A stretch of 64,000 bases of DNA from Candidatus Binatia bacterium (GCA_029243485.1 JAQWRY010000021.1:118531-182530), one strand, 5' to 3'. Shown: positions 1-64,000, counted from the stretch's first letter. Notes: generated by a model from the letters alone, not told the origin. Program-made: numbers and translations.

Positions 1-27
1 TGATGCCGACCCCGCTCGAACTAGTGC

Positions 28-255
28 TCAGTAGTGGGGCGGCGGCGGTTCCTCGTCGGGATCCGCCGTCGTAGGCGACGGAGTATCGAACCCCTCAGCG
101 AGCCTCTTCACCTCCGCCTGCAGCTCGTCGACCTGATTCTGTTGGCGAATCACGACCGAGTTGAGCTCTTCGATGGTCTGCTCCTGGTGCAGGATCTTGC
201 TCTCGAGGATCTGGAACCGCTCGTCGACCTCGTCGGAGATCGGCTGATCGGACAC
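28..255 (-). CDS. slyX: SlyX family protein
   Basis: ORF 28..336(-). Coiled-coil core ILESKILHQEQTIEELNSVVIRQQNQVDELQAEVKRL and the family-typical C-terminus EEPPPPHY. In-frame GTG at 255 gives 75 aa; the R-rich extension to 336 looks non-coding. TGA stop. Confidence 0.75.
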   Translation of the reverse strand: MSDQPISDEVDERFQILESKILHQEQTIEELNSVVIRQQNQVDELQAEVKRLAEGFDTPSPTTADPDEEPPPPHY

Positions 256-262
256 GCTTCGC

Positions 263-754
263 CTATGCCCCGTCCCCCGGCGTATCGTCGCCGAGGCAGA
301 TGCCTTCCTTCTGAACCTGCTGGAGGAACACTCCACCGATCACGAAACACGGTACGCCGTCGGCCTGTGACACCTGGCTGCGCGTTTTCTCGTCTGAGCA
401 GCTCGCCTGGCAACCCTCGAGGACACCAGCCAACTCTTTTTCCGAACACACTTCGGAGATGAGCTCACACTCGCAGATCGCCGCGCACACCTCCTTGCAA
501 CGCTCGATCTTGCAGACCGTGGAACGAGAACAATCGCGGTCGTCGCAGTCCGACTTGCCATCGGCATCGTCGTCCTTGCCGTCGTCGCAGACCGTCTCTT
601 CGGTCGGCGGCGCCGGCTTCGCCGGCTCGGCGGGCTCCGCCGCCGGAGGCGATGCCTTTTCCGCGGTCGGCTCCGGGCCGGAGCAACCGACCAGCCCCCC
701 GCTGAGGGAGGCGACCAGGAAGACGAGCATTGTGGACGTGACTAAGCGTGGCAT
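263..754 (-). CDS. Cys/Asp-rich secreted lipoprotein with MopE-like metal-binding motif
   Basis: Internal ATG at 754 of ORF 263..1090(-). MPRLVTSTMLVFLVASLSGGLVGCS is a signal peptide plus lipobox. VCDDGKDDDADGKSDCDDRDC resembles CxDGxDxDCDG-type metal/Ca-binding repeats. The upstream 112 codons of the ORF are antisense to the PhzF remnant. Confidence 0.6.
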   Translation of the reverse strand: MPRLVTSTMLVFLVASLSGGLVGCSGPEPTAEKASPPAAEPAEPAKPAPPTEETVCDDGKDDDADGKSDCDDRDCSRSTVCKIERCKEVCAAICECELISEVCSEKELAGVLEGCQASCSDEKTRSQVSQADGVPCFVIGGVFLQQVQKEGICLGDDTPGDGA

Positions 755-877
755 AGGCGGAGATGTCTCAATTCTGGCGCGCCGTGTCCATCCCGGGGCC
801 TCGATCCCGCGCCGGCTACGGACGACCCTGAAAAAGTGTCGGTGGACCGCGGTAATCTGCGGGTCTAGGGCCTTGGG

Positions 878-1311
878 ATGGACTTCCAGATCGTCGACGT
901 CTTCGCCGAACGCCGCCGCTACGCGGGCAACCAGCTCGCGGTCGTGTTGAGCGACGAGCTCCCGGACGAAGCCATGCAGGCAATCGCCGCAGAGATGGGT
1001 TTCTCGGAGACAAGCTTCATCGGCGAGGCGAACACGGAGGGACAGTGGCCCGTCCACATCACATCCACGCCCGCATGTTCGCGCCCACAAACGGCGTCGG
1101 CGAAGACCTCGCGACGGGCAGCACTAATGCCTGCCTCCCGCAGTACATCGGAACGCACTCATTCCTGCCGACTCCCGCGGGGGGCGTGTACCGAGTCGAG
1201 CAGGGGTATGAGGTGGGCCGTCCCTCGCTTCTTAGACTACAACTCGCGCCCAGGTTGGAGATTGGCGGACGGGTCTTCAAGACGGCGCGCGGCGCGCTCA
1301 CGAGGGAATGA
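878..1311 (+). pseudogene. PhzF-family isomerase remnant (N-terminal about 55 aa joined out of frame to C-terminal about 85 aa)
   Basis: Frame of ORF 878: MDFQIVDVFAERRRYAGNQLAVVLSDELPDEAMQAIAAEMGFSETSFIGE...WPVHI is a PhzF N-terminus. Frame of ORF 1045: HIHARMFAPTNGVGEDLATGS...EQGYEVGRPSLL...IGGRVFKTARGAL is a PhzF C-terminus. About 150 aa of the middle are missing and there is a +1 frame change near 1050. Confidence 0.6.
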
Positions 1312-1355
1312 CTCGAGCTCGCTCCTCGAACGATTCGGCGATATGGTTACGCCCC

Positions 1356-1763
1356 ATGGCGAGACCCGTCCGTCTGATCTGTTCGATCCTGCTGGCCACC
1401 TGGATGTCGGTGGGGTGCACCGACTCCACGCCACGAGGCCCGGTCGGCGTTTCCGACGGCGCGACGCCCGTCCCGCACGGCGAGTTCAACGGCACTTTTC
1501 TATTCGCCCATGACCCTGGCCAGCCCGGCTTCGAGGTGACGCTCGAGCCCGATGGGAGTGCCTGGTCGACCGCGGCCGGTCCCGGCACGAAGACGCGCGG
1601 ACGCTGGCGCCTCGTGGACGGCGTTGCACGAATTGAATGGGCCGACGGGTGGCGCAACGAGCTGCTGCGCTCCAGCCACGGCTGGACGCAGATGACCTGG
1701 GCGCCGGGCACGGCGGACTCCACTCCTCCGGTGAAAACCACAACCGCCTCCAAACTCCGCTGA
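1356..1763 (+). CDS. hypothetical lipoprotein
   Basis: ATG at 1356 inside ORF 1308..1763. MARPVRLICSILLATWMSVGCTDS is a signal peptide with a lipobox-like SVGC. No family recognised. Confidence 0.5.
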   Translation: MARPVRLICSILLATWMSVGCTDSTPRGPVGVSDGATPVPHGEFNGTFLFAHDPGQPGFEVTLEPDGSAWSTAAGPGTKTRGRWRLVDGVARIEWADGWRNELLRSSHGWTQMTWAPGTADSTPPVKTTTASKLR

Positions 1764-1779
1764 GCGCCGCCCCCGGAGG

Positions 1780-2553
1780 CTATCGCGCGTTCAGGTCGTC
1801 GTCCTTCCAGTATTTGGTGCCGGTGAGATCCGCCGCCCCCATCAGGCCCTTCTCGGTGATCTGGAATACCGCGAGGCCGTTCTTAAAGGTGGCGCCAAGA
1901 TTGGCGCCTACATCGGCAGCCACCAGAGAACCGCCACCGCCGGCATCCCAACCGTCGTTCACGAACTGCTGGAATCGGGCGCGGGTCTAGAAGAGAAACA
2001 CCACCTGGTACCACTGCGCCCCCATCCCAACGTTGATGCCGCCGGTGGCCATCTGCATGTAGGTCCGCGTCCCCGCGGCCCTCTCGACCGCAACGCCCGC
2101 GCCGAACGCGGTCCCGATCATGAAGGACGTCTTGCGACTATCGAACACCGCGTAGCCGAAACTGTCCTCGTAGAGTCGCTTCACCTTCAGCTTGTCGACG
2201 ATCCGCAAGCCGAATTGATCGACAACCGGGTGATCCGTCGGAAACGATTTCTTACCGGTGAGCTTGTAGCGGAGGTACTCGCTCGAGGCCGCGACGCCTC
2301 CGACCGGAAGCGGACCGATTGGGACATTGGGCCGCATCGACACATCGCGCACTTCGCCGAGGAGCTTTCCTGCCGGGACGCAGGGCTCGATACTCTTCTT
2401 CGCGATCTTGCCGTCGAAGGAGCCGAACTGCGACGTCTCGACCTGAAGCTGGGCCCTGATCCGGGCGGAATCTCGAATGCCGAAGCACATCAGATGGTCG
2501 GCAGCGCCCGAGTTCCGGGAACAGGTCCCGGAAGCACAAAACGGCGCGCCCAA
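1780..2553 (-). pseudogene. SYLF (Ysc84-like lipid-binding) domain protein interrupted by an in-frame TAG
   Basis: ORFs 1987..2553(-) and 1780..1962(-) share one frame. Read-through gives ...GGINVGMGAQWYQVVFLF*TRARFQQFVNDGWDAGGGGSLVAADVGANLG..., matching the SYLF core across the TAG at 1987..1989. No signal peptide is present. Cys-rich coding-like sequence continues upstream of the only available start (TTG 2553). Confidence 0.6.
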
Positions 2554-2663
2554 ATCGATGCAATCGGCGTGGGAGGCACAGGACGGATTCGTCGCCCCGC
2601 AGCTTCCTCATCGTCGGGGCGACCTGGGCCGTAAGTGTCCCGGTCAGTGAGCCGACCTTTTCG

Positions 2664-4313
2664 GTGGCGGCCCCGAGCGGGGTCGCGATGGAGAATTGGC
2701 GCGTTATGATGCCCGGCGTGAGCTCTTCTACGACGCCCAAATCTTCGCTCTTCGATCCCGTGCTGATGCCGCATCTCATCATCAGCGGCCTCGAACGGTA
2801 TGACGATCGCCCCTGCCTCCACCTCGGCGAGACGACAGCCACCTACGCGGAGGTTCGCGCTCGCGCGAGCCAGTATGCGCAGGCCCTCCAGTCCAAAGGG
2901 CTCGGGGTCGGATCCCGCGTCGCGGTGATCTCCGCGAACCGGCCGGAAGTGCTCTACAACATCGCCGCGATGCAGGTGACCGGTTGCTGCGGCACGGCGT
3001 TGCACCCGATGGGCTCGCTCGACGATCACGCCTATGTTCTCGAGGACGCGGAAGTCGAAACTCTCATCTTCGATCCGCGACTCTTTGCGGAACGGGCGGC
3101 CGAGTTGGCCGAGCGGGTGCCGCGACTGAAGAACCTACTCGCGTTCGGCCCCTCCCAAGTCGGGGAAGACTACGCGGCCCTCGCGGACAGCTTCACGCCG
3201 AAGCGACTCGTCGCACCGAACGTCGGCGCCGAGGACGTCGGCTCGATCGCGTTTACCGGTGGGACGACGGGCAGACCGAAGGGCGTGCTCGCGACGTACC
3301 GCGGCGCCGCCGCGATGACGATGGCGCAAATGGCCGAGTGGGAGTGGCCCGAAGACTGCCGGGTGTTGATCCCGACGCCCCTCTCGCACGCCGGAGCCGC
3401 GCTCTTCGTGCCGACGCTGCAACGCGGCGGTGCTCTCTACGTGATGGAAGGCTTCACACCGGACGAGTTCTTCGACACGATCGAGGAGCACAAGATCACG
3501 GCGACTTTCCTCGTACCCGTGATGATTTACTATCTGCTCGATTCCCCACGCGCCGCGACCGCGGACATGTCGAGCATGCAGACGATCTTCTACGGCGCCT
3601 CGCCGATGAGCCCCACCCGCCTGAAGGAGGGACTCGAGAAGTGGGGCCACGTATTCTTCCAGATCTACGGCCAGGCCGAAGCGCCGATGGTCCTCAGCCA
3701 CATGAAGAAGGCCGACCACGACCCCTCCAAGCCGAATCGACTAGCCTCTTGCGGTCGGCCGTCGCCCTGGGTGACGCTCGCCCTACTCGACAACGACAAC
3801 GAGCACGTCGCGGAGGGCGAAGCCGGTGAGATCTGCGTGCGTGGGCCGCTCGTCATGAAGGGCTACCACGGGATGCCCGAAGCCACGGCCGAAGCGTTCG
3901 CAGGCGACTGGCTCCACACCGGAGACGTCGGCCGACTCGACGAAGACGGCTTCCTTCACATCGTCGACCGCAAGAAAGACATGATCGTGAGCGGCGGCTT
4001 CAACGTCTTCCCCAAGGAAGTGGAGGACGTGATATCGGCGCACCCCGATGTCGCGCAGGTCGCGGTCATCGGCGTACCCGACGAGCGCTGGGGCGAGTCC
4101 GTCAAGGCGGTCGTCGTCGTACGACCCGGAGCCGAAGGTTCCGAAGAGCTCGCGGGCGCGCTTATCGCCGCGGTGAAAGACGCGAAAGGCTCCGTGCAGG
4201 CGCCGAAGTCCGTCGACTTCCGCGACTCGATTCCGCTCTCCGCGGTCGGCAAGCCCGACAAGAAGGCGCTGCGAGGCATCTACTGGGGCGACCAGGCGCG
4301 CGGCGTGAACTAG
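2664..4313 (+). CDS. AMP-dependent acyl-CoA synthetase/ligase (FadD-like)
   Basis: 549-aa ORF. AMP-binding motif FTGGTTGRPKGV, then WLHTGDVGRLDEDGFLHIVDRKKDMIVSGGFNVFPKEVE. Start uncertain (GTG 2664 or ATG 2688). TAG stop. Confidence 0.85.
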   Translation: MAAPSGVAMENWRVMMPGVSSSTTPKSSLFDPVLMPHLIISGLERYDDRPCLHLGETTATYAEVRARASQYAQALQSKGLGVGSRVAVISANRPEVLYNIAAMQVTGCCGTALHPMGSLDDHAYVLEDAEVETLIFDPRLFAERAAELAERVPRLKNLLAFGPSQVGEDYAALADSFTPKRLVAPNVGAEDVGSIAFTGGTTGRPKGVLATYRGAAAMTMAQMAEWEWPEDCRVLIPTPLSHAGAALFVPTLQRGGALYVMEGFTPDEFFDTIEEHKITATFLVPVMIYYLLDSPRAATADMSSMQTIFYGASPMSPTRLKEGLEKWGHVFFQIYGQAEAPMVLSHMKKADHDPSKPNRLASCGRPSPWVTLALLDNDNEHVAEGEAGEICVRGPLVMKGYHGMPEATAEAFAGDWLHTGDVGRLDEDGFLHIVDRKKDMIVSGGFNVFPKEVEDVISAHPDVAQVAVIGVPDERWGESVKAVVVVRPGAEGSEELAGALIAAVKDAKGSVQAPKSVDFRDSIPLSAVGKPDKKALRGIYWGDQARGVN

Positions 4314-4319
4314 TACACC

Positions 4320-4344
4320 GTAAGCGACATGGCATGTCGCTTAC
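4320..4344 (+). terminator. 25-nt perfect palindrome, candidate bidirectional terminator hairpin
   Basis: GTAAGCGACATGGCATGTCGCTTAC lies 7 nt after the acyl-CoA synthetase stop. It has an 11-bp stem, is AT-richer than its surroundings and has no U-tract. Confidence 0.35.
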
Positions 4345-4351
4345 GATGCAC

Positions 4352-4560
4352 TAGACCCCGTGTCTCGCGTTGAGGTCGACCGCGCCGAGATACTCGGCGA
4401 TCGCGCGGTCGGACCACGAGCCATCCCCGTTCCACCCTTCGTAGAACCCGCAGCGGCCGCCGTGCCTGCGACATTGATGTTCTCCTTCGCGGTCAGAGGG
4501 AACGCCGCACAGTGGCCCCCAGGTCGTCGCCGGAGGCGATCGGCAGTTTCGGCCGGTGGC
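4352..4560 (-). pseudogene. amidase (GatA-family) remnant with frameshifts
   Basis: Minus-strand translation gives ...WGPLCGVP, then after a frame change LTAKENINVAGTAAAAGS. This matches the amidase G-[IV]-P-x-x-x-K-[DE]-N-I-x-V-A-G-x-x-T-x-x-G-S region. Only about 60 codons remain. Confidence 0.35.
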
Positions 4561-6147
4561 TCAGATCGGCGAGATCGGCCGGACGCGGGGCGGGCTGCGG
4601 TCCGCTCGGCGGCGCGGGCACGAGTCGAACGTCTCGATCAACAGGCGCCGCGTGTCCCGCGGATCGATGACGTCATCGATGCCGAAGCCGCCGGCCGCAC
4701 CCAAGGCGTCGGTCTGACTGCGAATGCGATCGACCATCGCCTGACGCGCCACCTCGGGATCTTCCGCGGCCGCGTACTCCTTCTTGTACGCGACGTCGAC
4801 TGCACCTTCGATCGACATCGCGCAGATCTCGGCCGTCGGCCACGCAAACGCGGCGTCCGCATCGAACGCTCGACCGCCGCCCATCGCGTAATACCCACCG
4901 CCGTATCCTTTGCGAAGAACGACCGAGACGCGAGGCACGGTTGCGATTCCCATCTCGAAGAACAACCGACCACTTCGACGACCGAGGCCGGTGTCTTCTG
5001 CCGCGGAACCGATCGACATGCCAGGAATGTCGATCAGCGACACCAACGGCAATCCGAACGCGTCGCAGAGCCCGACGAAGTGCGCGGCCTTCTCGCAAGC
5101 CGCCGCATCGAGGACGCCGGCCTTATGAAAGGGCTGATTCGCGAGGATGCCGACCGGTCGTCCACCCAGCCGCGCGAAGCAGGTGAGGATGTTCTTCGCG
5201 AAGCCGGGCTTCAACTCGAAGACACTTTCCGCATCCGTGAGGATCGAGACGACCTTCCGCATGTCGTAGACCTTGCGGCCGTTCGCCGGAACGATGTCGA
5301 AGAGCCGGTCGTCGCGACGGTCCGCGGGGTCGTCGCACGCAAGGATCGGTAACGGGTCGCCGGCGTTCTTCGGCAAGTAGGAGAGAAACTTTCGGATCGC
5401 CGCGAAGCACTCTTCCTCGGTGTCGACGGCGAGATCGGCGATGCCCCGTTGGTCCGCTTGCCGTGCGGCGCCACCGAGGTCCTCCTTCGAGATCTCCTCA
5501 CCAATCCCGGCCTTCACCAACGCCGGGCCGGCGATGCCCATCGTGGACTTCCCGCGGATCATCACGACGAAGTCGGCCAACGCCGCGTACGCCGTCGGAC
5601 CGGCGAAGCCCTGCCCCATCACGGCGACGACGTTCGGAACCCAACCCGAGAGTCGGCTCAGGTCATGAAAAACCGGGGACGCCGCGGCGAAATGCGCAGC
5701 GTTCATACCGTCCTGGATGCGATGGCCACCGCCCTCGAGGAGCATGACCATCGGCAGACCGCGATCGGTGGCGCGCGCGATGAGCCGCCCCATCTTCCGG
5801 TCGGCCACCGCGCCGATGCTGCCTCCGTAGACGGTGAAGTCTTGCGCGAGCACACACGCCTCGCGCCCATCCAGCATACCCGTGCCTGCAATGGCCCCGT
5901 CCGCCGGTGCGATGAGATCGCGATTGAGCTCGTTGCTGCGATCGGGTTGGACGAGGGCACCGACCTCGCGAAAAGTACCCTCATCGACAAGGGCGCCCAG
6001 CCGCTCGCGCGCGGTCGCCAACTCCTGCGTGCGCCGTTTCGCGACGGCCTCGGGGCGCGCGTCATCCATCAACGCCGCTCTCGTGTCTTCGACCTTCTGC
6101 CGCAGGTCCTGAGGCGACGGCCCCGGGGCGCTTCGTTCCTTGTTCAA
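4561..6147 (-). CDS. acyl-CoA carboxylase carboxyltransferase (beta) subunit, PccB/AccD5-like
   Basis: 528-aa ORF with TTG start and full-length carboxyl-transferase architecture: ...RERLGALVDEGTFREVGALV..., MVMLLEGGGHRIQDG, FAWPTAEICAMSIEGAVDV. Confidence 0.85.
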   Translation of the reverse strand: MNKERSAPGPSPQDLRQKVEDTRAALMDDARPEAVAKRRTQELATARERLGALVDEGTFREVGALVQPDRSNELNRDLIAPADGAIAGTGMLDGREACVLAQDFTVYGGSIGAVADRKMGRLIARATDRGLPMVMLLEGGGHRIQDGMNAAHFAAASPVFHDLSRLSGWVPNVVAVMGQGFAGPTAYAALADFVVMIRGKSTMGIAGPALVKAGIGEEISKEDLGGAARQADQRGIADLAVDTEEECFAAIRKFLSYLPKNAGDPLPILACDDPADRRDDRLFDIVPANGRKVYDMRKVVSILTDAESVFELKPGFAKNILTCFARLGGRPVGILANQPFHKAGVLDAAACEKAAHFVGLCDAFGLPLVSLIDIPGMSIGSAAEDTGLGRRSGRLFFEMGIATVPRVSVVLRKGYGGGYYAMGGGRAFDADAAFAWPTAEICAMSIEGAVDVAYKKEYAAAEDPEVARQAMVDRIRSQTDALGAAGGFGIDDVIDPRDTRRLLIETFDSCPRRRADRSPPRVRPISPI

Positions 6148-6150
6148 TCT

Positions 6151-7752
6151 CTACCTACCGATCCGCTCGCGCTTGACAGCAATTCCGGCGGCCTCCCGGT
6201 CCCACGTATCGGAAGTGACGCCCGCAGCCTTTAATATGTGCTTCTGCACCTTCTGCGTTGGCGTCTTCGGGAGTTCATCGACGATGCGGATGAACCGCGG
6301 CAGCATGAAGTGAGCCATGCGCGGCTCCAGGAAGTGAAACAACTCCGTCGGCTCGAGAGTCTTTCCCTCGACGGCCGCGACGACGACCATTACTTCATCC
6401 TCACCGAGATCGCTCGGCACGGGAACGGCCGCCGCTTCCCGCACGGACTCGAAGGCGGTGACTTCGTTCTCCACTTCGAAGGACGAGATGTTCTCGCCGC
6501 GGCGACGAATCGCATCCTTGATTCGGTCGACGAAGTAGAAATAGCCGTCTTCGTCGTACTTAAAACCGTCCCCCGTATGGAACCAGCCGTTGCGCCACGC
6601 CCGCGCCGTGGCTTCCGGGTTCTTGTAGTAGCCGTGGTTCATCCCCCACGGGCGCTCGGTGCGCAGAATCAGTTCACCCGCCTCGCCCGGCGAGACCTCG
6701 CAGTCGTTCTGGTCGACCACCCGTGCTTCCACACCCGCTCGGACCTTGCCACACGTTCCGCTCTTCGGCGGGAACGGATCCGAAACCATCGGCGAAGAGA
6801 TCTCGGTCATGTTGAACGTCGTCCGCATCTCGATGCCGTAGCGACGCCCCACTGCCATCGCGTCCTCGTTCCATGGGACGCAGACGGCCTTCTTCAGTGG
6901 ATGATCTTTCTCGCCGCTGCTCGGCGGCAGTTTCAAGAGGAACGGGATCATGGCGGCGAGAAGACAGGCCGAGGTCAGCTCGTTGTCCCGCACAGTCTGC
7001 CAGAACTCGTCCGTCTTGAAGTAGGCGTCGAGGAAGCACGAGCCCCCGCAGGCGACCGTCATGATGAAGTAGATCGTCCCGCCGGCATGAAACAGCGGCA
7101 GGTTGATTAGCGAGCGGTCGTTCGCGTCGACATACCCGTGGGCCTCGGGACCCATCGCGTAACCCTGCAGGTAGGAGGAGAGAACTGCCTTGGACGGCCC
7201 CGTCGTTCCCGACGTGAAGATGATGTACTGCGTGTCCCACGGCTCGACGACACAGGGCATCTCGCTCAGACCAACCTCCGGCAGAAGCGTGGCTCCTGGA
7301 TGAACGGCCAGACCGGGCAGCGATGCTTCGCCGTGCGTGACGATCACTTCGCGCAAGGAGCCGCAATCGATCTCTTCCAGCCGGGGCGCGAGATCCGCGT
7401 GGCAGATCATCAGCGTCGCGTCCGAGAGTTGGACGACGTGCTGCAGCAGGTTGGCGCGGTAGGCCGTGTTGAGAGGGACGTAGACGGCGCCGAGATAGTT
7501 CAAACCGAACCAGGTGAGGACGGCCTCCCTATTGTTGGGCTGCCACGACAAAACGTGGTCGCCCGGTTGGACGCCTCGGTCCTGAAGCCCCTTCGCCGCA
7601 CGACGCGTGAGCTCGAGCGTCTCGCGCCAGGTCCACTTCTCACCTCCGCAGAAGAGGATCGCGACATCGTCGGGCTTATCCCGTGCCCAGCGCTCGAGTT
7701 GATACGGAAGGACGCAGATCTCTCGTTCGGGTACTCGTGGATCGAAGACCAT
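6151..7752 (-). CDS. AMP-dependent acyl-CoA synthetase/ligase
   Basis: 533-aa ORF. IIFTSGTTGPSKAV AMP-binding motif; WFHTGDGFKYDEDGYFYFVDRIKDAIRRRGENISSFEVE. Its stop lies 3 nt before the carboxyltransferase start. Confidence 0.85.
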   Translation of the reverse strand: MVFDPRVPEREICVLPYQLERWARDKPDDVAILFCGGEKWTWRETLELTRRAAKGLQDRGVQPGDHVLSWQPNNREAVLTWFGLNYLGAVYVPLNTAYRANLLQHVVQLSDATLMICHADLAPRLEEIDCGSLREVIVTHGEASLPGLAVHPGATLLPEVGLSEMPCVVEPWDTQYIIFTSGTTGPSKAVLSSYLQGYAMGPEAHGYVDANDRSLINLPLFHAGGTIYFIMTVACGGSCFLDAYFKTDEFWQTVRDNELTSACLLAAMIPFLLKLPPSSGEKDHPLKKAVCVPWNEDAMAVGRRYGIEMRTTFNMTEISSPMVSDPFPPKSGTCGKVRAGVEARVVDQNDCEVSPGEAGELILRTERPWGMNHGYYKNPEATARAWRNGWFHTGDGFKYDEDGYFYFVDRIKDAIRRRGENISSFEVENEVTAFESVREAAAVPVPSDLGEDEVMVVVAAVEGKTLEPTELFHFLEPRMAHFMLPRFIRIVDELPKTPTQKVQKHILKAAGVTSDTWDREAAGIAVKRERIGR

Positions 7753-7847
7753 CGGTGGACAATGAAGGATTCGCCGGGGACCCGCCAGGGCGGATCGTCC
7801 CCCACGTGCAGTTCCCGGCTCTTGTGTCCTCCGCCGATGCGTGCGGC

Positions 7848-8738
7848 TTACGGCTTACAAACCATCTTCCCGGTCGTGTGCACCCGGCAGTTCGTGTTCT
7901 CCGCGGTGATGTTCACGTTTTCCTTCATCGTGTAGAAACGAAGCGGCGCCTGGACCGGTCCCGTGAAGCCCTTGTTCTTGAGGCGGATCTTGAAGAGGTA
8001 GTCGTCGGGGTTCCGGCTTGAGGGTCCAGATCGTTCCCTTCTTCACGAAGGCCGGCACTTCGATCAGGTCGCATACGTCGCCCTCACCGTCGCCGTCGTA
8101 ATCTTCCTGACCCGGGTTCGGCGTGAGCGGGCAGTTGTCGTCGGCGTCGGGGATACCATCCAGATCGGTGTCGACGATCGGCGTCTGCGACGTCACCATG
8201 ACGGTCGCGAGGTGGCCGAGCGTGCTCAAGTCGTCCGTGCTGGTGCCGTATAAGAACCCGGCGTAGTGGATCGGCCCGCCGCCATCGTTCGCGTCGAGGC
8301 GCCCCAGGAGAAGGCCCGCGCCGGCCTGAACGGCTATCGGCTCGTCGCGCCGGACGGTGATGCGGCCGCGCATCACGTGATCGACGCTGATCTGGTACCC
8401 CTCGTTCAGGGGATCATCGACCGGAACTCCATCTCGTACCCGACGTTGTGCCGGTAGATCAGAGCGAAGTTGGGCGCCCCCGGCTGGACGACCCGCATGT
8501 CCTGGAAAAACGCGAAATGGTTCGAGAACTCCGTGACGGCGCCTGCCGTGACCGGGGCCATGGTGGCAAGGACGGCCGAGCTTTACTGCCGAAGGATCCC
8601 GTTGCCCGTGTTCTGAGTGACATCGGGATCGCTGAAGTTCGTGACCGACACATTCGTGACCGACAGGGCGACCGAGAGAGACGGAACGGCCAGCACGGCG
8701 AGCACCAGAGCGGAGCGGACTGCGGCTCGAGTGGTCAT
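7848..8738 (-). pseudogene. secreted thrombospondin-type-3 (Ca-binding) repeat protein, disrupted
   Basis: ATG 8738 gives signal peptide [25 protein letters not shown]. In-frame TAA at 8583..8585. Frame change near 8430 into ...[14 protein letters not shown]...[35 protein letters not shown]. Second frame change near 8015 into [52 protein letters not shown], with stop at 7848. Confidence 0.5.
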
Positions 8739-8866
8739 ATCGGATTCCCCCTCGGCCGCGTTCGCCGTACGTCATGGATCAGGAGTATCGCAAGTCCGAT
8801 TCCAGTACCCCCACAGAAGGAAAATCTAATAAAATCAGAGCCCTAGGGCACCCGAGGAGCTATCCC

Positions 8867-8890
8867 GACGGTCACCGCCGGGTGACCGTC
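8867..8890 (-). terminator. hairpin downstream of the TonB-dependent receptor
   Basis: GACGGTCACC-GCCG-GGTGACCGTC is a perfect 10-bp stem about 50 nt after the receptor stop. On the minus strand it is followed by a T-rich stretch (GATTTTATTAGATTTT). Confidence 0.4.
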
Positions 8891-8938
8891 CGAAACGCCG
8901 TGCAACAAGCTGTTGCGCCGCACGGGGCCCCGAGGAGG

Positions 8939-11323
8939 TTAGAACTGGTAGGTCAGCTCGGCCCCCCAGAGCCGAGGAGCCGCGTAGGTCCTCTGGAGGG
9001 TTCCGATCGAACCGGCGAGATTGAAGGCCGAATTGAAGTAGGTCTCGTCCGTCAGATTCCGGCCCCAGAGAGCGACCTGCGCCCGGTCGTCCAGGAAGTC
9101 GTAGCTCAGCCGCGCGTTCAGCAGGCTGTACCCTGGCTGCGTGGCCTGCTCGAGTTCCGGGCCGACGAACATGTCCCGATCCCGGTAGGCCCACTCGACG
9201 CGGGGGGTGAGGAAGCCCGAGAGCCAGCCCTCCACCTCGACCGGAATCGAGTACTGAGCAGCCACGAACGAGTTGTACTCGGGCGAGTTGGGAAGCCGCT
9301 CGCCCGAGCGATCCAGGGGCTCCGACCCCCCGAGCGAGTTCGTGGAGTTCGGGAAGGAATCGTACTTCGCATCGAGGAAGCCGAAGTTCGCGGTGATCAT
9401 CAGGCCGTCGATCGGAATCGCCCGGAGCTCCGCCTCGACGCCCCGGATCCTCGCCTTCGCCGCGTTGAGGGTGAGGGCGCGAACCTCGAGTTCCCCCTCG
9501 TCGCCGATCTCCGATTCGAGCTGCGTCCTCTGAATGCCGTCGTACTTGCTTTCGAACACCGCCAGATTCAACGTGACGCGCTGATCGAACCCGATGATCT
9601 TGGCACCGATCTCGAAGTTATCGAGCGTCTCCGGCTCGAACGGGAGCAGTCCGAGATCGGCATCACCACCCAGAACCGCATTCAAGCCGCCCCCTTTGAA
9701 GCCGCGCGAGTACGTGAAGTAGCCCATCAGGTGATCGAGCTGCGCCGGCGCGAGCCACTCCTCGGGAGCGAAGAGCGCGAGACTCGCCATCGGCGTCCAA
9801 GCCGTGAAGATCTTGTCCCCCGTCACGTTGACGAAAACCTGATCCTCTTCGGGAAGGTTCACGTTCCGATTGATTTGCTGACTACCCTTCTTGTCTTCGG
9901 TGTACCGGATCCCGCCCGTGACGCTGAGCCAGTCGAGCGGGCTCACCGTGCCTTGAGCGAACAGGGCCCAGTTCCAGTTGTCCGAGATCACCCGGGTGAC
10001 GTTGTTCTGATTGACGAGGGGAACCTGCACACCGTTGCGGCGATCCGACTTCTCCCAGAAGAGGAAGGCGCCGGTCACGAAGCTGATCTTCTCCTCCCAC
10101 GCGGACGCCGCGAGCTGCAGCTCTTGCTGAACCTGCTGCGCCGTCCCGGCCCGCCCGTCGATCGGGTCCGCGCCGCCAATGTTCGCGATCTGGATTACCG
10201 GGAGCGCCGTTCCGTCTACGTCCCCCGCCGTCGGACTCTTCTGCTGACGCCAACTCGTGATCGACTTCGCCGTGATCTCCTGCAGCGGGCCAAGATCCCC
10301 GACGTCGTACGCAATCGTTCCCCAGGCACCCCAAGACGACGTCGCTGCGATCTGGTCGACGTTCGTCGAAATCACACGCGGGCTCGTCTGGCGACAACGG
10401 TTGTAGTAGTCCTCGCTGCCCAGCCCTCCCGGCTGGATGAAGACACACTCGCCGCTCGCGCTGTGAGTTTGATCCTTGAACCAGCTGCCGCTCACGTCGA
10501 TCGTGAGATCACTCGTCGGCACGAAACGCAGTGCGCCGATGAACGAGAGGCCGTTCTCCTCACCCCAGAACTCGTCGAAGTTCTTGTTGTACACGTAGCC
10601 GTCGCGATTACGTGAGGCGAAGGTGAACCGCGAGAACAACATCCCATCGATGACCGGAACGTCGAGACTCATGCGCGTGCGGATCTGCCCCATGTTTCCG
10701 GGGCGCACCGAAAACAGCGCCTTCAACTCGTCGCCGGGCTTCACCGTCGTGACACTCACGGCGCCGCCCACAGTGTTCTTTCCGAACAAGGTCCCCTGCG
10801 GACCGCGCAAGACTTCGACCGACTGGATGTCGACCACGTCGAAGATCGAGCCCTGCGCGCGCGGCAAGTACACGCCGTCGATGTAGAGACCCACTCCCGG
10901 ATCGAACGACACGCCGACGCCGGAGCTACCGACACCACGAATGACGATCTGGGCGACCTGCGCGGATCCGCCACTCTGGATCGTGAGGTTAGGGACGAGC
11001 TGCTGGATCTGGTCGATCCGCGTGACGTTGGAGTTCTGCAACGACGCCATGCTGAGGGCCGTCACGGCAATCGGAGTGTCTTCGAGGAACTCTTCGCGAC
11101 GCCGCGCCGTAACCGTGATCTCCTCGATCTTCGAGATCGCCTGAAGCGCGCGTCCTTCCTCACGAGCGCCGCTATCGATCTCGCCCAACGCGGTCTCCTC
11201 GACCGGAGGCGGCGTGGCCGGCAGCGATCCTTCCACTGCGGCGGGCTGCGCCCCCGCGCGGCCCCCAAGAACCAGGACGAGCGTGAAGGCGAAAGCTCTC
11301 AGAGCGCTGTGGAAACGATTCAC
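8939..11323 (-). CDS. TonB-dependent outer-membrane receptor
   Basis: 794-aa ORF with a signal peptide and plug region EEITVTARRREEFLEDTPIAVTAL. Long beta-barrel with terminal ...WGAELTYQF aromatic residue. TAA stop. Confidence 0.9.
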   Translation of the reverse strand: MNRFHSALRAFAFTLVLVLGGRAGAQPAAVEGSLPATPPPVEETALGEIDSGAREEGRALQAISKIEEITVTARRREEFLEDTPIAVTALSMASLQNSNVTRIDQIQQLVPNLTIQSGGSAQVAQIVIRGVGSSGVGVSFDPGVGLYIDGVYLPRAQGSIFDVVDIQSVEVLRGPQGTLFGKNTVGGAVSVTTVKPGDELKALFSVRPGNMGQIRTRMSLDVPVIDGMLFSRFTFASRNRDGYVYNKNFDEFWGEENGLSFIGALRFVPTSDLTIDVSGSWFKDQTHSASGECVFIQPGGLGSEDYYNRCRQTSPRVISTNVDQIAATSSWGAWGTIAYDVGDLGPLQEITAKSITSWRQQKSPTAGDVDGTALPVIQIANIGGADPIDGRAGTAQQVQQELQLAASAWEEKISFVTGAFLFWEKSDRRNGVQVPLVNQNNVTRVISDNWNWALFAQGTVSPLDWLSVTGGIRYTEDKKGSQQINRNVNLPEEDQVFVNVTGDKIFTAWTPMASLALFAPEEWLAPAQLDHLMGYFTYSRGFKGGGLNAVLGGDADLGLLPFEPETLDNFEIGAKIIGFDQRVTLNLAVFESKYDGIQRTQLESEIGDEGELEVRALTLNAAKARIRGVEAELRAIPIDGLMITANFGFLDAKYDSFPNSTNSLGGSEPLDRSGERLPNSPEYNSFVAAQYSIPVEVEGWLSGFLTPRVEWAYRDRDMFVGPELEQATQPGYSLLNARLSYDFLDDRAQVALWGRNLTDETYFNSAFNLAGSIGTLQRTYAAPRLWGAELTYQF

Positions 11324-11691
11324 GAGTCAGATTAATGGCTGATCCCTTGCTGGAATGTAAGCGACAGGAAGCCGCGACGCGGCCGACGCTGAAAAACTCA
11401 CGCCCGTGGCCTGCGCAACTTCGACCGGCGCTCGATGATCATCACGACGGGCCGCGGTACGATTCTCGATGCCCCACACCTGCCGCTCACCGCGCCAACC
11501 GGCGTCACGGTCCAACTCCACGATGTCGCGTCGGGGAATTGCTGGGGCGGCTACTTCCCTGAGACGGCGATCGAACGAAACCAGTCCGGAGGTCTTCCGA
11601 GCCACCCCAAGGGGGCCGGGTGCAGTCGTTCCAGCGCTGCGATAGGCTCGGCGGATGAAGGAGGCCGCCCGGATCAACGAAGCCCCGCTCC

Positions 11692-13338
11692 GTGTCGTCA
11701 ATGGCAGCCTGCGTGTCTCGGATGAGCGCTAGTCGCTCGGCGCGTTGGGTCGGCGGTTCGCTCGTTTTCCTGTTCGTGCTGGCGCGAGCGCTGATGCTGT
11801 TCGAGCCGGCTCTTCTCATCCTGACGCCGGACGTCAAGGAGCACGTATCGATCGCCAACGCCTTCACGCTCGGACAGGGCTTCGTCAACCCGATCCAGTG
11901 GTACTTCGCGCTCCCGGGCCCACCGCCGATCCCAGCTGCGGCCACGCGGGCACCCGTGGTGCCCTTGTTGTTGACCGGCGCGTTCAGCACCGGGGCCAAC
12001 CTTGCGCAGGCGATGTATGCGCACATCGTCTTGGCAGGGTTCGTGGCCATAGGGATGTTCCTGGTCACGTGTCGGTTCACGCGGCCACCGTTGGCCGCGG
12101 CGGCAGTCCTCCTGATCGTGACCACCTCGTCCTGGACCGTCGTAACCAATACCGCACTCACGGAGATCACCGGACTCGCAGTCTCCATGCTCGTGATCGC
12201 GACGGCCGCTGGCGTCGGTCGCTCGTGGTCCGGCGCGATCCTCTGCGCCGTGGTCACCGTTCTGGCCTGGCTCACACGACCGAATCTTGCACCGCTCGGG
12301 TTGGCGGTTGCGGTCGCCGTCGCCTGGGATGTCCGCCGGCCGTCGGCGTTCATTCGTTCCCCCGTACCCGTCTACCTGGTCACGGTGATCAGCTCGATGA
12401 GCCTCGTATCCTGGCTGATCACGGCCGGCACGGGACTCCCCCCCTACGACGGCTATCGACATGCGTTCGAACACTTCCCCGAGGCCCGAGCCTTCCGCTA
12501 CGGGCTCGAGTACGTCGGGGCAGCGACCTTCATCGAGGCCCATTTCGACAAAATCGTTGCGGCCTGCCTCGCGAATGCACGCTCGTTGTCGGCAACGCTC
12601 TTCGAATCCGGTCAGTTCCAGTTCGCCGGATGGTGGCTTCTCGCGGGAACGATCTCCGTCCTGAGTGCGCCGTCTCGCTCGACCGTAGAGCAACGAATCC
12701 TCGTGCTCGGCGGGCTCGGCTTCAGCACAATGATCGTGCTTTCGTATCCGACGTTCGACCGACTCCGCTACCCGCTGTTCCCGGCGACGTTCGGAATTCT
12801 TGCTGGGGCGGGAGCCCTCGAGCAAGCGATCACCTGGTGCGAGAAGCGCCTCCCCGCGTTTCAGCCAGACATGCTGAACCATGGAGCTTGGGCCTGTGTT
12901 CTTGCGCCCTCCGTCTGGGTTCTGTTGACCCTCCCGTCGCTGCCGCCCACCATCGTTAGCCCGAACAAATCGCGATCGGTGGACTGCTCGCTGTTCGAAC
13001 CCGGCACGCTAATCATGAGCGACGAGCCATGGCGCGTCCATTGGATGTGCGGAAACCCGGCGGTGCGGGTGCCGAGTAATTTCCCTTCTGAGGAAGTCCG
13101 GCTGCGCTTCCTGGCCGACTACGCACCTCGCTACTTCATTACCTACAGGAAAGTGCTCACGAGCCGTGCGAAAGAAGACCCGGAGCTCCGATTCCTCGGA
13201 CCGTTCGGCATCGGTTTCGCGTTCGAGTTCACGAACGCCCCCCTCGCGAAGAAGCCAGGGCTCATCGTACGGCCGCCAAGGTGCCGCCTCACCCCATCGG
13301 CGCCGGGCTGCGAAGACCCGCCGCCCGCAGAGCCTTGA
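11692..13338 (+). CDS. polytopic GT-C-like (ArnT/PMT-like) membrane protein with Cys-containing periplasmic C-terminal domain
   Basis: 548-aa ORF with about 10 or more hydrophobic segments. The first loop, DVKEHVSIANAFTLGQGFVNPIQWYF...PGPPPIPAAATRAPVVPLLL, resembles the Asp/Glu loop of GT-C glycosyltransferases. It is a clear paralogue of 13631..15604. The gene call is firm; the function is inferred. Confidence 0.6.
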   Translation: MSSMAACVSRMSASRSARWVGGSLVFLFVLARALMLFEPALLILTPDVKEHVSIANAFTLGQGFVNPIQWYFALPGPPPIPAAATRAPVVPLLLTGAFSTGANLAQAMYAHIVLAGFVAIGMFLVTCRFTRPPLAAAAVLLIVTTSSWTVVTNTALTEITGLAVSMLVIATAAGVGRSWSGAILCAVVTVLAWLTRPNLAPLGLAVAVAVAWDVRRPSAFIRSPVPVYLVTVISSMSLVSWLITAGTGLPPYDGYRHAFEHFPEARAFRYGLEYVGAATFIEAHFDKIVAACLANARSLSATLFESGQFQFAGWWLLAGTISVLSAPSRSTVEQRILVLGGLGFSTMIVLSYPTFDRLRYPLFPATFGILAGAGALEQAITWCEKRLPAFQPDMLNHGAWACVLAPSVWVLLTLPSLPPTIVSPNKSRSVDCSLFEPGTLIMSDEPWRVHWMCGNPAVRVPSNFPSEEVRLRFLADYAPRYFITYRKVLTSRAKEDPELRFLGPFGIGFAFEFTNAPLAKKPGLIVRPPRCRLTPSAPGCEDPPPAEP

Positions 13339-13361
13339 AACCCGATCCGAGCTAGCTCGAA

Positions 13362-13607
13362 AAGTGGAAGGACGCATTCCATCCGAACAGCATTGAATTC
13401 GTCTCGACCCGCCAGCGGGACTCGAGGACTCCGACCTCCTGATCAGCCTGCGCAATCTCGACCGGATCGCTCTCATCGACAGCAAGCGCGGGAAGGTGCT
13501 GTGGAGTTGGGGAGGGCAGCCTGTTCTGGACAGGCAACGTCCTGATCACCGAGAGCGCCAAGGGTCGTGTGTTCGAAGTCACGCCCGCCTGCCGGATGAC
13601 ACCGTAG
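13362..13607 (+). pseudogene. arylsulfotransferase (ASST)-like beta-propeller remnant
   Basis: Three frames of the spacer give KWKDAFHPNSIEFVSTR / DSDLLISLRNLDRIALIDSKRGKVLWSWGG / WTGNVLITESAKGRVFEVTPA. This matches the H-x-N-S-I ... L-I-S-x-R ... I-D-x-x-x-G-K-V-x-W pattern of ASST-family proteins. Confidence 0.35.
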
Positions 13608-13630
13608 GTCGGGTTGGCTAGGCTCCTCCG

Positions 13631-15916
13631 GTGTCCCGACCCGCCCTCAACCCGACGACCCGCACCGTCCGGTTCGTCGGTGCGGTACTGGTATTCGCCG
13701 TCGCGGTGACTGTCTCGACGATCGCGCTCGACCCCGCGCGGATCCTGCTCAGCCCCGACGTGATCGAGCACGTCTCAATCGCCAACGCCCTGTCGCTCGG
13801 ACATGGCTTCGTGAACCCGGTCCAGTGGTACTACTCGCTGCCGGGGCCGCCTCCACTTCCTGCGGCGGCATCGCGCGCCCCTGTGCTCCCCCTGCTCCTC
13901 GCCGGGGCGTTCAGCGCCGGAGCCGACCTTCGCGAAACGGTGTACGCGCATATTCTCTTCTCGGCTCTGGTCGCCGTCGGGATGTTTCTGCTCACATGTC
14001 GCTTTGCGAGACCCGTTCTGGCCGCCGCGGCTACGATCCTCGTGGTGACGTCTCCGATCTGGGCGATGGTGAGCACCAGCCTGCTCTCGGAAGTCACAGG
14101 GCTCGCAGCCTGTCTTCTGATCGTCGCGACGGCGGCCGGCGCCGGCCGCGCTCGAAGCGGCGCGATCGTCTGTGCGCTCGCGACGGTGCTCGCGTGGCTC
14201 ACCCGTCCGAACCTCGCGCCCATTGCCTTGGCCGTCGCCGTGGCAATCGCCTGGGACGTCCGGCGACCCAGGGCGCTGCTTCGGTCTCCGGTCGCGCTCT
14301 ACGTTCTCGCGGTCGTCGCCGGAACGGCCGTCGTGTCCTGGTTCTCGACGATCATGACCGGCCTTCCGCCGTATGACGGATACCGTCACGTCTTCGAACA
14401 CTTCCCGGAGGCGCGCGCCTACCGCTACGGGACCGAGTACGTCGGCACCTTCACCTTCATCCAAGCGCACTTCGACAAGGTCGTGGAGGCCTGTCTCTCC
14501 CACGCCAGCCAGCTGTCGTCGGAATTCTTCACGTCGAGCCGGTATCGCTTCGCCGGCTGGTGGCTCCTCGCCGGCGTTCTCTGCGTTGCGCGCTCGCCGT
14601 CGCGCGCCACGGTCGAGGAGCGCGTCCTCGCTTTGTCTGGACTCGGCTTCAGCCTGATGATCGTGCTCACGTATCCGGCCTTCGACCACCTGCGATACCC
14701 GCTGTTTCCGGCCATCTTCGGAATTCTGGTTGGAATCGGCGCGGTCGAAAGAACACTGCAATGGGTGGAAGCGCGGCGGCCCACGTTCCGCTGGGCGAAT
14801 TTCGAGCGCCCCTTATGGGCCGGCCTGATCGTACTCTCCGCGGGACTCACATGGACGATCGCCGCGGGATCGCGAAGCATCGCCGCCGCGCCCGAAACGA
14901 TGAGCCTGGATTGCTCGGTCCTCGCCCCCGGTGAGCTCGTCATGACCGACGAGCCGTGGAGCGTTCACTGGATGTGTGGCAACCCGGTGATCCGCGTTCC
15001 GGCCGACCTAATGCTCGATGGGATACGGGATCAGTTCCTCGGTGACTTCGACCCCCAGTACTTCATCGCGTATCGAAAACTCTGGGGACAACGCGCGATG
15101 CGCGATCCCGAGATGCGACTCATCCCCACGGCCGGTCCGGAAAAGGTCTTCGAGATCGCTCGCGAGTCACCCCCCGCAACACGAGGACCGATCATCCACC
15201 CGCCGGCGTGTCGTCTCGACCCCTCCCCTGCGCCCTGTACGGATCTCGCTGCAGCACCGCCGGCGACATCCCCCAACGTCGTACTCGTCGTGATCGACGC
15301 TCTTCGGCGCGATCACCTCGGCATGTTCGGCGACACGCGCCCCACGAGTCCCAATCTCGACGCGCTCGCGCGTGAGGGTGTTTTGTTCACGAACCTCTCG
15401 AGCGTCTCTGCCCAGACGGCCCCCGCAGTCTCCAGCCTCTTCACCGGCCGGTACCCATCGGAGAGCGGCGTCCAGCTCTACGCGCGCGACCTGTCCTTCG
15501 GAAACGGACGAAAGCGGCCCGTGCTGGACGACTCACTCACGGTCCTTGCCGAATCGATGCCCGACGCGGGATACGCGACCGCCGCGGTCGTATCGAACCC
15601 ATAGCTCTCTCCAGAGAACGGGTTCGCTCAGGGGTTCGACGAGTTCATCGAAATCGAATGCGGTGGACTGCGGCCGAAGAAGAAGCCCCCGTGCCAGGCC
15701 GACCAGGTCTTCGATGCCGCGTGGCCCTTCCTCGAGAAAGGCAAGCAGCCCTTCTTCCTCTACCTCCACCTGATGGACGTCCATAGTCCGTACATCAAGC
15801 CGGGAATCACCACTCGAATGTTCGTCACGGAGAAGGGGCGCGACCGCTACCAGAACGGACCCGCGGCGGAGCTGAGCGACGTCGATCGCGAATTCATGAT
15901 CGCCCTCTACGACGAA
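13631..15916 (+). pseudogene. GT-C-like membrane protein fused to an LtaS/EptA-type alkaline-phosphatase-superfamily ('sulfatase') domain; in-frame TAG and 3' truncation
   Basis: The N-terminal 500 aa are paralogous to 11692..13338. Then PNVVLVVIDALRRDHLG...SAQTAPAVSSLFTGRYP (Thr-type nucleophile motif). TAG at 15602..15604 sits inside VVSNP*LSPENGFAQGFDEF. The same frame continues ...QPFFLYLHLMDVHSPY...ALYDE, and the domain then ends abruptly. Confidence 0.6.
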
Positions 15917-16024
15917 CTGACGGGGTCGTTCCTCCTTCTTTCCCGACCCGGCGCGATCGGCGCAGCCCGCATCGGCGAGCGACGTTGCTGGCATACGGCG
16001 CGTCGATCTGAGAGAGAGCCCCCC

Positions 16025-17020
16025 ATGCATGTCGGATTTGGAACGGTCTTTCAGAGCCAACCCGGAGTCGAGGACCACGTCGTCTACCAGAGAGAGATTG
16101 CGGACGCCGTCCGCGCCGAAGCGCTCGGCTTCGATTCGGCGTGGTGCACGGAACACCACTTCGGCGATTACATGCTGAGTCCGGACCCGTTCCAGTGGCT
16201 CTCGTTCATGGCCGCGGCAACGACGAAGCTCGATCTCGGCACGATGGTCTCGGTCCTCCCGTGGCACGACCCGATGTGGGTGACCGAAAAAATCGCAATG
16301 CTGGACGCGATCTCCGGCGGGCGGGTCATTCTCGGCGTAGGGCGGGGAACCGCTCCGAAGGAGTACGGGCTCTACGGCGTCGACGTCGAGACCAGTCGTG
16401 CGCGCTTTGCCGAGTCCGCAAAGATGGTGATCAACGGACTCGAACAGGGCTACTGCGAGTTCGATGGGACCTACATCCAACAGAAACGGGCCGACATTCG
16501 CCCGCGACCGTTCAAGTCGTTCCGAGGTCGAACGTACGCGTCGGCCGTTTCACCTGAGTCGTTCCCCCTCTGTGCCGAGCTCGACGTGGGCCTCCTCTTT
16601 ATTCCGCAGAAACCGCTCGAGCAGCATCAAATCGATCACGAAGCGTATCGCGAGCACTTTCTTCGGCTCCACCAGCGCGAGCCAATCCCGGCGATCTACG
16701 TCGGCTGGGTCGTGTGTGACGAGAACGAGAACCGCGCCCGCGAGCTCGCCTACGAACACATCGGCCGGTACTGGGACAGCGCCGTCCAGCACTACGGGAT
16801 GCAGGTACCCGAATCGATGACCGAGGTCTTCGTGAACGCGCACCCGTGGGGGACCCCCGAGCAGGTAGCCGAGAAGATCGCCGCGACGTGTCGGCAGCTC
16901 CGCGCCGACCGCTTCGTGGGCGTGTTCAACATGGTGGGCATGGAGCCCGAGTTCGCGCGGGCCAATCTCGAGCTGTTCTCGGAACGAGCTCTTCCCCTCC
17001 TCGAGCAGGAGCAGCTTTGA
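16025..17020 (+). CDS. LLM-class (luciferase-like) flavin-dependent oxidoreductase
   Basis: ATG 16025 inside ORF 15773..17020. MHVGFGTVFQ...ALGFDSAWCTEHHFGDYMLSPDPFQWLSFMAAATTKLDLGTMVSVLPWHDP...GGRVILGVGRG. Confidence 0.85.
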   Translation: MHVGFGTVFQSQPGVEDHVVYQREIADAVRAEALGFDSAWCTEHHFGDYMLSPDPFQWLSFMAAATTKLDLGTMVSVLPWHDPMWVTEKIAMLDAISGGRVILGVGRGTAPKEYGLYGVDVETSRARFAESAKMVINGLEQGYCEFDGTYIQQKRADIRPRPFKSFRGRTYASAVSPESFPLCAELDVGLLFIPQKPLEQHQIDHEAYREHFLRLHQREPIPAIYVGWVVCDENENRARELAYEHIGRYWDSAVQHYGMQVPESMTEVFVNAHPWGTPEQVAEKIAATCRQLRADRFVGVFNMVGMEPEFARANLELFSERALPLLEQEQL

Positions 17021-17907
17021 GCACCAGCGAGACCATCCTCGTTGCCGGCAGTACCGGATACGTCGGGCGCTACATCGTGCAGGAGTTGGCCACGCGCGGC
17101 TACAGCGTGCGGGCGCTCACGCGAAGCGAGGAGCGCCTCGGAGAGATCGGCCCCTTCGGCGCGCCGGCCGTTCGCCAGGCATGTGCTGAAGTCGCCGTCG
17201 CCGAGGTCACTCGGCCCGAGGTGCTGCCCGGCGCATTCGACGGCGTCGACGCAGTCATATCCAGCGTCGGCATCTCTCGGCAGCGTGACGGCCTGACGTT
17301 CGACCAAGTCGACCACCTGGCGAACAAGAACCTCATCGAAGCCGCGACGGCCGCCGGAGTTCGCAAGTTCGTCTACGTATCGCTGTGGGATCCCAACGTG
17401 GTCGCACATCTCGAGATTGTTCGCGCGCACGAGAAGGTCGTCGCCGCCCTCGAATCGAGCGGGCTCGAACACACCATCGTCCGGCCCTCGGGCTACTTTT
17501 CCGACATGGGCGCCCTTCTCGACATGGCACGCCGCGGGCGCTCCTTCGTGATCGGCGACGGGACCAATTGCATGAACCCGATCCACGGCGCCGATGTCGG
17601 TCGCGTCTGCGCCGATGCACTCGATAGCCCAGAGCGAGAACTGGGCGCAGGCGGCCCCGACATCTACACCCAGCGCGAAGCGGCCGAGCTCGCCTTCGAG
17701 GTCCTCGGACGTGAGCCGAAGATCACCGCCGTGCCGATCTGGCTGTGCAACCTGCTCGCCCGCGGAATCGGGCTTCTCAGCACGCAGTTCGGAGACCTCG
17801 CCGAGTTTCTCGTAACGGCGGGACAGGTGAGCGCCGTCGCGCCGCAAGTCGGGCGGATCTCGTTGCGGGAGTACTTCGAGCAGCTCCTTACCGACGAGAA
17901 GAAGTAG
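17017..17907 (+). CDS. NAD(P)H-binding atypical SDR (NmrA-like)
   Basis: TTG 17017 overlaps the upstream TGA (TTGA). STSETILVAGSTGYVGRYIVQELATRGYSVRALTRS is a Rossmann motif. TAG stop. Confidence 0.75.
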   Translation: MSTSETILVAGSTGYVGRYIVQELATRGYSVRALTRSEERLGEIGPFGAPAVRQACAEVAVAEVTRPEVLPGAFDGVDAVISSVGISRQRDGLTFDQVDHLANKNLIEAATAAGVRKFVYVSLWDPNVVAHLEIVRAHEKVVAALESSGLEHTIVRPSGYFSDMGALLDMARRGRSFVIGDGTNCMNPIHGADVGRVCADALDSPERELGAGGPDIYTQREAAELAFEVLGREPKITAVPIWLCNLLARGIGLLSTQFGDLAEFLVTAGQVSAVAPQVGRISLREYFEQLLTDEKK

Positions 17908-18016
17908 GCAACCCCGGGCGATTCGCCCAACGGGGCGTTTCGGACGGGGCCCTACTCCACAGCCGTCTGCCAGACGCCGTTGCGCTCGCCCGTCGCTTCG
18001 AAGCGCGCGCCGACCC

Positions 18017-20362
18017 TCAGGAAAGCCGGCTGCGTCTCTTCGTCCGTGCCGTGGGCGGCGCCGTCCACGGATCTTCGGGCCAGGGATGCTTCGCGTAGCG
18101 GCCGCGCATCTCTTTGCGAACTTCGGGGTAGGTCTGCTCCCAGAAGTTTCGCAGGTCTCGCGTCGTCTGAACGGGGCGGCCATTGGGTGCCAGGAGCGAG
18201 AGTGTGATCGCCCGCGCTGGATTGCCCACCTGCGGACTGTCCGCAAGACCGAAGAGCTCCTGGAGCTTCACCGCAAGAACGATCTCGCCGTCGTCCCGGT
18301 ACTCGAGGCGATGGCGGCATCCGCTCGGCACTTCCAGGGTCTCGGGGGCATGCCGATCCAGGGCTTTGCGTACCGCGTGCGGAAGCATCGCATGAAAGTC
18401 AATCTTCGGGAGCGACGTGGCGCCCATCAGCGAGGCCTCAACGAGCGCATTCAGATCCAGCTCGACACCAGCAATATCTGCGCGCGTCTGCAGCTGCCGC
18501 TCGGGCGCGGACGGCTTGCGTGCCGCGAAGGCGTCGCGAAGAAGCGAAAGCGCCGCGTCTGGATCGACCTCCGCGGCGCGCTCTTCCACGAGGAGAGTTC
18601 CGATCCGGCGACGACGGAAAGCGCGGACGCGCCCCTGCCGAGAGTCGAACTCGTGCTCGACCCGCTCTTCGGGCAGAGGAAGCCACTCCTTCTCTACCCG
18701 GCTGGCGACTTCGACCAGCGCTTCCGCTCCCGTACCGCGCTGCGCGGCGCGCAACGCGATGGCGACCAACCACTCGCCATCTCGCACACCGCTCTCGTTC
18801 GCGAGGCGAGCACCGTGGCCATTCGCGAGAACGAGGCGGTCGGAGCCCGGCGCACGTCTTCGAGCCAGACGATCGGCGAACCCCGCGAGCAGTGCACGGC
18901 GCAACTCGTCGTCGCTCACCTCGCCCGGGCTATGGCGTGCCGGCAGGATCCGATCCGCGACGCGTTCGATCTGCTCCGCGGCGCGACGCACCGCGAACGG
19001 GGCCCGGCTAAAGTCGGCGAGGCGAGAGAGAACGTCGCTCGCAGTCGTCGCAGCGATGCCACGCGGTACGGACGCCGGGTCGGACAGTCCCGCGCAAAGT
19101 TCCGCCGCTCGGCGGCCACCGCCCGCCTCGATCAAGACGCGGGCGAGCCGCGGCGGCATCGGGAGCCGGCGCATCGTTCGGCCAATGTCTACGAGCACCC
19201 CCCTTCGCGTCGCACCGAGACTTTCGAGAAGGGTGAGACCGGCCTCCAGCGCTTCGGCCGCCGGCCGCTCGAGCCAGGCGAACGTCCGCGGGTCCTCCGA
19301 CCAGGCCAAGAGCTCGAGGAGGATCGGCGCGAGGTCGATGCGATGAATCTCGGGCTCGCGTGCGGGGCGAAGCTGCTGGGCGGGATGCCAGAGGCGTACC
19401 GCGCGTCCAGGTCTCGTTCGGCCGGCGCGACCCGCCCGCTGCTCGGCCGAATCCGCGGCGATGCGCTCGGTGCTGAGGCGATCGAGACCGATCCGACGGT
19501 CCTGACGCATGACCTTCTGAAGCCCCGAGTCCACGACGGTCGTCACACCGTCGACCGTGATGCTGGTCTCGGCAACGTTCGTCGCGAGGATGACCTTCCG
19601 CTCGCGACTGCCCGCAAGCGCGGCGTCTTGCTCCTCAGGCGACAGCGATCCATGCAATCGGTGGATGCGCGCTCCGGGCACGCCGCCCTCGAGTGCGCGC
19701 GCGGTGCGGTCGATGTCCGCCATGCCCGGCAAGAAACAGAGGAGGTGCCCGTCGCCGACCGAGAAGGCCTCACGCACGGCATCGGCCGGCGCGACGCCGT
19801 CGCGGTACTCGACCTCGACGGGGTGGAGCCGCGCCTCGGCGCGCACAATCGGGCAACCACCGAGTGCCCCCGAGTAGAGGTCGGCGTCGAGCGTGGCCGA
19901 CATCACGACGACGCGGAAATCATCTCGCGCGGCAAGCACCTGACGTGCGAGCGCAAAGCCCAGGTCCATTTGCGCACTTCGCTCGTGTATCTCGTCGAGC
20001 ACGAGAGTCTGGAAGTCGGTCAGAAAGGGATCGTCCTGCAATCGAGCGAGCAGAATGCCCTCCGTCACGACGAGCAGCTTCGTGCGCTTGGAGAATTTCC
20101 GCTCGAAGCGGACCTGCCAGCCCACCTCGTCACCGACCTTGCAACCGGCTTCGAAGGCAATCCGGCGCGCGACACTCCGGGCCGCCACTCGCCGAGGCTG
20201 GACCAGCAATACCGAGCCGTTCGGCGTCAAGGCCGGTGGAACACGCGTCGTCTTGCCAGATCCGGGCGGTGCCGTGACCACCACGGCGCGCGCCGCCTCG
20301 AGGCCGGCCCGGACAGCCGGGAGGATCGCATCGACCGGGAGTTCTCTACGATTGCGGGACAC
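18017..20362 (-). CDS. hrpB: ATP-dependent RNA helicase HrpB
   Basis: 781-aa ORF. VVVTAPPGSGKTTRVP Walker A, LDEIHERS DEAH box, TNVAETSITVDGV, QRAGRAGR, and an HrpB-type C-terminal domain. Confidence 0.9.
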   Translation of the reverse strand: MSRNRRELPVDAILPAVRAGLEAARAVVVTAPPGSGKTTRVPPALTPNGSVLLVQPRRVAARSVARRIAFEAGCKVGDEVGWQVRFERKFSKRTKLLVVTEGILLARLQDDPFLTDFQTLVLDEIHERSAQMDLGFALARQVLAARDDFRVVVMSATLDADLYSGALGGCPIVRAEARLHPVEVEYRDGVAPADAVREAFSVGDGHLLCFLPGMADIDRTARALEGGVPGARIHRLHGSLSPEEQDAALAGSRERKVILATNVAETSITVDGVTTVVDSGLQKVMRQDRRIGLDRLSTERIAADSAEQRAGRAGRTRPGRAVRLWHPAQQLRPAREPEIHRIDLAPILLELLAWSEDPRTFAWLERPAAEALEAGLTLLESLGATRRGVLVDIGRTMRRLPMPPRLARVLIEAGGGRRAAELCAGLSDPASVPRGIAATTASDVLSRLADFSRAPFAVRRAAEQIERVADRILPARHSPGEVSDDELRRALLAGFADRLARRRAPGSDRLVLANGHGARLANESGVRDGEWLVAIALRAAQRGTGAEALVEVASRVEKEWLPLPEERVEHEFDSRQGRVRAFRRRRIGTLLVEERAAEVDPDAALSLLRDAFAARKPSAPERQLQTRADIAGVELDLNALVEASLMGATSLPKIDFHAMLPHAVRKALDRHAPETLEVPSGCRHRLEYRDDGEIVLAVKLQELFGLADSPQVGNPARAITLSLLAPNGRPVQTTRDLRNFWEQTYPEVRKEMRGRYAKHPWPEDPWTAPPTARTKRRSRLS

Positions 20363-20439
20363 GGTTCCGATTCACGAGCGGTGCCGCGGAAGCACGCGCT
20401 ACCTCGCGGGGCCAACGGGGTCATGCTAGCACAGCCCGC

Positions 20440-22515
20440 GTGGCTCCACCGGTCTGTCGTCGCATCCGTCTCTCGCCGACCCGCAGGCGACGACGCCTTC
20501 TGCTCTCCGGATTCTCCCTCGTTGCGCTGGCCTTCCTCACGACGCCCCGGGCACATGGCATCGACGAAGCAGGACCCAAGACGCTCTCCCCCGTCGTGCA
20601 TTTCGTCGCGGCGCAGAACACACCTCGCGTGACGATCCAGGAGGTCTCCCGACCCGTTCTGAATGCGCTCCCGCGGACTGCCGCTCAACTCGTGTGCCCG
20701 TCGGCCGCAACGTGTTCCGTACGTGCGGCAGCCCACACGGGGGCCGGCTCTCGAACGGTCGTCGGATGGCCGGAGAAGCCCGCGCCGGCCGTCCCCGCTC
20801 CCTCCCTCGAAGAGTTGATTCGTGGACCGCAACCACCTCCCGAACAGTGGACCTACGAGCTTTTGCCGAAGACGAAGGACACCGACCCTCCGGCGGGCAT
20901 CGCAACCACGAAGAAAGTCGGCAAGCTCGCGCAGAGTTGGGCCCTCCCGCCCGTAGCGGATCGAACCGTCTCCACGCCCCCGACGCGCATCGAACCCGGC
21001 GCCGTGCTGCAGTTCGCCTATGGCGTCGAGGAGCCGGCCTGGTCGATCGACTCGGCCCCGGTCACGTTCGAGGTTGTCGCCCTGTTCGGCGAGAAGCAGA
21101 TCTCGCTATTTCGACGCGTACTCGACCCGGCGCGCAACGAGTCGGAGCGACGATGGTTCGAGCAGCAGATATCGCTCGATCCCGTCGCGGGGAAATCGGT
21201 GCAGTTCCGCTTCTCGGCGACCACGGTCGACCCTGCCGACCTCCGACCGCAGGCACCGGTCTGGGCGGACCCGTCGATTCTCGAACCACGCGCGGACACC
21301 CGACCTTCGATCGTTCTGGTCTCACTCGACACTCTGCGGGCCCGCAGCCTGAGTGCCTACGGATACGAACACGAGACCACGCCGTTCCTCGCGAGCCTGG
21401 CCAAGCGCGGAGCGTTGTTCACGCGCGCGTTCACCACGTTCTCGAACACGGTGGGGTCCCACGTGAGCATGTTCACCGGGCTGTACCCCGCATCCCACCA
21501 AGCCATCCAGCTCGAGAAGATCATTCCGCCGGAGGTTCCGAACCTCGCGCAGTCGCTCCGCAAGGCCGGCTACGTGACCGCCGCGTTTACAGAGAACGGC
21601 AACGTCAAAGGCCCAAGCGGCTTCTGGCGGGGCTTCGAGTACTACAACGAGTTCAAGCGCATCATCGCGGACGGGGGCGGCGCCACAGGGACGTTTGGCC
21701 GCGCACTCGATTGGGTCCAACACAATCGAGATCGCCCCTTCTTCTTGTTCGTGCACACCTATGCCGTGCATTTCCCGTACGTTCCGCCAAAGAAGTACGC
21801 CGAGCTCCTCAAGCAGGACGCGTCGGAAACGATCGAGCCGCGACGGAGCCTGCTGAACTACGAGGCGGAGATTCGTTTCCTCGATGACGAGGTCTCCCGG
21901 CTGATCGAAGGAATCTCGAAGCACGTCGACCCCAAGCACCTCCTTCTCGTCATCACCTCGGATCACGGCGAGGAGTTCAAAGAGCATGGGTTCCTCCAGC
22001 ACCGGCAGCTGTACGACGAGGTGCTGAACGTCCCGCTTCTCTTCGTCTGGTCCGACGTCATCCCCGCCGGGGAGCGTCACGGTCAAGCGGTCTCGCTCGT
22101 GGACATCGTCCCCACGGTCCTGGATCTCGCCAGCGTTTCCGAGTCGGCAAGCACCGAAGGGCAGAGCCTCGCCCCTCTCCTCACCGGGAAGGCCACACCA
22201 TCGGCGGACCGGATGGTTTACGCCCAGGGATGGCCGTCGGTCGGGCGGCAGTTCGCATCCCGGCAGCAGAGCAAGAAGTGCATCATCGTCGACCGGGAGC
22301 CTACGGCCGAGTGCTTCGATCTGGCGACCGACCCCGACGAGAAAGCTCCGCTTCCCGAATCGTCCGGCCCCGCGTTCAAGCGCTTGGCCACGGCCGTACG
22401 CGCATACCGAGACCAGTTCTACGAGAACGCCCAGAACCAGACACCCACACCGGCTTCGTCGCAGATCGACCTCGAACGCGAGCGGAACCTGCGAGCCCTC
22501 GGCTACATCGAGTAG
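20440..22515 (+). CDS. secreted LtaS-type 'sulfatase-like' hydrolase/transferase with about 290-aa unknown N-terminal domain
   Basis: GTG start, signal peptide RRRRLLLSGFSLVALAFLTTPRAHG. PSIVLVSLDTLRARSL...FSNTVGSHVSMFTGLYP has a Thr/Ser nucleophile and no CxPxR formylglycine motif. LLLVITSDHGEEFKEHG; C-terminal LRALGYIE. Confidence 0.8.
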   Translation: MAPPVCRRIRLSPTRRRRRLLLSGFSLVALAFLTTPRAHGIDEAGPKTLSPVVHFVAAQNTPRVTIQEVSRPVLNALPRTAAQLVCPSAATCSVRAAAHTGAGSRTVVGWPEKPAPAVPAPSLEELIRGPQPPPEQWTYELLPKTKDTDPPAGIATTKKVGKLAQSWALPPVADRTVSTPPTRIEPGAVLQFAYGVEEPAWSIDSAPVTFEVVALFGEKQISLFRRVLDPARNESERRWFEQQISLDPVAGKSVQFRFSATTVDPADLRPQAPVWADPSILEPRADTRPSIVLVSLDTLRARSLSAYGYEHETTPFLASLAKRGALFTRAFTTFSNTVGSHVSMFTGLYPASHQAIQLEKIIPPEVPNLAQSLRKAGYVTAAFTENGNVKGPSGFWRGFEYYNEFKRIIADGGGATGTFGRALDWVQHNRDRPFFLFVHTYAVHFPYVPPKKYAELLKQDASETIEPRRSLLNYEAEIRFLDDEVSRLIEGISKHVDPKHLLLVITSDHGEEFKEHGFLQHRQLYDEVLNVPLLFVWSDVIPAGERHGQAVSLVDIVPTVLDLASVSESASTEGQSLAPLLTGKATPSADRMVYAQGWPSVGRQFASRQQSKKCIIVDREPTAECFDLATDPDEKAPLPESSGPAFKRLATAVRAYRDQFYENAQNQTPTPASSQIDLERERNLRALGYIE

Positions 22516-22549
22516 GCGGGACTTCGGGACGGGCTTCCTCGGAACCTCA

Positions 22550-23029
22550 GTGACACCGAACACCGTGCTCCTCCCCGACATCAACCAGACCGACAGCGGC
22601 ACCGTGACCCTTCAGGCGTTCTGTGACGGAGCCGAGTCCTCCGCCGCGGTCTTCCGCGCAGTCGACGGCGGTGGCCACACGATTTCCAGCATCGCGAGTT
22701 GCATCGGCCCGACGCTCGAGGGGCTCTTCGGAAAGCAGAACCGGGACTTCGAAACCGCGGAAGGAGACTGGGCGGTCCTCCCACACCAGCACCTCGCCGG
22801 GACCGATGCGGCCTGCTGCAATTGGTGCGTCGAAGCCGTCGAGGAATGCGACGACGGCAACCCAATCGACGGCGACGGGTGCCCCGCGACGTGCGTGGCC
22901 GGAGGTTCCGCCCTACCGATCGTCTCGTTCGGAGGGCTGGCCGCGCTGGTACTCGGGCTCCTCGGCGCCGGAGTCCCGCCGAATAGCCTGCGCAAGCGCC
23001 ATCTGGTGGTCGTTCACCGCTACGTGTAG
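22550..23029 (+). CDS. Cys-rich repeat protein with MYXO-CTERM-like hydrophobic/basic tail
   Basis: 159-aa ORF with GTG start. EECDDGNPIDGDGCPATC is the Myxococcus cysteine-rich repeat. Tail: CVAGGSALPIVSFGGLAALVLGLLGAG...LRKRH. No N-terminal signal peptide is visible, so it may be 5'-truncated. Confidence 0.45.
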   Translation: MTPNTVLLPDINQTDSGTVTLQAFCDGAESSAAVFRAVDGGGHTISSIASCIGPTLEGLFGKQNRDFETAEGDWAVLPHQHLAGTDAACCNWCVEAVEECDDGNPIDGDGCPATCVAGGSALPIVSFGGLAALVLGLLGAGVPPNSLRKRHLVVVHRYV

Positions 23030-23054
23030 AGAAAGACCGTTGTCCACTCCCCCG

Positions 23055-23963
23055 ATGAACGCCGAAAACCTGTCGGCTTGTCCGGCTTGCGGCAGCAACG
23101 CAACCGACGGCCGTACGCGTGTCCCCGACCACGAGTACGGCGTCGAATTTGTTGCCACCTACGTGCGGTGCTCGGCGTGCGGGTCGGAGACGCAGGCGCC
23201 GATGCCCGAGGACGAGCAGCTCGCGTCGTTCTACCCAGCCACCTACCACAGCAAGCAGGCCGATGGCGCTCTCGTGCGCATGCGCAACGACGTTCGGTGG
23301 AAACGACTCGCGTCGTTGCTCGACCCCGCCGGGGGCAAAGGCGTCATCCTCGACTATGGCTGTGGTGACGGTCAGTTCCTTCGTCACGTCGCGGAGCGGG
23401 ACGCGTCGGCGCGTCTCTTCGGATACGAGATCGGTGCGACCCGCGAGATCATCGAGCAGGTCGACGGCCGCGTCACGATCGTGCGCGGGAGTGTCGACGA
23501 TCTCCTCGGTGCGCTCCCTCCGTGCCGGATGATCACGATGAACCACGTGATCGAGCACCTTCCCGACCCGGTGAAGACCCTGTCGCAGCTCGCCCGCCAC
23601 CTCGAGCCGGGCGGCGTATTCGAGGGACAGACACCGGCCGCCGGTTCCCTCGAGCATCGCGTGTTCGGAACGCGGTGGAGCGGCTACCACGCACCTCGCC
23701 ATACCGTCGTGTTCTCGCCCGGTGGTCTCGAATCGGCTCTCGAGCGCGCCGGGCTTACGCGTCCCAACGTAATCGGCGCGTTCAACCCCGCGGGCCTCGC
23801 GCTGAGCCTGGCCTCCGTGCGGCATGACGACGCGCCCAGCGTTCTTCGCCGCGAAGGATTGCCCTGGCTCGTGTGGCTCGGACTCGCCAGCGGCCTGTCC
23901 CTCGTCGACAAGCTCTCGGGAGCGCCGGCCGTCATCGACTTCGACGCCAAGAAGGCGGCATGA
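23055..23963 (+). CDS. class I SAM-dependent methyltransferase with N-terminal Zn-ribbon
   Basis: ATG 23055 inside ORF 22623..23963. CPACGS...CSACGS Cys pairs; ILDYGCGDGQFLRHV SAM motif I; ITMNHVIEHLPDP. Confidence 0.8.
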   Translation: MNAENLSACPACGSNATDGRTRVPDHEYGVEFVATYVRCSACGSETQAPMPEDEQLASFYPATYHSKQADGALVRMRNDVRWKRLASLLDPAGGKGVILDYGCGDGQFLRHVAERDASARLFGYEIGATREIIEQVDGRVTIVRGSVDDLLGALPPCRMITMNHVIEHLPDPVKTLSQLARHLEPGGVFEGQTPAAGSLEHRVFGTRWSGYHAPRHTVVFSPGGLESALERAGLTRPNVIGAFNPAGLALSLASVRHDDAPSVLRREGLPWLVWLGLASGLSLVDKLSGAPAVIDFDAKKAA

Positions 23964-24868
23964 ACGGCCGGCAGCGGCCCCAGTTCGAACGGCGATCCGA
24001 CGCCGTATCCCTGCTGGTGGTCGCCGCGCATCTCGCGTTCGTGTTGTGTCCGGTCTTCCTCGGAGCATGGGTCGGCGTGAGTCCGTGGCTCGTGCCGCTG
24101 TGGTTCTGGTTCGGGCTTGCGTTCCACGGGATGTTGAACCTGTGGCACGAGTCCTCGCACGCGCTCGTGTTCCAGGAACGCGCGAGGAACGAGGTACTCG
24201 GTCGATGGGTTCTGGCCCCGCTCATCCTCGGCGAGTTCGATACCTACAAGCAACGCCACTGGGACCACCACCGGTTTGTCGGTGAAGAGAACGACACCAA
24301 GGATGCGTACCTGCTCGACCTGCACGGCTCCCGCGTTCTCGGGTTCCTGGTTCGCTGCCTGACGCTGCAGGAGGCCATTCAGAAACTGAAGCGGACCGGA
24401 GACACCTCCGCTGCGACGCCCCCCTCCTCCACTTGGCTGGCACGCGCCGCGGTCGTCCACGGAGCGCTCTTCGCGTCGCTGTTTTTCGTCGCGCTCTCGA
24501 ACGATCGAGGCCCGCTCCTCGCGTTTTTCGCAGCCGGGTTCGCGTGGGGCGGGATCTTCATTTACGGGATGGCCGGACTCACGCTCTTCGTCGCATCGCT
24601 CCGCACCCTGTGTGAACACGGCGTGGCGGACGACGGCACGGCCCGGGTCGGCAGAGCCGCACTGCGAAACTTCGCATGCGGACCGATCGAACGGCTTCTC
24701 ATGGGCTCGTACGGGTTCGCGGAACACGCGACACATCACCGCGAGCCGGCAGTCCCCTCGTATCGCCTGCGCGAAGCAACCGCTCAGTTGGTCGAGCAAG
24801 GCGCTGCCGAGCTTCGCCCGTGCGAAGGCGGATACCACGCACGCCTCCGGGAGATCGTCGCCGGCTGA
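23960..24868 (+). CDS. membrane fatty-acid desaturase/hydroxylase-family di-iron protein
   Basis: ATG 23960 overlaps the methyltransferase stop (ATGA). Three His boxes are present: HESSH, HWDHH, HATHH. N-terminal TM segments. Confidence 0.8.
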   Translation: MNGRQRPQFERRSDAVSLLVVAAHLAFVLCPVFLGAWVGVSPWLVPLWFWFGLAFHGMLNLWHESSHALVFQERARNEVLGRWVLAPLILGEFDTYKQRHWDHHRFVGEENDTKDAYLLDLHGSRVLGFLVRCLTLQEAIQKLKRTGDTSAATPPSSTWLARAAVVHGALFASLFFVALSNDRGPLLAFFAAGFAWGGIFIYGMAGLTLFVASLRTLCEHGVADDGTARVGRAALRNFACGPIERLLMGSYGFAEHATHHREPAVPSYRLREATAQLVEQGAAELRPCEGGYHARLREIVAG

Positions 24869-24883
24869 ACGCCGACGGATGCT

Positions 24884-25519
24884 CTATCCCGCCTGCTTCT
24901 CGGCCTGTGGCCGTGCCCCGATGACGCGGGCCGGTGCGCCGGTCACGATCGTGTAGGGCTCAGTCGAACGCGTCACCACAGACCCGGCTCCGACGACGGT
25001 CCCTGTCGCCAGGGTCACGCCCGGGGTCACGACGGAGTTCGCGCCAATCCAGACGTCATCACCAATCGTAATCGGTGCGCTCTGATGCCCCTGTTGAATC
25101 ATCGGGAGGTCGGGGCTCAGGTCCCATCGATGCTGTGAACTCACGACCACGACGTTTGGCCCGACGAGAACATTGTCGCCCATCGTCAGCCCGCCCCGGC
25201 CGTCGAACGTACACCCGGTGTTGATGTGGCAATTACGCCCCATCCGGATTCCGTACGAGTGGATGAAGTGAACGCTCCGCGAGATGTAGCCGAAACCACC
25301 GAGTTCGGCGAAGAGCATGCGGTAGAACACGTACCGTAGGCCGAACCCGAGCAAGCTGGGGATCCACCGCAACAGCGTCCCGACCACCTCTTCCAGATAG
25401 ACCGTAATCGCCTGGCGCGCCGTCATGCTGCCGAGGAGTCGACGCAACTGGCCAAGGGCGGTGACTTTGACGTCTTCGGACATTCGATCGGAATCGGCTC
25501 CCACGGCGGACCACGCCAC
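24884..25519 (-). CDS. hexapeptide-repeat (LbH) O-acyltransferase, WcaF/MAT-like, with N-terminal TM segment
   Basis: 211-aa ORF with repeated [LIV]-G-x-x-x-x hexapeptides: MGDNVLVGPNVVVVSS...IGDDVWIGANSVVTPGVTLATGTVVGAGSVV. Confidence 0.8.
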   Translation of the reverse strand: MAWSAVGADSDRMSEDVKVTALGQLRRLLGSMTARQAITVYLEEVVGTLLRWIPSLLGFGLRYVFYRMLFAELGGFGYISRSVHFIHSYGIRMGRNCHINTGCTFDGRGGLTMGDNVLVGPNVVVVSSQHRWDLSPDLPMIQQGHQSAPITIGDDVWIGANSVVTPGVTLATGTVVGAGSVVTRSTEPYTIVTGAPARVIGARPQAEKQAG

Positions 25520-25606
25520 GAAGCCAGCAAGAGACGAGTCTACCGGTTATGCACATCTAGGCCACTCGAATAGCGCCCGCCGGACTCGGAGTGTTACACG
25601 GTCGCC

Positions 25607-27238
25607 ATGTCGATCCCCCAGCGGATCTTCGTTCCCATCTTCCTGTTCCTCCTCGCCCTCGCGGCGTTTCTCCGCTTCTGGGCCTTGGATGCCGGACTGC
25701 CGCACCTGATGACGCGGCCCGACGAGGAGCTCATCCTCTTCCAGACCCGCGATCCGGCAAGCGGGATCTTCCATCTGCAGTGGGTTGTGATGCACCCCGG
25801 AATCCCGAGCGCCTACATCTATCTTCTCTGGGTCTGGGGCGAGCTCGGACTCAATCTACTCCAGGCCGTCGGCGCCGCGCCGGCCGGCGACTACCTCCAT
25901 CTACTGAACGCCGCTCCCGACCGGTTGCTGCTGATCGAACGGGCGTTCTCCGCATGCGCCGGCGTTGCGACCGTCGCAGTCGTGGCCCTCGGCGCCCGAC
26001 GAGAACTCGGAGGCGGTGCCGCGCTAGTCGCCGGCCTGCTCGTCGCAACGGCGTTCCTGCACGTAAGGGATTCGCACTCTGCCAAACCGGACATCGCAAT
26101 GGGACTCGGCTTCGCGGCCGCACTGGTCGTGATGGCGCCACTCTGGAACGGAGTGCGACTCGGCCGCGTGATCGCCACCGGCGTCGTCATCGGCGCTGGC
26201 ATGGCAATGAAGCCTCCGGCCGTTCTTCTATTCGTACCCGCGTGGCTCGCGCTCTTCATGGGTTCCGAACAGAAGGGTTGGCGGCGGCTCTCGATCAGTC
26301 GAACGTTGCTGCTCGCACTCAGCGCTGCGGTCGTGTTTACGGCGACGTCGCCGTTCTTCGTTCTGAGTGGAGAGACGTTCGAGCGCGTCGTGAAGATCGT
26401 CGGCATCGTCTTCCCGGAGATCGCACCGGCGGAGGTCGCGCCGGCGATTCCCGTAATTCCGGGGCTCGAGAAGGATCCGTCCCGCCTAGCCGGTATCGGC
26501 TACCACGTTCGCTTTTCCCTGCGCTACGGCGTCGGGCTCGTGATGACGCTGCTCCTGCCGTTCGCCGTCGCGCGCGCGTTCCTCGTTCGCTCTCCACTGC
26601 TCGTTTCGAGCGCCGTGTTGTTCCTCCTCGGCGTGGTCGTCTTTGGCCTCTCGCCCGCCCTCCTCTCGCGCTACATCACACCGCTCGTGCCCGCAGCTGC
26701 GCTGCTCGTCGGCGGCTTGCTCGCCGGGATCGCCGAGAGGCTTCCGATGCGATCTCGAGCGACCGCACTCGCTGCACTCGCTCTGATCGTCGCCGCCGAG
26801 CCCACAATTGCCTCCGTGCGGTTCGATCGGCTCGCGACCCTAACGGATACGCGCGTGTACGCCGCGCGCTGGCTCGACGAGAACACCGAAGACGACGCGA
26901 CCATCGCCGTCGCCGGAACGGTGCTCTGGTCCTGGGGAGAACCGACGCCGCCCACCGGCCGTGACTGGGTCCGAATCGAGCTCGACGATGGGGAACTCGA
27001 TCGCTCCGGGGCGTCGATCCTTGTCACCCACGACCACACCTTGTTCTCTTCGACGATCGACCCGGGCAGCCTGACCGCGCTCCGGCCCCGCCTGGATCTC
27101 CTCGCCGAGTTCGACCCTTTCTCCGCCGACGGCCCCGAACCGATGTTCGAGACCCTCGACGCCTACTACATCCCCACTCGCGGCTTCGCCGGCCTCGAAC
27201 GCCCCGGCCCTGTCGTACGAATCTACGCGGTCCGTTGA
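25607..27238 (+). CDS. glycosyltransferase family 39 / ArnT-PMT-like membrane protein
   Basis: 543-aa polytopic ORF. First-loop motif RFWALDAGLPHLMTRPDEELILF. C-terminal soluble domain ends ...FETLDAYYIPTRGFAGLERPGPVVRIYAVR, typical of GT39-type proteins. Confidence 0.65.
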   Translation: MSIPQRIFVPIFLFLLALAAFLRFWALDAGLPHLMTRPDEELILFQTRDPASGIFHLQWVVMHPGIPSAYIYLLWVWGELGLNLLQAVGAAPAGDYLHLLNAAPDRLLLIERAFSACAGVATVAVVALGARRELGGGAALVAGLLVATAFLHVRDSHSAKPDIAMGLGFAAALVVMAPLWNGVRLGRVIATGVVIGAGMAMKPPAVLLFVPAWLALFMGSEQKGWRRLSISRTLLLALSAAVVFTATSPFFVLSGETFERVVKIVGIVFPEIAPAEVAPAIPVIPGLEKDPSRLAGIGYHVRFSLRYGVGLVMTLLLPFAVARAFLVRSPLLVSSAVLFLLGVVVFGLSPALLSRYITPLVPAAALLVGGLLAGIAERLPMRSRATALAALALIVAAEPTIASVRFDRLATLTDTRVYAARWLDENTEDDATIAVAGTVLWSWGEPTPPTGRDWVRIELDDGELDRSGASILVTHDHTLFSSTIDPGSLTALRPRLDLLAEFDPFSADGPEPMFETLDAYYIPTRGFAGLERPGPVVRIYAVR

Positions 27239-27343
27239 AGCGCAATGACATTTCGCCCCAGTCTCGCTGCGTTCCGGGGGGCGTTAGCAACCGCTCCGCG
27301 CTGAGGCGTTCCGCCTCGACGGGCCTGTGATAGCGTCCCCGTC

Positions 27344-27451
27344 ATGCATGATTTGGTGATTCGAGGGGGAACGGTCGTCGATGGGACCAGCGCGCTGGCG
27401 CGGACGATGCGGCCGACATTCTGTCCCCCGATCTTGGAGATCACTCCGTAG
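27344..27451 (+). pseudogene. amidohydrolase (D-aminoacylase-like) N-terminal remnant
   Basis: MHDLVIRGGTVVDGTSALART... is the canonical N-terminus of metal-dependent amidohydrolases. Homology is lost after about 21 codons and the ORF stops at 27451. Confidence 0.3.
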
Positions 27452-27690
27452 CGCCCGCAGCAGGCCGCGCATCATGGCACTGCTTTCTTCCCGAACTCCA
27501 CGCCGGCGCGAACATGCCACGTCGTATCGAGCGAGGAAACGGCCCGCCGACCGGGCCGTTGTCAGCGACCTCGCCGGCGTGGTTGTATCGGGTCAGGATG
27601 CGATTCGACCTGCTCGACAATGAAACTCGTCGGGTATCGCCGCCTTCCCGTCGTCCTAAACTGACGACACGACTGCCGACCTCCTCGAGA

Positions 27691-30351
27691 ATGGACTTTA
27701 CTTTGCCGCGTCTCCTGCTCGCCCTAGTGACCGCCGTGTTGCTGATCCCCGCCACCTCGCACGCGGATGGATTCTACGCCGGCCAGATCACGGAGGAGAA
27801 CCTGGAACGGCTTCCACCGGGGGGTTTGGATGCGATCGGTGGAACCGGAGATTGGTTCCTCACGAACGGCGCTCTTTGTGCCGTCGTCTCCTCGCGTGAA
27901 CACCCGACGTATCTCTCGCTCCACGGCGGCGTCCTGGTCGACCTCTGGCACTGCGCGAAAGCCAACGACCAATGGAGCACGATCCACCCGGTGTACAACC
28001 TGGATAAGGAGAAGATCCCACCGGCCGGCGAGATCCTCGCCGGCAGCAGCGACGAGGAGGCCTGGGTCGAAACCCGCGCGCCCGCGCACGGACTCGACAC
28101 CGTCACGCGATACGCGTTCACCGACACGTCCCCGGGCGCACTCTCCGTAACCACGACGATCACGCGCACCGAAGACGGCGAGCCCTTACAGATCTTCGGA
28201 AACATCATTCTGCACCCCCGAGGTTCGCTCACGCCCTTCACCGTCGACACCGTCGATGGCGCGTTCTCACGGGGCTTCGATCAGCCCGAGGTCGATACCT
28301 CCGACCCCACTTCGATCGTCTCGACCGTGAGCGCGGCCGATCTGCAGCTCCTTCTGGGAAGCCGCCACATCGAACCCCCCATCAGCTACGGGGTCCAGAC
28401 GCTCGAGACGACACACACGGATGCCGAGGGCGGCCGGGACTCCGTGATGCCTTTTCTCATGGGCGGCCAGTACTTCACCATTCTCGGAATCTTCTCCGAG
28501 CCTTTCTACACCTGGGGCCGCGCACCCGGCTTGCTGAGCTTTCTTCGCAGCCGCTTCTTCGAGCTCGAGGTGGGCGAGAGCCTCACGGTGCGACAGTCCA
28601 TTCACGTCGGCGACCGCGCCGACGCCGCCTCCATCACCGACCGGATCTACCGCGGGCCCTTCGTCACGGGACAGCTCGACACGGGCGAGGCGGCAATCAC
28701 CGTCAAAGATGCGGAAGGAGTCGATCTGACGTTCGTGCGCCCGAGCGCCGACGGCCGGTTTCGGTTTCGCCTCCCCGCTCACGCCACGAGCGCGACGCTG
28801 GTCGTCACCACGCCGTGGAGCGAGACCCGCCGAACCCTCGAGACACTCGACGAAGCGGCCGATCTGGGCCGAATGTCGACCGGCGCTGTCGCGACCTTAC
28901 GCCTCCCCCGCGGCACACCGATGAACCTAATCTTCACGAAGGAGAATCAGCCGCAGATCTTCCGAAACGAGCTCACGAACAGCCGGATCGGCGGCGTGCG
29001 AGCGTTGACCGGGCCCGAAGGCCGCCGACTCAGCCTCGCGGGAAGCCATCGAGATCCCCGAAGCGTACGGTTGGCGCCGGGCCGCTACCGCGTCGTAGCG
29101 GGCCGCGGGCCGGAGTACTCGATGCAAGAAACCACGATCGAGCTCACCGCAGGAGACACGGTCGACCTCGAGATCGAAGCGCCAGCGCGGGCGGTCGATT
29201 CGGATGGTCTGATCGGTGCGGACTTCCACGTGCATAGCGGCGTCAGTTTCGATTCCAGTCTGCTCCCGGAGCACCGCATCCTCGACTTCGTCGCCCAGGG
29301 TGCGGAGATCCTCGTGCCGACCGAGCACAACATCACGACCGACCTGCAGCCGACGATCGAAGCCCTCGGTCTCGCAGATAGCGTCGTAAGCTTTCCCGGC
29401 GTCGAGTTGACGGGGATGGTGCGCACTCCTCAGGCACCGACCACCATCGGCCACAGCAACGTGTTCCCGGTGACGGCGGACTCCACCGCCTTCATGGGGG
29501 GCACCCTGCCCTTCGAGGCGAAGCGACTCGGGCAGGTGATCGACAGCTACAAGAGAGAGTTTCCCAACAGCATCTTCCAGCTCAATCACCCTCGCGTCAG
29601 CACCGCGGATGACGACATCGCGTTTCTGGATCACCTTTCGGTCGGTCGGGAGTTCGACCCCGATACGCCGCTGACCTCCGAGTCGAACAAGAGTCTTGTG
29701 CAAACGCATCCCGGGAGCGAGCATCGCGACATCGACTTCGATGCGATCGAGATCCTCAGCGGCGAGGCGATGGACGGCTATGAAGCCACCCGCCGAGACT
29801 GGTTCTCCTTGCTGAACCAGGGCGTCTACAAAGTGGCGATGGCCAACAGCGACTCCCACGGCAGCCAACAACTGGTCGCATTGCCCCGAACCTATCTCGC
29901 CGTAACGGACGACGATCCGATGACCGTGACGCCCGCGGACATCGTCGGCGCCATCCGCAGCGGACACGTGTACGGGACGACCGGTCCGATCCTCCGCGTC
30001 GCGCTCGGAGAAACCTCGCCGGGCGGCGTTCACGAGGGCCGAAGCGGTGTCCTGAACGTCCGGGTCGACAGCGCCCCGTGGGTTCCCGTAGACGAGGTTC
30101 GGATCTGGATCGACGGACAGCTCTGGAATACCGTGTCCATCCGCTCCGGCGAAAGCGTGTCCGTGAACATCACCGCCGACCACGACAGTTTCGTGTTCGT
30201 AGAGGCCGCAGGCTCTCCTTCGGCTGCTTACGAAGAACTCGCGCCCGGCTTCACCCCCTTCGCGTTCGCCAACCCGATCTTCATCGACGTGGACGGGAAC
30301 GGCTGGTCGCCTCCGAACCAAACGTTGACCGGCCATTCGTCCGGGAGATAG
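27691..30351 (+). CDS. secreted PHP-domain (CehA/McbA-like) metallohydrolase with large N-terminal domain
   Basis: ATG 27691 inside ORF 27514..30351. Signal peptide MDFTLPRLLLALVTAVLLIPATSHA. PHP-type metal motifs GADFHVHSGVSFDSS, LVPTEHN, MANSDSHG. Confidence 0.7.
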   Translation: MDFTLPRLLLALVTAVLLIPATSHADGFYAGQITEENLERLPPGGLDAIGGTGDWFLTNGALCAVVSSREHPTYLSLHGGVLVDLWHCAKANDQWSTIHPVYNLDKEKIPPAGEILAGSSDEEAWVETRAPAHGLDTVTRYAFTDTSPGALSVTTTITRTEDGEPLQIFGNIILHPRGSLTPFTVDTVDGAFSRGFDQPEVDTSDPTSIVSTVSAADLQLLLGSRHIEPPISYGVQTLETTHTDAEGGRDSVMPFLMGGQYFTILGIFSEPFYTWGRAPGLLSFLRSRFFELEVGESLTVRQSIHVGDRADAASITDRIYRGPFVTGQLDTGEAAITVKDAEGVDLTFVRPSADGRFRFRLPAHATSATLVVTTPWSETRRTLETLDEAADLGRMSTGAVATLRLPRGTPMNLIFTKENQPQIFRNELTNSRIGGVRALTGPEGRRLSLAGSHRDPRSVRLAPGRYRVVAGRGPEYSMQETTIELTAGDTVDLEIEAPARAVDSDGLIGADFHVHSGVSFDSSLLPEHRILDFVAQGAEILVPTEHNITTDLQPTIEALGLADSVVSFPGVELTGMVRTPQAPTTIGHSNVFPVTADSTAFMGGTLPFEAKRLGQVIDSYKREFPNSIFQLNHPRVSTADDDIAFLDHLSVGREFDPDTPLTSESNKSLVQTHPGSEHRDIDFDAIEILSGEAMDGYEATRRDWFSLLNQGVYKVAMANSDSHGSQQLVALPRTYLAVTDDDPMTVTPADIVGAIRSGHVYGTTGPILRVALGETSPGGVHEGRSGVLNVRVDSAPWVPVDEVRIWIDGQLWNTVSIRSGESVSVNITADHDSFVFVEAAGSPSAAYEELAPGFTPFAFANPIFIDVDGNGWSPPNQTLTGHSSGR

Positions 30352-30445
30352 CCTGCGATCGCCTCTCGAAGCCCTGGGTGGCGCGGTCGCCGAGCGGAGC
30401 GTGTTGCTTCTCTAGTCCACCCCGACTCGAAGCACGCTTCTCGAC

Positions 30446-31999
30446 TCAGAGCACCTCTCTCCTCAGGTGATCTGCCAAGCGCAGCGCGAACGCCACAAGA
30501 TTCATCGTGGGATTCGCGATTCCTGCGGTGGCGAAGATGGAACTGCCGGCAACGTAGAGGTTCGCGAGGCCGTGTACGCGACAATCCGCATCGACAACTC
30601 CGTCCTCCGGGCGGCGACTCATTCGCGTGGTGCCGATATGATGATTCCCGATACCGGGTAGGAGTGGACGCTCGAAACGCGGGACCCACGATCGAAGCTG
30701 TGAGCGGGCCCAACCGAGACGGGCGAGTTCTTCCCCCACCACGAGGGCGCCACGGTACAACGAGTAGCGATCGAGTTCTCCCAGCTTCCAATCCAGAACC
30801 GCCCGCCGATTTCCGAGCTCGTCGCGCTCCGCGGACAGTCGAACGCGGCTGTCCCGGTTCGGCGCCTGCTCGAGCACCGTGGTCGCCGAGATCTCACGCA
30901 CCTTGGGGGTGTCGCCCCTCCAGAGCCCCGCGCGCATGGCCCGCCCGACCCCCGACACTTCGTCGTCGTCCGGACCCAAGACCCGATCGCGGCCGAAGAA
31001 GATCAGCATGGACCGCAGAAGGCCGTGCTCGCGTTCGGCCGCATCCGAGGGACTGAGCGCGCGAATCGCCACGCCCGGACCTTCCCCGTCTTCTGCCGGT
31101 GTCCAGTTCAACCCCTGCACGGGGAACGTCGCCGACGCCAAGAGTCGCTGCGCGGAATATGCCGGATGCTCCATGAAGTATCGGCCCACATTGTCGAACT
31201 CATTGCCGAGCCCACCGGGGCTCACGGAATCAGATGCGAGGAGTAGCCGCGGATTCTCGATGCCGCCGCAGGCGAGGACGTAGGCTCGGGCCCGGACAAC
31301 GACGGGCTCCACGCCATCGAACGACCGAAATCGAATCCCAGTGACCTGCCGACCCGCCTCGTCCGAGAGGATCTCGGACGCGTTCGCCCCAACCGCAACG
31401 AAGACGTTCTCCGCGCTGCGCAACTCGTCGCCGTAGGCAGATGCGAATCGAACGATCGGCGAGCTGAGCTGGAAGATCTTGCTCTCCAGCACCGGGCTCC
31501 CGGAGAGGAAGTCGGGACCAAGAGTCCTCTCCCACCCTTCGGGGGAGTAATCGAGTGGGCCGAGGCCACAAATTTCGTGGGCCTCCGCGAGCCAGGGTTC
31601 GAGGTCACCGAACGAGATCGGCCAACCACTTCCAGGCACCCATCCACGCTCCTCGAAATCAATCACATCGAGAGCGCGGGACTGTCCCGACCAGTGGTTG
31701 GTCGTGCCGCCGAAGAAGCGAAGTCGCGAACCGGCGATGGGATACGGCGTGCCTACGATTTCCGTGTCGTACAGCCGCTGCGTTCGCGAGTCGCCGGTTT
31801 CGCCGCCCGACTCGAGCAGCAAGACACGACGACCCGTCCCCACGAGGGAGCGCGCGAGGGTGATCCCGGCGGCGCCCCCACCTACGATGCAGAGGTCGAC
31901 GGAACCGACGTCCGGCAGATCCCTGACCTCGATCAGCACGTCGGCTCGGGCGCGAGCGCCGACGCAACCAGCTGCGCCTCGGTAATCGATACGATCCAA
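30446..31999 (-). CDS. GMC-family FAD-dependent oxidoreductase
   Basis: VDLCIVGGGAAGITLARSL FAD motif; C-terminal HHIGTTRMS...GVVDADCRVHGLANLYVAGSSIFATAGIANPT. An alternative GTG start at 31939 would reduce the overlap with the upstream gene. Confidence 0.85.
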   Translation of the reverse strand: MDRIDYRGAAGCVGARARADVLIEVRDLPDVGSVDLCIVGGGAAGITLARSLVGTGRRVLLLESGGETGDSRTQRLYDTEIVGTPYPIAGSRLRFFGGTTNHWSGQSRALDVIDFEERGWVPGSGWPISFGDLEPWLAEAHEICGLGPLDYSPEGWERTLGPDFLSGSPVLESKIFQLSSPIVRFASAYGDELRSAENVFVAVGANASEILSDEAGRQVTGIRFRSFDGVEPVVVRARAYVLACGGIENPRLLLASDSVSPGGLGNEFDNVGRYFMEHPAYSAQRLLASATFPVQGLNWTPAEDGEGPGVAIRALSPSDAAEREHGLLRSMLIFFGRDRVLGPDDDEVSGVGRAMRAGLWRGDTPKVREISATTVLEQAPNRDSRVRLSAERDELGNRRAVLDWKLGELDRYSLYRGALVVGEELARLGWARSQLRSWVPRFERPLLPGIGNHHIGTTRMSRRPEDGVVDADCRVHGLANLYVAGSSIFATAGIANPTMNLVAFALRLADHLRREVL

Positions 32000-32361
32000 C
32001 CGTCAATCAACACCGAACCGCCTGTGCGCCAGTCCTCGTCGATCGCCTCCTCGAGAGCCGCCGCGACTTCATCGGGCGACGCCGCTTCGAGATCCACACC
32101 GTGTTCGCTCAAGGAGCCGAGGAGCTCTTCACGTTCGCGCTCAGCCGACGAACCGCTCTCCGCCAGATATCGATCGACCAACGGAACGAGTCGGGCCGAA
32201 TCCGGTTCGAGCATACGCAAAGCGCATGACGCAGAGAGGCCCGCGGACGCATCTGCAGAATTCGAGTCCCCTCCGCCGCCGCCACACCCTGCAACGGCGA
32301 CCAGAAGCGCTCCCGACGACAGCCGAACAAAGGCCCGTCGATTGATGTTCGTCTTCCTCAC
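31933..32361 (-). CDS. Tat-signal lipoprotein, probable small partner subunit of the GMC oxidoreductase
   Basis: MRKTNINRRAFVRLSSGALLVAVAGCGGG has a twin-arginine motif plus lipobox. It sits immediately upstream of, and overlaps, the GMC gene, as in gluconate-2-dehydrogenase-type pairs. Confidence 0.6.
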   Translation of the reverse strand: MRKTNINRRAFVRLSSGALLVAVAGCGGGGGDSNSADASAGLSASCALRMLEPDSARLVPLVDRYLAESGSSAEREREELLGSLSEHGVDLEAASPDEVAAALEEAIDEDWRTGGSVLIDGWIVSITEAQLVASALAPEPTC

Positions 32362-32506
32362 GCTATGACGCTACGCTTGCAAGGCTCTCGCCTCCACCCC
32401 TACGACGCGAAATAGCGATCTTCTGTTGGGCGCTCGTCCGAGTTCAGGGGCGAACCGTGGCAGGAACGTAGCCTACCAATCGAAGGCCAAGTACGAATGG
32501 AGCTCG

Positions 32507-33205
32507 ATGAGAGGCCTCCGCTCTGCAGCAATTATTATGTTGAGCGTTTTCGTCGCCGACGTCTCGCTCGCCTGCGGGACGCCCGCGCAAGCGCGACAGC
32601 TCTGGGGGGATCTCTCGCGACGCCTGATCTGCGAGAGCAAGAACGCACCCGGGTGGGACGAGTGGCACGTCTACTTCAATGACGGCGGGTAGGGCGCCAC
32701 ACACGGCCTGTATTACAACTATCGGCTCTCCACCAACGGCAAGGTCCGTCGCTACGCACCGCTCGACATGGCTGGAGAACCAACCCGCCGCCACGAGTAT
32801 TCGACGAACCTCCTGCGCGACCGCACGCTCGCGCTCATCGATACGTGGAGTGGAGAGCCCTTCTTCCTCGAGTACTCACCATTCGCACCACACACGCGGG
32901 CCGTGGCCGTCGACGAAGCCATCGCGGCGATCTCCGATGCGCTCGAGGCCCAGGGCAACGCCGGCAGCTGGCGCCAGTCGATTCTCATCGAGCACTTCAG
33001 CCACGCCGCCGGCGTCGACACCTCGCACGGAATTCGCACGCACCAGTGGAAACTCATCCGTACCGATGCTGCCTCCGGTGTGACCCTCGAGCTCTACGAC
33101 ATAAAGAACGATCCCTTCGAGCTGAACAACGTTGCCGACGAGCCGGGGAAGGCTGAGGTGGTCGCGAGCCTCGTCGCGCAGCTCGACCTGCTCGAACTGG
33201 AGTAG
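32507..33205 (+). pseudogene. arylsulfatase-family remnant, multiply internally deleted, with in-frame TAG
   Basis: Single frame: ...AAIIMLSVF...NAPGWDEWHVYFNDGG*GATHGLYYNYRLSTNGKV...EYSTNLLRDRTLALID...GEPFFLEYSPFAPH...VDEAIAAISDALEAQG...HGIRTHQWKLIR...LELYDIKNDPFELNNVA. TAG at 32690..32692. The catalytic CxPxR region and the SDHG region are absent. Confidence 0.5.
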
Positions 33206-33220
33206 TCGGGAGCTCCGTCG

Positions 33221-34831
33221 CTAGTCGGGCCGCCTCCCCGAACGCCCGAGCCGCTCGGCGACGGCGCGTCCCACCCGAATCCCGTCAAGCGCCGCGCTGA
33301 CGATCCCGCCCGCGTAGCCCGCTCCCTCGCCGCAGGGGTGGAGGCCGGGAAGATCCGGGCTCTCGAGTCCCTCGGGCGTTCGTGGGATCCGGACGGGAGA
33401 ACTCGTGCGAGACTCGACTCCGATCAGCACGCCTTCTTCGGTCACATACCCCCGCATTCGACGATCGAAGCGCGAGAGAGCCTCTCGCAAACGAGAGGCG
33501 ACCTGGAGTCCCGTGCCATCGAGAAGGCCGTCGAGGTCCGCGCTTCCAATCCCGGGCCGGTAGCTGGTCTTCGGCAGCGTGCTCGAAGATCGCCCTGCGA
33601 GAAAGTCGGTTACGCGGACAGCGGGCGCAACGAGGCGACCTCCACCCTGCCGTGCCGCTTCCTGCTCCAATGCGCGCTGCAACGCGATGCCGCCGAGCGG
33701 GCCAGGGAAACCCGCGGCAGCGACGTCCTCCGGTGTCACGCTCACCACCAATCCGGAGTTCGCGTACGGCGAGTTCCGGCGGGAGAGACTCATGCCATTC
33801 ACGACGACGCCGTCGGGCTCTGTCGCCGCCGGCACGATGAATCCGCCCGGGCACATGCAGAAGGAGAAGACGCCGCGCCCCTCCACCTCGTGCGCCAAGC
33901 GGTACGGCGCGCTCGGGAGCCGCGCGTGTCCGGCCGCGCGGCCATACTGGATCGAGTCGATCAACGGCTGCGGGTGTTCGATTCGGGCTCCGAGGGCGAA
34001 GCCCTTGGGCTCCAGCCGAACACCCCGGCGCTCCAGCCCTTCGAGAACGTCGCGCGCGGAATGGCCGGTCGCCAACACCACTGCCTCGGCGGAGACTCCG
34101 CCGCCGTGAGCGAGTTCGACACCGCGCACCCGCCCGCCATCGACGTGTAGGTCGGATACGTGCGCATCAAACCTAAACCGGACGCCAACCGCCTCGAGTC
34201 TCTCCCGAAGCGCCGTCACCACCTGCGGTAGCCGGTTCGACCCGATGTGCGGACGCGCATCTGTCAGAATCCCGTCGGGAGCCCCGTGCTGCGCGAGGAT
34301 CTCGATGACGTCGCGCACGTCGCCACGTTTGTGGGAACGCGTGTAGAGCTTCCCGTCACTATAGGTTCCTGCGCCACCCTCGCCGAAGCAGTAGTTGCTG
34401 TCCGGATCGACGTGCCCCTCCACCGTTAGACCTCGGAGATCGCGACGGCGCGGCCGCACCGGCTTCCCCCGCTCGAGAATCGTCGAGCCGATGCCCGCCC
34501 GGGCGAGCTCGTAGGCGCACCACAGCCCCGCCGGCCCTGCACCGACGATCGCGACCCTGCCCGGATCGTCCACGGGCCGCGGGGATTTTCCAGCGAAGAC
34601 GCGCGCCAGAGCCGGGTCTGTCCCGGTCGCGGCTCCCTCGATTCCGACCGTGAGCCGGAACCGGACCCGCCCCTGGCGAGCATCGATCGAGCTTTTCAGG
34701 AGCCGGATCGGCGGGAGTTCTCCGGAGCTCACTCCGACCGCACGCCCCACCCGGGCGCGGAGCGCCTCGTCATCATCGGGATCATCCAGACCGAGGATGA
34801 TCTCGACGTCCGAGGGGAGCGTGCGAGCCAT
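33221..34831 (-). CDS. FAD-dependent oxidoreductase (COG2509-like)
   Basis: ATG 34831 inside ORF 33221..34897. VAIVGAGPAGLWCAYELARAG dinucleotide motif; ...CFGEGGAGTYSDGKLYTR...; C-terminal GEGAGYAGGIVSAALDG. Confidence 0.8.
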   Translation of the reverse strand: MARTLPSDVEIILGLDDPDDDEALRARVGRAVGVSSGELPPIRLLKSSIDARQGRVRFRLTVGIEGAATGTDPALARVFAGKSPRPVDDPGRVAIVGAGPAGLWCAYELARAGIGSTILERGKPVRPRRRDLRGLTVEGHVDPDSNYCFGEGGAGTYSDGKLYTRSHKRGDVRDVIEILAQHGAPDGILTDARPHIGSNRLPQVVTALRERLEAVGVRFRFDAHVSDLHVDGGRVRGVELAHGGGVSAEAVVLATGHSARDVLEGLERRGVRLEPKGFALGARIEHPQPLIDSIQYGRAAGHARLPSAPYRLAHEVEGRGVFSFCMCPGGFIVPAATEPDGVVVNGMSLSRRNSPYANSGLVVSVTPEDVAAAGFPGPLGGIALQRALEQEAARQGGGRLVAPAVRVTDFLAGRSSSTLPKTSYRPGIGSADLDGLLDGTGLQVASRLREALSRFDRRMRGYVTEEGVLIGVESRTSSPVRIPRTPEGLESPDLPGLHPCGEGAGYAGGIVSAALDGIRVGRAVAERLGRSGRRPD

Positions 34832-34902
34832 GGGACCAGAGTAGCGGAGGAGACTCCGGGTTTCTGGTTGATCCTCCGCCGCCCAGACCCGATACATCCC
34901 AG

Positions 34903-36201
34903 GTGCGCAAAAACCTGATCAAACAAGGCGACGAGCATCTACGGTACGAAATCCGGGAGATCGTCGAGATTGCGGGCGAGATCGTAAAGCGGGGCGTCCC
35001 GATGATCTGGGAGAACATCGGTGACCCGGTCGCCAAGGGCGAGCGCCTGCCCGCCTGGATGAAGGAGGTCGTCCAGCGCGCGGCCGGTGAGGACCAGACG
35101 TACGCCTACTCGCCCAGCAAGGGCGACCTCGCGGCCCGGCAGTTCATCCTCGAGCACTACAGCAATCCCGAGGTCTGCACAGTCGAAGACGTCATCTTCT
35201 TCAACGGACTCGGGGAGGCAATCAACAAGATCTTCTCGAACCTGCCTGCGACCGCACGCGTGCTCGGCCCGAACCCGACCTACCCGTCGCATGCCACCGC
35301 CGAAGCGATGCACCACGGCGGCGAACACCTGACGTACCCACTCGACCTCTCCCGCAATGGTCGCATCGCGCTCGACGCGTTGGAGGAGTCGGTCCGAACG
35401 AACACCGACGTCGTGGGGATCCTGGTCATCAATCCGAACAACCCTCTCGGGGTGGTCCACCCCCGCGAGGACCTCGAGGCCGTAGTGCGGATCGCGCGTG
35501 ACCACGACTGCTTCCTGATCTTCGACGAAATCTACCAGAACCTGGTGTTCGACCGATCGAGGATCGCACGCCTCGCCGATATCGTCGGCGACGTGCCGGC
35601 GATTTCGATGAAGGGCGTCAGCAAAGAGCTGCCCTGGCCGGGAAGCCGCTGCGGTTGGATCGAGGTTTACAATGCAGACCGCGACGAGAATTTCCGCGGC
35701 TATCTCAACACGATCGTCATCAGCAAGATGCTCGAAGTCTGCTCGACGACGTTGCCGCAGGTGGTCTTCCCCAAGATCGTCACGCATCCGGAGTTCGAGC
35801 ATTTTCTTACGGGGCGAATCGAGAAGTACCGAACGCGCACGCGCCAAGCGCTGGAAATCTTCGAGGGCTGCGACGCCATCTGCCCGATCGTTCCCGACGG
35901 CGTCTTCTATCTGACGGCGACCTTCGACACGGACCGGTTCCCCAACGTCGAGAAGCTCCGCTCGAAGAACGCGGAGGTGCGCAGCTACCTCGACATGCTG
36001 GAGGAGAGCAATCACCTCGAGAAAGACAAGCTGTTCGCCTACGAACTGATGGGCAGCGAGGGCGTGTGCGTCGTCCCGCTCTCGGGGTTTTCGAGCCCCC
36101 ACCCCGGTTTTCGCATGACGCTGCTCGAAGAGGACTCCGACCTGTTCGTCGAGACCTGTCGGCGGATCTGCCGCGGCGCCGACGCGTTCTTCCGGAACTA
36201 G
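34903..36201 (+). CDS. PLP-dependent class I/II aminotransferase (AlaA/AlaC-like)
   Basis: 432-aa ORF with GTG start. LRYEIREIVEIAGEIVKRGVPMIWENIGDP...YSPSKGD...FDEIYQNLVF...SMKGVSKELPWPGSRCGW (Lys-containing PLP region). Confidence 0.85.
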   Translation: MRKNLIKQGDEHLRYEIREIVEIAGEIVKRGVPMIWENIGDPVAKGERLPAWMKEVVQRAAGEDQTYAYSPSKGDLAARQFILEHYSNPEVCTVEDVIFFNGLGEAINKIFSNLPATARVLGPNPTYPSHATAEAMHHGGEHLTYPLDLSRNGRIALDALEESVRTNTDVVGILVINPNNPLGVVHPREDLEAVVRIARDHDCFLIFDEIYQNLVFDRSRIARLADIVGDVPAISMKGVSKELPWPGSRCGWIEVYNADRDENFRGYLNTIVISKMLEVCSTTLPQVVFPKIVTHPEFEHFLTGRIEKYRTRTRQALEIFEGCDAICPIVPDGVFYLTATFDTDRFPNVEKLRSKNAEVRSYLDMLEESNHLEKDKLFAYELMGSEGVCVVPLSGFSSPHPGFRMTLLEEDSDLFVETCRRICRGADAFFRN

Positions 36202-36624
36202 TCCGCGAGGGTAAGGGAGACGCAGACGGTCGTTCCCTGTCCTGGAGCGCTCTCGATCCGGAATGCACCGACGCCGGCTCCGAAGAGTCCCTGCGCGACC
36301 GTCACCCCGAGGCCCATGCCCTCGGCTGCCGGCCCCGGGCCGCCGAAACGAACGAAGGGCCCGAGACGGGACAGTTCCTCGTCCGACATGCCCCATCTGC
36401 GATCCGAGATCTCGAGATGCACCCGGCCATCGGTACTCGTCGCCGCGATCTCGCTCCGAGTGCGCGAACGCGTTGTCTAGGATCTCTCCGAGGATCTTCT
36501 CGAGCTGCTTCTCTTGAGCTTCGAGATATCTCTGCAAGGTCTCGAGCGCTCGTACACACTTGTCGAGATCACCAAGGAGCTCCGAATCTGCCGACCCCTG
36601 AGCCCCTGCCGTCGTGGCGAGCAA
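36198..36624 (-). pseudogene. sensor histidine kinase C-terminal remnant (frameshifted, no H-box)
   Basis: The frame of ORF 34939..36624 gives LLGDLDKCVRALETLQRYLEAQEKQLEKILGEILDNAFAHS (N-box). After a frame change near 36440, ORF 36198..36422 gives VHLEISDRRWGMSDEELSRLGPFVRF...GMGLGVTVAQGLF...FRIESAPGQGTTVCVSL (G1/G2 boxes). Confidence 0.55.
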
Positions 36625-36771
36625 CCACGGATAGACCGCTACTTGACGACGATCGAAACGGGCGTGAGAGAGTAGGATCGGGAGTCCGCGCGGACTGAGG
36701 CGTTGTCGACAGGGCTTCGTCCACGCATCGACTGGGATCGAACGAAGATCAGAGTAGGATGGGGCACGCCC

Positions 36772-37572
36772 ATGCCCACACCTTTCCAGTGGTTCTCCCT
36801 GTTCGTGATCGTGCTCGCGACGATGGGTGGCGGATGGGCCCCTCTGTCACGTCCCCGGGATCAGACGAAGGAAGCGGAGGGCTATCCCCTCGGGGAAGCA
36901 TTCGCGGCCGGCATCTTCCTCGCGCTCTCGCTCACGATGATGCTGCCCGCCTCCTACACACTCCTGGCGCGAGCCCTTCCGGGACTGAACTTTCCGATCG
37001 CGTCGTTGATCGCGATCGTCTCGATGCTCGTCCTCCTCGGACTGACTCATATGATTCGGCATCTCGAAGAAGACCTGGAGACCGACGCTTCCCAGGGTGC
37101 GAGCCCGATCGTGCCCGTGATCATGACAGTGATGATCGCAATCCCCTCCTTCTTCCTCGGTGCGGTCCTTGGCGTGAGTGACACAAAACAGGCCCTGCTC
37201 ATCCTGATCGCGATCCTGCTTCACAAGACGTCGGCGGCCTTCGCGTTGGCGCTGAAGCTATCCGAGAGCTCGCTCGCGAGATCTCGCGCCCGGATCGTCT
37301 TCGGCTTCTTCGTCTCCGCAACGCCCATCGGCATCCTCGCCGGCAGCTTCGCCGGATCCGAGCTCGCCGCAAATGCCGTGATTCTCGCCCGCGGTGTCTT
37401 GCTCGCCATGGCGGCGGGCACTTTTCTGTTCATGGGCACGTTGAACGAGCTCCAGAGCACGCCGATGATCCGTCGATGCCGTCACTGGCGCGGATTCACG
37501 GCGATGCTCCTCGGGCTCGGACTCACCACTGCGGCTCGGTGGCTTCTCGGGGAAGCCCACTCTCTGGGATGA
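36772..37572 (+). CDS. ZIP-family divalent metal transporter
   Basis: ATG 36772 inside ORF 36703..37572. About 8 TM segments. LLHKTSAAFALALKL and ...AMAAGTFLFMGTLNEL resemble ZupT/ZIP signature helices. Confidence 0.7.
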   Translation: MPTPFQWFSLFVIVLATMGGGWAPLSRPRDQTKEAEGYPLGEAFAAGIFLALSLTMMLPASYTLLARALPGLNFPIASLIAIVSMLVLLGLTHMIRHLEEDLETDASQGASPIVPVIMTVMIAIPSFFLGAVLGVSDTKQALLILIAILLHKTSAAFALALKLSESSLARSRARIVFGFFVSATPIGILAGSFAGSELAANAVILARGVLLAMAAGTFLFMGTLNELQSTPMIRRCRHWRGFTAMLLGLGLTTAARWLLGEAHSLG

Positions 37573-37582
37573 ACGAGACGCC

Positions 37583-38539
37583 TTAGCCGAGCGACGCGAG
37601 CCACTCGTCGTCCGAACCCTCCTCGATGTCGTCGAAGAGGTAGGTCGAGAGATACCGCTCGCCAGTGTCCGGCAGCATCGTCAGGATGGTCGAGCCCTCC
37701 GGGGCGGTATCGGCGACCTTGAGCGCCGTTGCGAACGTCGCACCGGCGGAGAGCCCGACGAAGATCCCTTCTTCGCAGGCGAGCCGACGCGCCATGGCCT
37801 TGCCCTCTTCATCGGTGACCGTATGCAGCTCGTCGAAGATCTCGCGGTTGAGAACATCCGGCACGAAGTCCGGCGTCCAACCCTGGATCTTGTGAGGCAT
37901 CCACTCTCCCCCAGCCAGCAGAGCCGCGGCCGCCGGTTCGGTCGCAATGATCTTCACGCCGTGCCGCGCCGCCTTGAGGATCTCGCCTACACCGGTGAGC
38001 GTCCCGCCCGTGCCCCAACCCGTGACCCAGTAGTCCAAGCGACGATTCGCAAAGTCGCTCAGGATCTCCGGCCCGGTCGTGCTTCGGTGATACGCGGGAT
38101 TCGCCGGGTTCTTGAACTGCCGAGCCAGGAACCAGCCGTGCTTCGCCGCGAGTTCCTCCGCCTTCTTCACCATTCCAGTGCCCTTCGCGGCCGCCGGAGT
38201 GAGGATCACACGCGCGCCAAGGCCGCGCATGATCTTGCGCCTCTCGATCGAGAACGACTCCGCCATCGTCGCGACGAACGGATAGCCCTTCGCGGCACAC
38301 ACCATCGCGAGCGCGATGCCCGTGTTGCCCGAGGTCGCCTCGACCACGGTCTGGCCGGGGGCAATGGCACCGCGCTCTTCGGCGTCGAGCATGATTGCGA
38401 GCGCGAGCCGATCCTTCACCGATCCCATCGGATTGAAGGACTCGACCTTCACGAACATGTCGACGCCCTTCGGCGCGAGCCGGTTGATTCTGACCACCGG
38501 CGTGCGGCCGATCGTATCCAAGATGCTGTCGTAAATCAT
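37583..38539 (-). CDS. cysK: cysteine synthase A (O-acetylserine sulfhydrylase)
   Basis: MIYDSILDTIGRTPVVRINRLAPKGVDMFVKVESFNPMGSVKDRLALAIM...ATSGNTGIALA; 318 aa; TAA stop. Confidence 0.9.
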   Translation of the reverse strand: MIYDSILDTIGRTPVVRINRLAPKGVDMFVKVESFNPMGSVKDRLALAIMLDAEERGAIAPGQTVVEATSGNTGIALAMVCAAKGYPFVATMAESFSIERRKIMRGLGARVILTPAAAKGTGMVKKAEELAAKHGWFLARQFKNPANPAYHRSTTGPEILSDFANRRLDYWVTGWGTGGTLTGVGEILKAARHGVKIIATEPAAAALLAGGEWMPHKIQGWTPDFVPDVLNREIFDELHTVTDEEGKAMARRLACEEGIFVGLSAGATFATALKVADTAPEGSTILTMLPDTGERYLSTYLFDDIEEGSDDEWLASLG

Positions 38540-38637
38540 AGATTGCTCCCGCGACTAGATAAGAGGTAGCCTGCCTCTCGCAGCGCAGGTTGGCAAGAGC
38601 CGACGCTGCGGCCCAACCGGCACCGCGGTAGCTCTAG

Positions 38638-39105
38638 GCCATCGCTACTCATGCAGCGTTCGAGAAGAGCAACGTCGCCGTAGTGAACGGCACGGCCGAC
38701 GGGATTGGCCTGGCGGCATGCAAACGATTCGCCGAGCTCGGCATCAAGGTCTGCATGACCGACATCAACGAGGAAAAACTCCAGAGCCCTGCGGAAGCCA
38801 AGATCCTGCCCGTGGTGGGGGGTAGCGCTGCGAACCTCCTGCGGGCCCTCGTCGACGTCTCCGACCGCGCGCAGCTCGAGGCGCTCTGCACACAGGTGTA
38901 CGACCGCTTCGGACAGGTCGTCGATCTCATGTTCGAGCGGATCGCGGCGGAACGATTTTACATCCTATGCCCGGACAACGACGTGACCGCGGAGGTCGAC
39001 AACAAGCGAATACAGTGGGGGATCGACGACCTCATCGAGGATAGGCCTGCGCTTTCCCGCTGGCATCCGAAATGGAAGGACACGTTCGAGCGGTTCATGT
39101 CGTGA
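38638..39105 (+). pseudogene. short-chain dehydrogenase remnant (in-frame internal deletion, no usable start)
   Basis: The frame is open from 38638: AAFEKSNVAVVNGTADGIGLAACKRFAELGIKVCMTDINEEKL...VDVSDRAQLEALCTQVYDRFGQVVDLMF. It then jumps to a C-terminal tail, ERIAAERFYILCPDN.... The catalytic S-Y-K region is missing. The nearby ATG (38651) is out of frame. Confidence 0.5.
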
Positions 39106-39220
39106 CCGACGGCGTAGCGGGCGTCCACCTCGGAAAGCTCGCGCACAATTCCTCCCCACCGGGCCCCGTGAACTTTCGTTGATCTACTGCGCCGCTCCAC
39201 ATCTGTGATACGCCACGGGC

Positions 39221-40264
39221 ATGGCCCCCCACGAAGTTCTCGAGCTTTCTCACGATCCGAAGCCGCGGCCACAGTGGCCCGCACGGCGCGGCCCCAGTCC
39301 CTACGACTTCGCGAAGATCGGCTTTGCCCTCTTCGGACTCCCGCGCAACGCGTTCGGCTCCATCGACGTGACCAACCGCTGCAATCTCCGGTGCACGCAC
39401 TGCTACTACTACGCTGGCGACGACAGCTCCTTGCCGCCCGAACTGAGCGCAGACGAATGGGTCGAGCATCTCGAAGAGCTCAAGCGCTCGTCGGGCCTGA
39501 AGCTGCCGTTCTTCAACGCCACGTGGGTCGGCGGCGACCCGCTCGTCCGGCGGGACGTCATCGAACGTTGCAAGCCGTTCTTCAAGTACAACACGATCGT
39601 CACCAACGGCACGATGCCGCTCCCCGACTGGCCGGACGTGAATTGGTACGTGTCTGTCGACGGCGACGAGCGGGCGCACGAGGCGATGCGCGATCCGCAG
39701 GGGCACTACCGAAAGAACGGCGGGCGAGGCATCTACCACCGCGTGCGCGAGAACGTACGCGCCAACCAGCACCTGCGGATCACTATCTGCTGCGTCATCA
39801 CCCGCGAGAACGTCTCTTCGATCGAGAGTGTCGTCCGCGATTGGTACGAGGCCGGAGCCCGCAACATCACGTTCGACTTTTTTACGCCGATCAAAGGCCT
39901 TGCGAACGCGGACCTGTGGCTGAACCCACAAGAGCGTGACGATGCGATCGACAAGCTCCTCGCGCTCCGCGAGATTTACGGCGACTTCTTCGTGATTCCC
40001 GAGCGTGCTCTCCGCCTCATGCGATCCGAGCACTGCATGGACGTCACGACGAATTGCCTCCTGCGCGACCGCTCGTTCAGCCTCAATGCGAGCGGCAAGA
40101 CCAAGGGCAAGTGCGTGATGGGCAACAACGCGGACTGCGACCGCTGTGGGTGCATCGCACCGTTCTATCTCCGCTCGCTGACACACCGCCCGATGATCCT
40201 CGAGGACCTCGGACGTTCGGCACTCCGCTCCCTGCGGGCCGCGATGACCCTGGCGTCGAACTAG
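39221..40264 (+). CDS. radical SAM protein with Cys-rich C-terminal (DUF3463/HpnH-like) extension
   Basis: 347-aa ORF. IDVTNRCNLRCTHCYY is the CxxxCxxC motif. WVGGDPLVRRD, TNGT. C-terminal KGKCVMGNNADCDRCGCIAPFY. Confidence 0.8.
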   Translation: MAPHEVLELSHDPKPRPQWPARRGPSPYDFAKIGFALFGLPRNAFGSIDVTNRCNLRCTHCYYYAGDDSSLPPELSADEWVEHLEELKRSSGLKLPFFNATWVGGDPLVRRDVIERCKPFFKYNTIVTNGTMPLPDWPDVNWYVSVDGDERAHEAMRDPQGHYRKNGGRGIYHRVRENVRANQHLRITICCVITRENVSSIESVVRDWYEAGARNITFDFFTPIKGLANADLWLNPQERDDAIDKLLALREIYGDFFVIPERALRLMRSEHCMDVTTNCLLRDRSFSLNASGKTKGKCVMGNNADCDRCGCIAPFYLRSLTHRPMILEDLGRSALRSLRAAMTLASN

Positions 40265-42853
40265 TCAACGCACGGCCGCTGGGATCCGGTTCAGCGTGTA
40301 CCAGGCTTCTGTGGTCCACAAAGAGTCGCCACTCTCGCTCCGGATCTCATCCGGGTCCGCTCGGAGGTGGACGACGGAACCCGGCCGGAGTCCCGGAATC
40401 TCGAGACGAACGCGACGGCGGTCCTCCGAGACCTGCACCGAAGTCACCTCGAGGGTTTCTAGATTCACCTTCGGTCCGCCATACGCTGCCGTCGGCTCGT
40501 AACTCCAATGCCGGATGCGATACGCGCTCTCGTCCTCACCCGCCCCCTCGGCCAACGGCTCGGTCCACTCGACTTCGAAGCCAGCGGGAAGGGCACGCAT
40601 CGCGAGCATCTCGAATGTCGACTCTCCGTTGTACGCGAGCCGCTCCAATCCGAACCACTGGCCGCCACTGTGGCTCCAATTCCCCGGATTCCCGATGCCT
40701 CCGACGTAGAGCTTCCCATCGGGCCCCCACCGAAGTCGGTTCACTCCCGCTTGGAGTCCCTGACTGAAGCGGAAGACCGCGCCCTGATACGCACCGTCGA
40801 CTCTCTCGGCGAACACCCGCTTGATTCCACCATGGGTCACGTCGCCGTGGATCATCTGTCCGCGGTACGGACCCAGATCGAGAGGTACCGGCTCGGTCGG
40901 GGAGTTGCCGATGTCATCCTGGGGAAGCCAGACGACAGGCGGCGTCTCGATCCGATCGGCATCCCCCTCGGGATCGACGTCGCGAAAGCCGTAGAAGGCG
41001 TCCCGCTGAACGTGCACGATCTTGCTCGCCGGAAGCCAAGCGCCCTGGTTGTCGGCCACGAACAGCTCACCGTCGATGCCTGTACCGATACCGTTGGGCG
41101 TTCGGAGTCCCCGAGCGAGACGTTCCGCGTTCCCGTCCATGGAGATCCGGATGACAGCCCCACGATCGACGGGCTGTGAGGGAGCCGAATCGCCGCCGGG
41201 AACGACGCCCGAAGAGAGGGTCGCGACGAAACCGTCGGGTTCGGCGACGAGACCGAACGCGAACTCGTGAAAGTTGCCGGAGGATTCCCAATCATTGGAG
41301 ACCGTTTGGTACTCGTCGGTCACGCCATCACCGTCGTTGTCCACCAGACGCGTGAGCTCGTGCTTCTGCAGAACGTAGATCTTGTCGTCCACGACCCGAA
41401 GCCCGAGGGGCTCGGCGAGCCCCCAGGCGATTCGGCGAACCCGCGCATCGCCTGCGTCGTCTCCGCCCAATCCAGAGATCCGGTAGACCGCTCCCTGGGT
41501 GTCCCAGGTCGAGATCACGAGGTCACCGTTCGAGAGGAAGTCCATCCCGCCCACCTTCGGCTCGAAGTCGCGCACCCGGATCTCCTCGCGATCGAAACTC
41601 GGATGAAGCCCCTCGAGCGGCTCACGATCTCCCGGCTGCTTCCCGCTCGGTTCGAACCACCCGCCGACGGTACTGCCGAACCAGTCGGCGATTAGCCCGG
41701 GCCCATGCGTAACCGCGAGCACCCAGAGCGATGGCTGCGTGCCTTCCGTGAGGCGCTCGCCCGCAGCGCGCCGCGCGGCCGCGTCGTTCCCATCCAGTGC
41801 GAGAATGAACGTGACGAGGTCCTCCGCCTCGACCGGATCGAGGAAGTCGTTCGCGGGCATGACGGTCTCACCCCACACCCCACTTCCACCGCTGCGAACC
41901 TTGGCCCCGAGACGCTCAATCGTCTCGTCGTCGGCGTCGTACTTCTCGGCGATCTCGACGAACGGGGGGCCGACCGTCCGCGCCTCCGTCGCGTGACACG
42001 ACGGACACCCACTCGCCTCGAGCTTCTGCCAACCGGCATCGATCTCCGGAACCGCGCTCGCCTCAATGCGGGGCTCGCCGAACCGAGCACGCAGCACCGT
42101 GTCGGCGTTCGAGGCGAGGACGAGACGCGCACGGAAGTCAGCCCCACTGTCGGCCCGCACGTCCTGAAGGGCACCATCGGTCTGCGGGGACTCTCGCAGG
42201 GAGTCCAATTCCACGAGGTACTCGACCGTGACCTCGGACGGGACATCGGATGTGTGAAAGCGCCACTCGATCGCCGGGCCATCACCCGAGAGTCGCGCGA
42301 TGCGCTCCTCGACGGGAATCACGACGCCGTCGTGTTCCAGGTCCGAGGACACGATAAATGCGCCGCTATCTTCGCGATGCCCGCGAAACCGAACCTTCGG
42401 CCGCACGAGCTCACCGGACACACGAAGCCTCCAGGGTGTTCGCCCCGCGCGAAGGACGTAGGCCGGCCCGGTCGCACGCGGCTGCGGGCCGTGTCGATAG
42501 TCGTAGACCGCTCCTTCCAACTCGACGCCATCGCGCCAGACTTTGTAGAGCGAGGACGTCTTCGCGTCATACGCCGCCCACACGCCGCCACCGAGATCCA
42601 GAGTCAGCATGCGGGGTCGGCCGTCGAGGACGGAACGAAACGCCGGGGGCATCACGTGGGTCGACGGGAGCGACCGTTCCGTCTGGATCGCTGCGCACGA
42701 GGAGATCAGAACCGCGATTGCGATCGTCGCGAAGGAAGACGAGCGGCTTCTCACTGTGCGGCCTCGATAGGCTCGCAGTGCGTCGCCACGAAGATACTCT
42801 CGCCCATCTTCTCGTCGAGCGTCATCGCTCAGGAGTACCTCGATTTGCGACAT
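40265..42853 (-). CDS. lipoprotein-like c-type cytochrome fused to glucose/sorbosone-dehydrogenase-type beta-propeller
   Basis: ATG 42853 inside ORF 40265..43018. IAIAVLISSCAA lipobox-like segment. Heme motif CPSCH followed by ...VRSGGSGVWGETVMPAN. Propeller-like NGDLVISTWDTQGAVYRI, DDKIYVLQKHELTRLVDNDGDGVTDEY, ELFVADNQGAWLP. Confidence 0.7.
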   Translation of the reverse strand: MSQIEVLLSDDARREDGREYLRGDALRAYRGRTVRSRSSSFATIAIAVLISSCAAIQTERSLPSTHVMPPAFRSVLDGRPRMLTLDLGGGVWAAYDAKTSSLYKVWRDGVELEGAVYDYRHGPQPRATGPAYVLRAGRTPWRLRVSGELVRPKVRFRGHREDSGAFIVSSDLEHDGVVIPVEERIARLSGDGPAIEWRFHTSDVPSEVTVEYLVELDSLRESPQTDGALQDVRADSGADFRARLVLASNADTVLRARFGEPRIEASAVPEIDAGWQKLEASGCPSCHATEARTVGPPFVEIAEKYDADDETIERLGAKVRSGGSGVWGETVMPANDFLDPVEAEDLVTFILALDGNDAAARRAAGERLTEGTQPSLWVLAVTHGPGLIADWFGSTVGGWFEPSGKQPGDREPLEGLHPSFDREEIRVRDFEPKVGGMDFLSNGDLVISTWDTQGAVYRISGLGGDDAGDARVRRIAWGLAEPLGLRVVDDKIYVLQKHELTRLVDNDGDGVTDEYQTVSNDWESSGNFHEFAFGLVAEPDGFVATLSSGVVPGGDSAPSQPVDRGAVIRISMDGNAERLARGLRTPNGIGTGIDGELFVADNQGAWLPASKIVHVQRDAFYGFRDVDPEGDADRIETPPVVWLPQDDIGNSPTEPVPLDLGPYRGQMIHGDVTHGGIKRVFAERVDGAYQGAVFRFSQGLQAGVNRLRWGPDGKLYVGGIGNPGNWSHSGGQWFGLERLAYNGESTFEMLAMRALPAGFEVEWTEPLAEGAGEDESAYRIRHWSYEPTAAYGGPKVNLETLEVTSVQVSEDRRRVRLEIPGLRPGSVVHLRADPDEIRSESGDSLWTTEAWYTLNRIPAAVR

Positions 42854-43247
42854 CCCCCTGCCTCTCTTAGCACCGCTGTGGCAGCGGCGAACCGGCACCC
42901 TGATCGAAAACGGTGCTACCCACCAGCGAGCGAGTTCACGATCGTAACCACGTCGCCAGCATCGAGCGGACGATCCAGCGCCGCGCGACCGCGGGCGCCA
43001 TCCTCGTTCAGGAAACAAAGAACGTGGCGGAGCGCGGCGCCAGGCAGCCGAGGAACGTGCTGCCGAGCATCTCGGTACCGGAGAGATCGACGATGAGACG
43101 AGCGTCCGGGCCCTTATCCATCAGACGACAGACCACCCGCTTGAACGCCGGACTCTCGCCCACTCGTCGCTTCCTAGACTATCGGGGGGACTTCAACGTC
43201 GCTTGAAAGCCTACGCAGTGCTCCATCGAGGTCATCTCGGGGCGGCC

Positions 43248-43451
43248 TTAGATCGTCGGAATATGCATGCGCATGATGCCGGCGTCACGGATCTCCTGAA
43301 CGACCTCCGCGGGGAGCTGCCGCAGTCGATCGTACTCCGAAGCGAGGTCCTTCTCGCGGCCCCCCAAGACGAGTGCGCGCGCGTTCCGCAGGATGTCGCT
43401 CGCCGAGAGATACGACCCCGCTCGCGGCTTCATTTCGTTCGACGCGCTCAT
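43248..43451 (-). pseudogene. acyl-CoA dehydrogenase-family N-terminal remnant ending in an in-frame TAA
   Basis: MSASNEM...ASDILRNARALVLGGREKDLASEYDRLRQLPAEVVQEIRDAGIMRMHIPTI*GRPEMTSMEHCVGF... Homology continues a few codons past the TAA (43248..43250) and then stops. Confidence 0.4.
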
Positions 43452-43470
43452 CGATCGGTACTCCTCGGGG

Positions 43471-44319
43471 TCAAACCGCAGTCGCGAGTCGCGGCGTGAA
43501 ATCGGCTCGTCGCGCGACATCTCGGCACGCTCGAACCAGAGTGGGCGCAAACACGTTGGCCTTCGCGATGCAGGCGGCGTGGTTGCCGTGGACTTCGAAC
43601 GCGGACGCGTTCGGGATCGAAGCCGCGAGCTTACGTTGGCGCGCCGGGGGCACCAGCTCGTCCTTGGTCGTGACGATCACCGACGTCGGCACGTCGACCC
43701 GACCGATCCAGTCATGCGACGAGAACCGCGCAACGGCGCCCGCCGCTTGGATCACGGTCGACGGTTCGTGCCCCGACAGCTCGGAGACGATCCGCTCGCG
43801 CAGCTGCGGATGTTCGACCCGCGCCAGCATCCGCGCGAGAAAGCGATCCTGCGCCGCACCCGGAACGAGTCGAGCTATCATCGCGGCCGACGCAAGAACC
43901 ATCCGCGCCCCGCGGGCCAGCTTACGGGTCATGAAGTGACGTGCGGTTGCACAAAGCACCAGTCCGGCAACGTGCTCCGGGTGCCGGTGCCACGTGAGCG
44001 AGGCAATCGGCCCGCCCATCGAGTAACCGACGGCGAGAAAGCGCCCGAGGTCCAGCTGCTCCGCAATCAGAACCGCGTCGTCTGCACAGTCCGCTAGGCG
44101 GAAACGAGACGTGCGTAGGCCCTGGCCGTGGCCGCGATGATCGACGCATACTACGCGGAAGTGCTCGGAAAGCGGGCGGAGACACGGCCCCCAGTTGAGG
44201 CGACCCGTCGCGCCGAGCCCATGAAGCAGTACGACCGCTGGGGCGCCCGCGGGTCCGGGGATGTCGCGTACCTGCGTTCGGCCACGCCCCGGGAGTTCGA
44301 TCTCTCTGTCGATCGACAT
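43471..44319 (-). CDS. alpha/beta-fold hydrolase
   Basis: 282 aa. VVLLHGLGATGRLNW, nucleophile elbow GYSMGG, C-terminal ...EVHGNHAACIA (catalytic His region). Confidence 0.8.
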   Translation of the reverse strand: MSIDREIELPGRGRTQVRDIPGPAGAPAVVLLHGLGATGRLNWGPCLRPLSEHFRVVCVDHRGHGQGLRTSRFRLADCADDAVLIAEQLDLGRFLAVGYSMGGPIASLTWHRHPEHVAGLVLCATARHFMTRKLARGARMVLASAAMIARLVPGAAQDRFLARMLARVEHPQLRERIVSELSGHEPSTVIQAAGAVARFSSHDWIGRVDVPTSVIVTTKDELVPPARQRKLAASIPNASAFEVHGNHAACIAKANVFAPTLVRACRDVARRADFTPRLATAV

Positions 44320-44375
44320 GACGTTCTTGTGCCACCCCGCAGGAGCCCCCGCCAGTCGGCAATCGAACGCGTGCC

Positions 44376-45386
44376 TCAGCCCACCGGACTGCGTCGCTTG
44401 TCACCCAAAGCGTTCGGGGAGTCGAGCCATACGTCGGCTGCGCCCACGATCCCGAGTTCCTCGCGAACGTCGACGATCGGGCGCTCGAACGCCGCCCAGT
44501 AGTCCCAGCCGTCCATCAGATCCCGAGTCATCACGGCTCCGCACGCCAAACCCTGCATCATGAGGTCCGGATCCATCTGCCCTCGTGCGGCCCGAATATC
44601 GAGCGGCGGATCGAGCATGATGCCGAGATGAAATGCCGCGATGCCATCGAGGAGAACCTCACTCGCGTGACGTCCGGCGTAGCCCGCAGTGAATGCGCCG
44701 ACAGCGATCTCCCCGGCGGGATCCGTGTTAAAGCCGCCGAGCAGGTGAGAGGCGTCGTGCACGGTAAAGAGGGCTTCCGGGTAGGCGCCCTTCTCGCCCG
44801 GGAGGAGAAACCCACGCGTTTCGTAGAACTGAAAGTAGGACTTTCCCAACGTTCCGTCGGGTAGCTTCTCCAGCGCGCGGAATCGGCTTGCGACCGCCTC
44901 GTCCCCACGCGTCTCCAGGTACGCGTCGACGACCGCCTTCAGCGTACCGAGAATACCGTCGCCAGGCAGGAAGCCGGCCGCCAACAGCTTTCGACCGTAG
45001 TCCAGCTTCAACCGGAGGATCTGGCCGTCACGAAGTCGGCGCATGTTCGTCACCGCGTCGGATGCGATTCCAAACTCGGCCGCGTACCGGTCGACCACAC
45101 AAGCCCGCGCCGCTTCGACTTCCATCTCGATGTAGACGGCCAGCGTCAGAAACAGCAACGCCCGCGCCCGCTCGTCCTGTTGCGACAGAGCATTTGCGAG
45201 CGCGCGGGGTGAGACCTCCGGAAGGCGAGGCGGTACTCCCTCGAGGCCGAAGACGTGTCGCGCCGTGGCGTCGAGGAGAGTCTTGTCGAGTTCGCTCGGA
45301 GGATGCTCATCCTCGAGCCACATCACCTGCGCCATCGCAGCCAAGACGAGAAGCTGCTGCTCGCGGTTCCACACGACGACTTCCAT
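44376..45386 (-). CDS. Coq4-family-like protein with unknown N-terminal domain
   Basis: ATG 45386 inside ORF 44376..45551. VHDASHLLGGFNTDPAGEI fits the Coq4 Zn-ligand pattern HDxxH-x11-E. The N-terminal 150 or so aa are unrecognised. Confidence 0.55.
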   Translation of the reverse strand: MEVVVWNREQQLLVLAAMAQVMWLEDEHPPSELDKTLLDATARHVFGLEGVPPRLPEVSPRALANALSQQDERARALLFLTLAVYIEMEVEAARACVVDRYAAEFGIASDAVTNMRRLRDGQILRLKLDYGRKLLAAGFLPGDGILGTLKAVVDAYLETRGDEAVASRFRALEKLPDGTLGKSYFQFYETRGFLLPGEKGAYPEALFTVHDASHLLGGFNTDPAGEIAVGAFTAGYAGRHASEVLLDGIAAFHLGIMLDPPLDIRAARGQMDPDLMMQGLACGAVMTRDLMDGWDYWAAFERPIVDVREELGIVGAADVWLDSPNALGDKRRSPVG

Positions 45387-45466
45387 GACGGCATCTAAGG
45401 CCCTACTCCTAGGCCACGCAAATTCGGGCGCTTCCCCTCCGAGCGGGCCTCCGGTACCTCCCCGAG

Positions 45467-46159
45467 ATGGATGTCGCCTCGAAGTCGCGCCTGCTTCTGA
45501 TCGAAGGCATCGTCGGCTCGGGCAAATCGTCCACCGCAAAGGAGCTGGCACGGCGGCTGCACAAGAACGGGCGCCCGGCTCGGTGGGTCCGCGAGGAAGC
45601 GGCGGACCACCCTGTCACTGCGAAGTCTGAAGACCGACCCGAGCCGATCGTGACCCGGATCGAGTGGTGGCTACGGCATTGGACCAACATCGCGGCGCGA
45701 AACGACGATATGGATCTCGTACTCGAAGGCACCGCGTTTCAGAGCACGGTCCGCATGCTGTTCGCGGAACGGGTGCCGCGGTCCCGGATCGACGAGTACG
45801 TGGATCAGTTCATCGTAGCCCTACGGCCAGCGGACGCGCGGATGATCTACCTGCGCCGCCTCCACCCAGAACGAGATTTGCGGGAACGGGTTCTTCCGCT
45901 ACGAGGAGAAGATTGGACAGCGCGCGTCGCCCGATACTGTGAATCGACGCCGATCGGTCGCGGCCGTGGGTGGCGCGGCGCCGACGGGCTCGTTGCGTTC
46001 TGGTGCGAGTACCGGGCGCTCTGTGACGAACTGGTCGACCGGATGGACATCCCCGCCCTCTCGATCGATCCCACCGGCCGCGCGTGGAGCGCGATCCACG
46101 ATGAGATCGAGGCATGGGTGCTGCAGAGCCGTGACGAGATCTCGAGCCTCACCGCTTGA
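45467..46159 (+). CDS. P-loop NTPase / kinase-like protein
   Basis: 230 aa. LLLIEGIVGSGKSSTAKELARRL is a Walker A motif. No further family assignment is possible by eye. Confidence 0.55.
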   Translation: MDVASKSRLLLIEGIVGSGKSSTAKELARRLHKNGRPARWVREEAADHPVTAKSEDRPEPIVTRIEWWLRHWTNIAARNDDMDLVLEGTAFQSTVRMLFAERVPRSRIDEYVDQFIVALRPADARMIYLRRLHPERDLRERVLPLRGEDWTARVARYCESTPIGRGRGWRGADGLVAFWCEYRALCDELVDRMDIPALSIDPTGRAWSAIHDEIEAWVLQSRDEISSLTA

Positions 46160-46163
46160 GTAC

Positions 46164-46919
46164 TCAGATCGGTCGGACCGGCGAAGCCGGATCGTAGAAC
46201 GAGTAGAGCTTCACGAGCTCCGCGATCTGCCGCTTCGACGCGTTCAGCGTCTCGGCGTTCACGTTGAATATCTGTCCGGCCATCTCGGCTGCGTGTTCCA
46301 ACGCGAAGACGTAACCGGCGGCGCAATCCTCGACGTGCAAGAACGTTCGGCGAGAGTCCCCCGCAAACAGAACGACAGTGCCTTCCTGGACCGCCTTCTG
46401 CACGAAGTCGTGGATCAGAAGTCCAGTCCGCATCCGCGGACTCACGCCGAAGATGGTCGGCCAGCGCAACGAGATCGACTGCTCGTGCGAAAGGAAGACC
46501 TGCTCGGCCTGGAGCTTCGCCACGCCGTAGTGACTGACCGGACAGACCTCCGTCTCCTCGCTGCTCACACCACCGCCCGCGCCATACAGGGACGTGGTCG
46601 ACGCATACACGAGCAACTGCTCCTTCGAGAGGGCGCGGCAGATCTCGCGCGTCGCGGTCACGTTGATGCTGTCAGTGACGTACGTACCTCGATTCCAGAA
46701 TGCGTTCGCGAGTAGGTTGAAGGCGTTGTTCGCCCACTTCCCCCAACGCAGGAACTCGGCGCCCTCTTCGTTGACCGCGGTCTCCATCATCCGAGAGGCG
46801 ATGACCATCGCCGTGTCGGTGATGTACGTGCGTTCGTCGACGTCGCGGAAGACCGGGGTGAAAATCGAAACGGCACCCATCGGGAGACCCAAGTTACCGA
46901 ACCCACGCAGGATCCGCAC
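46164..46919 (-). CDS. NAD-dependent epimerase/dehydratase-family (extended SDR) protein
   Basis: YASTTSLYG...SHYGVAKLQAE (YxxxK), RRTFLHVEDCA. The N-terminal glycine motif is degenerate (ILRGFGNLG). I place the start at in-frame GTG 46919; the ORF extends to 46991. Confidence 0.6.
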   Translation of the reverse strand: MRILRGFGNLGLPMGAVSIFTPVFRDVDERTYITDTAMVIASRMMETAVNEEGAEFLRWGKWANNAFNLLANAFWNRGTYVTDSINVTATREICRALSKEQLLVYASTTSLYGAGGGVSSEETEVCPVSHYGVAKLQAEQVFLSHEQSISLRWPTIFGVSPRMRTGLLIHDFVQKAVQEGTVVLFAGDSRRTFLHVEDCAAGYVFALEHAAEMAGQIFNVNAETLNASKRQIAELVKLYSFYDPASPVRPI

Positions 46920-46978
46920 GAGGCGGCACCCGGCTCTACCCCCTTGAAGACCTCGGGCCGAATTCGCATCATCCACCC

Positions 46979-48046
46979 ATGCCACCGACACAAGCGCCCC
47001 CGTCCAGCGACGAAATACCGGAGATCGACGTCACGCCGCTTTTCGGCGACCGTGGGTCCGCCCGAGACGAGATCGACCGCAAGATCTGCGAAGCGGCGTC
47101 CCGCGTCGGATTCATGACGATTGCCGGAGCGCCGCTCGGCGACGACGCCGGCAGGCAGGCGCGAGACTCACTGCTGCGGCTCTTCCGGCTCCCCGAAGGC
47201 GAGCGGCGAAAGCTCTGGAAGAAGAATTTCGCCCCGGAGAACCCGAACCTCTATCGCGGCTGGTTTCCACTTGAGTCTGCCGAGCCGCGGAGCCGGGAGG
47301 GCTTCGAGATCGGGCCGGACGTGGTTCGGGAGCTTCCGGACTCGGACGACGATCTTCTCTTCGAGCCCTCCGTGTTTCCGCCAGAGGAACAGATTCCGGG
47401 TTGGCGGCGGGACGCCGTTGCGTACTACCGAGCGATGGAGTCGATCGGCTACGCCCTCCTCGCGTCGATCTCACGCGGGATCGGCATTTCGGAGGACATC
47501 TTCCGCGGCGCGTTCGACGACGGAATCTCGACGCTGCGCCTTCTGCGCTACCCCGGCCGCCCAGCGGGCGAACCTCTCGCGCCCGAGCTCGAGAAATACT
47601 TCATGAGGTGGGCAGGCGAGCGCGTCGAAGTCGTTTGCGGTGGCCATGTGGACTCGGGGCTCGTGACGATTCTCGCCCAATGCGACGCGGCCGGCCTCCA
47701 GGCCCGAACCGACGACGGTCACTGGATCGACGTACCCCCGACCGAGAACGGGCTCATCATCAACTTTGGTGGTCTACTGGCTCGCTGGACCGGCGGTCGT
47801 GTGCGCGCGACGATGCACCGCGTGTTGTCCTCGGGCACGGAGCGCTTCTCGATTCCGTTCTTCTTCGAGCCTCGTCCGAACACGGTGATTGCGCCGCTCC
47901 CACTCGATGGGATCGAACCCTTCGCGCCATTCCAGTTCGGGGATTACCTCTGGGCGACCACGACGAAGTTCCCCGAAAACCACGGTTTGGGCCATCTGAG
48001 GCCGGCCCGCGCGCCGTACCGCGACCCGTTCGAGAAGCAGAGCTGA
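46979..48046 (+). CDS. 2-oxoglutarate/Fe(II)-dependent oxygenase (isopenicillin-N-synthase-like)
   Basis: 355 aa. EIPEIDVTPLF..., GFMTIAG, ...GGHVDSGLVTILAQ... (His/Asp facial triad region), RATMHRVLSSGTERFSIPFFFEP. Confidence 0.8.
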   Translation: MPPTQAPPSSDEIPEIDVTPLFGDRGSARDEIDRKICEAASRVGFMTIAGAPLGDDAGRQARDSLLRLFRLPEGERRKLWKKNFAPENPNLYRGWFPLESAEPRSREGFEIGPDVVRELPDSDDDLLFEPSVFPPEEQIPGWRRDAVAYYRAMESIGYALLASISRGIGISEDIFRGAFDDGISTLRLLRYPGRPAGEPLAPELEKYFMRWAGERVEVVCGGHVDSGLVTILAQCDAAGLQARTDDGHWIDVPPTENGLIINFGGLLARWTGGRVRATMHRVLSSGTERFSIPFFFEPRPNTVIAPLPLDGIEPFAPFQFGDYLWATTTKFPENHGLGHLRPARAPYRDPFEKQS

Positions 48047-48162
48047 ACGCACCCTGGAACCCGCACCCCGATCACCCCTCACGCGCAGCGACGGCCGCCG
48101 CAGTCGCGGCCCAACCCCCACGGTAGACTTGTTCCCGCTCGACCCGCATTGCATGGTGCAGC

Positions 48163-49014
48163 ATGCCGATCCCGTGGCTGCGGCACCGTCTTTTTCGTTG
48201 GGGTGCGGACTACCTCACGAAGCCGCTCGGCGAGCACCGAGGGCCAACGTGGCACGACCCCGATATCCTTCGGCAGACACTTCGCCCCGGAGACATCGTC
48301 CTTGTCGAAGGGGACCAGCGAGTGAGCGAGATCATCAAGTTTCTCACGCAGAGCTCGTGGTCTCACGCTGCCATCTACGTCGGCGACGCTCTCCAGAACC
48401 GATCCCCGGAGCAACGAGCCAGCCTCGAAGGAGGGGTCGAGGCCGACACGGCGCACATGGTCATCGAGGCGCTCCTCGAGGAGGGCGTGACTGCGAACCC
48501 CATCGCGAAGTACACGGACTTCAACCTACGCATCTGCCGTCCTCTCGGCCTCCAAGCGGAAGACCTCGCGAAGATTGTCTCCGAGATCAGTGGGCAGATG
48601 GGATCACGCTACAACGTCCGTCACGTCTTCGATCTCGCGCGCTACTTCTTCCCCGTGAGCCTCATCCCGCGGCGCTTCCGCCGCACGGCCCTCGAGTTGG
48701 GAAGCGACCTCACCCACGAAGTGATCTGCTCGACTCTCATCGCCCAGGCCTTCCAGAACGTGGGCTTCCCAATCCGCCCGACGATCACGCCCGACGGGGC
48801 GGCCCCGCCCTCGCCGTGGTACACGCGGCTCGTCCGACGACGGACTCCGTACCCCGCTCGGTTTCGCCACAAGCGCACGAGCCTCGTCACCCCGCGGGAC
48901 TTCGACCTCTCGCCCTACTTCGAGATCATCAAGCCCAACCTCGTCGCAGCGGAGGCGTTCGACTACCGTCGCATCCGATGGGACGACATCGGCAAAGAGT
49001 CGGAACCGGGCTGA
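48163..49014 (+). CDS. permuted papain-like (C92/YiiX-like) hydrolase
   Basis: LRPGDIVLVEGDQRVSEIIKFLTQSSWSHAAIYVG and a downstream ...HEVICSTLIAQAF Cys region fit the YaeF/YiiX permuted NlpC/P60 pattern. Assignment made by eye only. Confidence 0.55.
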   Translation: MPIPWLRHRLFRWGADYLTKPLGEHRGPTWHDPDILRQTLRPGDIVLVEGDQRVSEIIKFLTQSSWSHAAIYVGDALQNRSPEQRASLEGGVEADTAHMVIEALLEEGVTANPIAKYTDFNLRICRPLGLQAEDLAKIVSEISGQMGSRYNVRHVFDLARYFFPVSLIPRRFRRTALELGSDLTHEVICSTLIAQAFQNVGFPIRPTITPDGAAPPSPWYTRLVRRRTPYPARFRHKRTSLVTPRDFDLSPYFEIIKPNLVAAEAFDYRRIRWDDIGKESEPG

Positions 49015-49024
49015 AGGCCCACCG

Positions 49025-49765
49025 TCACTCGTACTGAACGGCGTCTAGGAACAAGCCCGAGGCCGGAGCAGTCCCCGGGGCCACCTTCCGGTCGCACGCT
49101 GCGAGCAGCGCACGCAGATCTTCGGGCTTCGTGCGACCCTCGCCCACTTTCACGATCGCGCGCACGAGGTTCCGCACCATCTTGTAGAGGAAGCCGTCGG
49201 CCTCGAAGACGATCGAGATCCGCTCGAGATCGTGGCTGAGCGTCACCCGCTTCAGGTTGCGGCGCGTCGACTTCTGTTTGTAGTTCGTCTTCGTCGCGAA
49301 GGTCGCGAAATCACGTTCTCCGACGAGTTCTGCGCAAGCGGCGCGCATCGGATCGACCGCGAGCGGGCCCGGAATGTGCCACACCCGTCCCTTCATCTGG
49401 CCCGGACACTTCGGCGCGTTCCAGATCTCGTATCGGTAGATCTTACCGATCGAGGCCGTCCGGGCGTGAAAACCCTCATCCGCTTGCTCGATGTCCAGAA
49501 TGCGGACCGCGGGAACGAGAGCCAGGTCGAGCGCGCGCTTCGTCTCAGCGAGGTCCGGCTCGCCGGGCAGATCGGCGTTGAAGACCTGGCCCTGCGCGTG
49601 GGCGCCACCGTCCGTCCGACCGGAGCCGAAGATGGCGACCGGAGATCCGAAAACCCCGGAGAGCGCCTCCTCAATGGCCCCCTGGATCGTCGCCTTGTTC
49701 TGGTGGCGCTGCCAGCCGGAGAACTCCCTGCCGTCGTATCGGACTGTGAACTTGTGGTTGGACAT
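49025..49765 (-). CDS. truA: tRNA pseudouridine(38-40) synthase TruA
   Basis: 246 aa. VRYDGREFSGWQRH..., catalytic GSGRTDGGAHAQGQV, ...FLYKMVRNLV. Confidence 0.9.
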   Translation of the reverse strand: MSNHKFTVRYDGREFSGWQRHQNKATIQGAIEEALSGVFGSPVAIFGSGRTDGGAHAQGQVFNADLPGEPDLAETKRALDLALVPAVRILDIEQADEGFHARTASIGKIYRYEIWNAPKCPGQMKGRVWHIPGPLAVDPMRAACAELVGERDFATFATKTNYKQKSTRRNLKRVTLSHDLERISIVFEADGFLYKMVRNLVRAIVKVGEGRTKPEDLRALLAACDRKVAPGTAPASGLFLDAVQYE

Positions 49766-49812
49766 GAAGGCGGAACCCTAGCTGATGCGACGGGCCTTTT
49801 GTGCCATAGCCC

Positions 49813-50559
49813 ATGGGCCGGAGCACGCGCAGCCCGATGCAGAGACGTAGCCTAGACCGCATCCTGAACTCCCAGGGGTTCGGCACCCGACGGGAATGCC
49901 GAGCGCTCGTACGCCGCGGGCTCGTGACGGCCGACGGCCGACCCGCGAGGGACGATGCAGCGGAGTACGAGATGGAAGATCTCGAGATCGCCGTAGAGGG
50001 CGTGATGACCTGGCGCTGTCGCGAGCGGCTCAACCTCGCCCTGCACAAGCCGCAGGGCTACGAGTGCTCTCGCAGCCCGTCGCACCATCCAAGTATCCTC
50101 AGCCTCCTTCCCGCACCGTTCGTCACTCGCGGGGTTCAGCCCATCGGCCGACTCGATTAGAACACTTCCGGGCTGCTCCTGCTGTCCGACGACGGTGGCT
50201 TCAACCACACCATCTCCTCTCCGAAGCGACACATCCCTAAGACCTACGTCGCGACGACGCGCGCACCGGCAACCGCCGACCTCGCAGCCGCGCTACGCGA
50301 CGGCGTGCTTCTCCGTGGCGAGACCGAGCCGAACGCGGCGCTCGACTGCGCGGTCGTCGGAACCCACCGGCTCGAGCTTCGGATTGATCAAGGCAAGTAC
50401 CATCAGGTGAAGAGGATGCTGGCGGCCGCGGGAGCGGAGTGTGTGGCGCTCGAACGAACTGCGATCGGGAACCTCACACTCGCCGCGCTTGGGCTCGAGT
50501 CCGCGCAGTGGTGCGTACTCGGCGCCGCCGAAATCCGGCTTCTGGCCCCGGAGGTCTGA
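49813..50559 (+). pseudogene. rsuA: RsuA-family pseudouridine synthase with one in-frame TAG in the catalytic GRLD motif
   Basis: S4 domain LDRILNSQGFGTRRECRALVRRGLVT...LHKPQGYECS...IGRLD*NTSGLLLLSDDGGFNHTISSPKRHIPKTYVA...GKYHQVKRMLAAAG. ORFs 49813..50160 and 50305..50559 share one frame. TAG at 50158..50160. No other lesion seen. Confidence 0.7.
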
Positions 50560-51328
50560 TTCAACCCTCGAGCGCCGGGCGAGTCTCTTCCGGCGCCGTG
50601 CCGGCTACCGGCGGGTACCAAATCGGCACCGTCGCCAATGCTCGGCGCCTCGCCCAGTCCCTCTTGACGGTCCACCCCCAAGCGCAGGCTCTCGTCGACG
50701 GGCAAGAAGCGACCGGCGACCAGATCCTCGTGGCCGGCCGACGCACTCCATCTGGGCTTCCTCGCGAACTTCGATTGGTGACCGAACCGACACGGGCTCG
50801 ATTGGTTTGCTCGCCAGATGCTCCCGAAATTCGCGTTGATGGTGCAGCCGCCGCCCAGGCAACAGTGAGAGGAACGTTACACCCGGGCCGGAGAGCTTTC
50901 GATGCGCAGCAAACAGACGAGCAACGGCACGCCAGAGCAGCCCCCGCAGGTCCCACCGCGACGAAGGAATCAATCGCGCCACCCCGCAGCCACCACGGGC
51001 TCGCTCGGAGTACACAGAGCCCTGTAATGAAGAACACATCTCAGATGTTCAAGACGACCGTCATCGGCAGCCAGCTCTTCCTCATTCCTCTCGCCGTGGT
51101 CATCGTCGTCGTCGGCAAGGTCGTCGTGGTGATGAGGACGGCCAAGGGCAATGCCGAAGTCTACCGCCCCGGGACGATCACAAGCCCGCGTTCGTGGTCG
51201 AGGACGGGAGCTACGCCTCGGCCCGCTGGCCGGGGGACAGCTATCTCTTTGCGCAGAGGTATGTGGAACTGCTGGAGCGAGCGCTCAGAGCCGCGCCAGC
51301 GAACACACCGGGCGTCTAGCGCGGCGCG

Positions 51329-52186
51329 CTAGCCCTCCCCCGACTCCACGTCGAAGTCCGCGTACGGATTGCTGGGATTGCGGTCGGCCGCGATGTCCGC
51401 GGCGCGCGCGCCGGCGCGCGCCGCCGTGCCGGGGTGGGTAAACACCCAGAACCGGTCCTCGCGAATTGCTTCAACGACCTTGTCGGCGACATCGGACGGC
51501 TGGATGCCCATGCTGACCAGGGTCTCGCGCAGGAAGCCCATCACGGCCACGTCCTTGGGGTTCTCCGGAGCGCCGTCGTCGCGGTTGCGCTCGGAGTGGA
51601 AGATCCCGGTCCGCACGAGATTCGGGCAGACGACCGAGACGCCGACGGGCGTGCTTTCGAGCTCGCGGTACAGCGACTCGGTAAGACCAACCACCGCGTG
51701 CTTGCTCGCACAATACATCCCAAGCGAGTCGTTCGTCATGAGCCCCGCTTCGGAAGCCGTGTTGACGATGTGCCCCTCGCCCGCCTCGACCATCAAGGGC
51801 CCGAATGTGCTAACTCCATGCGCGACGCCGAGCACGTTCACGTCCATCACCCAACGCCAGTCTTCGGGTTTTGTATCGAGCATCTTGCCGCCGGGAGCGA
51901 CGCCGGCGTTGTTGCAGAGAACGTGGACGGCGCCAAATCGCGCGAGGGTTCGATCGGCGAGTGCCGCGACCTCCTCCGGCTTGCGAACATCGGTGGCAAC
52001 CGCAAGAACCCGCTCGCCCGACTCGTCCAGCAGACCAGCCTGCTCCTCGAGAGCACCGGCCTCAACGTCGGCCATCACGACGTTCATGCCTTCGGCGAGA
52101 AACCGCTTTGACAGCGCGAGCCCGATACCGCTCGCGGCACCGGTGACCACGGCGACCTTCTTCGTCAGTTCGCGCATGAGGCCCAC
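51329..52186 (-). CDS. SDR-family oxidoreductase
   Basis: KKVAVVTGAASGIGLALSKRFLAEGMNVVMADV, NNAGV, YCASKHAV catalytic motif; 285 aa. Confidence 0.85.
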   Translation of the reverse strand: MGLMRELTKKVAVVTGAASGIGLALSKRFLAEGMNVVMADVEAGALEEQAGLLDESGERVLAVATDVRKPEEVAALADRTLARFGAVHVLCNNAGVAPGGKMLDTKPEDWRWVMDVNVLGVAHGVSTFGPLMVEAGEGHIVNTASEAGLMTNDSLGMYCASKHAVVGLTESLYRELESTPVGVSVVCPNLVRTGIFHSERNRDDGAPENPKDVAVMGFLRETLVSMGIQPSDVADKVVEAIREDRFWVFTHPGTAARAGARAADIAADRNPSNPYADFDVESGEG

Positions 52187-52189
52187 CGC

Positions 52190-52564
52190 CTAGACTGAGA
52201 AACGCGTCTCGAGATACTGGTCGATCGCGCTCGACTCGTAGAGCCAGCGCACGGCACCCTCCTCCTCGATCCGCAGGCACGGGACCTTGGGCGAGCCGCC
52301 CTCACGGAGAAGCTCCTCCCGCCAGGTCTCGTTGCGCTTTACGTCACGGGTCTCGATCGGCAGGATCAGACGCTTCATCTGGCGGCGAACCTTCACGCAG
52401 AACGGGCAGGCGAGGAATTGGTACAGCTTGAGGCTCTCGACTTCCGAATCGACGGTCGCCTGCTGGGCGGCCTCGCGGGTTACCGGCGTGGGCTGAAAGA
52501 CCTTGTCCCACAGGAGGATGATAGGGCCGAGGAAGGCCCGGATCGCGCGCATGAGGTACTTCAT
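52190..52564 (-). CDS. glutaredoxin-family protein with N-terminal hydrophobic segment
   Basis: LKLYQFLACPFCVKVRRQM has a CPFC active site. ...KVPCLRIEEEG...ESSAIDQYL is the glutaredoxin fold. 124 aa. Confidence 0.7.
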   Translation of the reverse strand: MKYLMRAIRAFLGPIILLWDKVFQPTPVTREAAQQATVDSEVESLKLYQFLACPFCVKVRRQMKRLILPIETRDVKRNETWREELLREGGSPKVPCLRIEEEGAVRWLYESSAIDQYLETRFSV

Positions 52565-53107
52565 CCATTCATCTCTACCATCCCGCGCCGAAGAGAATCA
52601 CCTTCGATTCTGCCGACCGGCCTTTTCAGCCCAGAAATCGTCCGGTCGACCCGGGGCCGGCTTGCCACGGAGGGGTCGGGCCGGCCGATGTGCCGGGAGG
52701 GAGTGCTCCGAGGAGCACTCTCTAGCCTGCCAACGGTCAGAAATCGCAGACCTCGATCTCACAACTCAGAGGATTGCAGTCCTCCCCGAGCGGGTCGCAC
52801 GCTCACTCCTGCGGGCACGTCCTCGGAGCCTCGCAGGTGTACGGCGAAAACTAGGATGTAGACACATGACTTCCTCCCATGGGGGCTCGGCGGGCGACAG
52901 GACGACCGCGGGTTGTAGATCCGCGGTGAACTGCACAAGCGCGATGCCAGGGAGGTGAGGAGAGAAAATTCCTACGCTATTCGACGAATCGCGCGCCGCG
53001 CCGCTAAGTCGGATTGGCGTCGAGCTGTGGCCGTCGGAAAGTTTACTTGTCGCACCTTTATGCGATGTGGGGCCGTGCGAATGTATCCGCGGACGGCGCC
53101 TACCGCA

Positions 53108-54709
53108 TCACCAGAGAGGCCAGGACCAACCGGTCGGATCTTTCTCTTCGGCCTCGCCGATCTGCTCGTCCTGATCGACCGTGTCGAGCAGATCGCCCCA
53201 GTTCGTGCGCTGTTTCATCTCGGCACTCATCTCGGTCGGCACGAACGGCTGCCCGTCTCGCAGCTCCCAACCACCACCCAGTGCCTTGTAGACCGCGATG
53301 AGCTCCACACCGATCGATCCACGCGTCACGACCAGCAGCTCCTGTGACCGGAGGAGCGCACGCTGAGCATCGAGAACGCGGATGTAGTCCGACTCGCCCT
53401 CCTTGTATCGCAATTCCGAGAGTCGAACGGCGCGCTGGGCCGCCACCGTCCCCTCGGTGAGGTACCCCACCTGGGCGGTCGCACCGAGGTACCCGGCGAT
53501 CGAGTTCTCGACCTCCTGCTGGGCCAGAAGAACCGTGTTCTCGTACGCGACGATCTGCTCTTGGAAGAGAGCGTCCTGCACGCGAACGTTGTTCCGAATC
53601 TGGCCGTAGTTGAGGATGTTCCACCGCAACGACGGACCACCAAACGCCTCAAGGCTATTCCCCTCCCAGATTTGCCCGAAGCTGTTCGCAGCGAGACCGA
53701 TCTGCCCGACCAGTGAGAGACTCGGGTACAGATCGCCCAACGCAACACCAATGCGCGCGCTCTGCGCCGCAACGGCCCGCTCCGCCCGCCGGATGTCCGG
53801 CCGCCGGCGCAGCAGGTCTGCGGGGATTCCGACGACCAACTTCTGTGACGTCGCCGGAATCGGCTTCGGAGCGCCGAGGAGGTCCCCAAGGGCCTGCGGC
53901 GGCATTCCGAGAAGGACAGCCAGTGAGTTCTGCGCCTGCTCCAGATTTGCCTGGAGCCCCGGAATCGAGGCCTGCGTCTCACGCAGTAGGGTCTTCGCCT
54001 GGACGACATCGAGCTCGCTGACGAACCCGTTGTCGAAACGCCCCTGCGCGATCTGAAGACTGCGCGCCTGGATCGACTCATTCGTTCGCGCGACGACGAG
54101 GAGCTCCTGCAGAGTCCGAACGCCGATGTAGGTCACCGCGACTTCGGAGACCAGAGAAACGAGAACATCATCGTATGTGGCAAGTGCCGCGACCAGCTCG
54201 GCATCCGCCGACTCGACGTTGCGACGGAAGCGGCCCCAGAGATCGACTTCCCATGCAGCGTCGAAGCCGAGCCCCCAGGTGCTGAAGCCGCTGCCGATCA
54301 CCTGCGAGAGATCTTGCAACTGGTTCTCGCTGAGCTTGGTCCGCTGATAACCGAAGCCAGCGCTCTGCGATTGGGGGAAGAGACCGCCGATCGCGACACC
54401 GCGCCGTGCCTGCGCCTGCACGATGCGCAGACCGGCGATCCGAAGCGACCGGTTCTCCCGGTAGGCCTTCTCGACCAACTGATCCAGCGTGGGATCGCCG
54501 AAGGATTTCCACCACGCCGCGTAGTCCAACGCCTCCGCCTCGGCCTGCCCCTGTTCGCCGGTCTTCACCTCGACATGGGCGTCGGGCCGCACCTTCCAAT
54601 CGGGCGCAACCGGCGCGTCCGGCTTCACGAAATCCGGCCCGATCATCGGACAACCCGCGAGCAACAGCGCCCCGAGCGCGAACGCGCCCTGCTTGATCGA
54701 TTGAATCAT
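53108..54709 (-). CDS. RND efflux outer-membrane factor lipoprotein (NodT family)
   Basis: MIQSIKQGAFALGALLLAGCPMIGPDF lipobox. Two OEP-type repeats. The start overlaps the RND pump stop (ATGA). Confidence 0.85.
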   Translation of the reverse strand: MIQSIKQGAFALGALLLAGCPMIGPDFVKPDAPVAPDWKVRPDAHVEVKTGEQGQAEAEALDYAAWWKSFGDPTLDQLVEKAYRENRSLRIAGLRIVQAQARRGVAIGGLFPQSQSAGFGYQRTKLSENQLQDLSQVIGSGFSTWGLGFDAAWEVDLWGRFRRNVESADAELVAALATYDDVLVSLVSEVAVTYIGVRTLQELLVVARTNESIQARSLQIAQGRFDNGFVSELDVVQAKTLLRETQASIPGLQANLEQAQNSLAVLLGMPPQALGDLLGAPKPIPATSQKLVVGIPADLLRRRPDIRRAERAVAAQSARIGVALGDLYPSLSLVGQIGLAANSFGQIWEGNSLEAFGGPSLRWNILNYGQIRNNVRVQDALFQEQIVAYENTVLLAQQEVENSIAGYLGATAQVGYLTEGTVAAQRAVRLSELRYKEGESDYIRVLDAQRALLRSQELLVVTRGSIGVELIAVYKALGGGWELRDGQPFVPTEMSAEMKQRTNWGDLLDTVDQDEQIGEAEEKDPTGWSWPLW

Positions 54710-57700
54710 GTGGCCTCCGGCGCAGATGCGCGGAAGAAGATCGAGTAGAGGACCGGGATCACCACCATCGTGAGCACAGTTGCGAACATCAGACCGAAGA
54801 CGATCGTGACCGCCATCGAGATGAAGAAGTCGTCGAGGAAGAGCGGCATCATGCCGAGCGCGGTCGTGAGAGCGGCCATGGCCACCGGACGGAGTCGCGA
54901 GACGCCGGAGTCGAGAATGGCCTGATAGGTCTCCAAACCATTTCGGCGCTGCAGATCGATTTCGTCGATCAGCACGATCGCGTTCTTCACCAACATGCCG
55001 GAGAGGCTCATGAAGCCGAGCAAAGACATGAACCCGAAAGGCTGGCCCGTCACGAGGAGTCCCAGCGTGACCCCGATCAGGGCTAGGGGAACCATGAGCC
55101 AGATGATCAGCGGCTGGCGCAGCGCATTGAACAACCCGATCACGATCAGAACCATCATCACGAAGAACATGGGCAAGCTCGCCGCAATCCCATTCTTCGC
55201 CTTATTCCCGTCGCGATATTCACCCCACCACTCGATCGAATAGCCGGGCGGGAAGTCCAGCGCGTCCACCTCCCCCTTGATGCGAGCCAAGTACGTCTCG
55301 GACGTCTCCCCGATCGGCGGGTCGGCATGGATGGTGATCGCGGGCCGACGGTGGAGCCTCCACACGATGTCGTCCTCGAAGACCGTCTTGAAACCAGAAA
55401 TGACTTGCCGCAGCGGAATGTACCCCTGCGCGGGCGGGCTCCAGATCTGCAAGTAATTGACCGTCTGCACGTCGAGCCTATCCGGCTCCGGAGAACGAAC
55501 GAAGATCGGCAGAAGCTCGTCGCCGTCCCGATAGACACCGATGCGCTCACCGGCGAAGCCCGACAGGAGGATCGCAGCGACGTCCGTCCGCGTAATCCCG
55601 GCCCGCTCGGCCTCTTCCTCTGCGATAACCGGGCGAACGACCTTCACGCGCTGACGCCAGTCGTTGCGCACGCCAACGCCCGCACCCTTCTCCATGAGAA
55701 CCTCGGCCTGGGCCGCGAGACCGCGAAGCACCACCTTGTCCGGCCCCATGATGCGCGCCTGGATGCGCCCACCGGACCCGGGGCCGAGACGGAATTTCTT
55801 GGTGTAGCCCATCCCGTCGATGTTCCTAGCGATGAAATCCTCGATCTGTGGGAGCATCGCATCGATCTTCGCGTAGTCGTCGACGTCGACCAGGAACTGT
55901 ACGTAGGCCGAGTTGTCCTTCTCCGGATCGTAGGTCAGCAGGAAGCGCATCGCGCCGCCCCCGATCAGGGTGCTCACGTGCGTCACGCCGTCGAGGTCGC
56001 GAATGTAGTTCTCGAGCTTCGCCGAACGCTCCTCCGTCTCCTCGATGAAGATGCCCTGCGGGAAGAACATGTCGACCATGAACTGGGGTCGCGTCGAGTT
56101 CGGGAAGAAGCTCTGATCGACGAATCCGAAGCCGTAGAGCGAAAGCGCGAACAGAAAAACGACCACGCTGACGGTCACCCACCGGAAGCGGATGCAGCCG
56201 GCTACCACGGCGCGATAGCCGCTGTAGAACGCGCCCCCGTAGGGGTCGCGGCCGGCGTCGGCACCCCCGGCTTCGGCAACCGGGAGGAACATCACACACA
56301 GAATCGGCGTGGCCGTCACCGCCGTCACCCAGGAGAGCCCCAAAGAGAGGAACACAACCTGGAACAGCGTGCGGCAGTACTCACCGGTGGAGTCCTGCGA
56401 CAAGCCGATCGCCGCGAAGGCCATGATCGCAACAGCAGTCGCACCGAGAAGGGGGATGCTCTGCTGACCGATGACCGCCAGCGCCGCGCTCTCGCCCTCC
56501 TCTCCTTTTTGCATCCGAACCAACATCCCGTCGACTACGACGATCGCGTTGTCGACGAGCATCCCGAGCGCGATGATCAGCGCACCGAGCGAGATCCGCT
56601 CGAGGGCCACATTCCAGGGCCCCATGAAGATGAACGTTGCAGCGATCGTGAGAACGAGGACGAAGCCAATGATGCCGGCACTTCGCCAGCCCATGAAGAA
56701 CAGCAGAACACCAACGACGATCGCGACGGCCTCAAGCAGATTCAGCATGAAGCCGTCGATCGCCGTGGTCACCGCAGCGGACTGAAGCGAGATGATCCCC
56801 ACCTCGATCCCGAGCGGGATCTGCCCCTGAAGCTCATCGATTCGCTTCTCGAGCCCAGCCCCCATGTTCACGACGTTGCCGCCGAGAACGGTCGAAATTC
56901 CGAGCCCGATTCCCCGCTCCCCGTCGTACCGCAGGATCTTGCGGGGCGGCTCGACATACCCACGGCGCACGGTCGCGACGTCGCGGAGATAGATCTGCTC
57001 GTCGGCCCCTTCCTCGCTGATCAAGAGATTCTCGAACTGCGCGACGGTCAGGAACTCTCCGGTCGGTCGAATGGCGACGTAGTCCGGAAGGACTTCCACC
57101 CTGCCCGCATCGCTGACCACGTTCTTGGCGCGCAGTTTCTCTGCAATCTGGGTTGGACGGATGCCCAGTTGCGACATTCGCTCGCGGTTCGGTTCGACGT
57201 AGACCGCCTCGTCCCACACGCCCCAGAAGTCGATCTTCGCGACGTCGTCGACGAGCAGCAGCTCGCGCTGCAGGAACTTCGCCACCTCTTTCAACTCGGC
57301 GAACGAGTACTCGGCGCCGTAGATCGCGACGAAGACGCCGTAGACGTCGCCGAAGTCGTCCCTGACGACCGACGGGCCGGCGCCGGGCGGGAGCTGCCCC
57401 TGGACGTCGCCCACCTTTCGACGCAGCTCGTCCCAGACCTGCGGCAGGCGTTCCTTATCGAACGCGTCCTTGATGCGGAGCTTGATCTCGGACCGGCCGC
57501 GGTAGTTGGTCGACTCGATCCAATCGAGCTGGCTCAACTGCTGGATGGCTTTCTCGACCTTGTCGGTGACCTCCCGCTCGACCTCTTCGGGAGAAGCGCC
57601 CGGATACCGCGTCACGACGACGGCGTCCTTGATGGTGAATTCCGGATCCTCGTAGCGCGCAAGGCTGTTGAACGAGAAGTAGCCGGCGATCAACACCACG

Positions 57701-57756
57701 AAGGTCAGAACCAAAGTGGTGACGCGATTGTTCAGCGCAAATTCGGCGAGCTTCAT
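54706..57756 (-). CDS. RND-family efflux permease (AcrB/HAE-type)
   Basis: 1016 aa with 12-TM/two-large-loop architecture. MKLAEFALNNRVTTLVLTFVVLIAG..., ...LVKNAIVLIDEID.... Confidence 0.9.
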   Translation of the reverse strand: MKLAEFALNNRVTTLVLTFVVLIAGYFSFNSLARYEDPEFTIKDAVVVTRYPGASPEEVEREVTDKVEKAIQQLSQLDWIESTNYRGRSEIKLRIKDAFDKERLPQVWDELRRKVGDVQGQLPPGAGPSVVRDDFGDVYGVFVAIYGAEYSFAELKEVAKFLQRELLLVDDVAKIDFWGVWDEAVYVEPNRERMSQLGIRPTQIAEKLRAKNVVSDAGRVEVLPDYVAIRPTGEFLTVAQFENLLISEEGADEQIYLRDVATVRRGYVEPPRKILRYDGERGIGLGISTVLGGNVVNMGAGLEKRIDELQGQIPLGIEVGIISLQSAAVTTAIDGFMLNLLEAVAIVVGVLLFFMGWRSAGIIGFVLVLTIAATFIFMGPWNVALERISLGALIIALGMLVDNAIVVVDGMLVRMQKGEEGESAALAVIGQQSIPLLGATAVAIMAFAAIGLSQDSTGEYCRTLFQVVFLSLGLSWVTAVTATPILCVMFLPVAEAGGADAGRDPYGGAFYSGYRAVVAGCIRFRWVTVSVVVFLFALSLYGFGFVDQSFFPNSTRPQFMVDMFFPQGIFIEETEERSAKLENYIRDLDGVTHVSTLIGGGAMRFLLTYDPEKDNSAYVQFLVDVDDYAKIDAMLPQIEDFIARNIDGMGYTKKFRLGPGSGGRIQARIMGPDKVVLRGLAAQAEVLMEKGAGVGVRNDWRQRVKVVRPVIAEEEAERAGITRTDVAAILLSGFAGERIGVYRDGDELLPIFVRSPEPDRLDVQTVNYLQIWSPPAQGYIPLRQVISGFKTVFEDDIVWRLHRRPAITIHADPPIGETSETYLARIKGEVDALDFPPGYSIEWWGEYRDGNKAKNGIAASLPMFFVMMVLIVIGLFNALRQPLIIWLMVPLALIGVTLGLLVTGQPFGFMSLLGFMSLSGMLVKNAIVLIDEIDLQRRNGLETYQAILDSGVSRLRPVAMAALTTALGMMPLFLDDFFISMAVTIVFGLMFATVLTMVVIPVLYSIFFRASAPEAT

Positions 57757-57762
57757 GAGTGC

Positions 57763-58860
57763 CTATCGCCCGAAGCGCGTGACGGACTGACCGTCTGAGA
57801 GATAGTGCACACCGGAGACTGCGATCTCTTCGCCGCCGTCGAGGCCTGACAGAATCGCCACGCTCTGATTCGAGAGATCTCCGATCTCGACCGACCGCTT
57901 GGAGACCGTGTTCGTGCTCGGGTCGATGATCCAGACGTACGGCTTGCTGCCGGAATCATCCGCGACCGCGACGGCCGGGATCCGTATGCCGGCGCTGCCG
58001 ATCTCACCGTCGATGATGACCTTCGCGGTCATTCCCGGGAGCACGTTCACTTCCTCCGGCTTCGCGAAGGAGAGCGTCACTTCGAACGTCCGCGATACCG
58101 GGTCCGCGACGAGAGCGATCTCCTTCAGCTTCGCGGGGAACTGCTTGTCGGGGCTCGAGGTAATGATGACGCGTGGCTTCACCCGCTCCGTGGTCTCTGC
58201 GAGAGTCGCATTCGGGTCGCGCCCGGTGATGTCGCGTTCCGGTACTGCGACCTTCACCTCCAACTCGGAAACGTCTTGGACCCGAACCACGGCCTGCTTC
58301 GCGATGACGTTCTCGAAATTCTCGACGAACCGACGCGCCACTTCGCCGTCGAAGGGAGCTCGAAGCGTCGTGTCATCGACAGATTTCTGAGACACCGCCA
58401 GGGCGGCCTCCGCTACTTCGACGCCCCGCTTGTAGGAATCGATCTGGGTCTGGGCGATCGCACCCTTGTCTTGCCGCTGCAGGTTGAGTCCCCGCTCGTA
58501 GTCGGCGGCTGCCTTCCGGAGCTCTGCCTGCGTCGCCTCGAGCCGCGCCTGGTAGTCTCGGGGGTCGAGTTTCGCGAGCATCTGGCCTTCGGTCACCTGC
58601 TGGCCTTCTTCCACGGGGAGCTCGATGATCCGGCCGGGCACCTCGAAGGCGACCTCCGCTCGGCGCGACGCCTCGACGGACCCCGAGTACTCACTCCGCG
58701 TCGCCTCTCCCTCGCCGGGAACGACGAGGGTCTTCACGGGGCGAACGACTTCCTCCACGACGACGGGAGGCTTCTGGCACGCCCCGGCGAGGAGCCCGGA
58801 TGCAACGAGCAGAAGGACCCCTGGAAGGAGTGCGTATCCGGACCGACTGCGTTTTCTCAT
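57763..58860 (-). CDS. RND efflux periplasmic adaptor (membrane fusion protein)
   Basis: ATG 58860 inside ORF 57763..59307. MRKRSRSGYALLPGVLLLVASGLLAGC lipobox. Coiled-coil hairpin ...RLEATQAELRKAAADYERGLNLQ... and a beta-barrel tail. Confidence 0.8.
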   Translation of the reverse strand: MRKRSRSGYALLPGVLLLVASGLLAGACQKPPVVVEEVVRPVKTLVVPGEGEATRSEYSGSVEASRRAEVAFEVPGRIIELPVEEGQQVTEGQMLAKLDPRDYQARLEATQAELRKAAADYERGLNLQRQDKGAIAQTQIDSYKRGVEVAEAALAVSQKSVDDTTLRAPFDGEVARRFVENFENVIAKQAVVRVQDVSELEVKVAVPERDITGRDPNATLAETTERVKPRVIITSSPDKQFPAKLKEIALVADPVSRTFEVTLSFAKPEEVNVLPGMTAKVIIDGEIGSAGIRIPAVAVADDSGSKPYVWIIDPSTNTVSKRSVEIGDLSNQSVAILSGLDGGEEIAVSGVHYLSDGQSVTRFGR

Positions 58861-58979
58861 GAAAAGCTCCTCCGATGGCTCGGAACCTCCGAGCAGCGGC
58901 CCCGTGTTATGGCCTATTCCCCGGATCCTCAAGGGTGGCCGCGACCCTCCCGCCTCATGCTTGAGCATTCGATCCCGTG

Positions 58980-59398
58980 TCAACGAGCGGCGCGGCACTC
59001 GCCTCGACCGATCTCTTCTCGGACAGCGAGACCGTACAGCCCAGGATTGAGAGCCTCCCCACTCCGGACCCGCCGCACTCGGCTGTCCATGGCGCGCTGG
59101 CTCGGGAGCACCCAGCGCCCCGGCAAGAGAGCCTCCGCGATCGGCCAGAACGCGCCGGTCGGCCGACTCACTCCAATGATGAAGAGGTCGCGGCGCCGGC
59201 TTCGGCGATCTCGCACGCCAACTCGCAGCCCGTGTTGCCCGTACCGACGACGACTCGTTTGCCGCGCACCGAGGTCGGACGATCCGGCGCGCGGCAGGAC
59301 TGCACATGCATCACTTCGCCGTCGAAGTTGCCGGGAAAATCCGGAAGGCGGCGCAGGACCGGTTGACCGACGGGGGGTACTCGACCGCGAGACATCAC
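58980..59398 (-). pseudogene. flavin-containing monooxygenase remnant (frameshifted, internally deleted)
   Basis: ORF 59168..59398: LPDFPGNFDGEVMHVQSCR...GKRVVVGTGNTGCELACEIAEAG (second dinucleotide motif). After a frame change: DLFIIGVSRPTGAFWPIAEALLPGRWVLPSQRAM (FMO C-terminal region). Confidence 0.45.
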
Positions 59399-59433
59399 CC
59401 GCGGCCGAGCGCCCTGTCTGACGCGGCGAAGTA

Positions 59434-59808
59434 TTACCCCGCCATGTCGAAGAAGCAGATCTTGTTGCCGTCGGGGTCGCGGACGTACGCGCCGTAGAAC
59501 ACGCCCGGGATCCGCTCACCCGGCTGGCCCTCGTCCGTCGCGCCGAGTTCCAGCGCCTTGGCGTGCATCTTATCCACGCCGTCGCGTCCGCCACCGGGAA
59601 GGGCGATCATGTTGCCGTTTCCGTGGCTCTGCGGCTTCTCTGTGTCGAACGGAACGCAGATGGCGAGCATCGCGCCCTCGCCGGTGCCGTAGAACTTGAT
59701 GCGGTCCATCCCCATCAGCTGCTTCGCGCCGAGCTCGCCGAGCAGGGCATCGTAGAAGGCAACCGCACGATCCATATCGTTCACACCAATGGTGGCGTAT
59801 CCGAGCAT
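59434..59808 (-). CDS. VOC/glyoxalase-family protein
   Basis: MLGYATIGVNDMDRAVAFYDALLGELG...GAYVRDPDGNKICFF; 124 aa; TAA stop. Confidence 0.8.
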   Translation of the reverse strand: MLGYATIGVNDMDRAVAFYDALLGELGAKQLMGMDRIKFYGTGEGAMLAICVPFDTEKPQSHGNGNMIALPGGGRDGVDKMHAKALELGATDEGQPGERIPGVFYGAYVRDPDGNKICFFDMAG

Positions 59809-59868
59809 TGTTCTCTCCTTTTCCGGGTTGAGATTTGTTGGGAGAGATACCTGACCGGCCCCCGGAAG

Positions 59869-60492
59869 CTACAAGAGGAGGAAAACCGCGAGCGCCGTTC
59901 CCAGACCGACCCGAGCAGCACGCGGAACTACGTACGAGCTATCCTTCACGAAGTCCCTGAAGGCCTGAATCCCGGATCGGGAGGCGCGACGAATGATCGG
60001 CACCTCGATGACGCTCGCGAACGCGACGAATCCGAACGCGCCTGCTTGAACCGCAGTCAACCCCGCGCTCGTGCTCGGCAGCGCGAAGAACAATCCGAGA
60101 GCTCCGACCCAGTGGGCGACGTTTCCGCCAACACTCATCGCGACGAACTGCTGGTCCGAGCTGCGTTCGAGATCGAACTGGAAGAGCGGAACCATATTCT
60201 TCGCCGGAGAGATCGGTGCGACCGCGCCCGAGAGACGCGCGGCGGCGAAGTGCCCCCATTCGTGCAGGAGCGACACCCCCGCTGCCCCGGCGAGAAGTCC
60301 ACCGAGAGCACTCAGAACCACGGCGAACCCCAGACCGCTCGCCTCCGCCCACGCTTCGGCGCCGGCCCAGATCGAGAAGATCACGATGAGGAGGGTGAGA
60401 TCTCGCAGGAACACCAGACCCAGAGGGGAGGCGTCCTTGGGCGGTTTCGACTCAGCAGCCGCATCGATCGTCGCAGCGCCTGGATCGCTCAT
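59869..60492 (-). CDS. membrane protein with HExxH motif (putative intramembrane zinc metalloprotease)
   Basis: ATG 60492 overlaps the upstream SDR stop (ATGA). About 5 TM segments. LLHEWGHFAAARLSG resembles the M50/site-2-protease motif. Confidence 0.5.
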   Translation of the reverse strand: MSDPGAATIDAAAESKPPKDASPLGLVFLRDLTLLIVIFSIWAGAEAWAEASGLGFAVVLSALGGLLAGAAGVSLLHEWGHFAAARLSGAVAPISPAKNMVPLFQFDLERSSDQQFVAMSVGGNVAHWVGALGLFFALPSTSAGLTAVQAGAFGFVAFASVIEVPIIRRASRSGIQAFRDFVKDSSYVVPRAARVGLGTALAVFLLL

Positions 60493-61481
60493 CTCGGCCC
60501 GCTCCCGGCCGCGAAGGTCTCGCCGACCAGCCTCTCGCTGACAGCCCACAACTTCTCGGCCGCCGCCGCATCGAGGGCGTAGCTCGCGTAGCCGCGGTAC
60601 GTCGGGTTCCCACCCTCGACACCGAGTTGGCAATCGCCCAGATACGACCCGCTGTGCGCCGCAAGCTCCGGCGCGGTCGCAGCCCAGACCTGCGTCGCCG
60701 CCCCGGCCTCGACCTGCTTGAACGGCATTCCACCGCCCGACGACTCCTCGCCGGCGGCTTTCGCGCGAGACTTGGTCCGCTCCATCATCATATTCAGCGT
60801 CTCTTCGGTGAGATGACGACCCAGCTCAGTCATGATCGCCCCGGGATGCACCGCAAAGGAGAGAACCCCCTCGCCTCGCAATCGCTTTGCCAACTCCACA
60901 GTGAACAGAACGTTCGCGGTCTTGGATCGTCCGTACGACTCCCACGGATCATATTCGGTCGATTCGAAGTTCGGATCGTCGAGGTCGACGTTGCAGATCG
61001 AATGCCCACCGCTCGACAGGTTCACGATGCGCGGCGCGTTGCCGCGAAGAATCGCCGGCAGCAACCGGTTGGTAAGAACGAAATGGCCGAGGTGGTTGGT
61101 GCCGAACTGCATCTCGAAGCCGTCGGCAGTGCGCGACAGTGGGCAACACATGACGCCGGCGTTGTTGATGAGCACGTCGATGGCATCGTGACCCTCGAGG
61201 TACGCGTCCGTGAACGCCCGGATGCTCGCGATATCGGCGAGATCGACTTCGTGGATCTCCAGCTTCGCTGCCGGGACGGACTCGCGAATGCGCGCGGCGG
61301 CGGCCTCCATCTTTTCCCGACTCCGAGCGAGCATCGAAATCGTCGCGCCCTTCGACGCGAGCGCTCGCGTCGCTTCCTCACCGAGGCCGCTGGAAGCGCC
61401 GGTGATCACGAAGCGTCGACCAGCGAGATCCACGCCGTCGAGAACCTGGTTTGTAGTCGTTTCGGGGCCGTATGTGCTCAT
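60489..61481 (-). CDS. SDR-family oxidoreductase (retinol-dehydrogenase-like)
   Basis: RFVITGASSGLGEEATRALASKGATISMLARS, NNAGVM, YGRSKTAN catalytic motif; 330 aa. Confidence 0.85.
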   Translation of the reverse strand: MSTYGPETTTNQVLDGVDLAGRRFVITGASSGLGEEATRALASKGATISMLARSREKMEAAAARIRESVPAAKLEIHEVDLADIASIRAFTDAYLEGHDAIDVLINNAGVMCCPLSRTADGFEMQFGTNHLGHFVLTNRLLPAILRGNAPRIVNLSSGGHSICNVDLDDPNFESTEYDPWESYGRSKTANVLFTVELAKRLRGEGVLSFAVHPGAIMTELGRHLTEETLNMMMERTKSRAKAAGEESSGGGMPFKQVEAGAATQVWAATAPELAAHSGSYLGDCQLGVEGGNPTYRGYASYALDAAAAEKLWAVSERLVGETFAAGSGPR

Positions 61482-61556
61482 CGAGGAACCTCCATTTCAA
61501 TCTCGTCTGTAGCGCGCGGAGAAGTCGGCACAAACCCCGATCTCGACGCGCCTGCC

Positions 61557-61994
61557 CTAGGCGGTGGGCGGGAAGGCGAGGTCGAGGCCGACGCGGGCCA
61601 GGCCGACCAGACGCAGAGCCCTGGCATCTTCGGGCGACCACCACGCGCACTGATCGGTCGTTCCCTGGCCCTCGTTGGTCAGCGTCCCGCCGAGGAGTTC
61701 TGCGAAGTAGATGATGCGAATGCCCTGATGGGAGGCGTCCTCGCGGTCCAGATGGACGGAGTCGACCGCCGCAAGGCTCTTCGGCCGCACGTGAAGTCCC
61801 GTCTCCTCCCGAACTTCGCGCACCATCGCGTCCGCGGGATCTTCGCCGAAATCTATGCCGCCGCCCGGCAGCGTCCAGCGACCCTGGTGCCGAGGGATCT
61901 CCGCCGAAATCCGACACAAGATCATCCGGGGCTCGTCCAGGATCAGACCGTACGCGGCGATCCGAGTGATCTGCGGCTTGTCCCCATGCGCCAT
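61557..61994 (-). CDS. NUDIX hydrolase
   Basis: ATG 61994 inside ORF 61557..62048. Nudix box GGGIDFGEDPADAMVREVREETGL. Confidence 0.8.
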   Translation of the reverse strand: MAHGDKPQITRIAAYGLILDEPRMILCRISAEIPRHQGRWTLPGGGIDFGEDPADAMVREVREETGLHVRPKSLAAVDSVHLDREDASHQGIRIIYFAELLGGTLTNEGQGTTDQCAWWSPEDARALRLVGLARVGLDLAFPPTA

Positions 61995-62074
61995 CCTACG
62001 AGCGTACCACGCAGTCCTGCAGTGGCAGGGCGACGACTCGACGGCCACGAGCCAACGCAGTAGAACTGCCGGTC

Positions 62075-62932
62075 ATGTCCGCTCAGCTCGGAAGCAAGCC
62101 CACCTGCCGGATCCGATCGATCTGGCGATTCCCGATCAAGTCGTTTCAGGGAGAGTCGGTCAATTCCGCGCTCCTTCAACCGCAGGGCATCTTCGCCGAT
62201 CGTCCGCTCGCGCTTCTCGACAAGGGCACCGGCAAGATCCTGAGCGGCAAGAACCATGGACTCGGCGAACAGATCCTGACGTTCGAAGCCCGCTACGAGG
62301 CGGACCCGGTTCCGGGCAAACCCCTACCCGATGTCGTAGCGCAGGTTGCCGGGAAGGAGTGCAGAACGAGCGACGCCCGCGCGTTTGCGTCGGCCTGCTC
62401 CGAAGCTCTCGGGACGGAGGTCGAACTCGTGACGGCAGGCGGCGCACCGGCCGTCTACGACACGTACTGGCCCGAGGTCGAAGGGCTCGTGCTCTCGGAC
62501 CAGACGATCGAGTTCCCTCTCGCTCAGGCCGAAGCCGGATCGTTCGCAGATCTAGAGCCACTCCACCTGCTCACGACCGCCAGCATGAAACACCTCGCCG
62601 GCTTGGCCGCGAACAGCGCGATCGACACCGCACGTTTCCGCCCGAGCATCGTTCTCGACACGGGCGATGAGGACGGTTTCCTCGAGAACGACTGGAGTGG
62701 CTGCATCGCAAGCCTTGGGAGCGCTAGGGTCGAGTTCGGCGCCGTAGCTCCTCGGTGCATCATGACCACGCGTCCACAGGCGGGATTCCCCCGTGACCTC
62801 GAGGTCCTGCGCACCCTCGCCCGGGAGAACCGCCAGGAGTTCATGGGAATGCAGATGCCCTGTCTCGGGGTCTACGCGAAGGTCCTCCAGCCGGGATCGG
62901 TCTCCGTGGGAGATGAGCTGACGTTCAGCTGA
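62075..62932 (+). CDS. MOSC-domain protein (with N-terminal beta-barrel)
   Basis: IWRFPIKSFQGES..., ...RFRPSIVLDTG..., APRCIMTT conserved Cys region; 285 aa. Confidence 0.8.
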   Translation: MSAQLGSKPTCRIRSIWRFPIKSFQGESVNSALLQPQGIFADRPLALLDKGTGKILSGKNHGLGEQILTFEARYEADPVPGKPLPDVVAQVAGKECRTSDARAFASACSEALGTEVELVTAGGAPAVYDTYWPEVEGLVLSDQTIEFPLAQAEAGSFADLEPLHLLTTASMKHLAGLAANSAIDTARFRPSIVLDTGDEDGFLENDWSGCIASLGSARVEFGAVAPRCIMTTRPQAGFPRDLEVLRTLARENRQEFMGMQMPCLGVYAKVLQPGSVSVGDELTFS

Positions 62933-63740
62933 TCGCGTCCCGGTCCGCAAAGACCTTCCGCGCGAGGCGGAAGCCTTCGATCGCGCGCGGAAACCCGCAG
63001 TAGGGCACCATCGTCACCATCACCTCCTCGACCTCCTTGCGGGTGACCCCGTGGTTGAGAGCACCGCCGATGTGGATCTCGAGTTCGCGCGTCATGTTGG
63101 TCGCCGCCAGAGCGGAGATCACGACGACGCTCCGGTCGCGGCGTGACAATTGCGGCCGTGCCCATATCTCGCCGAACGCAAAGTCCACGACGAGGTTTCC
63201 CATGTCACCCAATTGCTCGACCGTCGCCGCAGCCACCGCGCTCATGTCGACGCCCTCGGGCATCCCGAGCAACGTCTGAAGAACGTCGAGACCATCCAAG
63301 CGGCGTTGCGTGTTCTCCTTCGGCTCGGCGGGCGGCGGTGGCGCCGCGCGGTGTTCGGTGCCATCGAATCCGGCGAAGACCTGCGCGACGATCTCCGCAC
63401 CGCCGAAGGCAAAGGGCATTCCGACGTACGCTCCGAGTTGCACCATGATCTCGTCGACTTCGTCGCGCGTGAGGCCATGATTAAGACCACCGGCCACGTG
63501 TTGGCGAAGCTCGACCTCGCGACCGAGCGCCGTCAGTGCTGAAATGACGACGAGACTCCGATCTCGACGGGAGAACTGCGACCGACTCCAGACCTCGCCT
63601 GCCGCAGTGTGTAGAGCGATACTTCCGAGAGCGCCCTGGGTGTCGAAGAAGCCCGCCAATGCGCGGCCGCCATCTTCGGAGCCGCTCAGAGTCGAAAGGA
63701 CGTCCAGCCCGCGTTGTCGCCGCGTGTCGTGATCGGTCAT
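62925..63740 (-). CDS. tandem carboxymuconolactone-decarboxylase (AhpD-like) domain protein
   Basis: Two CMD repeats, each with ...W(S/A)RxQ(F/L)SRRDRS(L/V)VVISAL...E(L/I)xxH(V/I)xG(G/A)LNHG(L/V)TR.EV.E. Overlaps the 3' end of the MOSC gene by 8 nt (convergent). Confidence 0.8.
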   Translation of the reverse strand: MTDHDTRRQRGLDVLSTLSGSEDGGRALAGFFDTQGALGSIALHTAAGEVWSRSQFSRRDRSLVVISALTALGREVELRQHVAGGLNHGLTRDEVDEIMVQLGAYVGMPFAFGGAEIVAQVFAGFDGTEHRAAPPPPAEPKENTQRRLDGLDVLQTLLGMPEGVDMSAVAAATVEQLGDMGNLVVDFAFGEIWARPQLSRRDRSVVVISALAATNMTRELEIHIGGALNHGVTRKEVEEVMVTMVPYCGFPRAIEGFRLARKVFADRDAIS

Positions 63741-63759
63741 CGGATTTCCCTTGGATCAG

Positions 63760-64000
63760 CTAGCGCGCGTTCTCGTTCCAGTCGTCGAGCAGCAATTGCA
63801 TCGTCACGTTCAAAATCACGTTCTGCTCTTCGTCCACGAGGTCGTAGAGAAGTCCGGCGGCACTGTGGCCACCGAAGAAGGCCATCCCGCCTTCGTCGCC
63901 GCCGCGTTCCAGGTGTGGGAGCGTATCGTCCCCGGTCAGAGCGTAGTCGCCGGCGCGGCGAACCTTGTGCGCGCCCCGGGTCCCATCCGGATTGAGGTCC
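63760..64000 (-). CDS. partial CDS (C-terminal 79 codons), unknown function
   Basis: Open minus-strand frame running off the window: ...AGDYALTGDDTLPHLERGGDEGGMAFFGGHSAAGLLYDLVDEEQNVILNVTMQLLLDDWNENAR, stop TAG at 63760..63762. GC3-rich codons. Family not recognised. Confidence 0.35.
   Translation of the reverse strand, partial: DLNPDGTRGAHKVRRAGDYALTGDDTLPHLERGGDEGGMAFFGGHSAAGLLYDLVDEEQNVILNVTMQLLLDDWNENAR

Follow-up and report, generated by a model that had tools for sequence, protein, structure and literature searches.

A 64-kb stretch of DNA, referred to here as the window and probably derived from an uncultured Candidatus Binatia bacterium, holds more remnants of broken genes than chance would produce. 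Nine strong remnants (eight well supported and one probable) and four weak ones lie among 43 apparently intact genes, so that remnants make up 17-23% of the gene-like features within the window, above the 10% criterion for a high pseudogene load. Ongoing gene loss with relaxed selection is the best reading of this pattern. The relics are probably genuine pseudogenes at successive stages of decay, left by a lineage in which genes that are dispensable or redundant are inactivated more quickly than deletion clears the debris. Broken genes of all decay stages are the known signature of a gene-losing lineage and are unusually dense here; we know of no report of such a remnant density for the Binatia phylum, which makes this a known phenomenon in a new lineage.

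Remnants and coding density across the window

The frames proposed in a preliminary description of the window, the ORFs, and the six-frame translations of every spacer were searched by Pfam hmmscan. The well-supported remnants are those of PhzF, a TSP3 protein, an LtaS-type sulfatase, an arylsulfatase, a histidine-kinase ATPase, an SDR, RsuA and Ysc84/SYLF, and the probable one is a 5'-truncated epimerase. Weak remnants represent an arylsulfotransferase, an FMO, an acyl-CoA dehydrogenase/STAS spacer and an amidase. The preliminary description placed relics in almost every spacer longer than about 200 bp. Intact genes are separated by 15 gaps that reach 200 bp or more, and this holds for 12 of them (nine with a strong relic, three with a weak scrap); since the remaining three contain nothing recognisable and three hold weak scraps only, "almost every" is somewhat overstated.

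Of the window, 78.9% is taken up by intact genes and 11.4% by strong relics. This coding density of 78.9% compares with about 92% in the compact relative L082, as calculated from its called genes, and with the 88-92% typical of free-living bacteria. The unexplained remainder has a G+C content of 64.7% versus 65.0% in coding DNA, as expected if the remainder is former coding sequence. No IS elements, tRNAs or Rfam RNAs are present in the window, no transposase domain was detected by Pfam in any of its ORFs or six-frame-translated spacers, and it contains no repeats of at least 30 nt beyond chance pairs.

The preliminary description had called this relic density unusual and proposed a protein search of the spacers. 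That search returned significant matches to seven families at E<=0.05 in the 9.9 kb of window spacers, whereas the same six-frame Pfam scan found 0 relics in 8.8 kb of control spacers from seven loci (147 kb in total) that are related or high in GC, placing the window far above the controls. The sole control match was an intact CheY gene overlooked by the crude gene caller and was set aside. As a point against ongoing gene loss in the lineage, L081, among the nearest relatives, has large empty gaps, yet no recognisable relics.

Broken genes and their lesions

The least decayed remnant is rsuA, encoding the 16S rRNA pseudouridine-516 synthase (49837..50559, plus strand), which carries one in-frame TAG at 50158-50160, immediately 3' of the catalytic GRLD motif, with the S4 and PseudoU_synth_2 domains flanking the stop in one frame. 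The lesion is a change from CAG (Gln) to TAG: this column holds Gln in the eight closest homologues and His in two more distant ones, and all invariant columns are retained. An intact orthologue lies beside truA in the relative L085 (TruA 86% identity), which makes the lesion lineage-specific and recent. The Ysc84/SYLF-domain gene (1783..2553, minus strand) is interrupted by an in-frame TAG at 1987-1989 (VVFLF*TRARF); a single Pfam Ysc84 stretch (E 2.4e-7) spans the stop, coding log-odds are good before and after it, and the gene extends only to profile position 94 of 127. An NAD-dependent epimerase gene (46164..46991, minus strand) lacks its N-terminal Rossmann part. More specifically, it matches Epimerase profile positions 88-239 of 240, positions 1-87 stay absent if the ORF is lengthened as far as the upstream stop, and no GxxGxxG motif is present in its translation; by these features it is probably a 5'-truncated relic.

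Two sulfatase genes are broken. The LtaS-type gene (13631..15820, plus strand) comprises a 547-aa N-terminal region and a sulfatase domain, with an in-frame TAG at 15602-15604. Sulfatase profile positions 1-97, at residues 548-653, close the ORF 13631-15604, and positions 113-184 continue past the stop at 15605-15810. The final ~240 codons are lost, and the remainder is joined in frame to the region upstream of an intact luciferase-like monooxygenase (domain from 16025). A blastp query across the stop matches residues 287-450 of 691 in an intact paralogue at 20440-22515 (E 6e-20), located 5 kb from the broken copy. The arylsulfatase remnant (32507..33205, plus strand) starts with a signal peptide, followed by homologous blocks at 32645-32896 and 32969-33193, and has an in-frame TAG at 32690. 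It matches positions 70-150 of the Pfam SGSH_C profile (E 1e-11), and tblastn with the intact 406-aa protein P0242 aligns to residues 91-158 and 332-403 only; the catalytic N-terminus and ~170 central residues are gone, with everything in one frame. A second truncated sulfatase C-terminus, P0241, is known and is 86% identical.

In the SDR gene (38638..39105, plus strand), only adh_short profile positions 1-80 are matched (E 5e-11). About 120 residues, the catalytic Ser/YxxxK region among them, are deleted in frame at a junction near 38914 (FGQV|VDLMFERI), and full-length homologues of 275-290 aa align in two stretches, residues ~4-95 and ~217-285. This deletion may have occurred between short similar sequences. 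The remnant is still open as a 140-aa ORF (38683-39105), listed publicly as protein P0243, including in NCBI nr, and recorded from two contigs (NCBI and ENA sources); its closest non-self match is a full-length 287-aa protein with 46% identity. Five other short SDR forms of the same subfamily (134-151 aa, metagenomic) have breakpoints that differ in each, indicating independent deletions. A conserved 'mini' SDR family, with architecture and breakpoints shared among the short forms, was therefore rejected.

Three further remnants are strong. The PhzF-family remnant (878..1308, plus strand) retains an N-terminal piece at 878-1060 and a C-terminal piece at 1075-1308 in different frames, matching Pfam PhzC-PhzF profile positions 1-47 (E 1e-9) and 204-259 (E 2e-7). 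Two stretches, 1-47 and 196-259, combine to E 2e-18 in the six-frame scan, and ~148 intervening profile positions are deleted. A secreted thrombospondin-type-3-repeat protein (7855..8775, minus strand) survives as a signal peptide (8661-8738) and a TSP_3 repeat (8068-8172; E 7e-7 in the proposed frame, 6e-5 in the six-frame scan), located in different frames and accompanied by several stops. The histidine-kinase remnant (36204..36434, minus strand), with a stop upstream, consists of the C-terminal ATPase domain only (HATPase_c profile 25-109 of 111; E 1e-8 in the proposed frame, 4e-9 in the six-frame scan).

The other remnants are weak. An arylsulfotransferase scrap (13424..13516, plus strand; Arylsulfotran_2 profile 153-185), with an in-frame TGA just upstream at 13394, reaches E 1e-4 and 22 bits versus the Pfam cutoff of 27 bits. 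A flavin-monooxygenase scrap (59171..59338, minus strand) holds the second Rossmann motif GKRVVVGTGNTG and matches FMO-like profile 158-205 (E 1.2e-3) and Pyr_redox_2 (E 2.2e-3). The spacer 43041..43343 (minus strand), in which the six-frame Pfam scan found nothing, contains an apparent acyl-CoA-dehydrogenase N-terminus (43251-43343; E 0.03 by phmmer against the PDB, where 11 such enzymes, aligned at the N-terminus, residues ~23-80, are among the 16 matches listed) and a STAS-like piece (43041-43103; Pfam DUF4325 E 0.046); a nearby beta-grasp piece was not supported. An amidase-like motif (4440..4502, minus strand; FPLTAKENINVAGTAAAAGS), without a Pfam or PDB match, is suggestive only, with one 38-aa match, 32% identical to residues 59-96 of an intact L082 amidase at E 0.034 in a tiny search space.

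The preliminary description had read at least 13 non-genic stretches as fragments of well-known families. Six proved strong, namely PhzF (878-1311), the TSP3 protein (7848-8738), the LtaS-type domain (15605-15916, with the Sulfatase profile on both sides of the TAG), the arylsulfatase (32507-33205), the histidine kinase (36198-36624, for HATPase_c) and the SDR (38638-39105), while the arylsulfotransferase, FMO, acyl-CoA dehydrogenase, STAS and amidase fragments stayed weak. Besides the beta-grasp piece, two fell away. The amidohydrolase N-terminus (27344-27451) amounts to a ~20-aa motif (27344..27403, plus strand; MHDLVIRGGTVVDGT) that matched no family, whether searched as a peptide (E<=0.1) or within the six-frame spacer (E<=0.05). 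The DUF502-like start (51037 onward; 51045..51131, plus strand) gave no family for the spacer 50560-51328 or the peptide, and no stop-free stretch in this spacer shows coding signal. RsuA, Ysc84/SYLF and the epimerase are three further broken genes absent from that list. The four ATGA/TTGA overlaps it reported between intact genes (17017, 23960, 54706 and 60489) are real, and the lesions are, as it stated, a mixture of nonsense codons, frameshifts and large deletions.

Explanations for the remnants

At one end of the range of decay stands rsuA, perfectly conserved apart from its single fresh CAG to TAG change, and at the other stand scraps of less than 80 aa. This spread points to continuing gene inactivation, as the preliminary description had proposed, rather than one old event. 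Errors of assembly or consensus, with stops and frameshifts introduced by base-calling or strain mixture and deletions by mis-joins, are a highly improbable source. The sequence probably comes from a MAG, and rsuA and Ysc84 are each broken by a single base only; however, the majority of lesions removed 100-240 codons and have non-homologous junctions unlike assembler products, older relics have diverged in sequence and carry numerous independent lesions, the short SDR ORF is on record from two contigs, and intact neighbours have no frameshift excess (near full-length Pfam coverage). We hold it to be just as improbable that some relics are functional, either as mini-proteins (the 140-aa SDR, the 145-aa sulfatase C-terminus) or through TAG readthrough yielding full-length RsuA, Ysc84 and sulfatase. 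The short ORFs do have gene-like codon usage (0.21 log-odds per codon), four of the five large deletions preserve the frame, metagenomes hold the other 134-151-aa SDR forms, and all four clean in-frame stops (Ysc84/SYLF 1987, LtaS sulfatase 15602, arylsulfatase 32690, rsuA 50158) are TAG with well-conserved sequence downstream. Against this, the catalytic Ser/Tyr/Lys region is missing from the SDR and the catalytic N-terminus from the sulfatase, every other short SDR form breaks elsewhere, and the breakpoints in the window are common to no homologue. TAG also terminates ~40% of confident genes, including at the operon junctions 52190 and 57763 (17 of 41 confident ORFs, or 15 of 39 true terminators once the internal TAGs of the broken Ysc84 and LtaS genes are subtracted); at the rsuA position relatives carry Gln instead of a stop; and four TAGs out of four would arise by chance with a probability of 0.10-0.14, TAG being the expected commonest nonsense codon from codon usage (56-61%). 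TAG recoding or programmed read-through is disfavoured, as TAG is not avoided as a terminator and the rsuA TAG is not conserved. There is a very slim chance that a suppressor tRNA or ambiguous decoding allows the four TAGs to be read in part, in which case at least RsuA and Ysc84 would be made full length in the Binatia lineage; this idea derives from all four clean internal stops being TAG and from the fully conserved sequence downstream.

An unlikely, though not negligible, alternative is that the genome is ordinary and the window a local hot-spot of turnover, an accessory, high-flux region in which paralogues are gained, duplicated and deleted and fragments stay behind at rearrangement or deletion boundaries. 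Only two gene pairs, truA-rsuA and FAD-oxidoreductase/aminotransferase, are syntenic with the nearest relatives (75-86% amino-acid identity), and their flanks differ, so the window could be a high-turnover region. Among L081, L082 and L085, the closest genomes found, an intact orthologue in the same position was seen for rsuA, and the flanks of the other relics are non-syntenic. The relics mostly come from large paralogous families (sulfatases, SDR, kinase, FMO, ACAD), and the broken LtaS-type gene has its intact paralogue close by. However, single-copy housekeeping-type genes (rsuA, Ysc84/SYLF) are struck too, by fresh point mutations rather than rearrangement. Furthermore, the relics are scattered over the whole 64 kb among conserved genes (truA, hrpB, acrAB-type efflux) with no island-like cluster, the composition is uniform, and no integrase, IS or tRNA boundary was found in the window.

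Under ongoing gene loss, the genes hit include sulfatase, SDR, kinase and flavoenzyme paralogues together with single-copy non-essential genes such as rsuA. The lesions seen are point nonsense mutations, as in rsuA; large deletions, either internal or terminal and in several cases in frame; and additional frameshifts with erosion to short scraps. IS elements play no part within the window. Purifying selection on these genes is probably relaxed, for example because the effective population of this Candidatus Binatia lineage is small or because the lineage lives with a host, and the process may reach beyond the window. As a point against this reading, several remnants are open, codon-typical ORFs and could still be expressed.

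Comparison with known genomes

Early-stage reductive evolution with a high pseudogene load is known from Mycobacterium leprae and Sodalis glossinidius. It is also found in the Symbiopectobacterium/Sodalis endosymbionts of mealybugs (PMC13345370). As in such genomes, the broken genes of the window are interspersed with closely spaced intact ones, and intact genes make up a reduced share of the sequence (79%). Shared, too, are lesions that span all ages, from nonsense codons, frameshifts and deletions to spacer no longer recognisable, and the ongoing loss of housekeeping genes that are dispensable, rsuA among them. In contrast, the window has no IS elements, whose expansion is usual at the early stage, its G+C remains high (65%) and the relics show no drift towards AT, and its load of ~17-23% of gene-like features, in a 64-kb sample, is below the 40-50% of classic cases. 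Free-living bacteria carry background pseudogenes in roughly 1-5% of genes; these show the same kinds of lesion and likewise mostly affect redundant paralogues, but the density in the window is several-fold higher, and the 147 kb of controls gave none by the same scan.

The lasonolide-producing verrucomicrobial sponge symbiont and Ca. Endolissoclinum faulkneri are reportedly pseudogene-bearing symbionts of marine invertebrates, and resemble the present case as uncultured, metagenome-bin bacteria with pseudogenes and reduced coding density. The window differs in containing neither a biosynthetic gene cluster nor any other symbiosis factor, and nothing in its sequence places the bacterium in a host. 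The gene content (sulfatases, TSP3 repeats, arylsulfotransferase) recalls what we take to be typical of sponge-associated bacteria. Within the Binatota, the order Bin18 is sponge-associated (PMC8262859).

Intact genes and broken gene pieces in the window

The G+C content of the 64-kb window is uniform (63-69% throughout). Genes were called from codon log-odds learned on the long open reading frames (ORFs) and then annotated with Pfam, which yielded 43 apparently intact genes. Among them are two AMP-binding ligases, a carboxyltransferase, a TonB-dependent receptor, HrpB, an LtaS-type sulfatase, a methyltransferase/desaturase pair, TruA and an OEP/AcrB/MFP efflux operon, and the four start/stop overlaps of 4 bp named in the preliminary description are real. 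Intact genes make up 78.9% of the window and strongly supported relics a further 11.4%; in what is left unexplained, the G+C content (64.7%) matches that of coding DNA (65.0%). No tRNA genes, IS elements or long repeats were found within the window, and an Rfam search of it returned no RNA family, so that its empty spacers are not explained by RNA.

The preliminary description had claimed that recognizable gene relics fill almost every spacer longer than about 200 bp. To assess this, we ran Pfam on the reading frames it had proposed and on every spacer translated in six frames. A strong relic lies in nine of the 15 gaps of at least 200 bp and only a weak one in three more; the other three yielded none, so the claim holds for most of these gaps rather than for nearly all. 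Strong matches were obtained for PhzF (profile positions 1-47 at 878-1060 and 196-259 at 1075-1308 in another frame, E 2e-18), a TSP3 protein (TSP_3 repeat at 8068-8172(-)), the LtaS-type sulfatase, the C-terminus of an arylsulfatase (SGSH_C, E 1e-11), the ATPase domain of a histidine kinase (HATPase_c, profile 25-109, E 1e-8) and the N-terminus of an SDR (adh_short 1-80, E 5e-11). The arylsulfotransferase (E 1e-4), the FMO (E 1.2e-3), the acyl-CoA-dehydrogenase (ACAD) N-terminus (PDB E 0.03; 11 of the 16 listed matches are ACADs aligned at their N-termini), the STAS-like scrap beside it (E 0.046) and the amidase motif (a single 38-aa match in the right place, and nothing otherwise) are weak. 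The proposed amidohydrolase N-terminus, DUF502 start and beta-grasp piece found no support. The older relics, namely those of the TSP3 protein, the kinase, the arylsulfotransferase, the FMO and the ACAD, are spread over multiple frames, carry stops or survive as mere scraps.

Three spacers of 370-770 bp (50560-51328, 52565-53107 and 11324-11691) have a gene-like G+C content and contain no protein-family match, Rfam match or stop-free stretch with a coding signal. In L085, a locus from a close relative, rsuA is followed by a patatin gene; the first spacer was considered as a relic of such a gene and showed no similarity to it.

Lesions in individual remnants

Three further relics had escaped the preliminary description. 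The rsuA gene (49837-50559) lies in one frame and is split by a TAG at 50158-50160(+). The eight closest homologues have Gln in this column (GRLDQD), all invariant residues of the RsuA family are kept in the broken copy, and the orthologue in L085 is intact and adjoins truA. The alignment strongly argues for a fresh CAG>TAG nonsense mutation. A TAG at 1987 also interrupts the Ysc84/SYLF gene (1783-2553, minus strand), and the Pfam alignment spans this stop. The epimerase (46164-46991) is missing profile positions 1-87 and the GxxGxxG motif.

Both broken sulfatases combine a stop codon with large losses. Across its TAG at 15602, the LtaS-type remnant can be aligned with residues 287-450 of an intact paralogue (20440-22515); since the match ends there, about 240 codons have been lost. 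What remains of the gene is joined in frame to sequence upstream of a luciferase-like monooxygenase domain, and a metagenome scan for intact orthologues yielded nothing beyond a domain match of 30% identity. The arylsulfatase remnant corresponds to no more than residues 91-158 and 332-403 of an intact 406-aa enzyme. Its catalytic N-terminus and about 170 residues of the central part are missing, and all that is left lies in a single frame with a TAG at 32690. A second truncated sulfatase C-terminus lies outside the window and appears to be on the same contig (P0241, MDG2304451.1, 173 aa). Over the last 84 residues it shares 86% identity with the arylsulfatase remnant at 32951-33202, and NCBI labels it 'MAG: DUF4976 domain-containing protein, partial [Candidatus Binatia bacterium]'.

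The SDR remnant matches its 275-290-aa homologues among 1.84 billion representative proteins in two stretches, about 4-95 and 217-285. The deletion of about 120 residues is in frame and includes the catalytic region, and the 140-aa ORF (38683-39105) would accordingly encode a catalytically dead protein. Full-length homologues carry two similar short motifs, FGQVDLLM and EQVVDFM, at the junction FGQV|VDLMFERI, suggesting that the deletion arose between short similar sequences. At least five other short forms of this subfamily, of 134-151 aa and without the catalytic middle, occur on unrelated metagenome contigs (P0245, P0246, P0249, P0257 and P0258; L086 4218-4631). The short ORF might have been a conserved mini-gene shared with relatives, an outcome that the preliminary description had named as refuting its relic reading. 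The breakpoints differ in every one of these forms, which therefore represent independent deletions, and the relic reading stands for this ORF. Internal deletion is thus recurrent in this SDR subfamily.

Stop codons, reading frames and relic density

All four in-frame stops within otherwise well-conserved coding sequence are TAG (1987-1989(-), 15602-15604(+), 32690-32692(+) and 50158-50160(+)), and the sole in-frame TGA, at 13394, lies inside a weak scrap. Such uniformity could reflect recoding of TAG, in which case these genes would not be broken at their stops. Codon usage alone predicts that 56-61% of single-base nonsense mutations yield TAG, giving a probability of 0.10-0.14 for four out of four. 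Furthermore, about 40% of genes end in TAG (17 of 41 confident ORFs, or 15 of 39 without the two internal TAGs), two operon junctions included; TAA ends only three confident ORFs. For a bacterium, this proportion of TAG is high. Given both the codon-based expectation and the stop-codon usage, recoding is unlikely and was rejected in favor of nonsense mutation.

Four of the five large deletions keep the frame: that in the SDR (38896-38943), two in the arylsulfatase (32645-33193) and the sulfatase-to-monooxygenase fusion (15605-17020). PhzF has the only out-of-frame large deletion, and under a 1-in-3 expectation the probability of this outcome is about 0.045. The excess may be an ascertainment effect or may reflect deletion between in-frame microhomologies.

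For comparison, 8.8 kb of spacers from seven loci (147 kb in total) were subjected to the same six-frame Pfam scan; these were L081, from the nearest relative having a long contig, L082, from a compact relative, and five Myxococcota/Planctomycetota loci around truA. No relic was found in these spacers, the single match being a complete, uninterrupted CheY gene missed by the gene caller. The chance that all seven family matches fall in the window is about 2e-4 at an equal rate per kb of sequence and about 0.01 at an equal rate per kb of spacer. A blastx control of spacers against all ORFs of the comparison loci was discarded as confounded, because the truA loci are mutually syntenic and the 'spacer' matches were small real genes that had been missed. 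As a crude gene caller misses small genes, the non-coding fraction derived from it varied between 4% and 28% among the loci; being non-discriminating, it was not used.

Among 185,579 species-representative genomes, the TruA proteins nearest to that of the window share only 58% identity with it and belong to MAGs of Nannocystaceae and other Myxococcota/Desulfobacterota. G+C content and gene families had at first suggested a source of the Mycobacterium ulcerans/leprae type; it was rejected on account of the TonB-dependent receptor, the AcrAB/OEP efflux genes and the deltaproteobacterial/myxococcal affinity of the nearest TruA. Closer relatives are known only as fragments. L085 shares 86% identity in TruA and 75% in RsuA with the window, and L081 (GCA_029262355.1) 84% in the FAD enzyme and 83% in the aminotransferase; the gene order common to the window and its relatives is limited to two gene pairs. 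Defined proteins were compared by tblastn, as tblastx of the window against L081 and L082 was drowned in high-GC noise. L081 itself has two gaps of 1.1-1.3 kb without a called gene (1800-3081 and 6239-7362), in which Pfam recognized no remnant; they could be older decay or unknown genes. Spacers 615-825 and 5680-5850 of L082 hold tandem GC-rich repeats whose translation reiterates SHRRRRCERRRDF... and which look like a REP-like intergenic family; nothing similar occurs in the window.

Probable gene decay in a member of Binatota

The remnants are genuine and differ widely in age, so that genes are probably being inactivated all the time and the debris is cleared slowly. Continual inactivation with slow clearance is the recognized mark of relaxed purifying selection and of reductive evolution at an early stage, the interpretation favored in the preliminary description. 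Here, decay proceeds without IS expansion and without AT drift across the 64-kb window. A genome-wide process and a local region of high turnover are both compatible with this one window. If the relic density is genome-wide, it would represent ongoing gene decay in Binatota without IS expansion or G+C loss, and would indicate a recent lifestyle shift, for example towards host association. Such a shift is plausible because part of the phylum is linked to sponges in its ecology: the order Bin18 of Binatota is sponge-associated, so that the 'free-living' habit presumed earlier is an assumption, and G+C contents in Binatota range over 53-73% (PMC8262859). The phenomenon is of a known kind; in our literature search, neither an accumulation of pseudogenes nor reductive evolution turned up as reported for Binatota, an uncultured phylum, for which it is new as far as that search shows.

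At least one of these remnants is listed in public databases like any other protein: NCBI, ENA and NCBI nr all record the 140-aa SDR (P0243), from two contigs. Remnants of this sort inflate functional annotation, and because pieces such as P0243 and P0241 are annotated as proteins, metabolic reconstructions from such MAGs can over-count functions.
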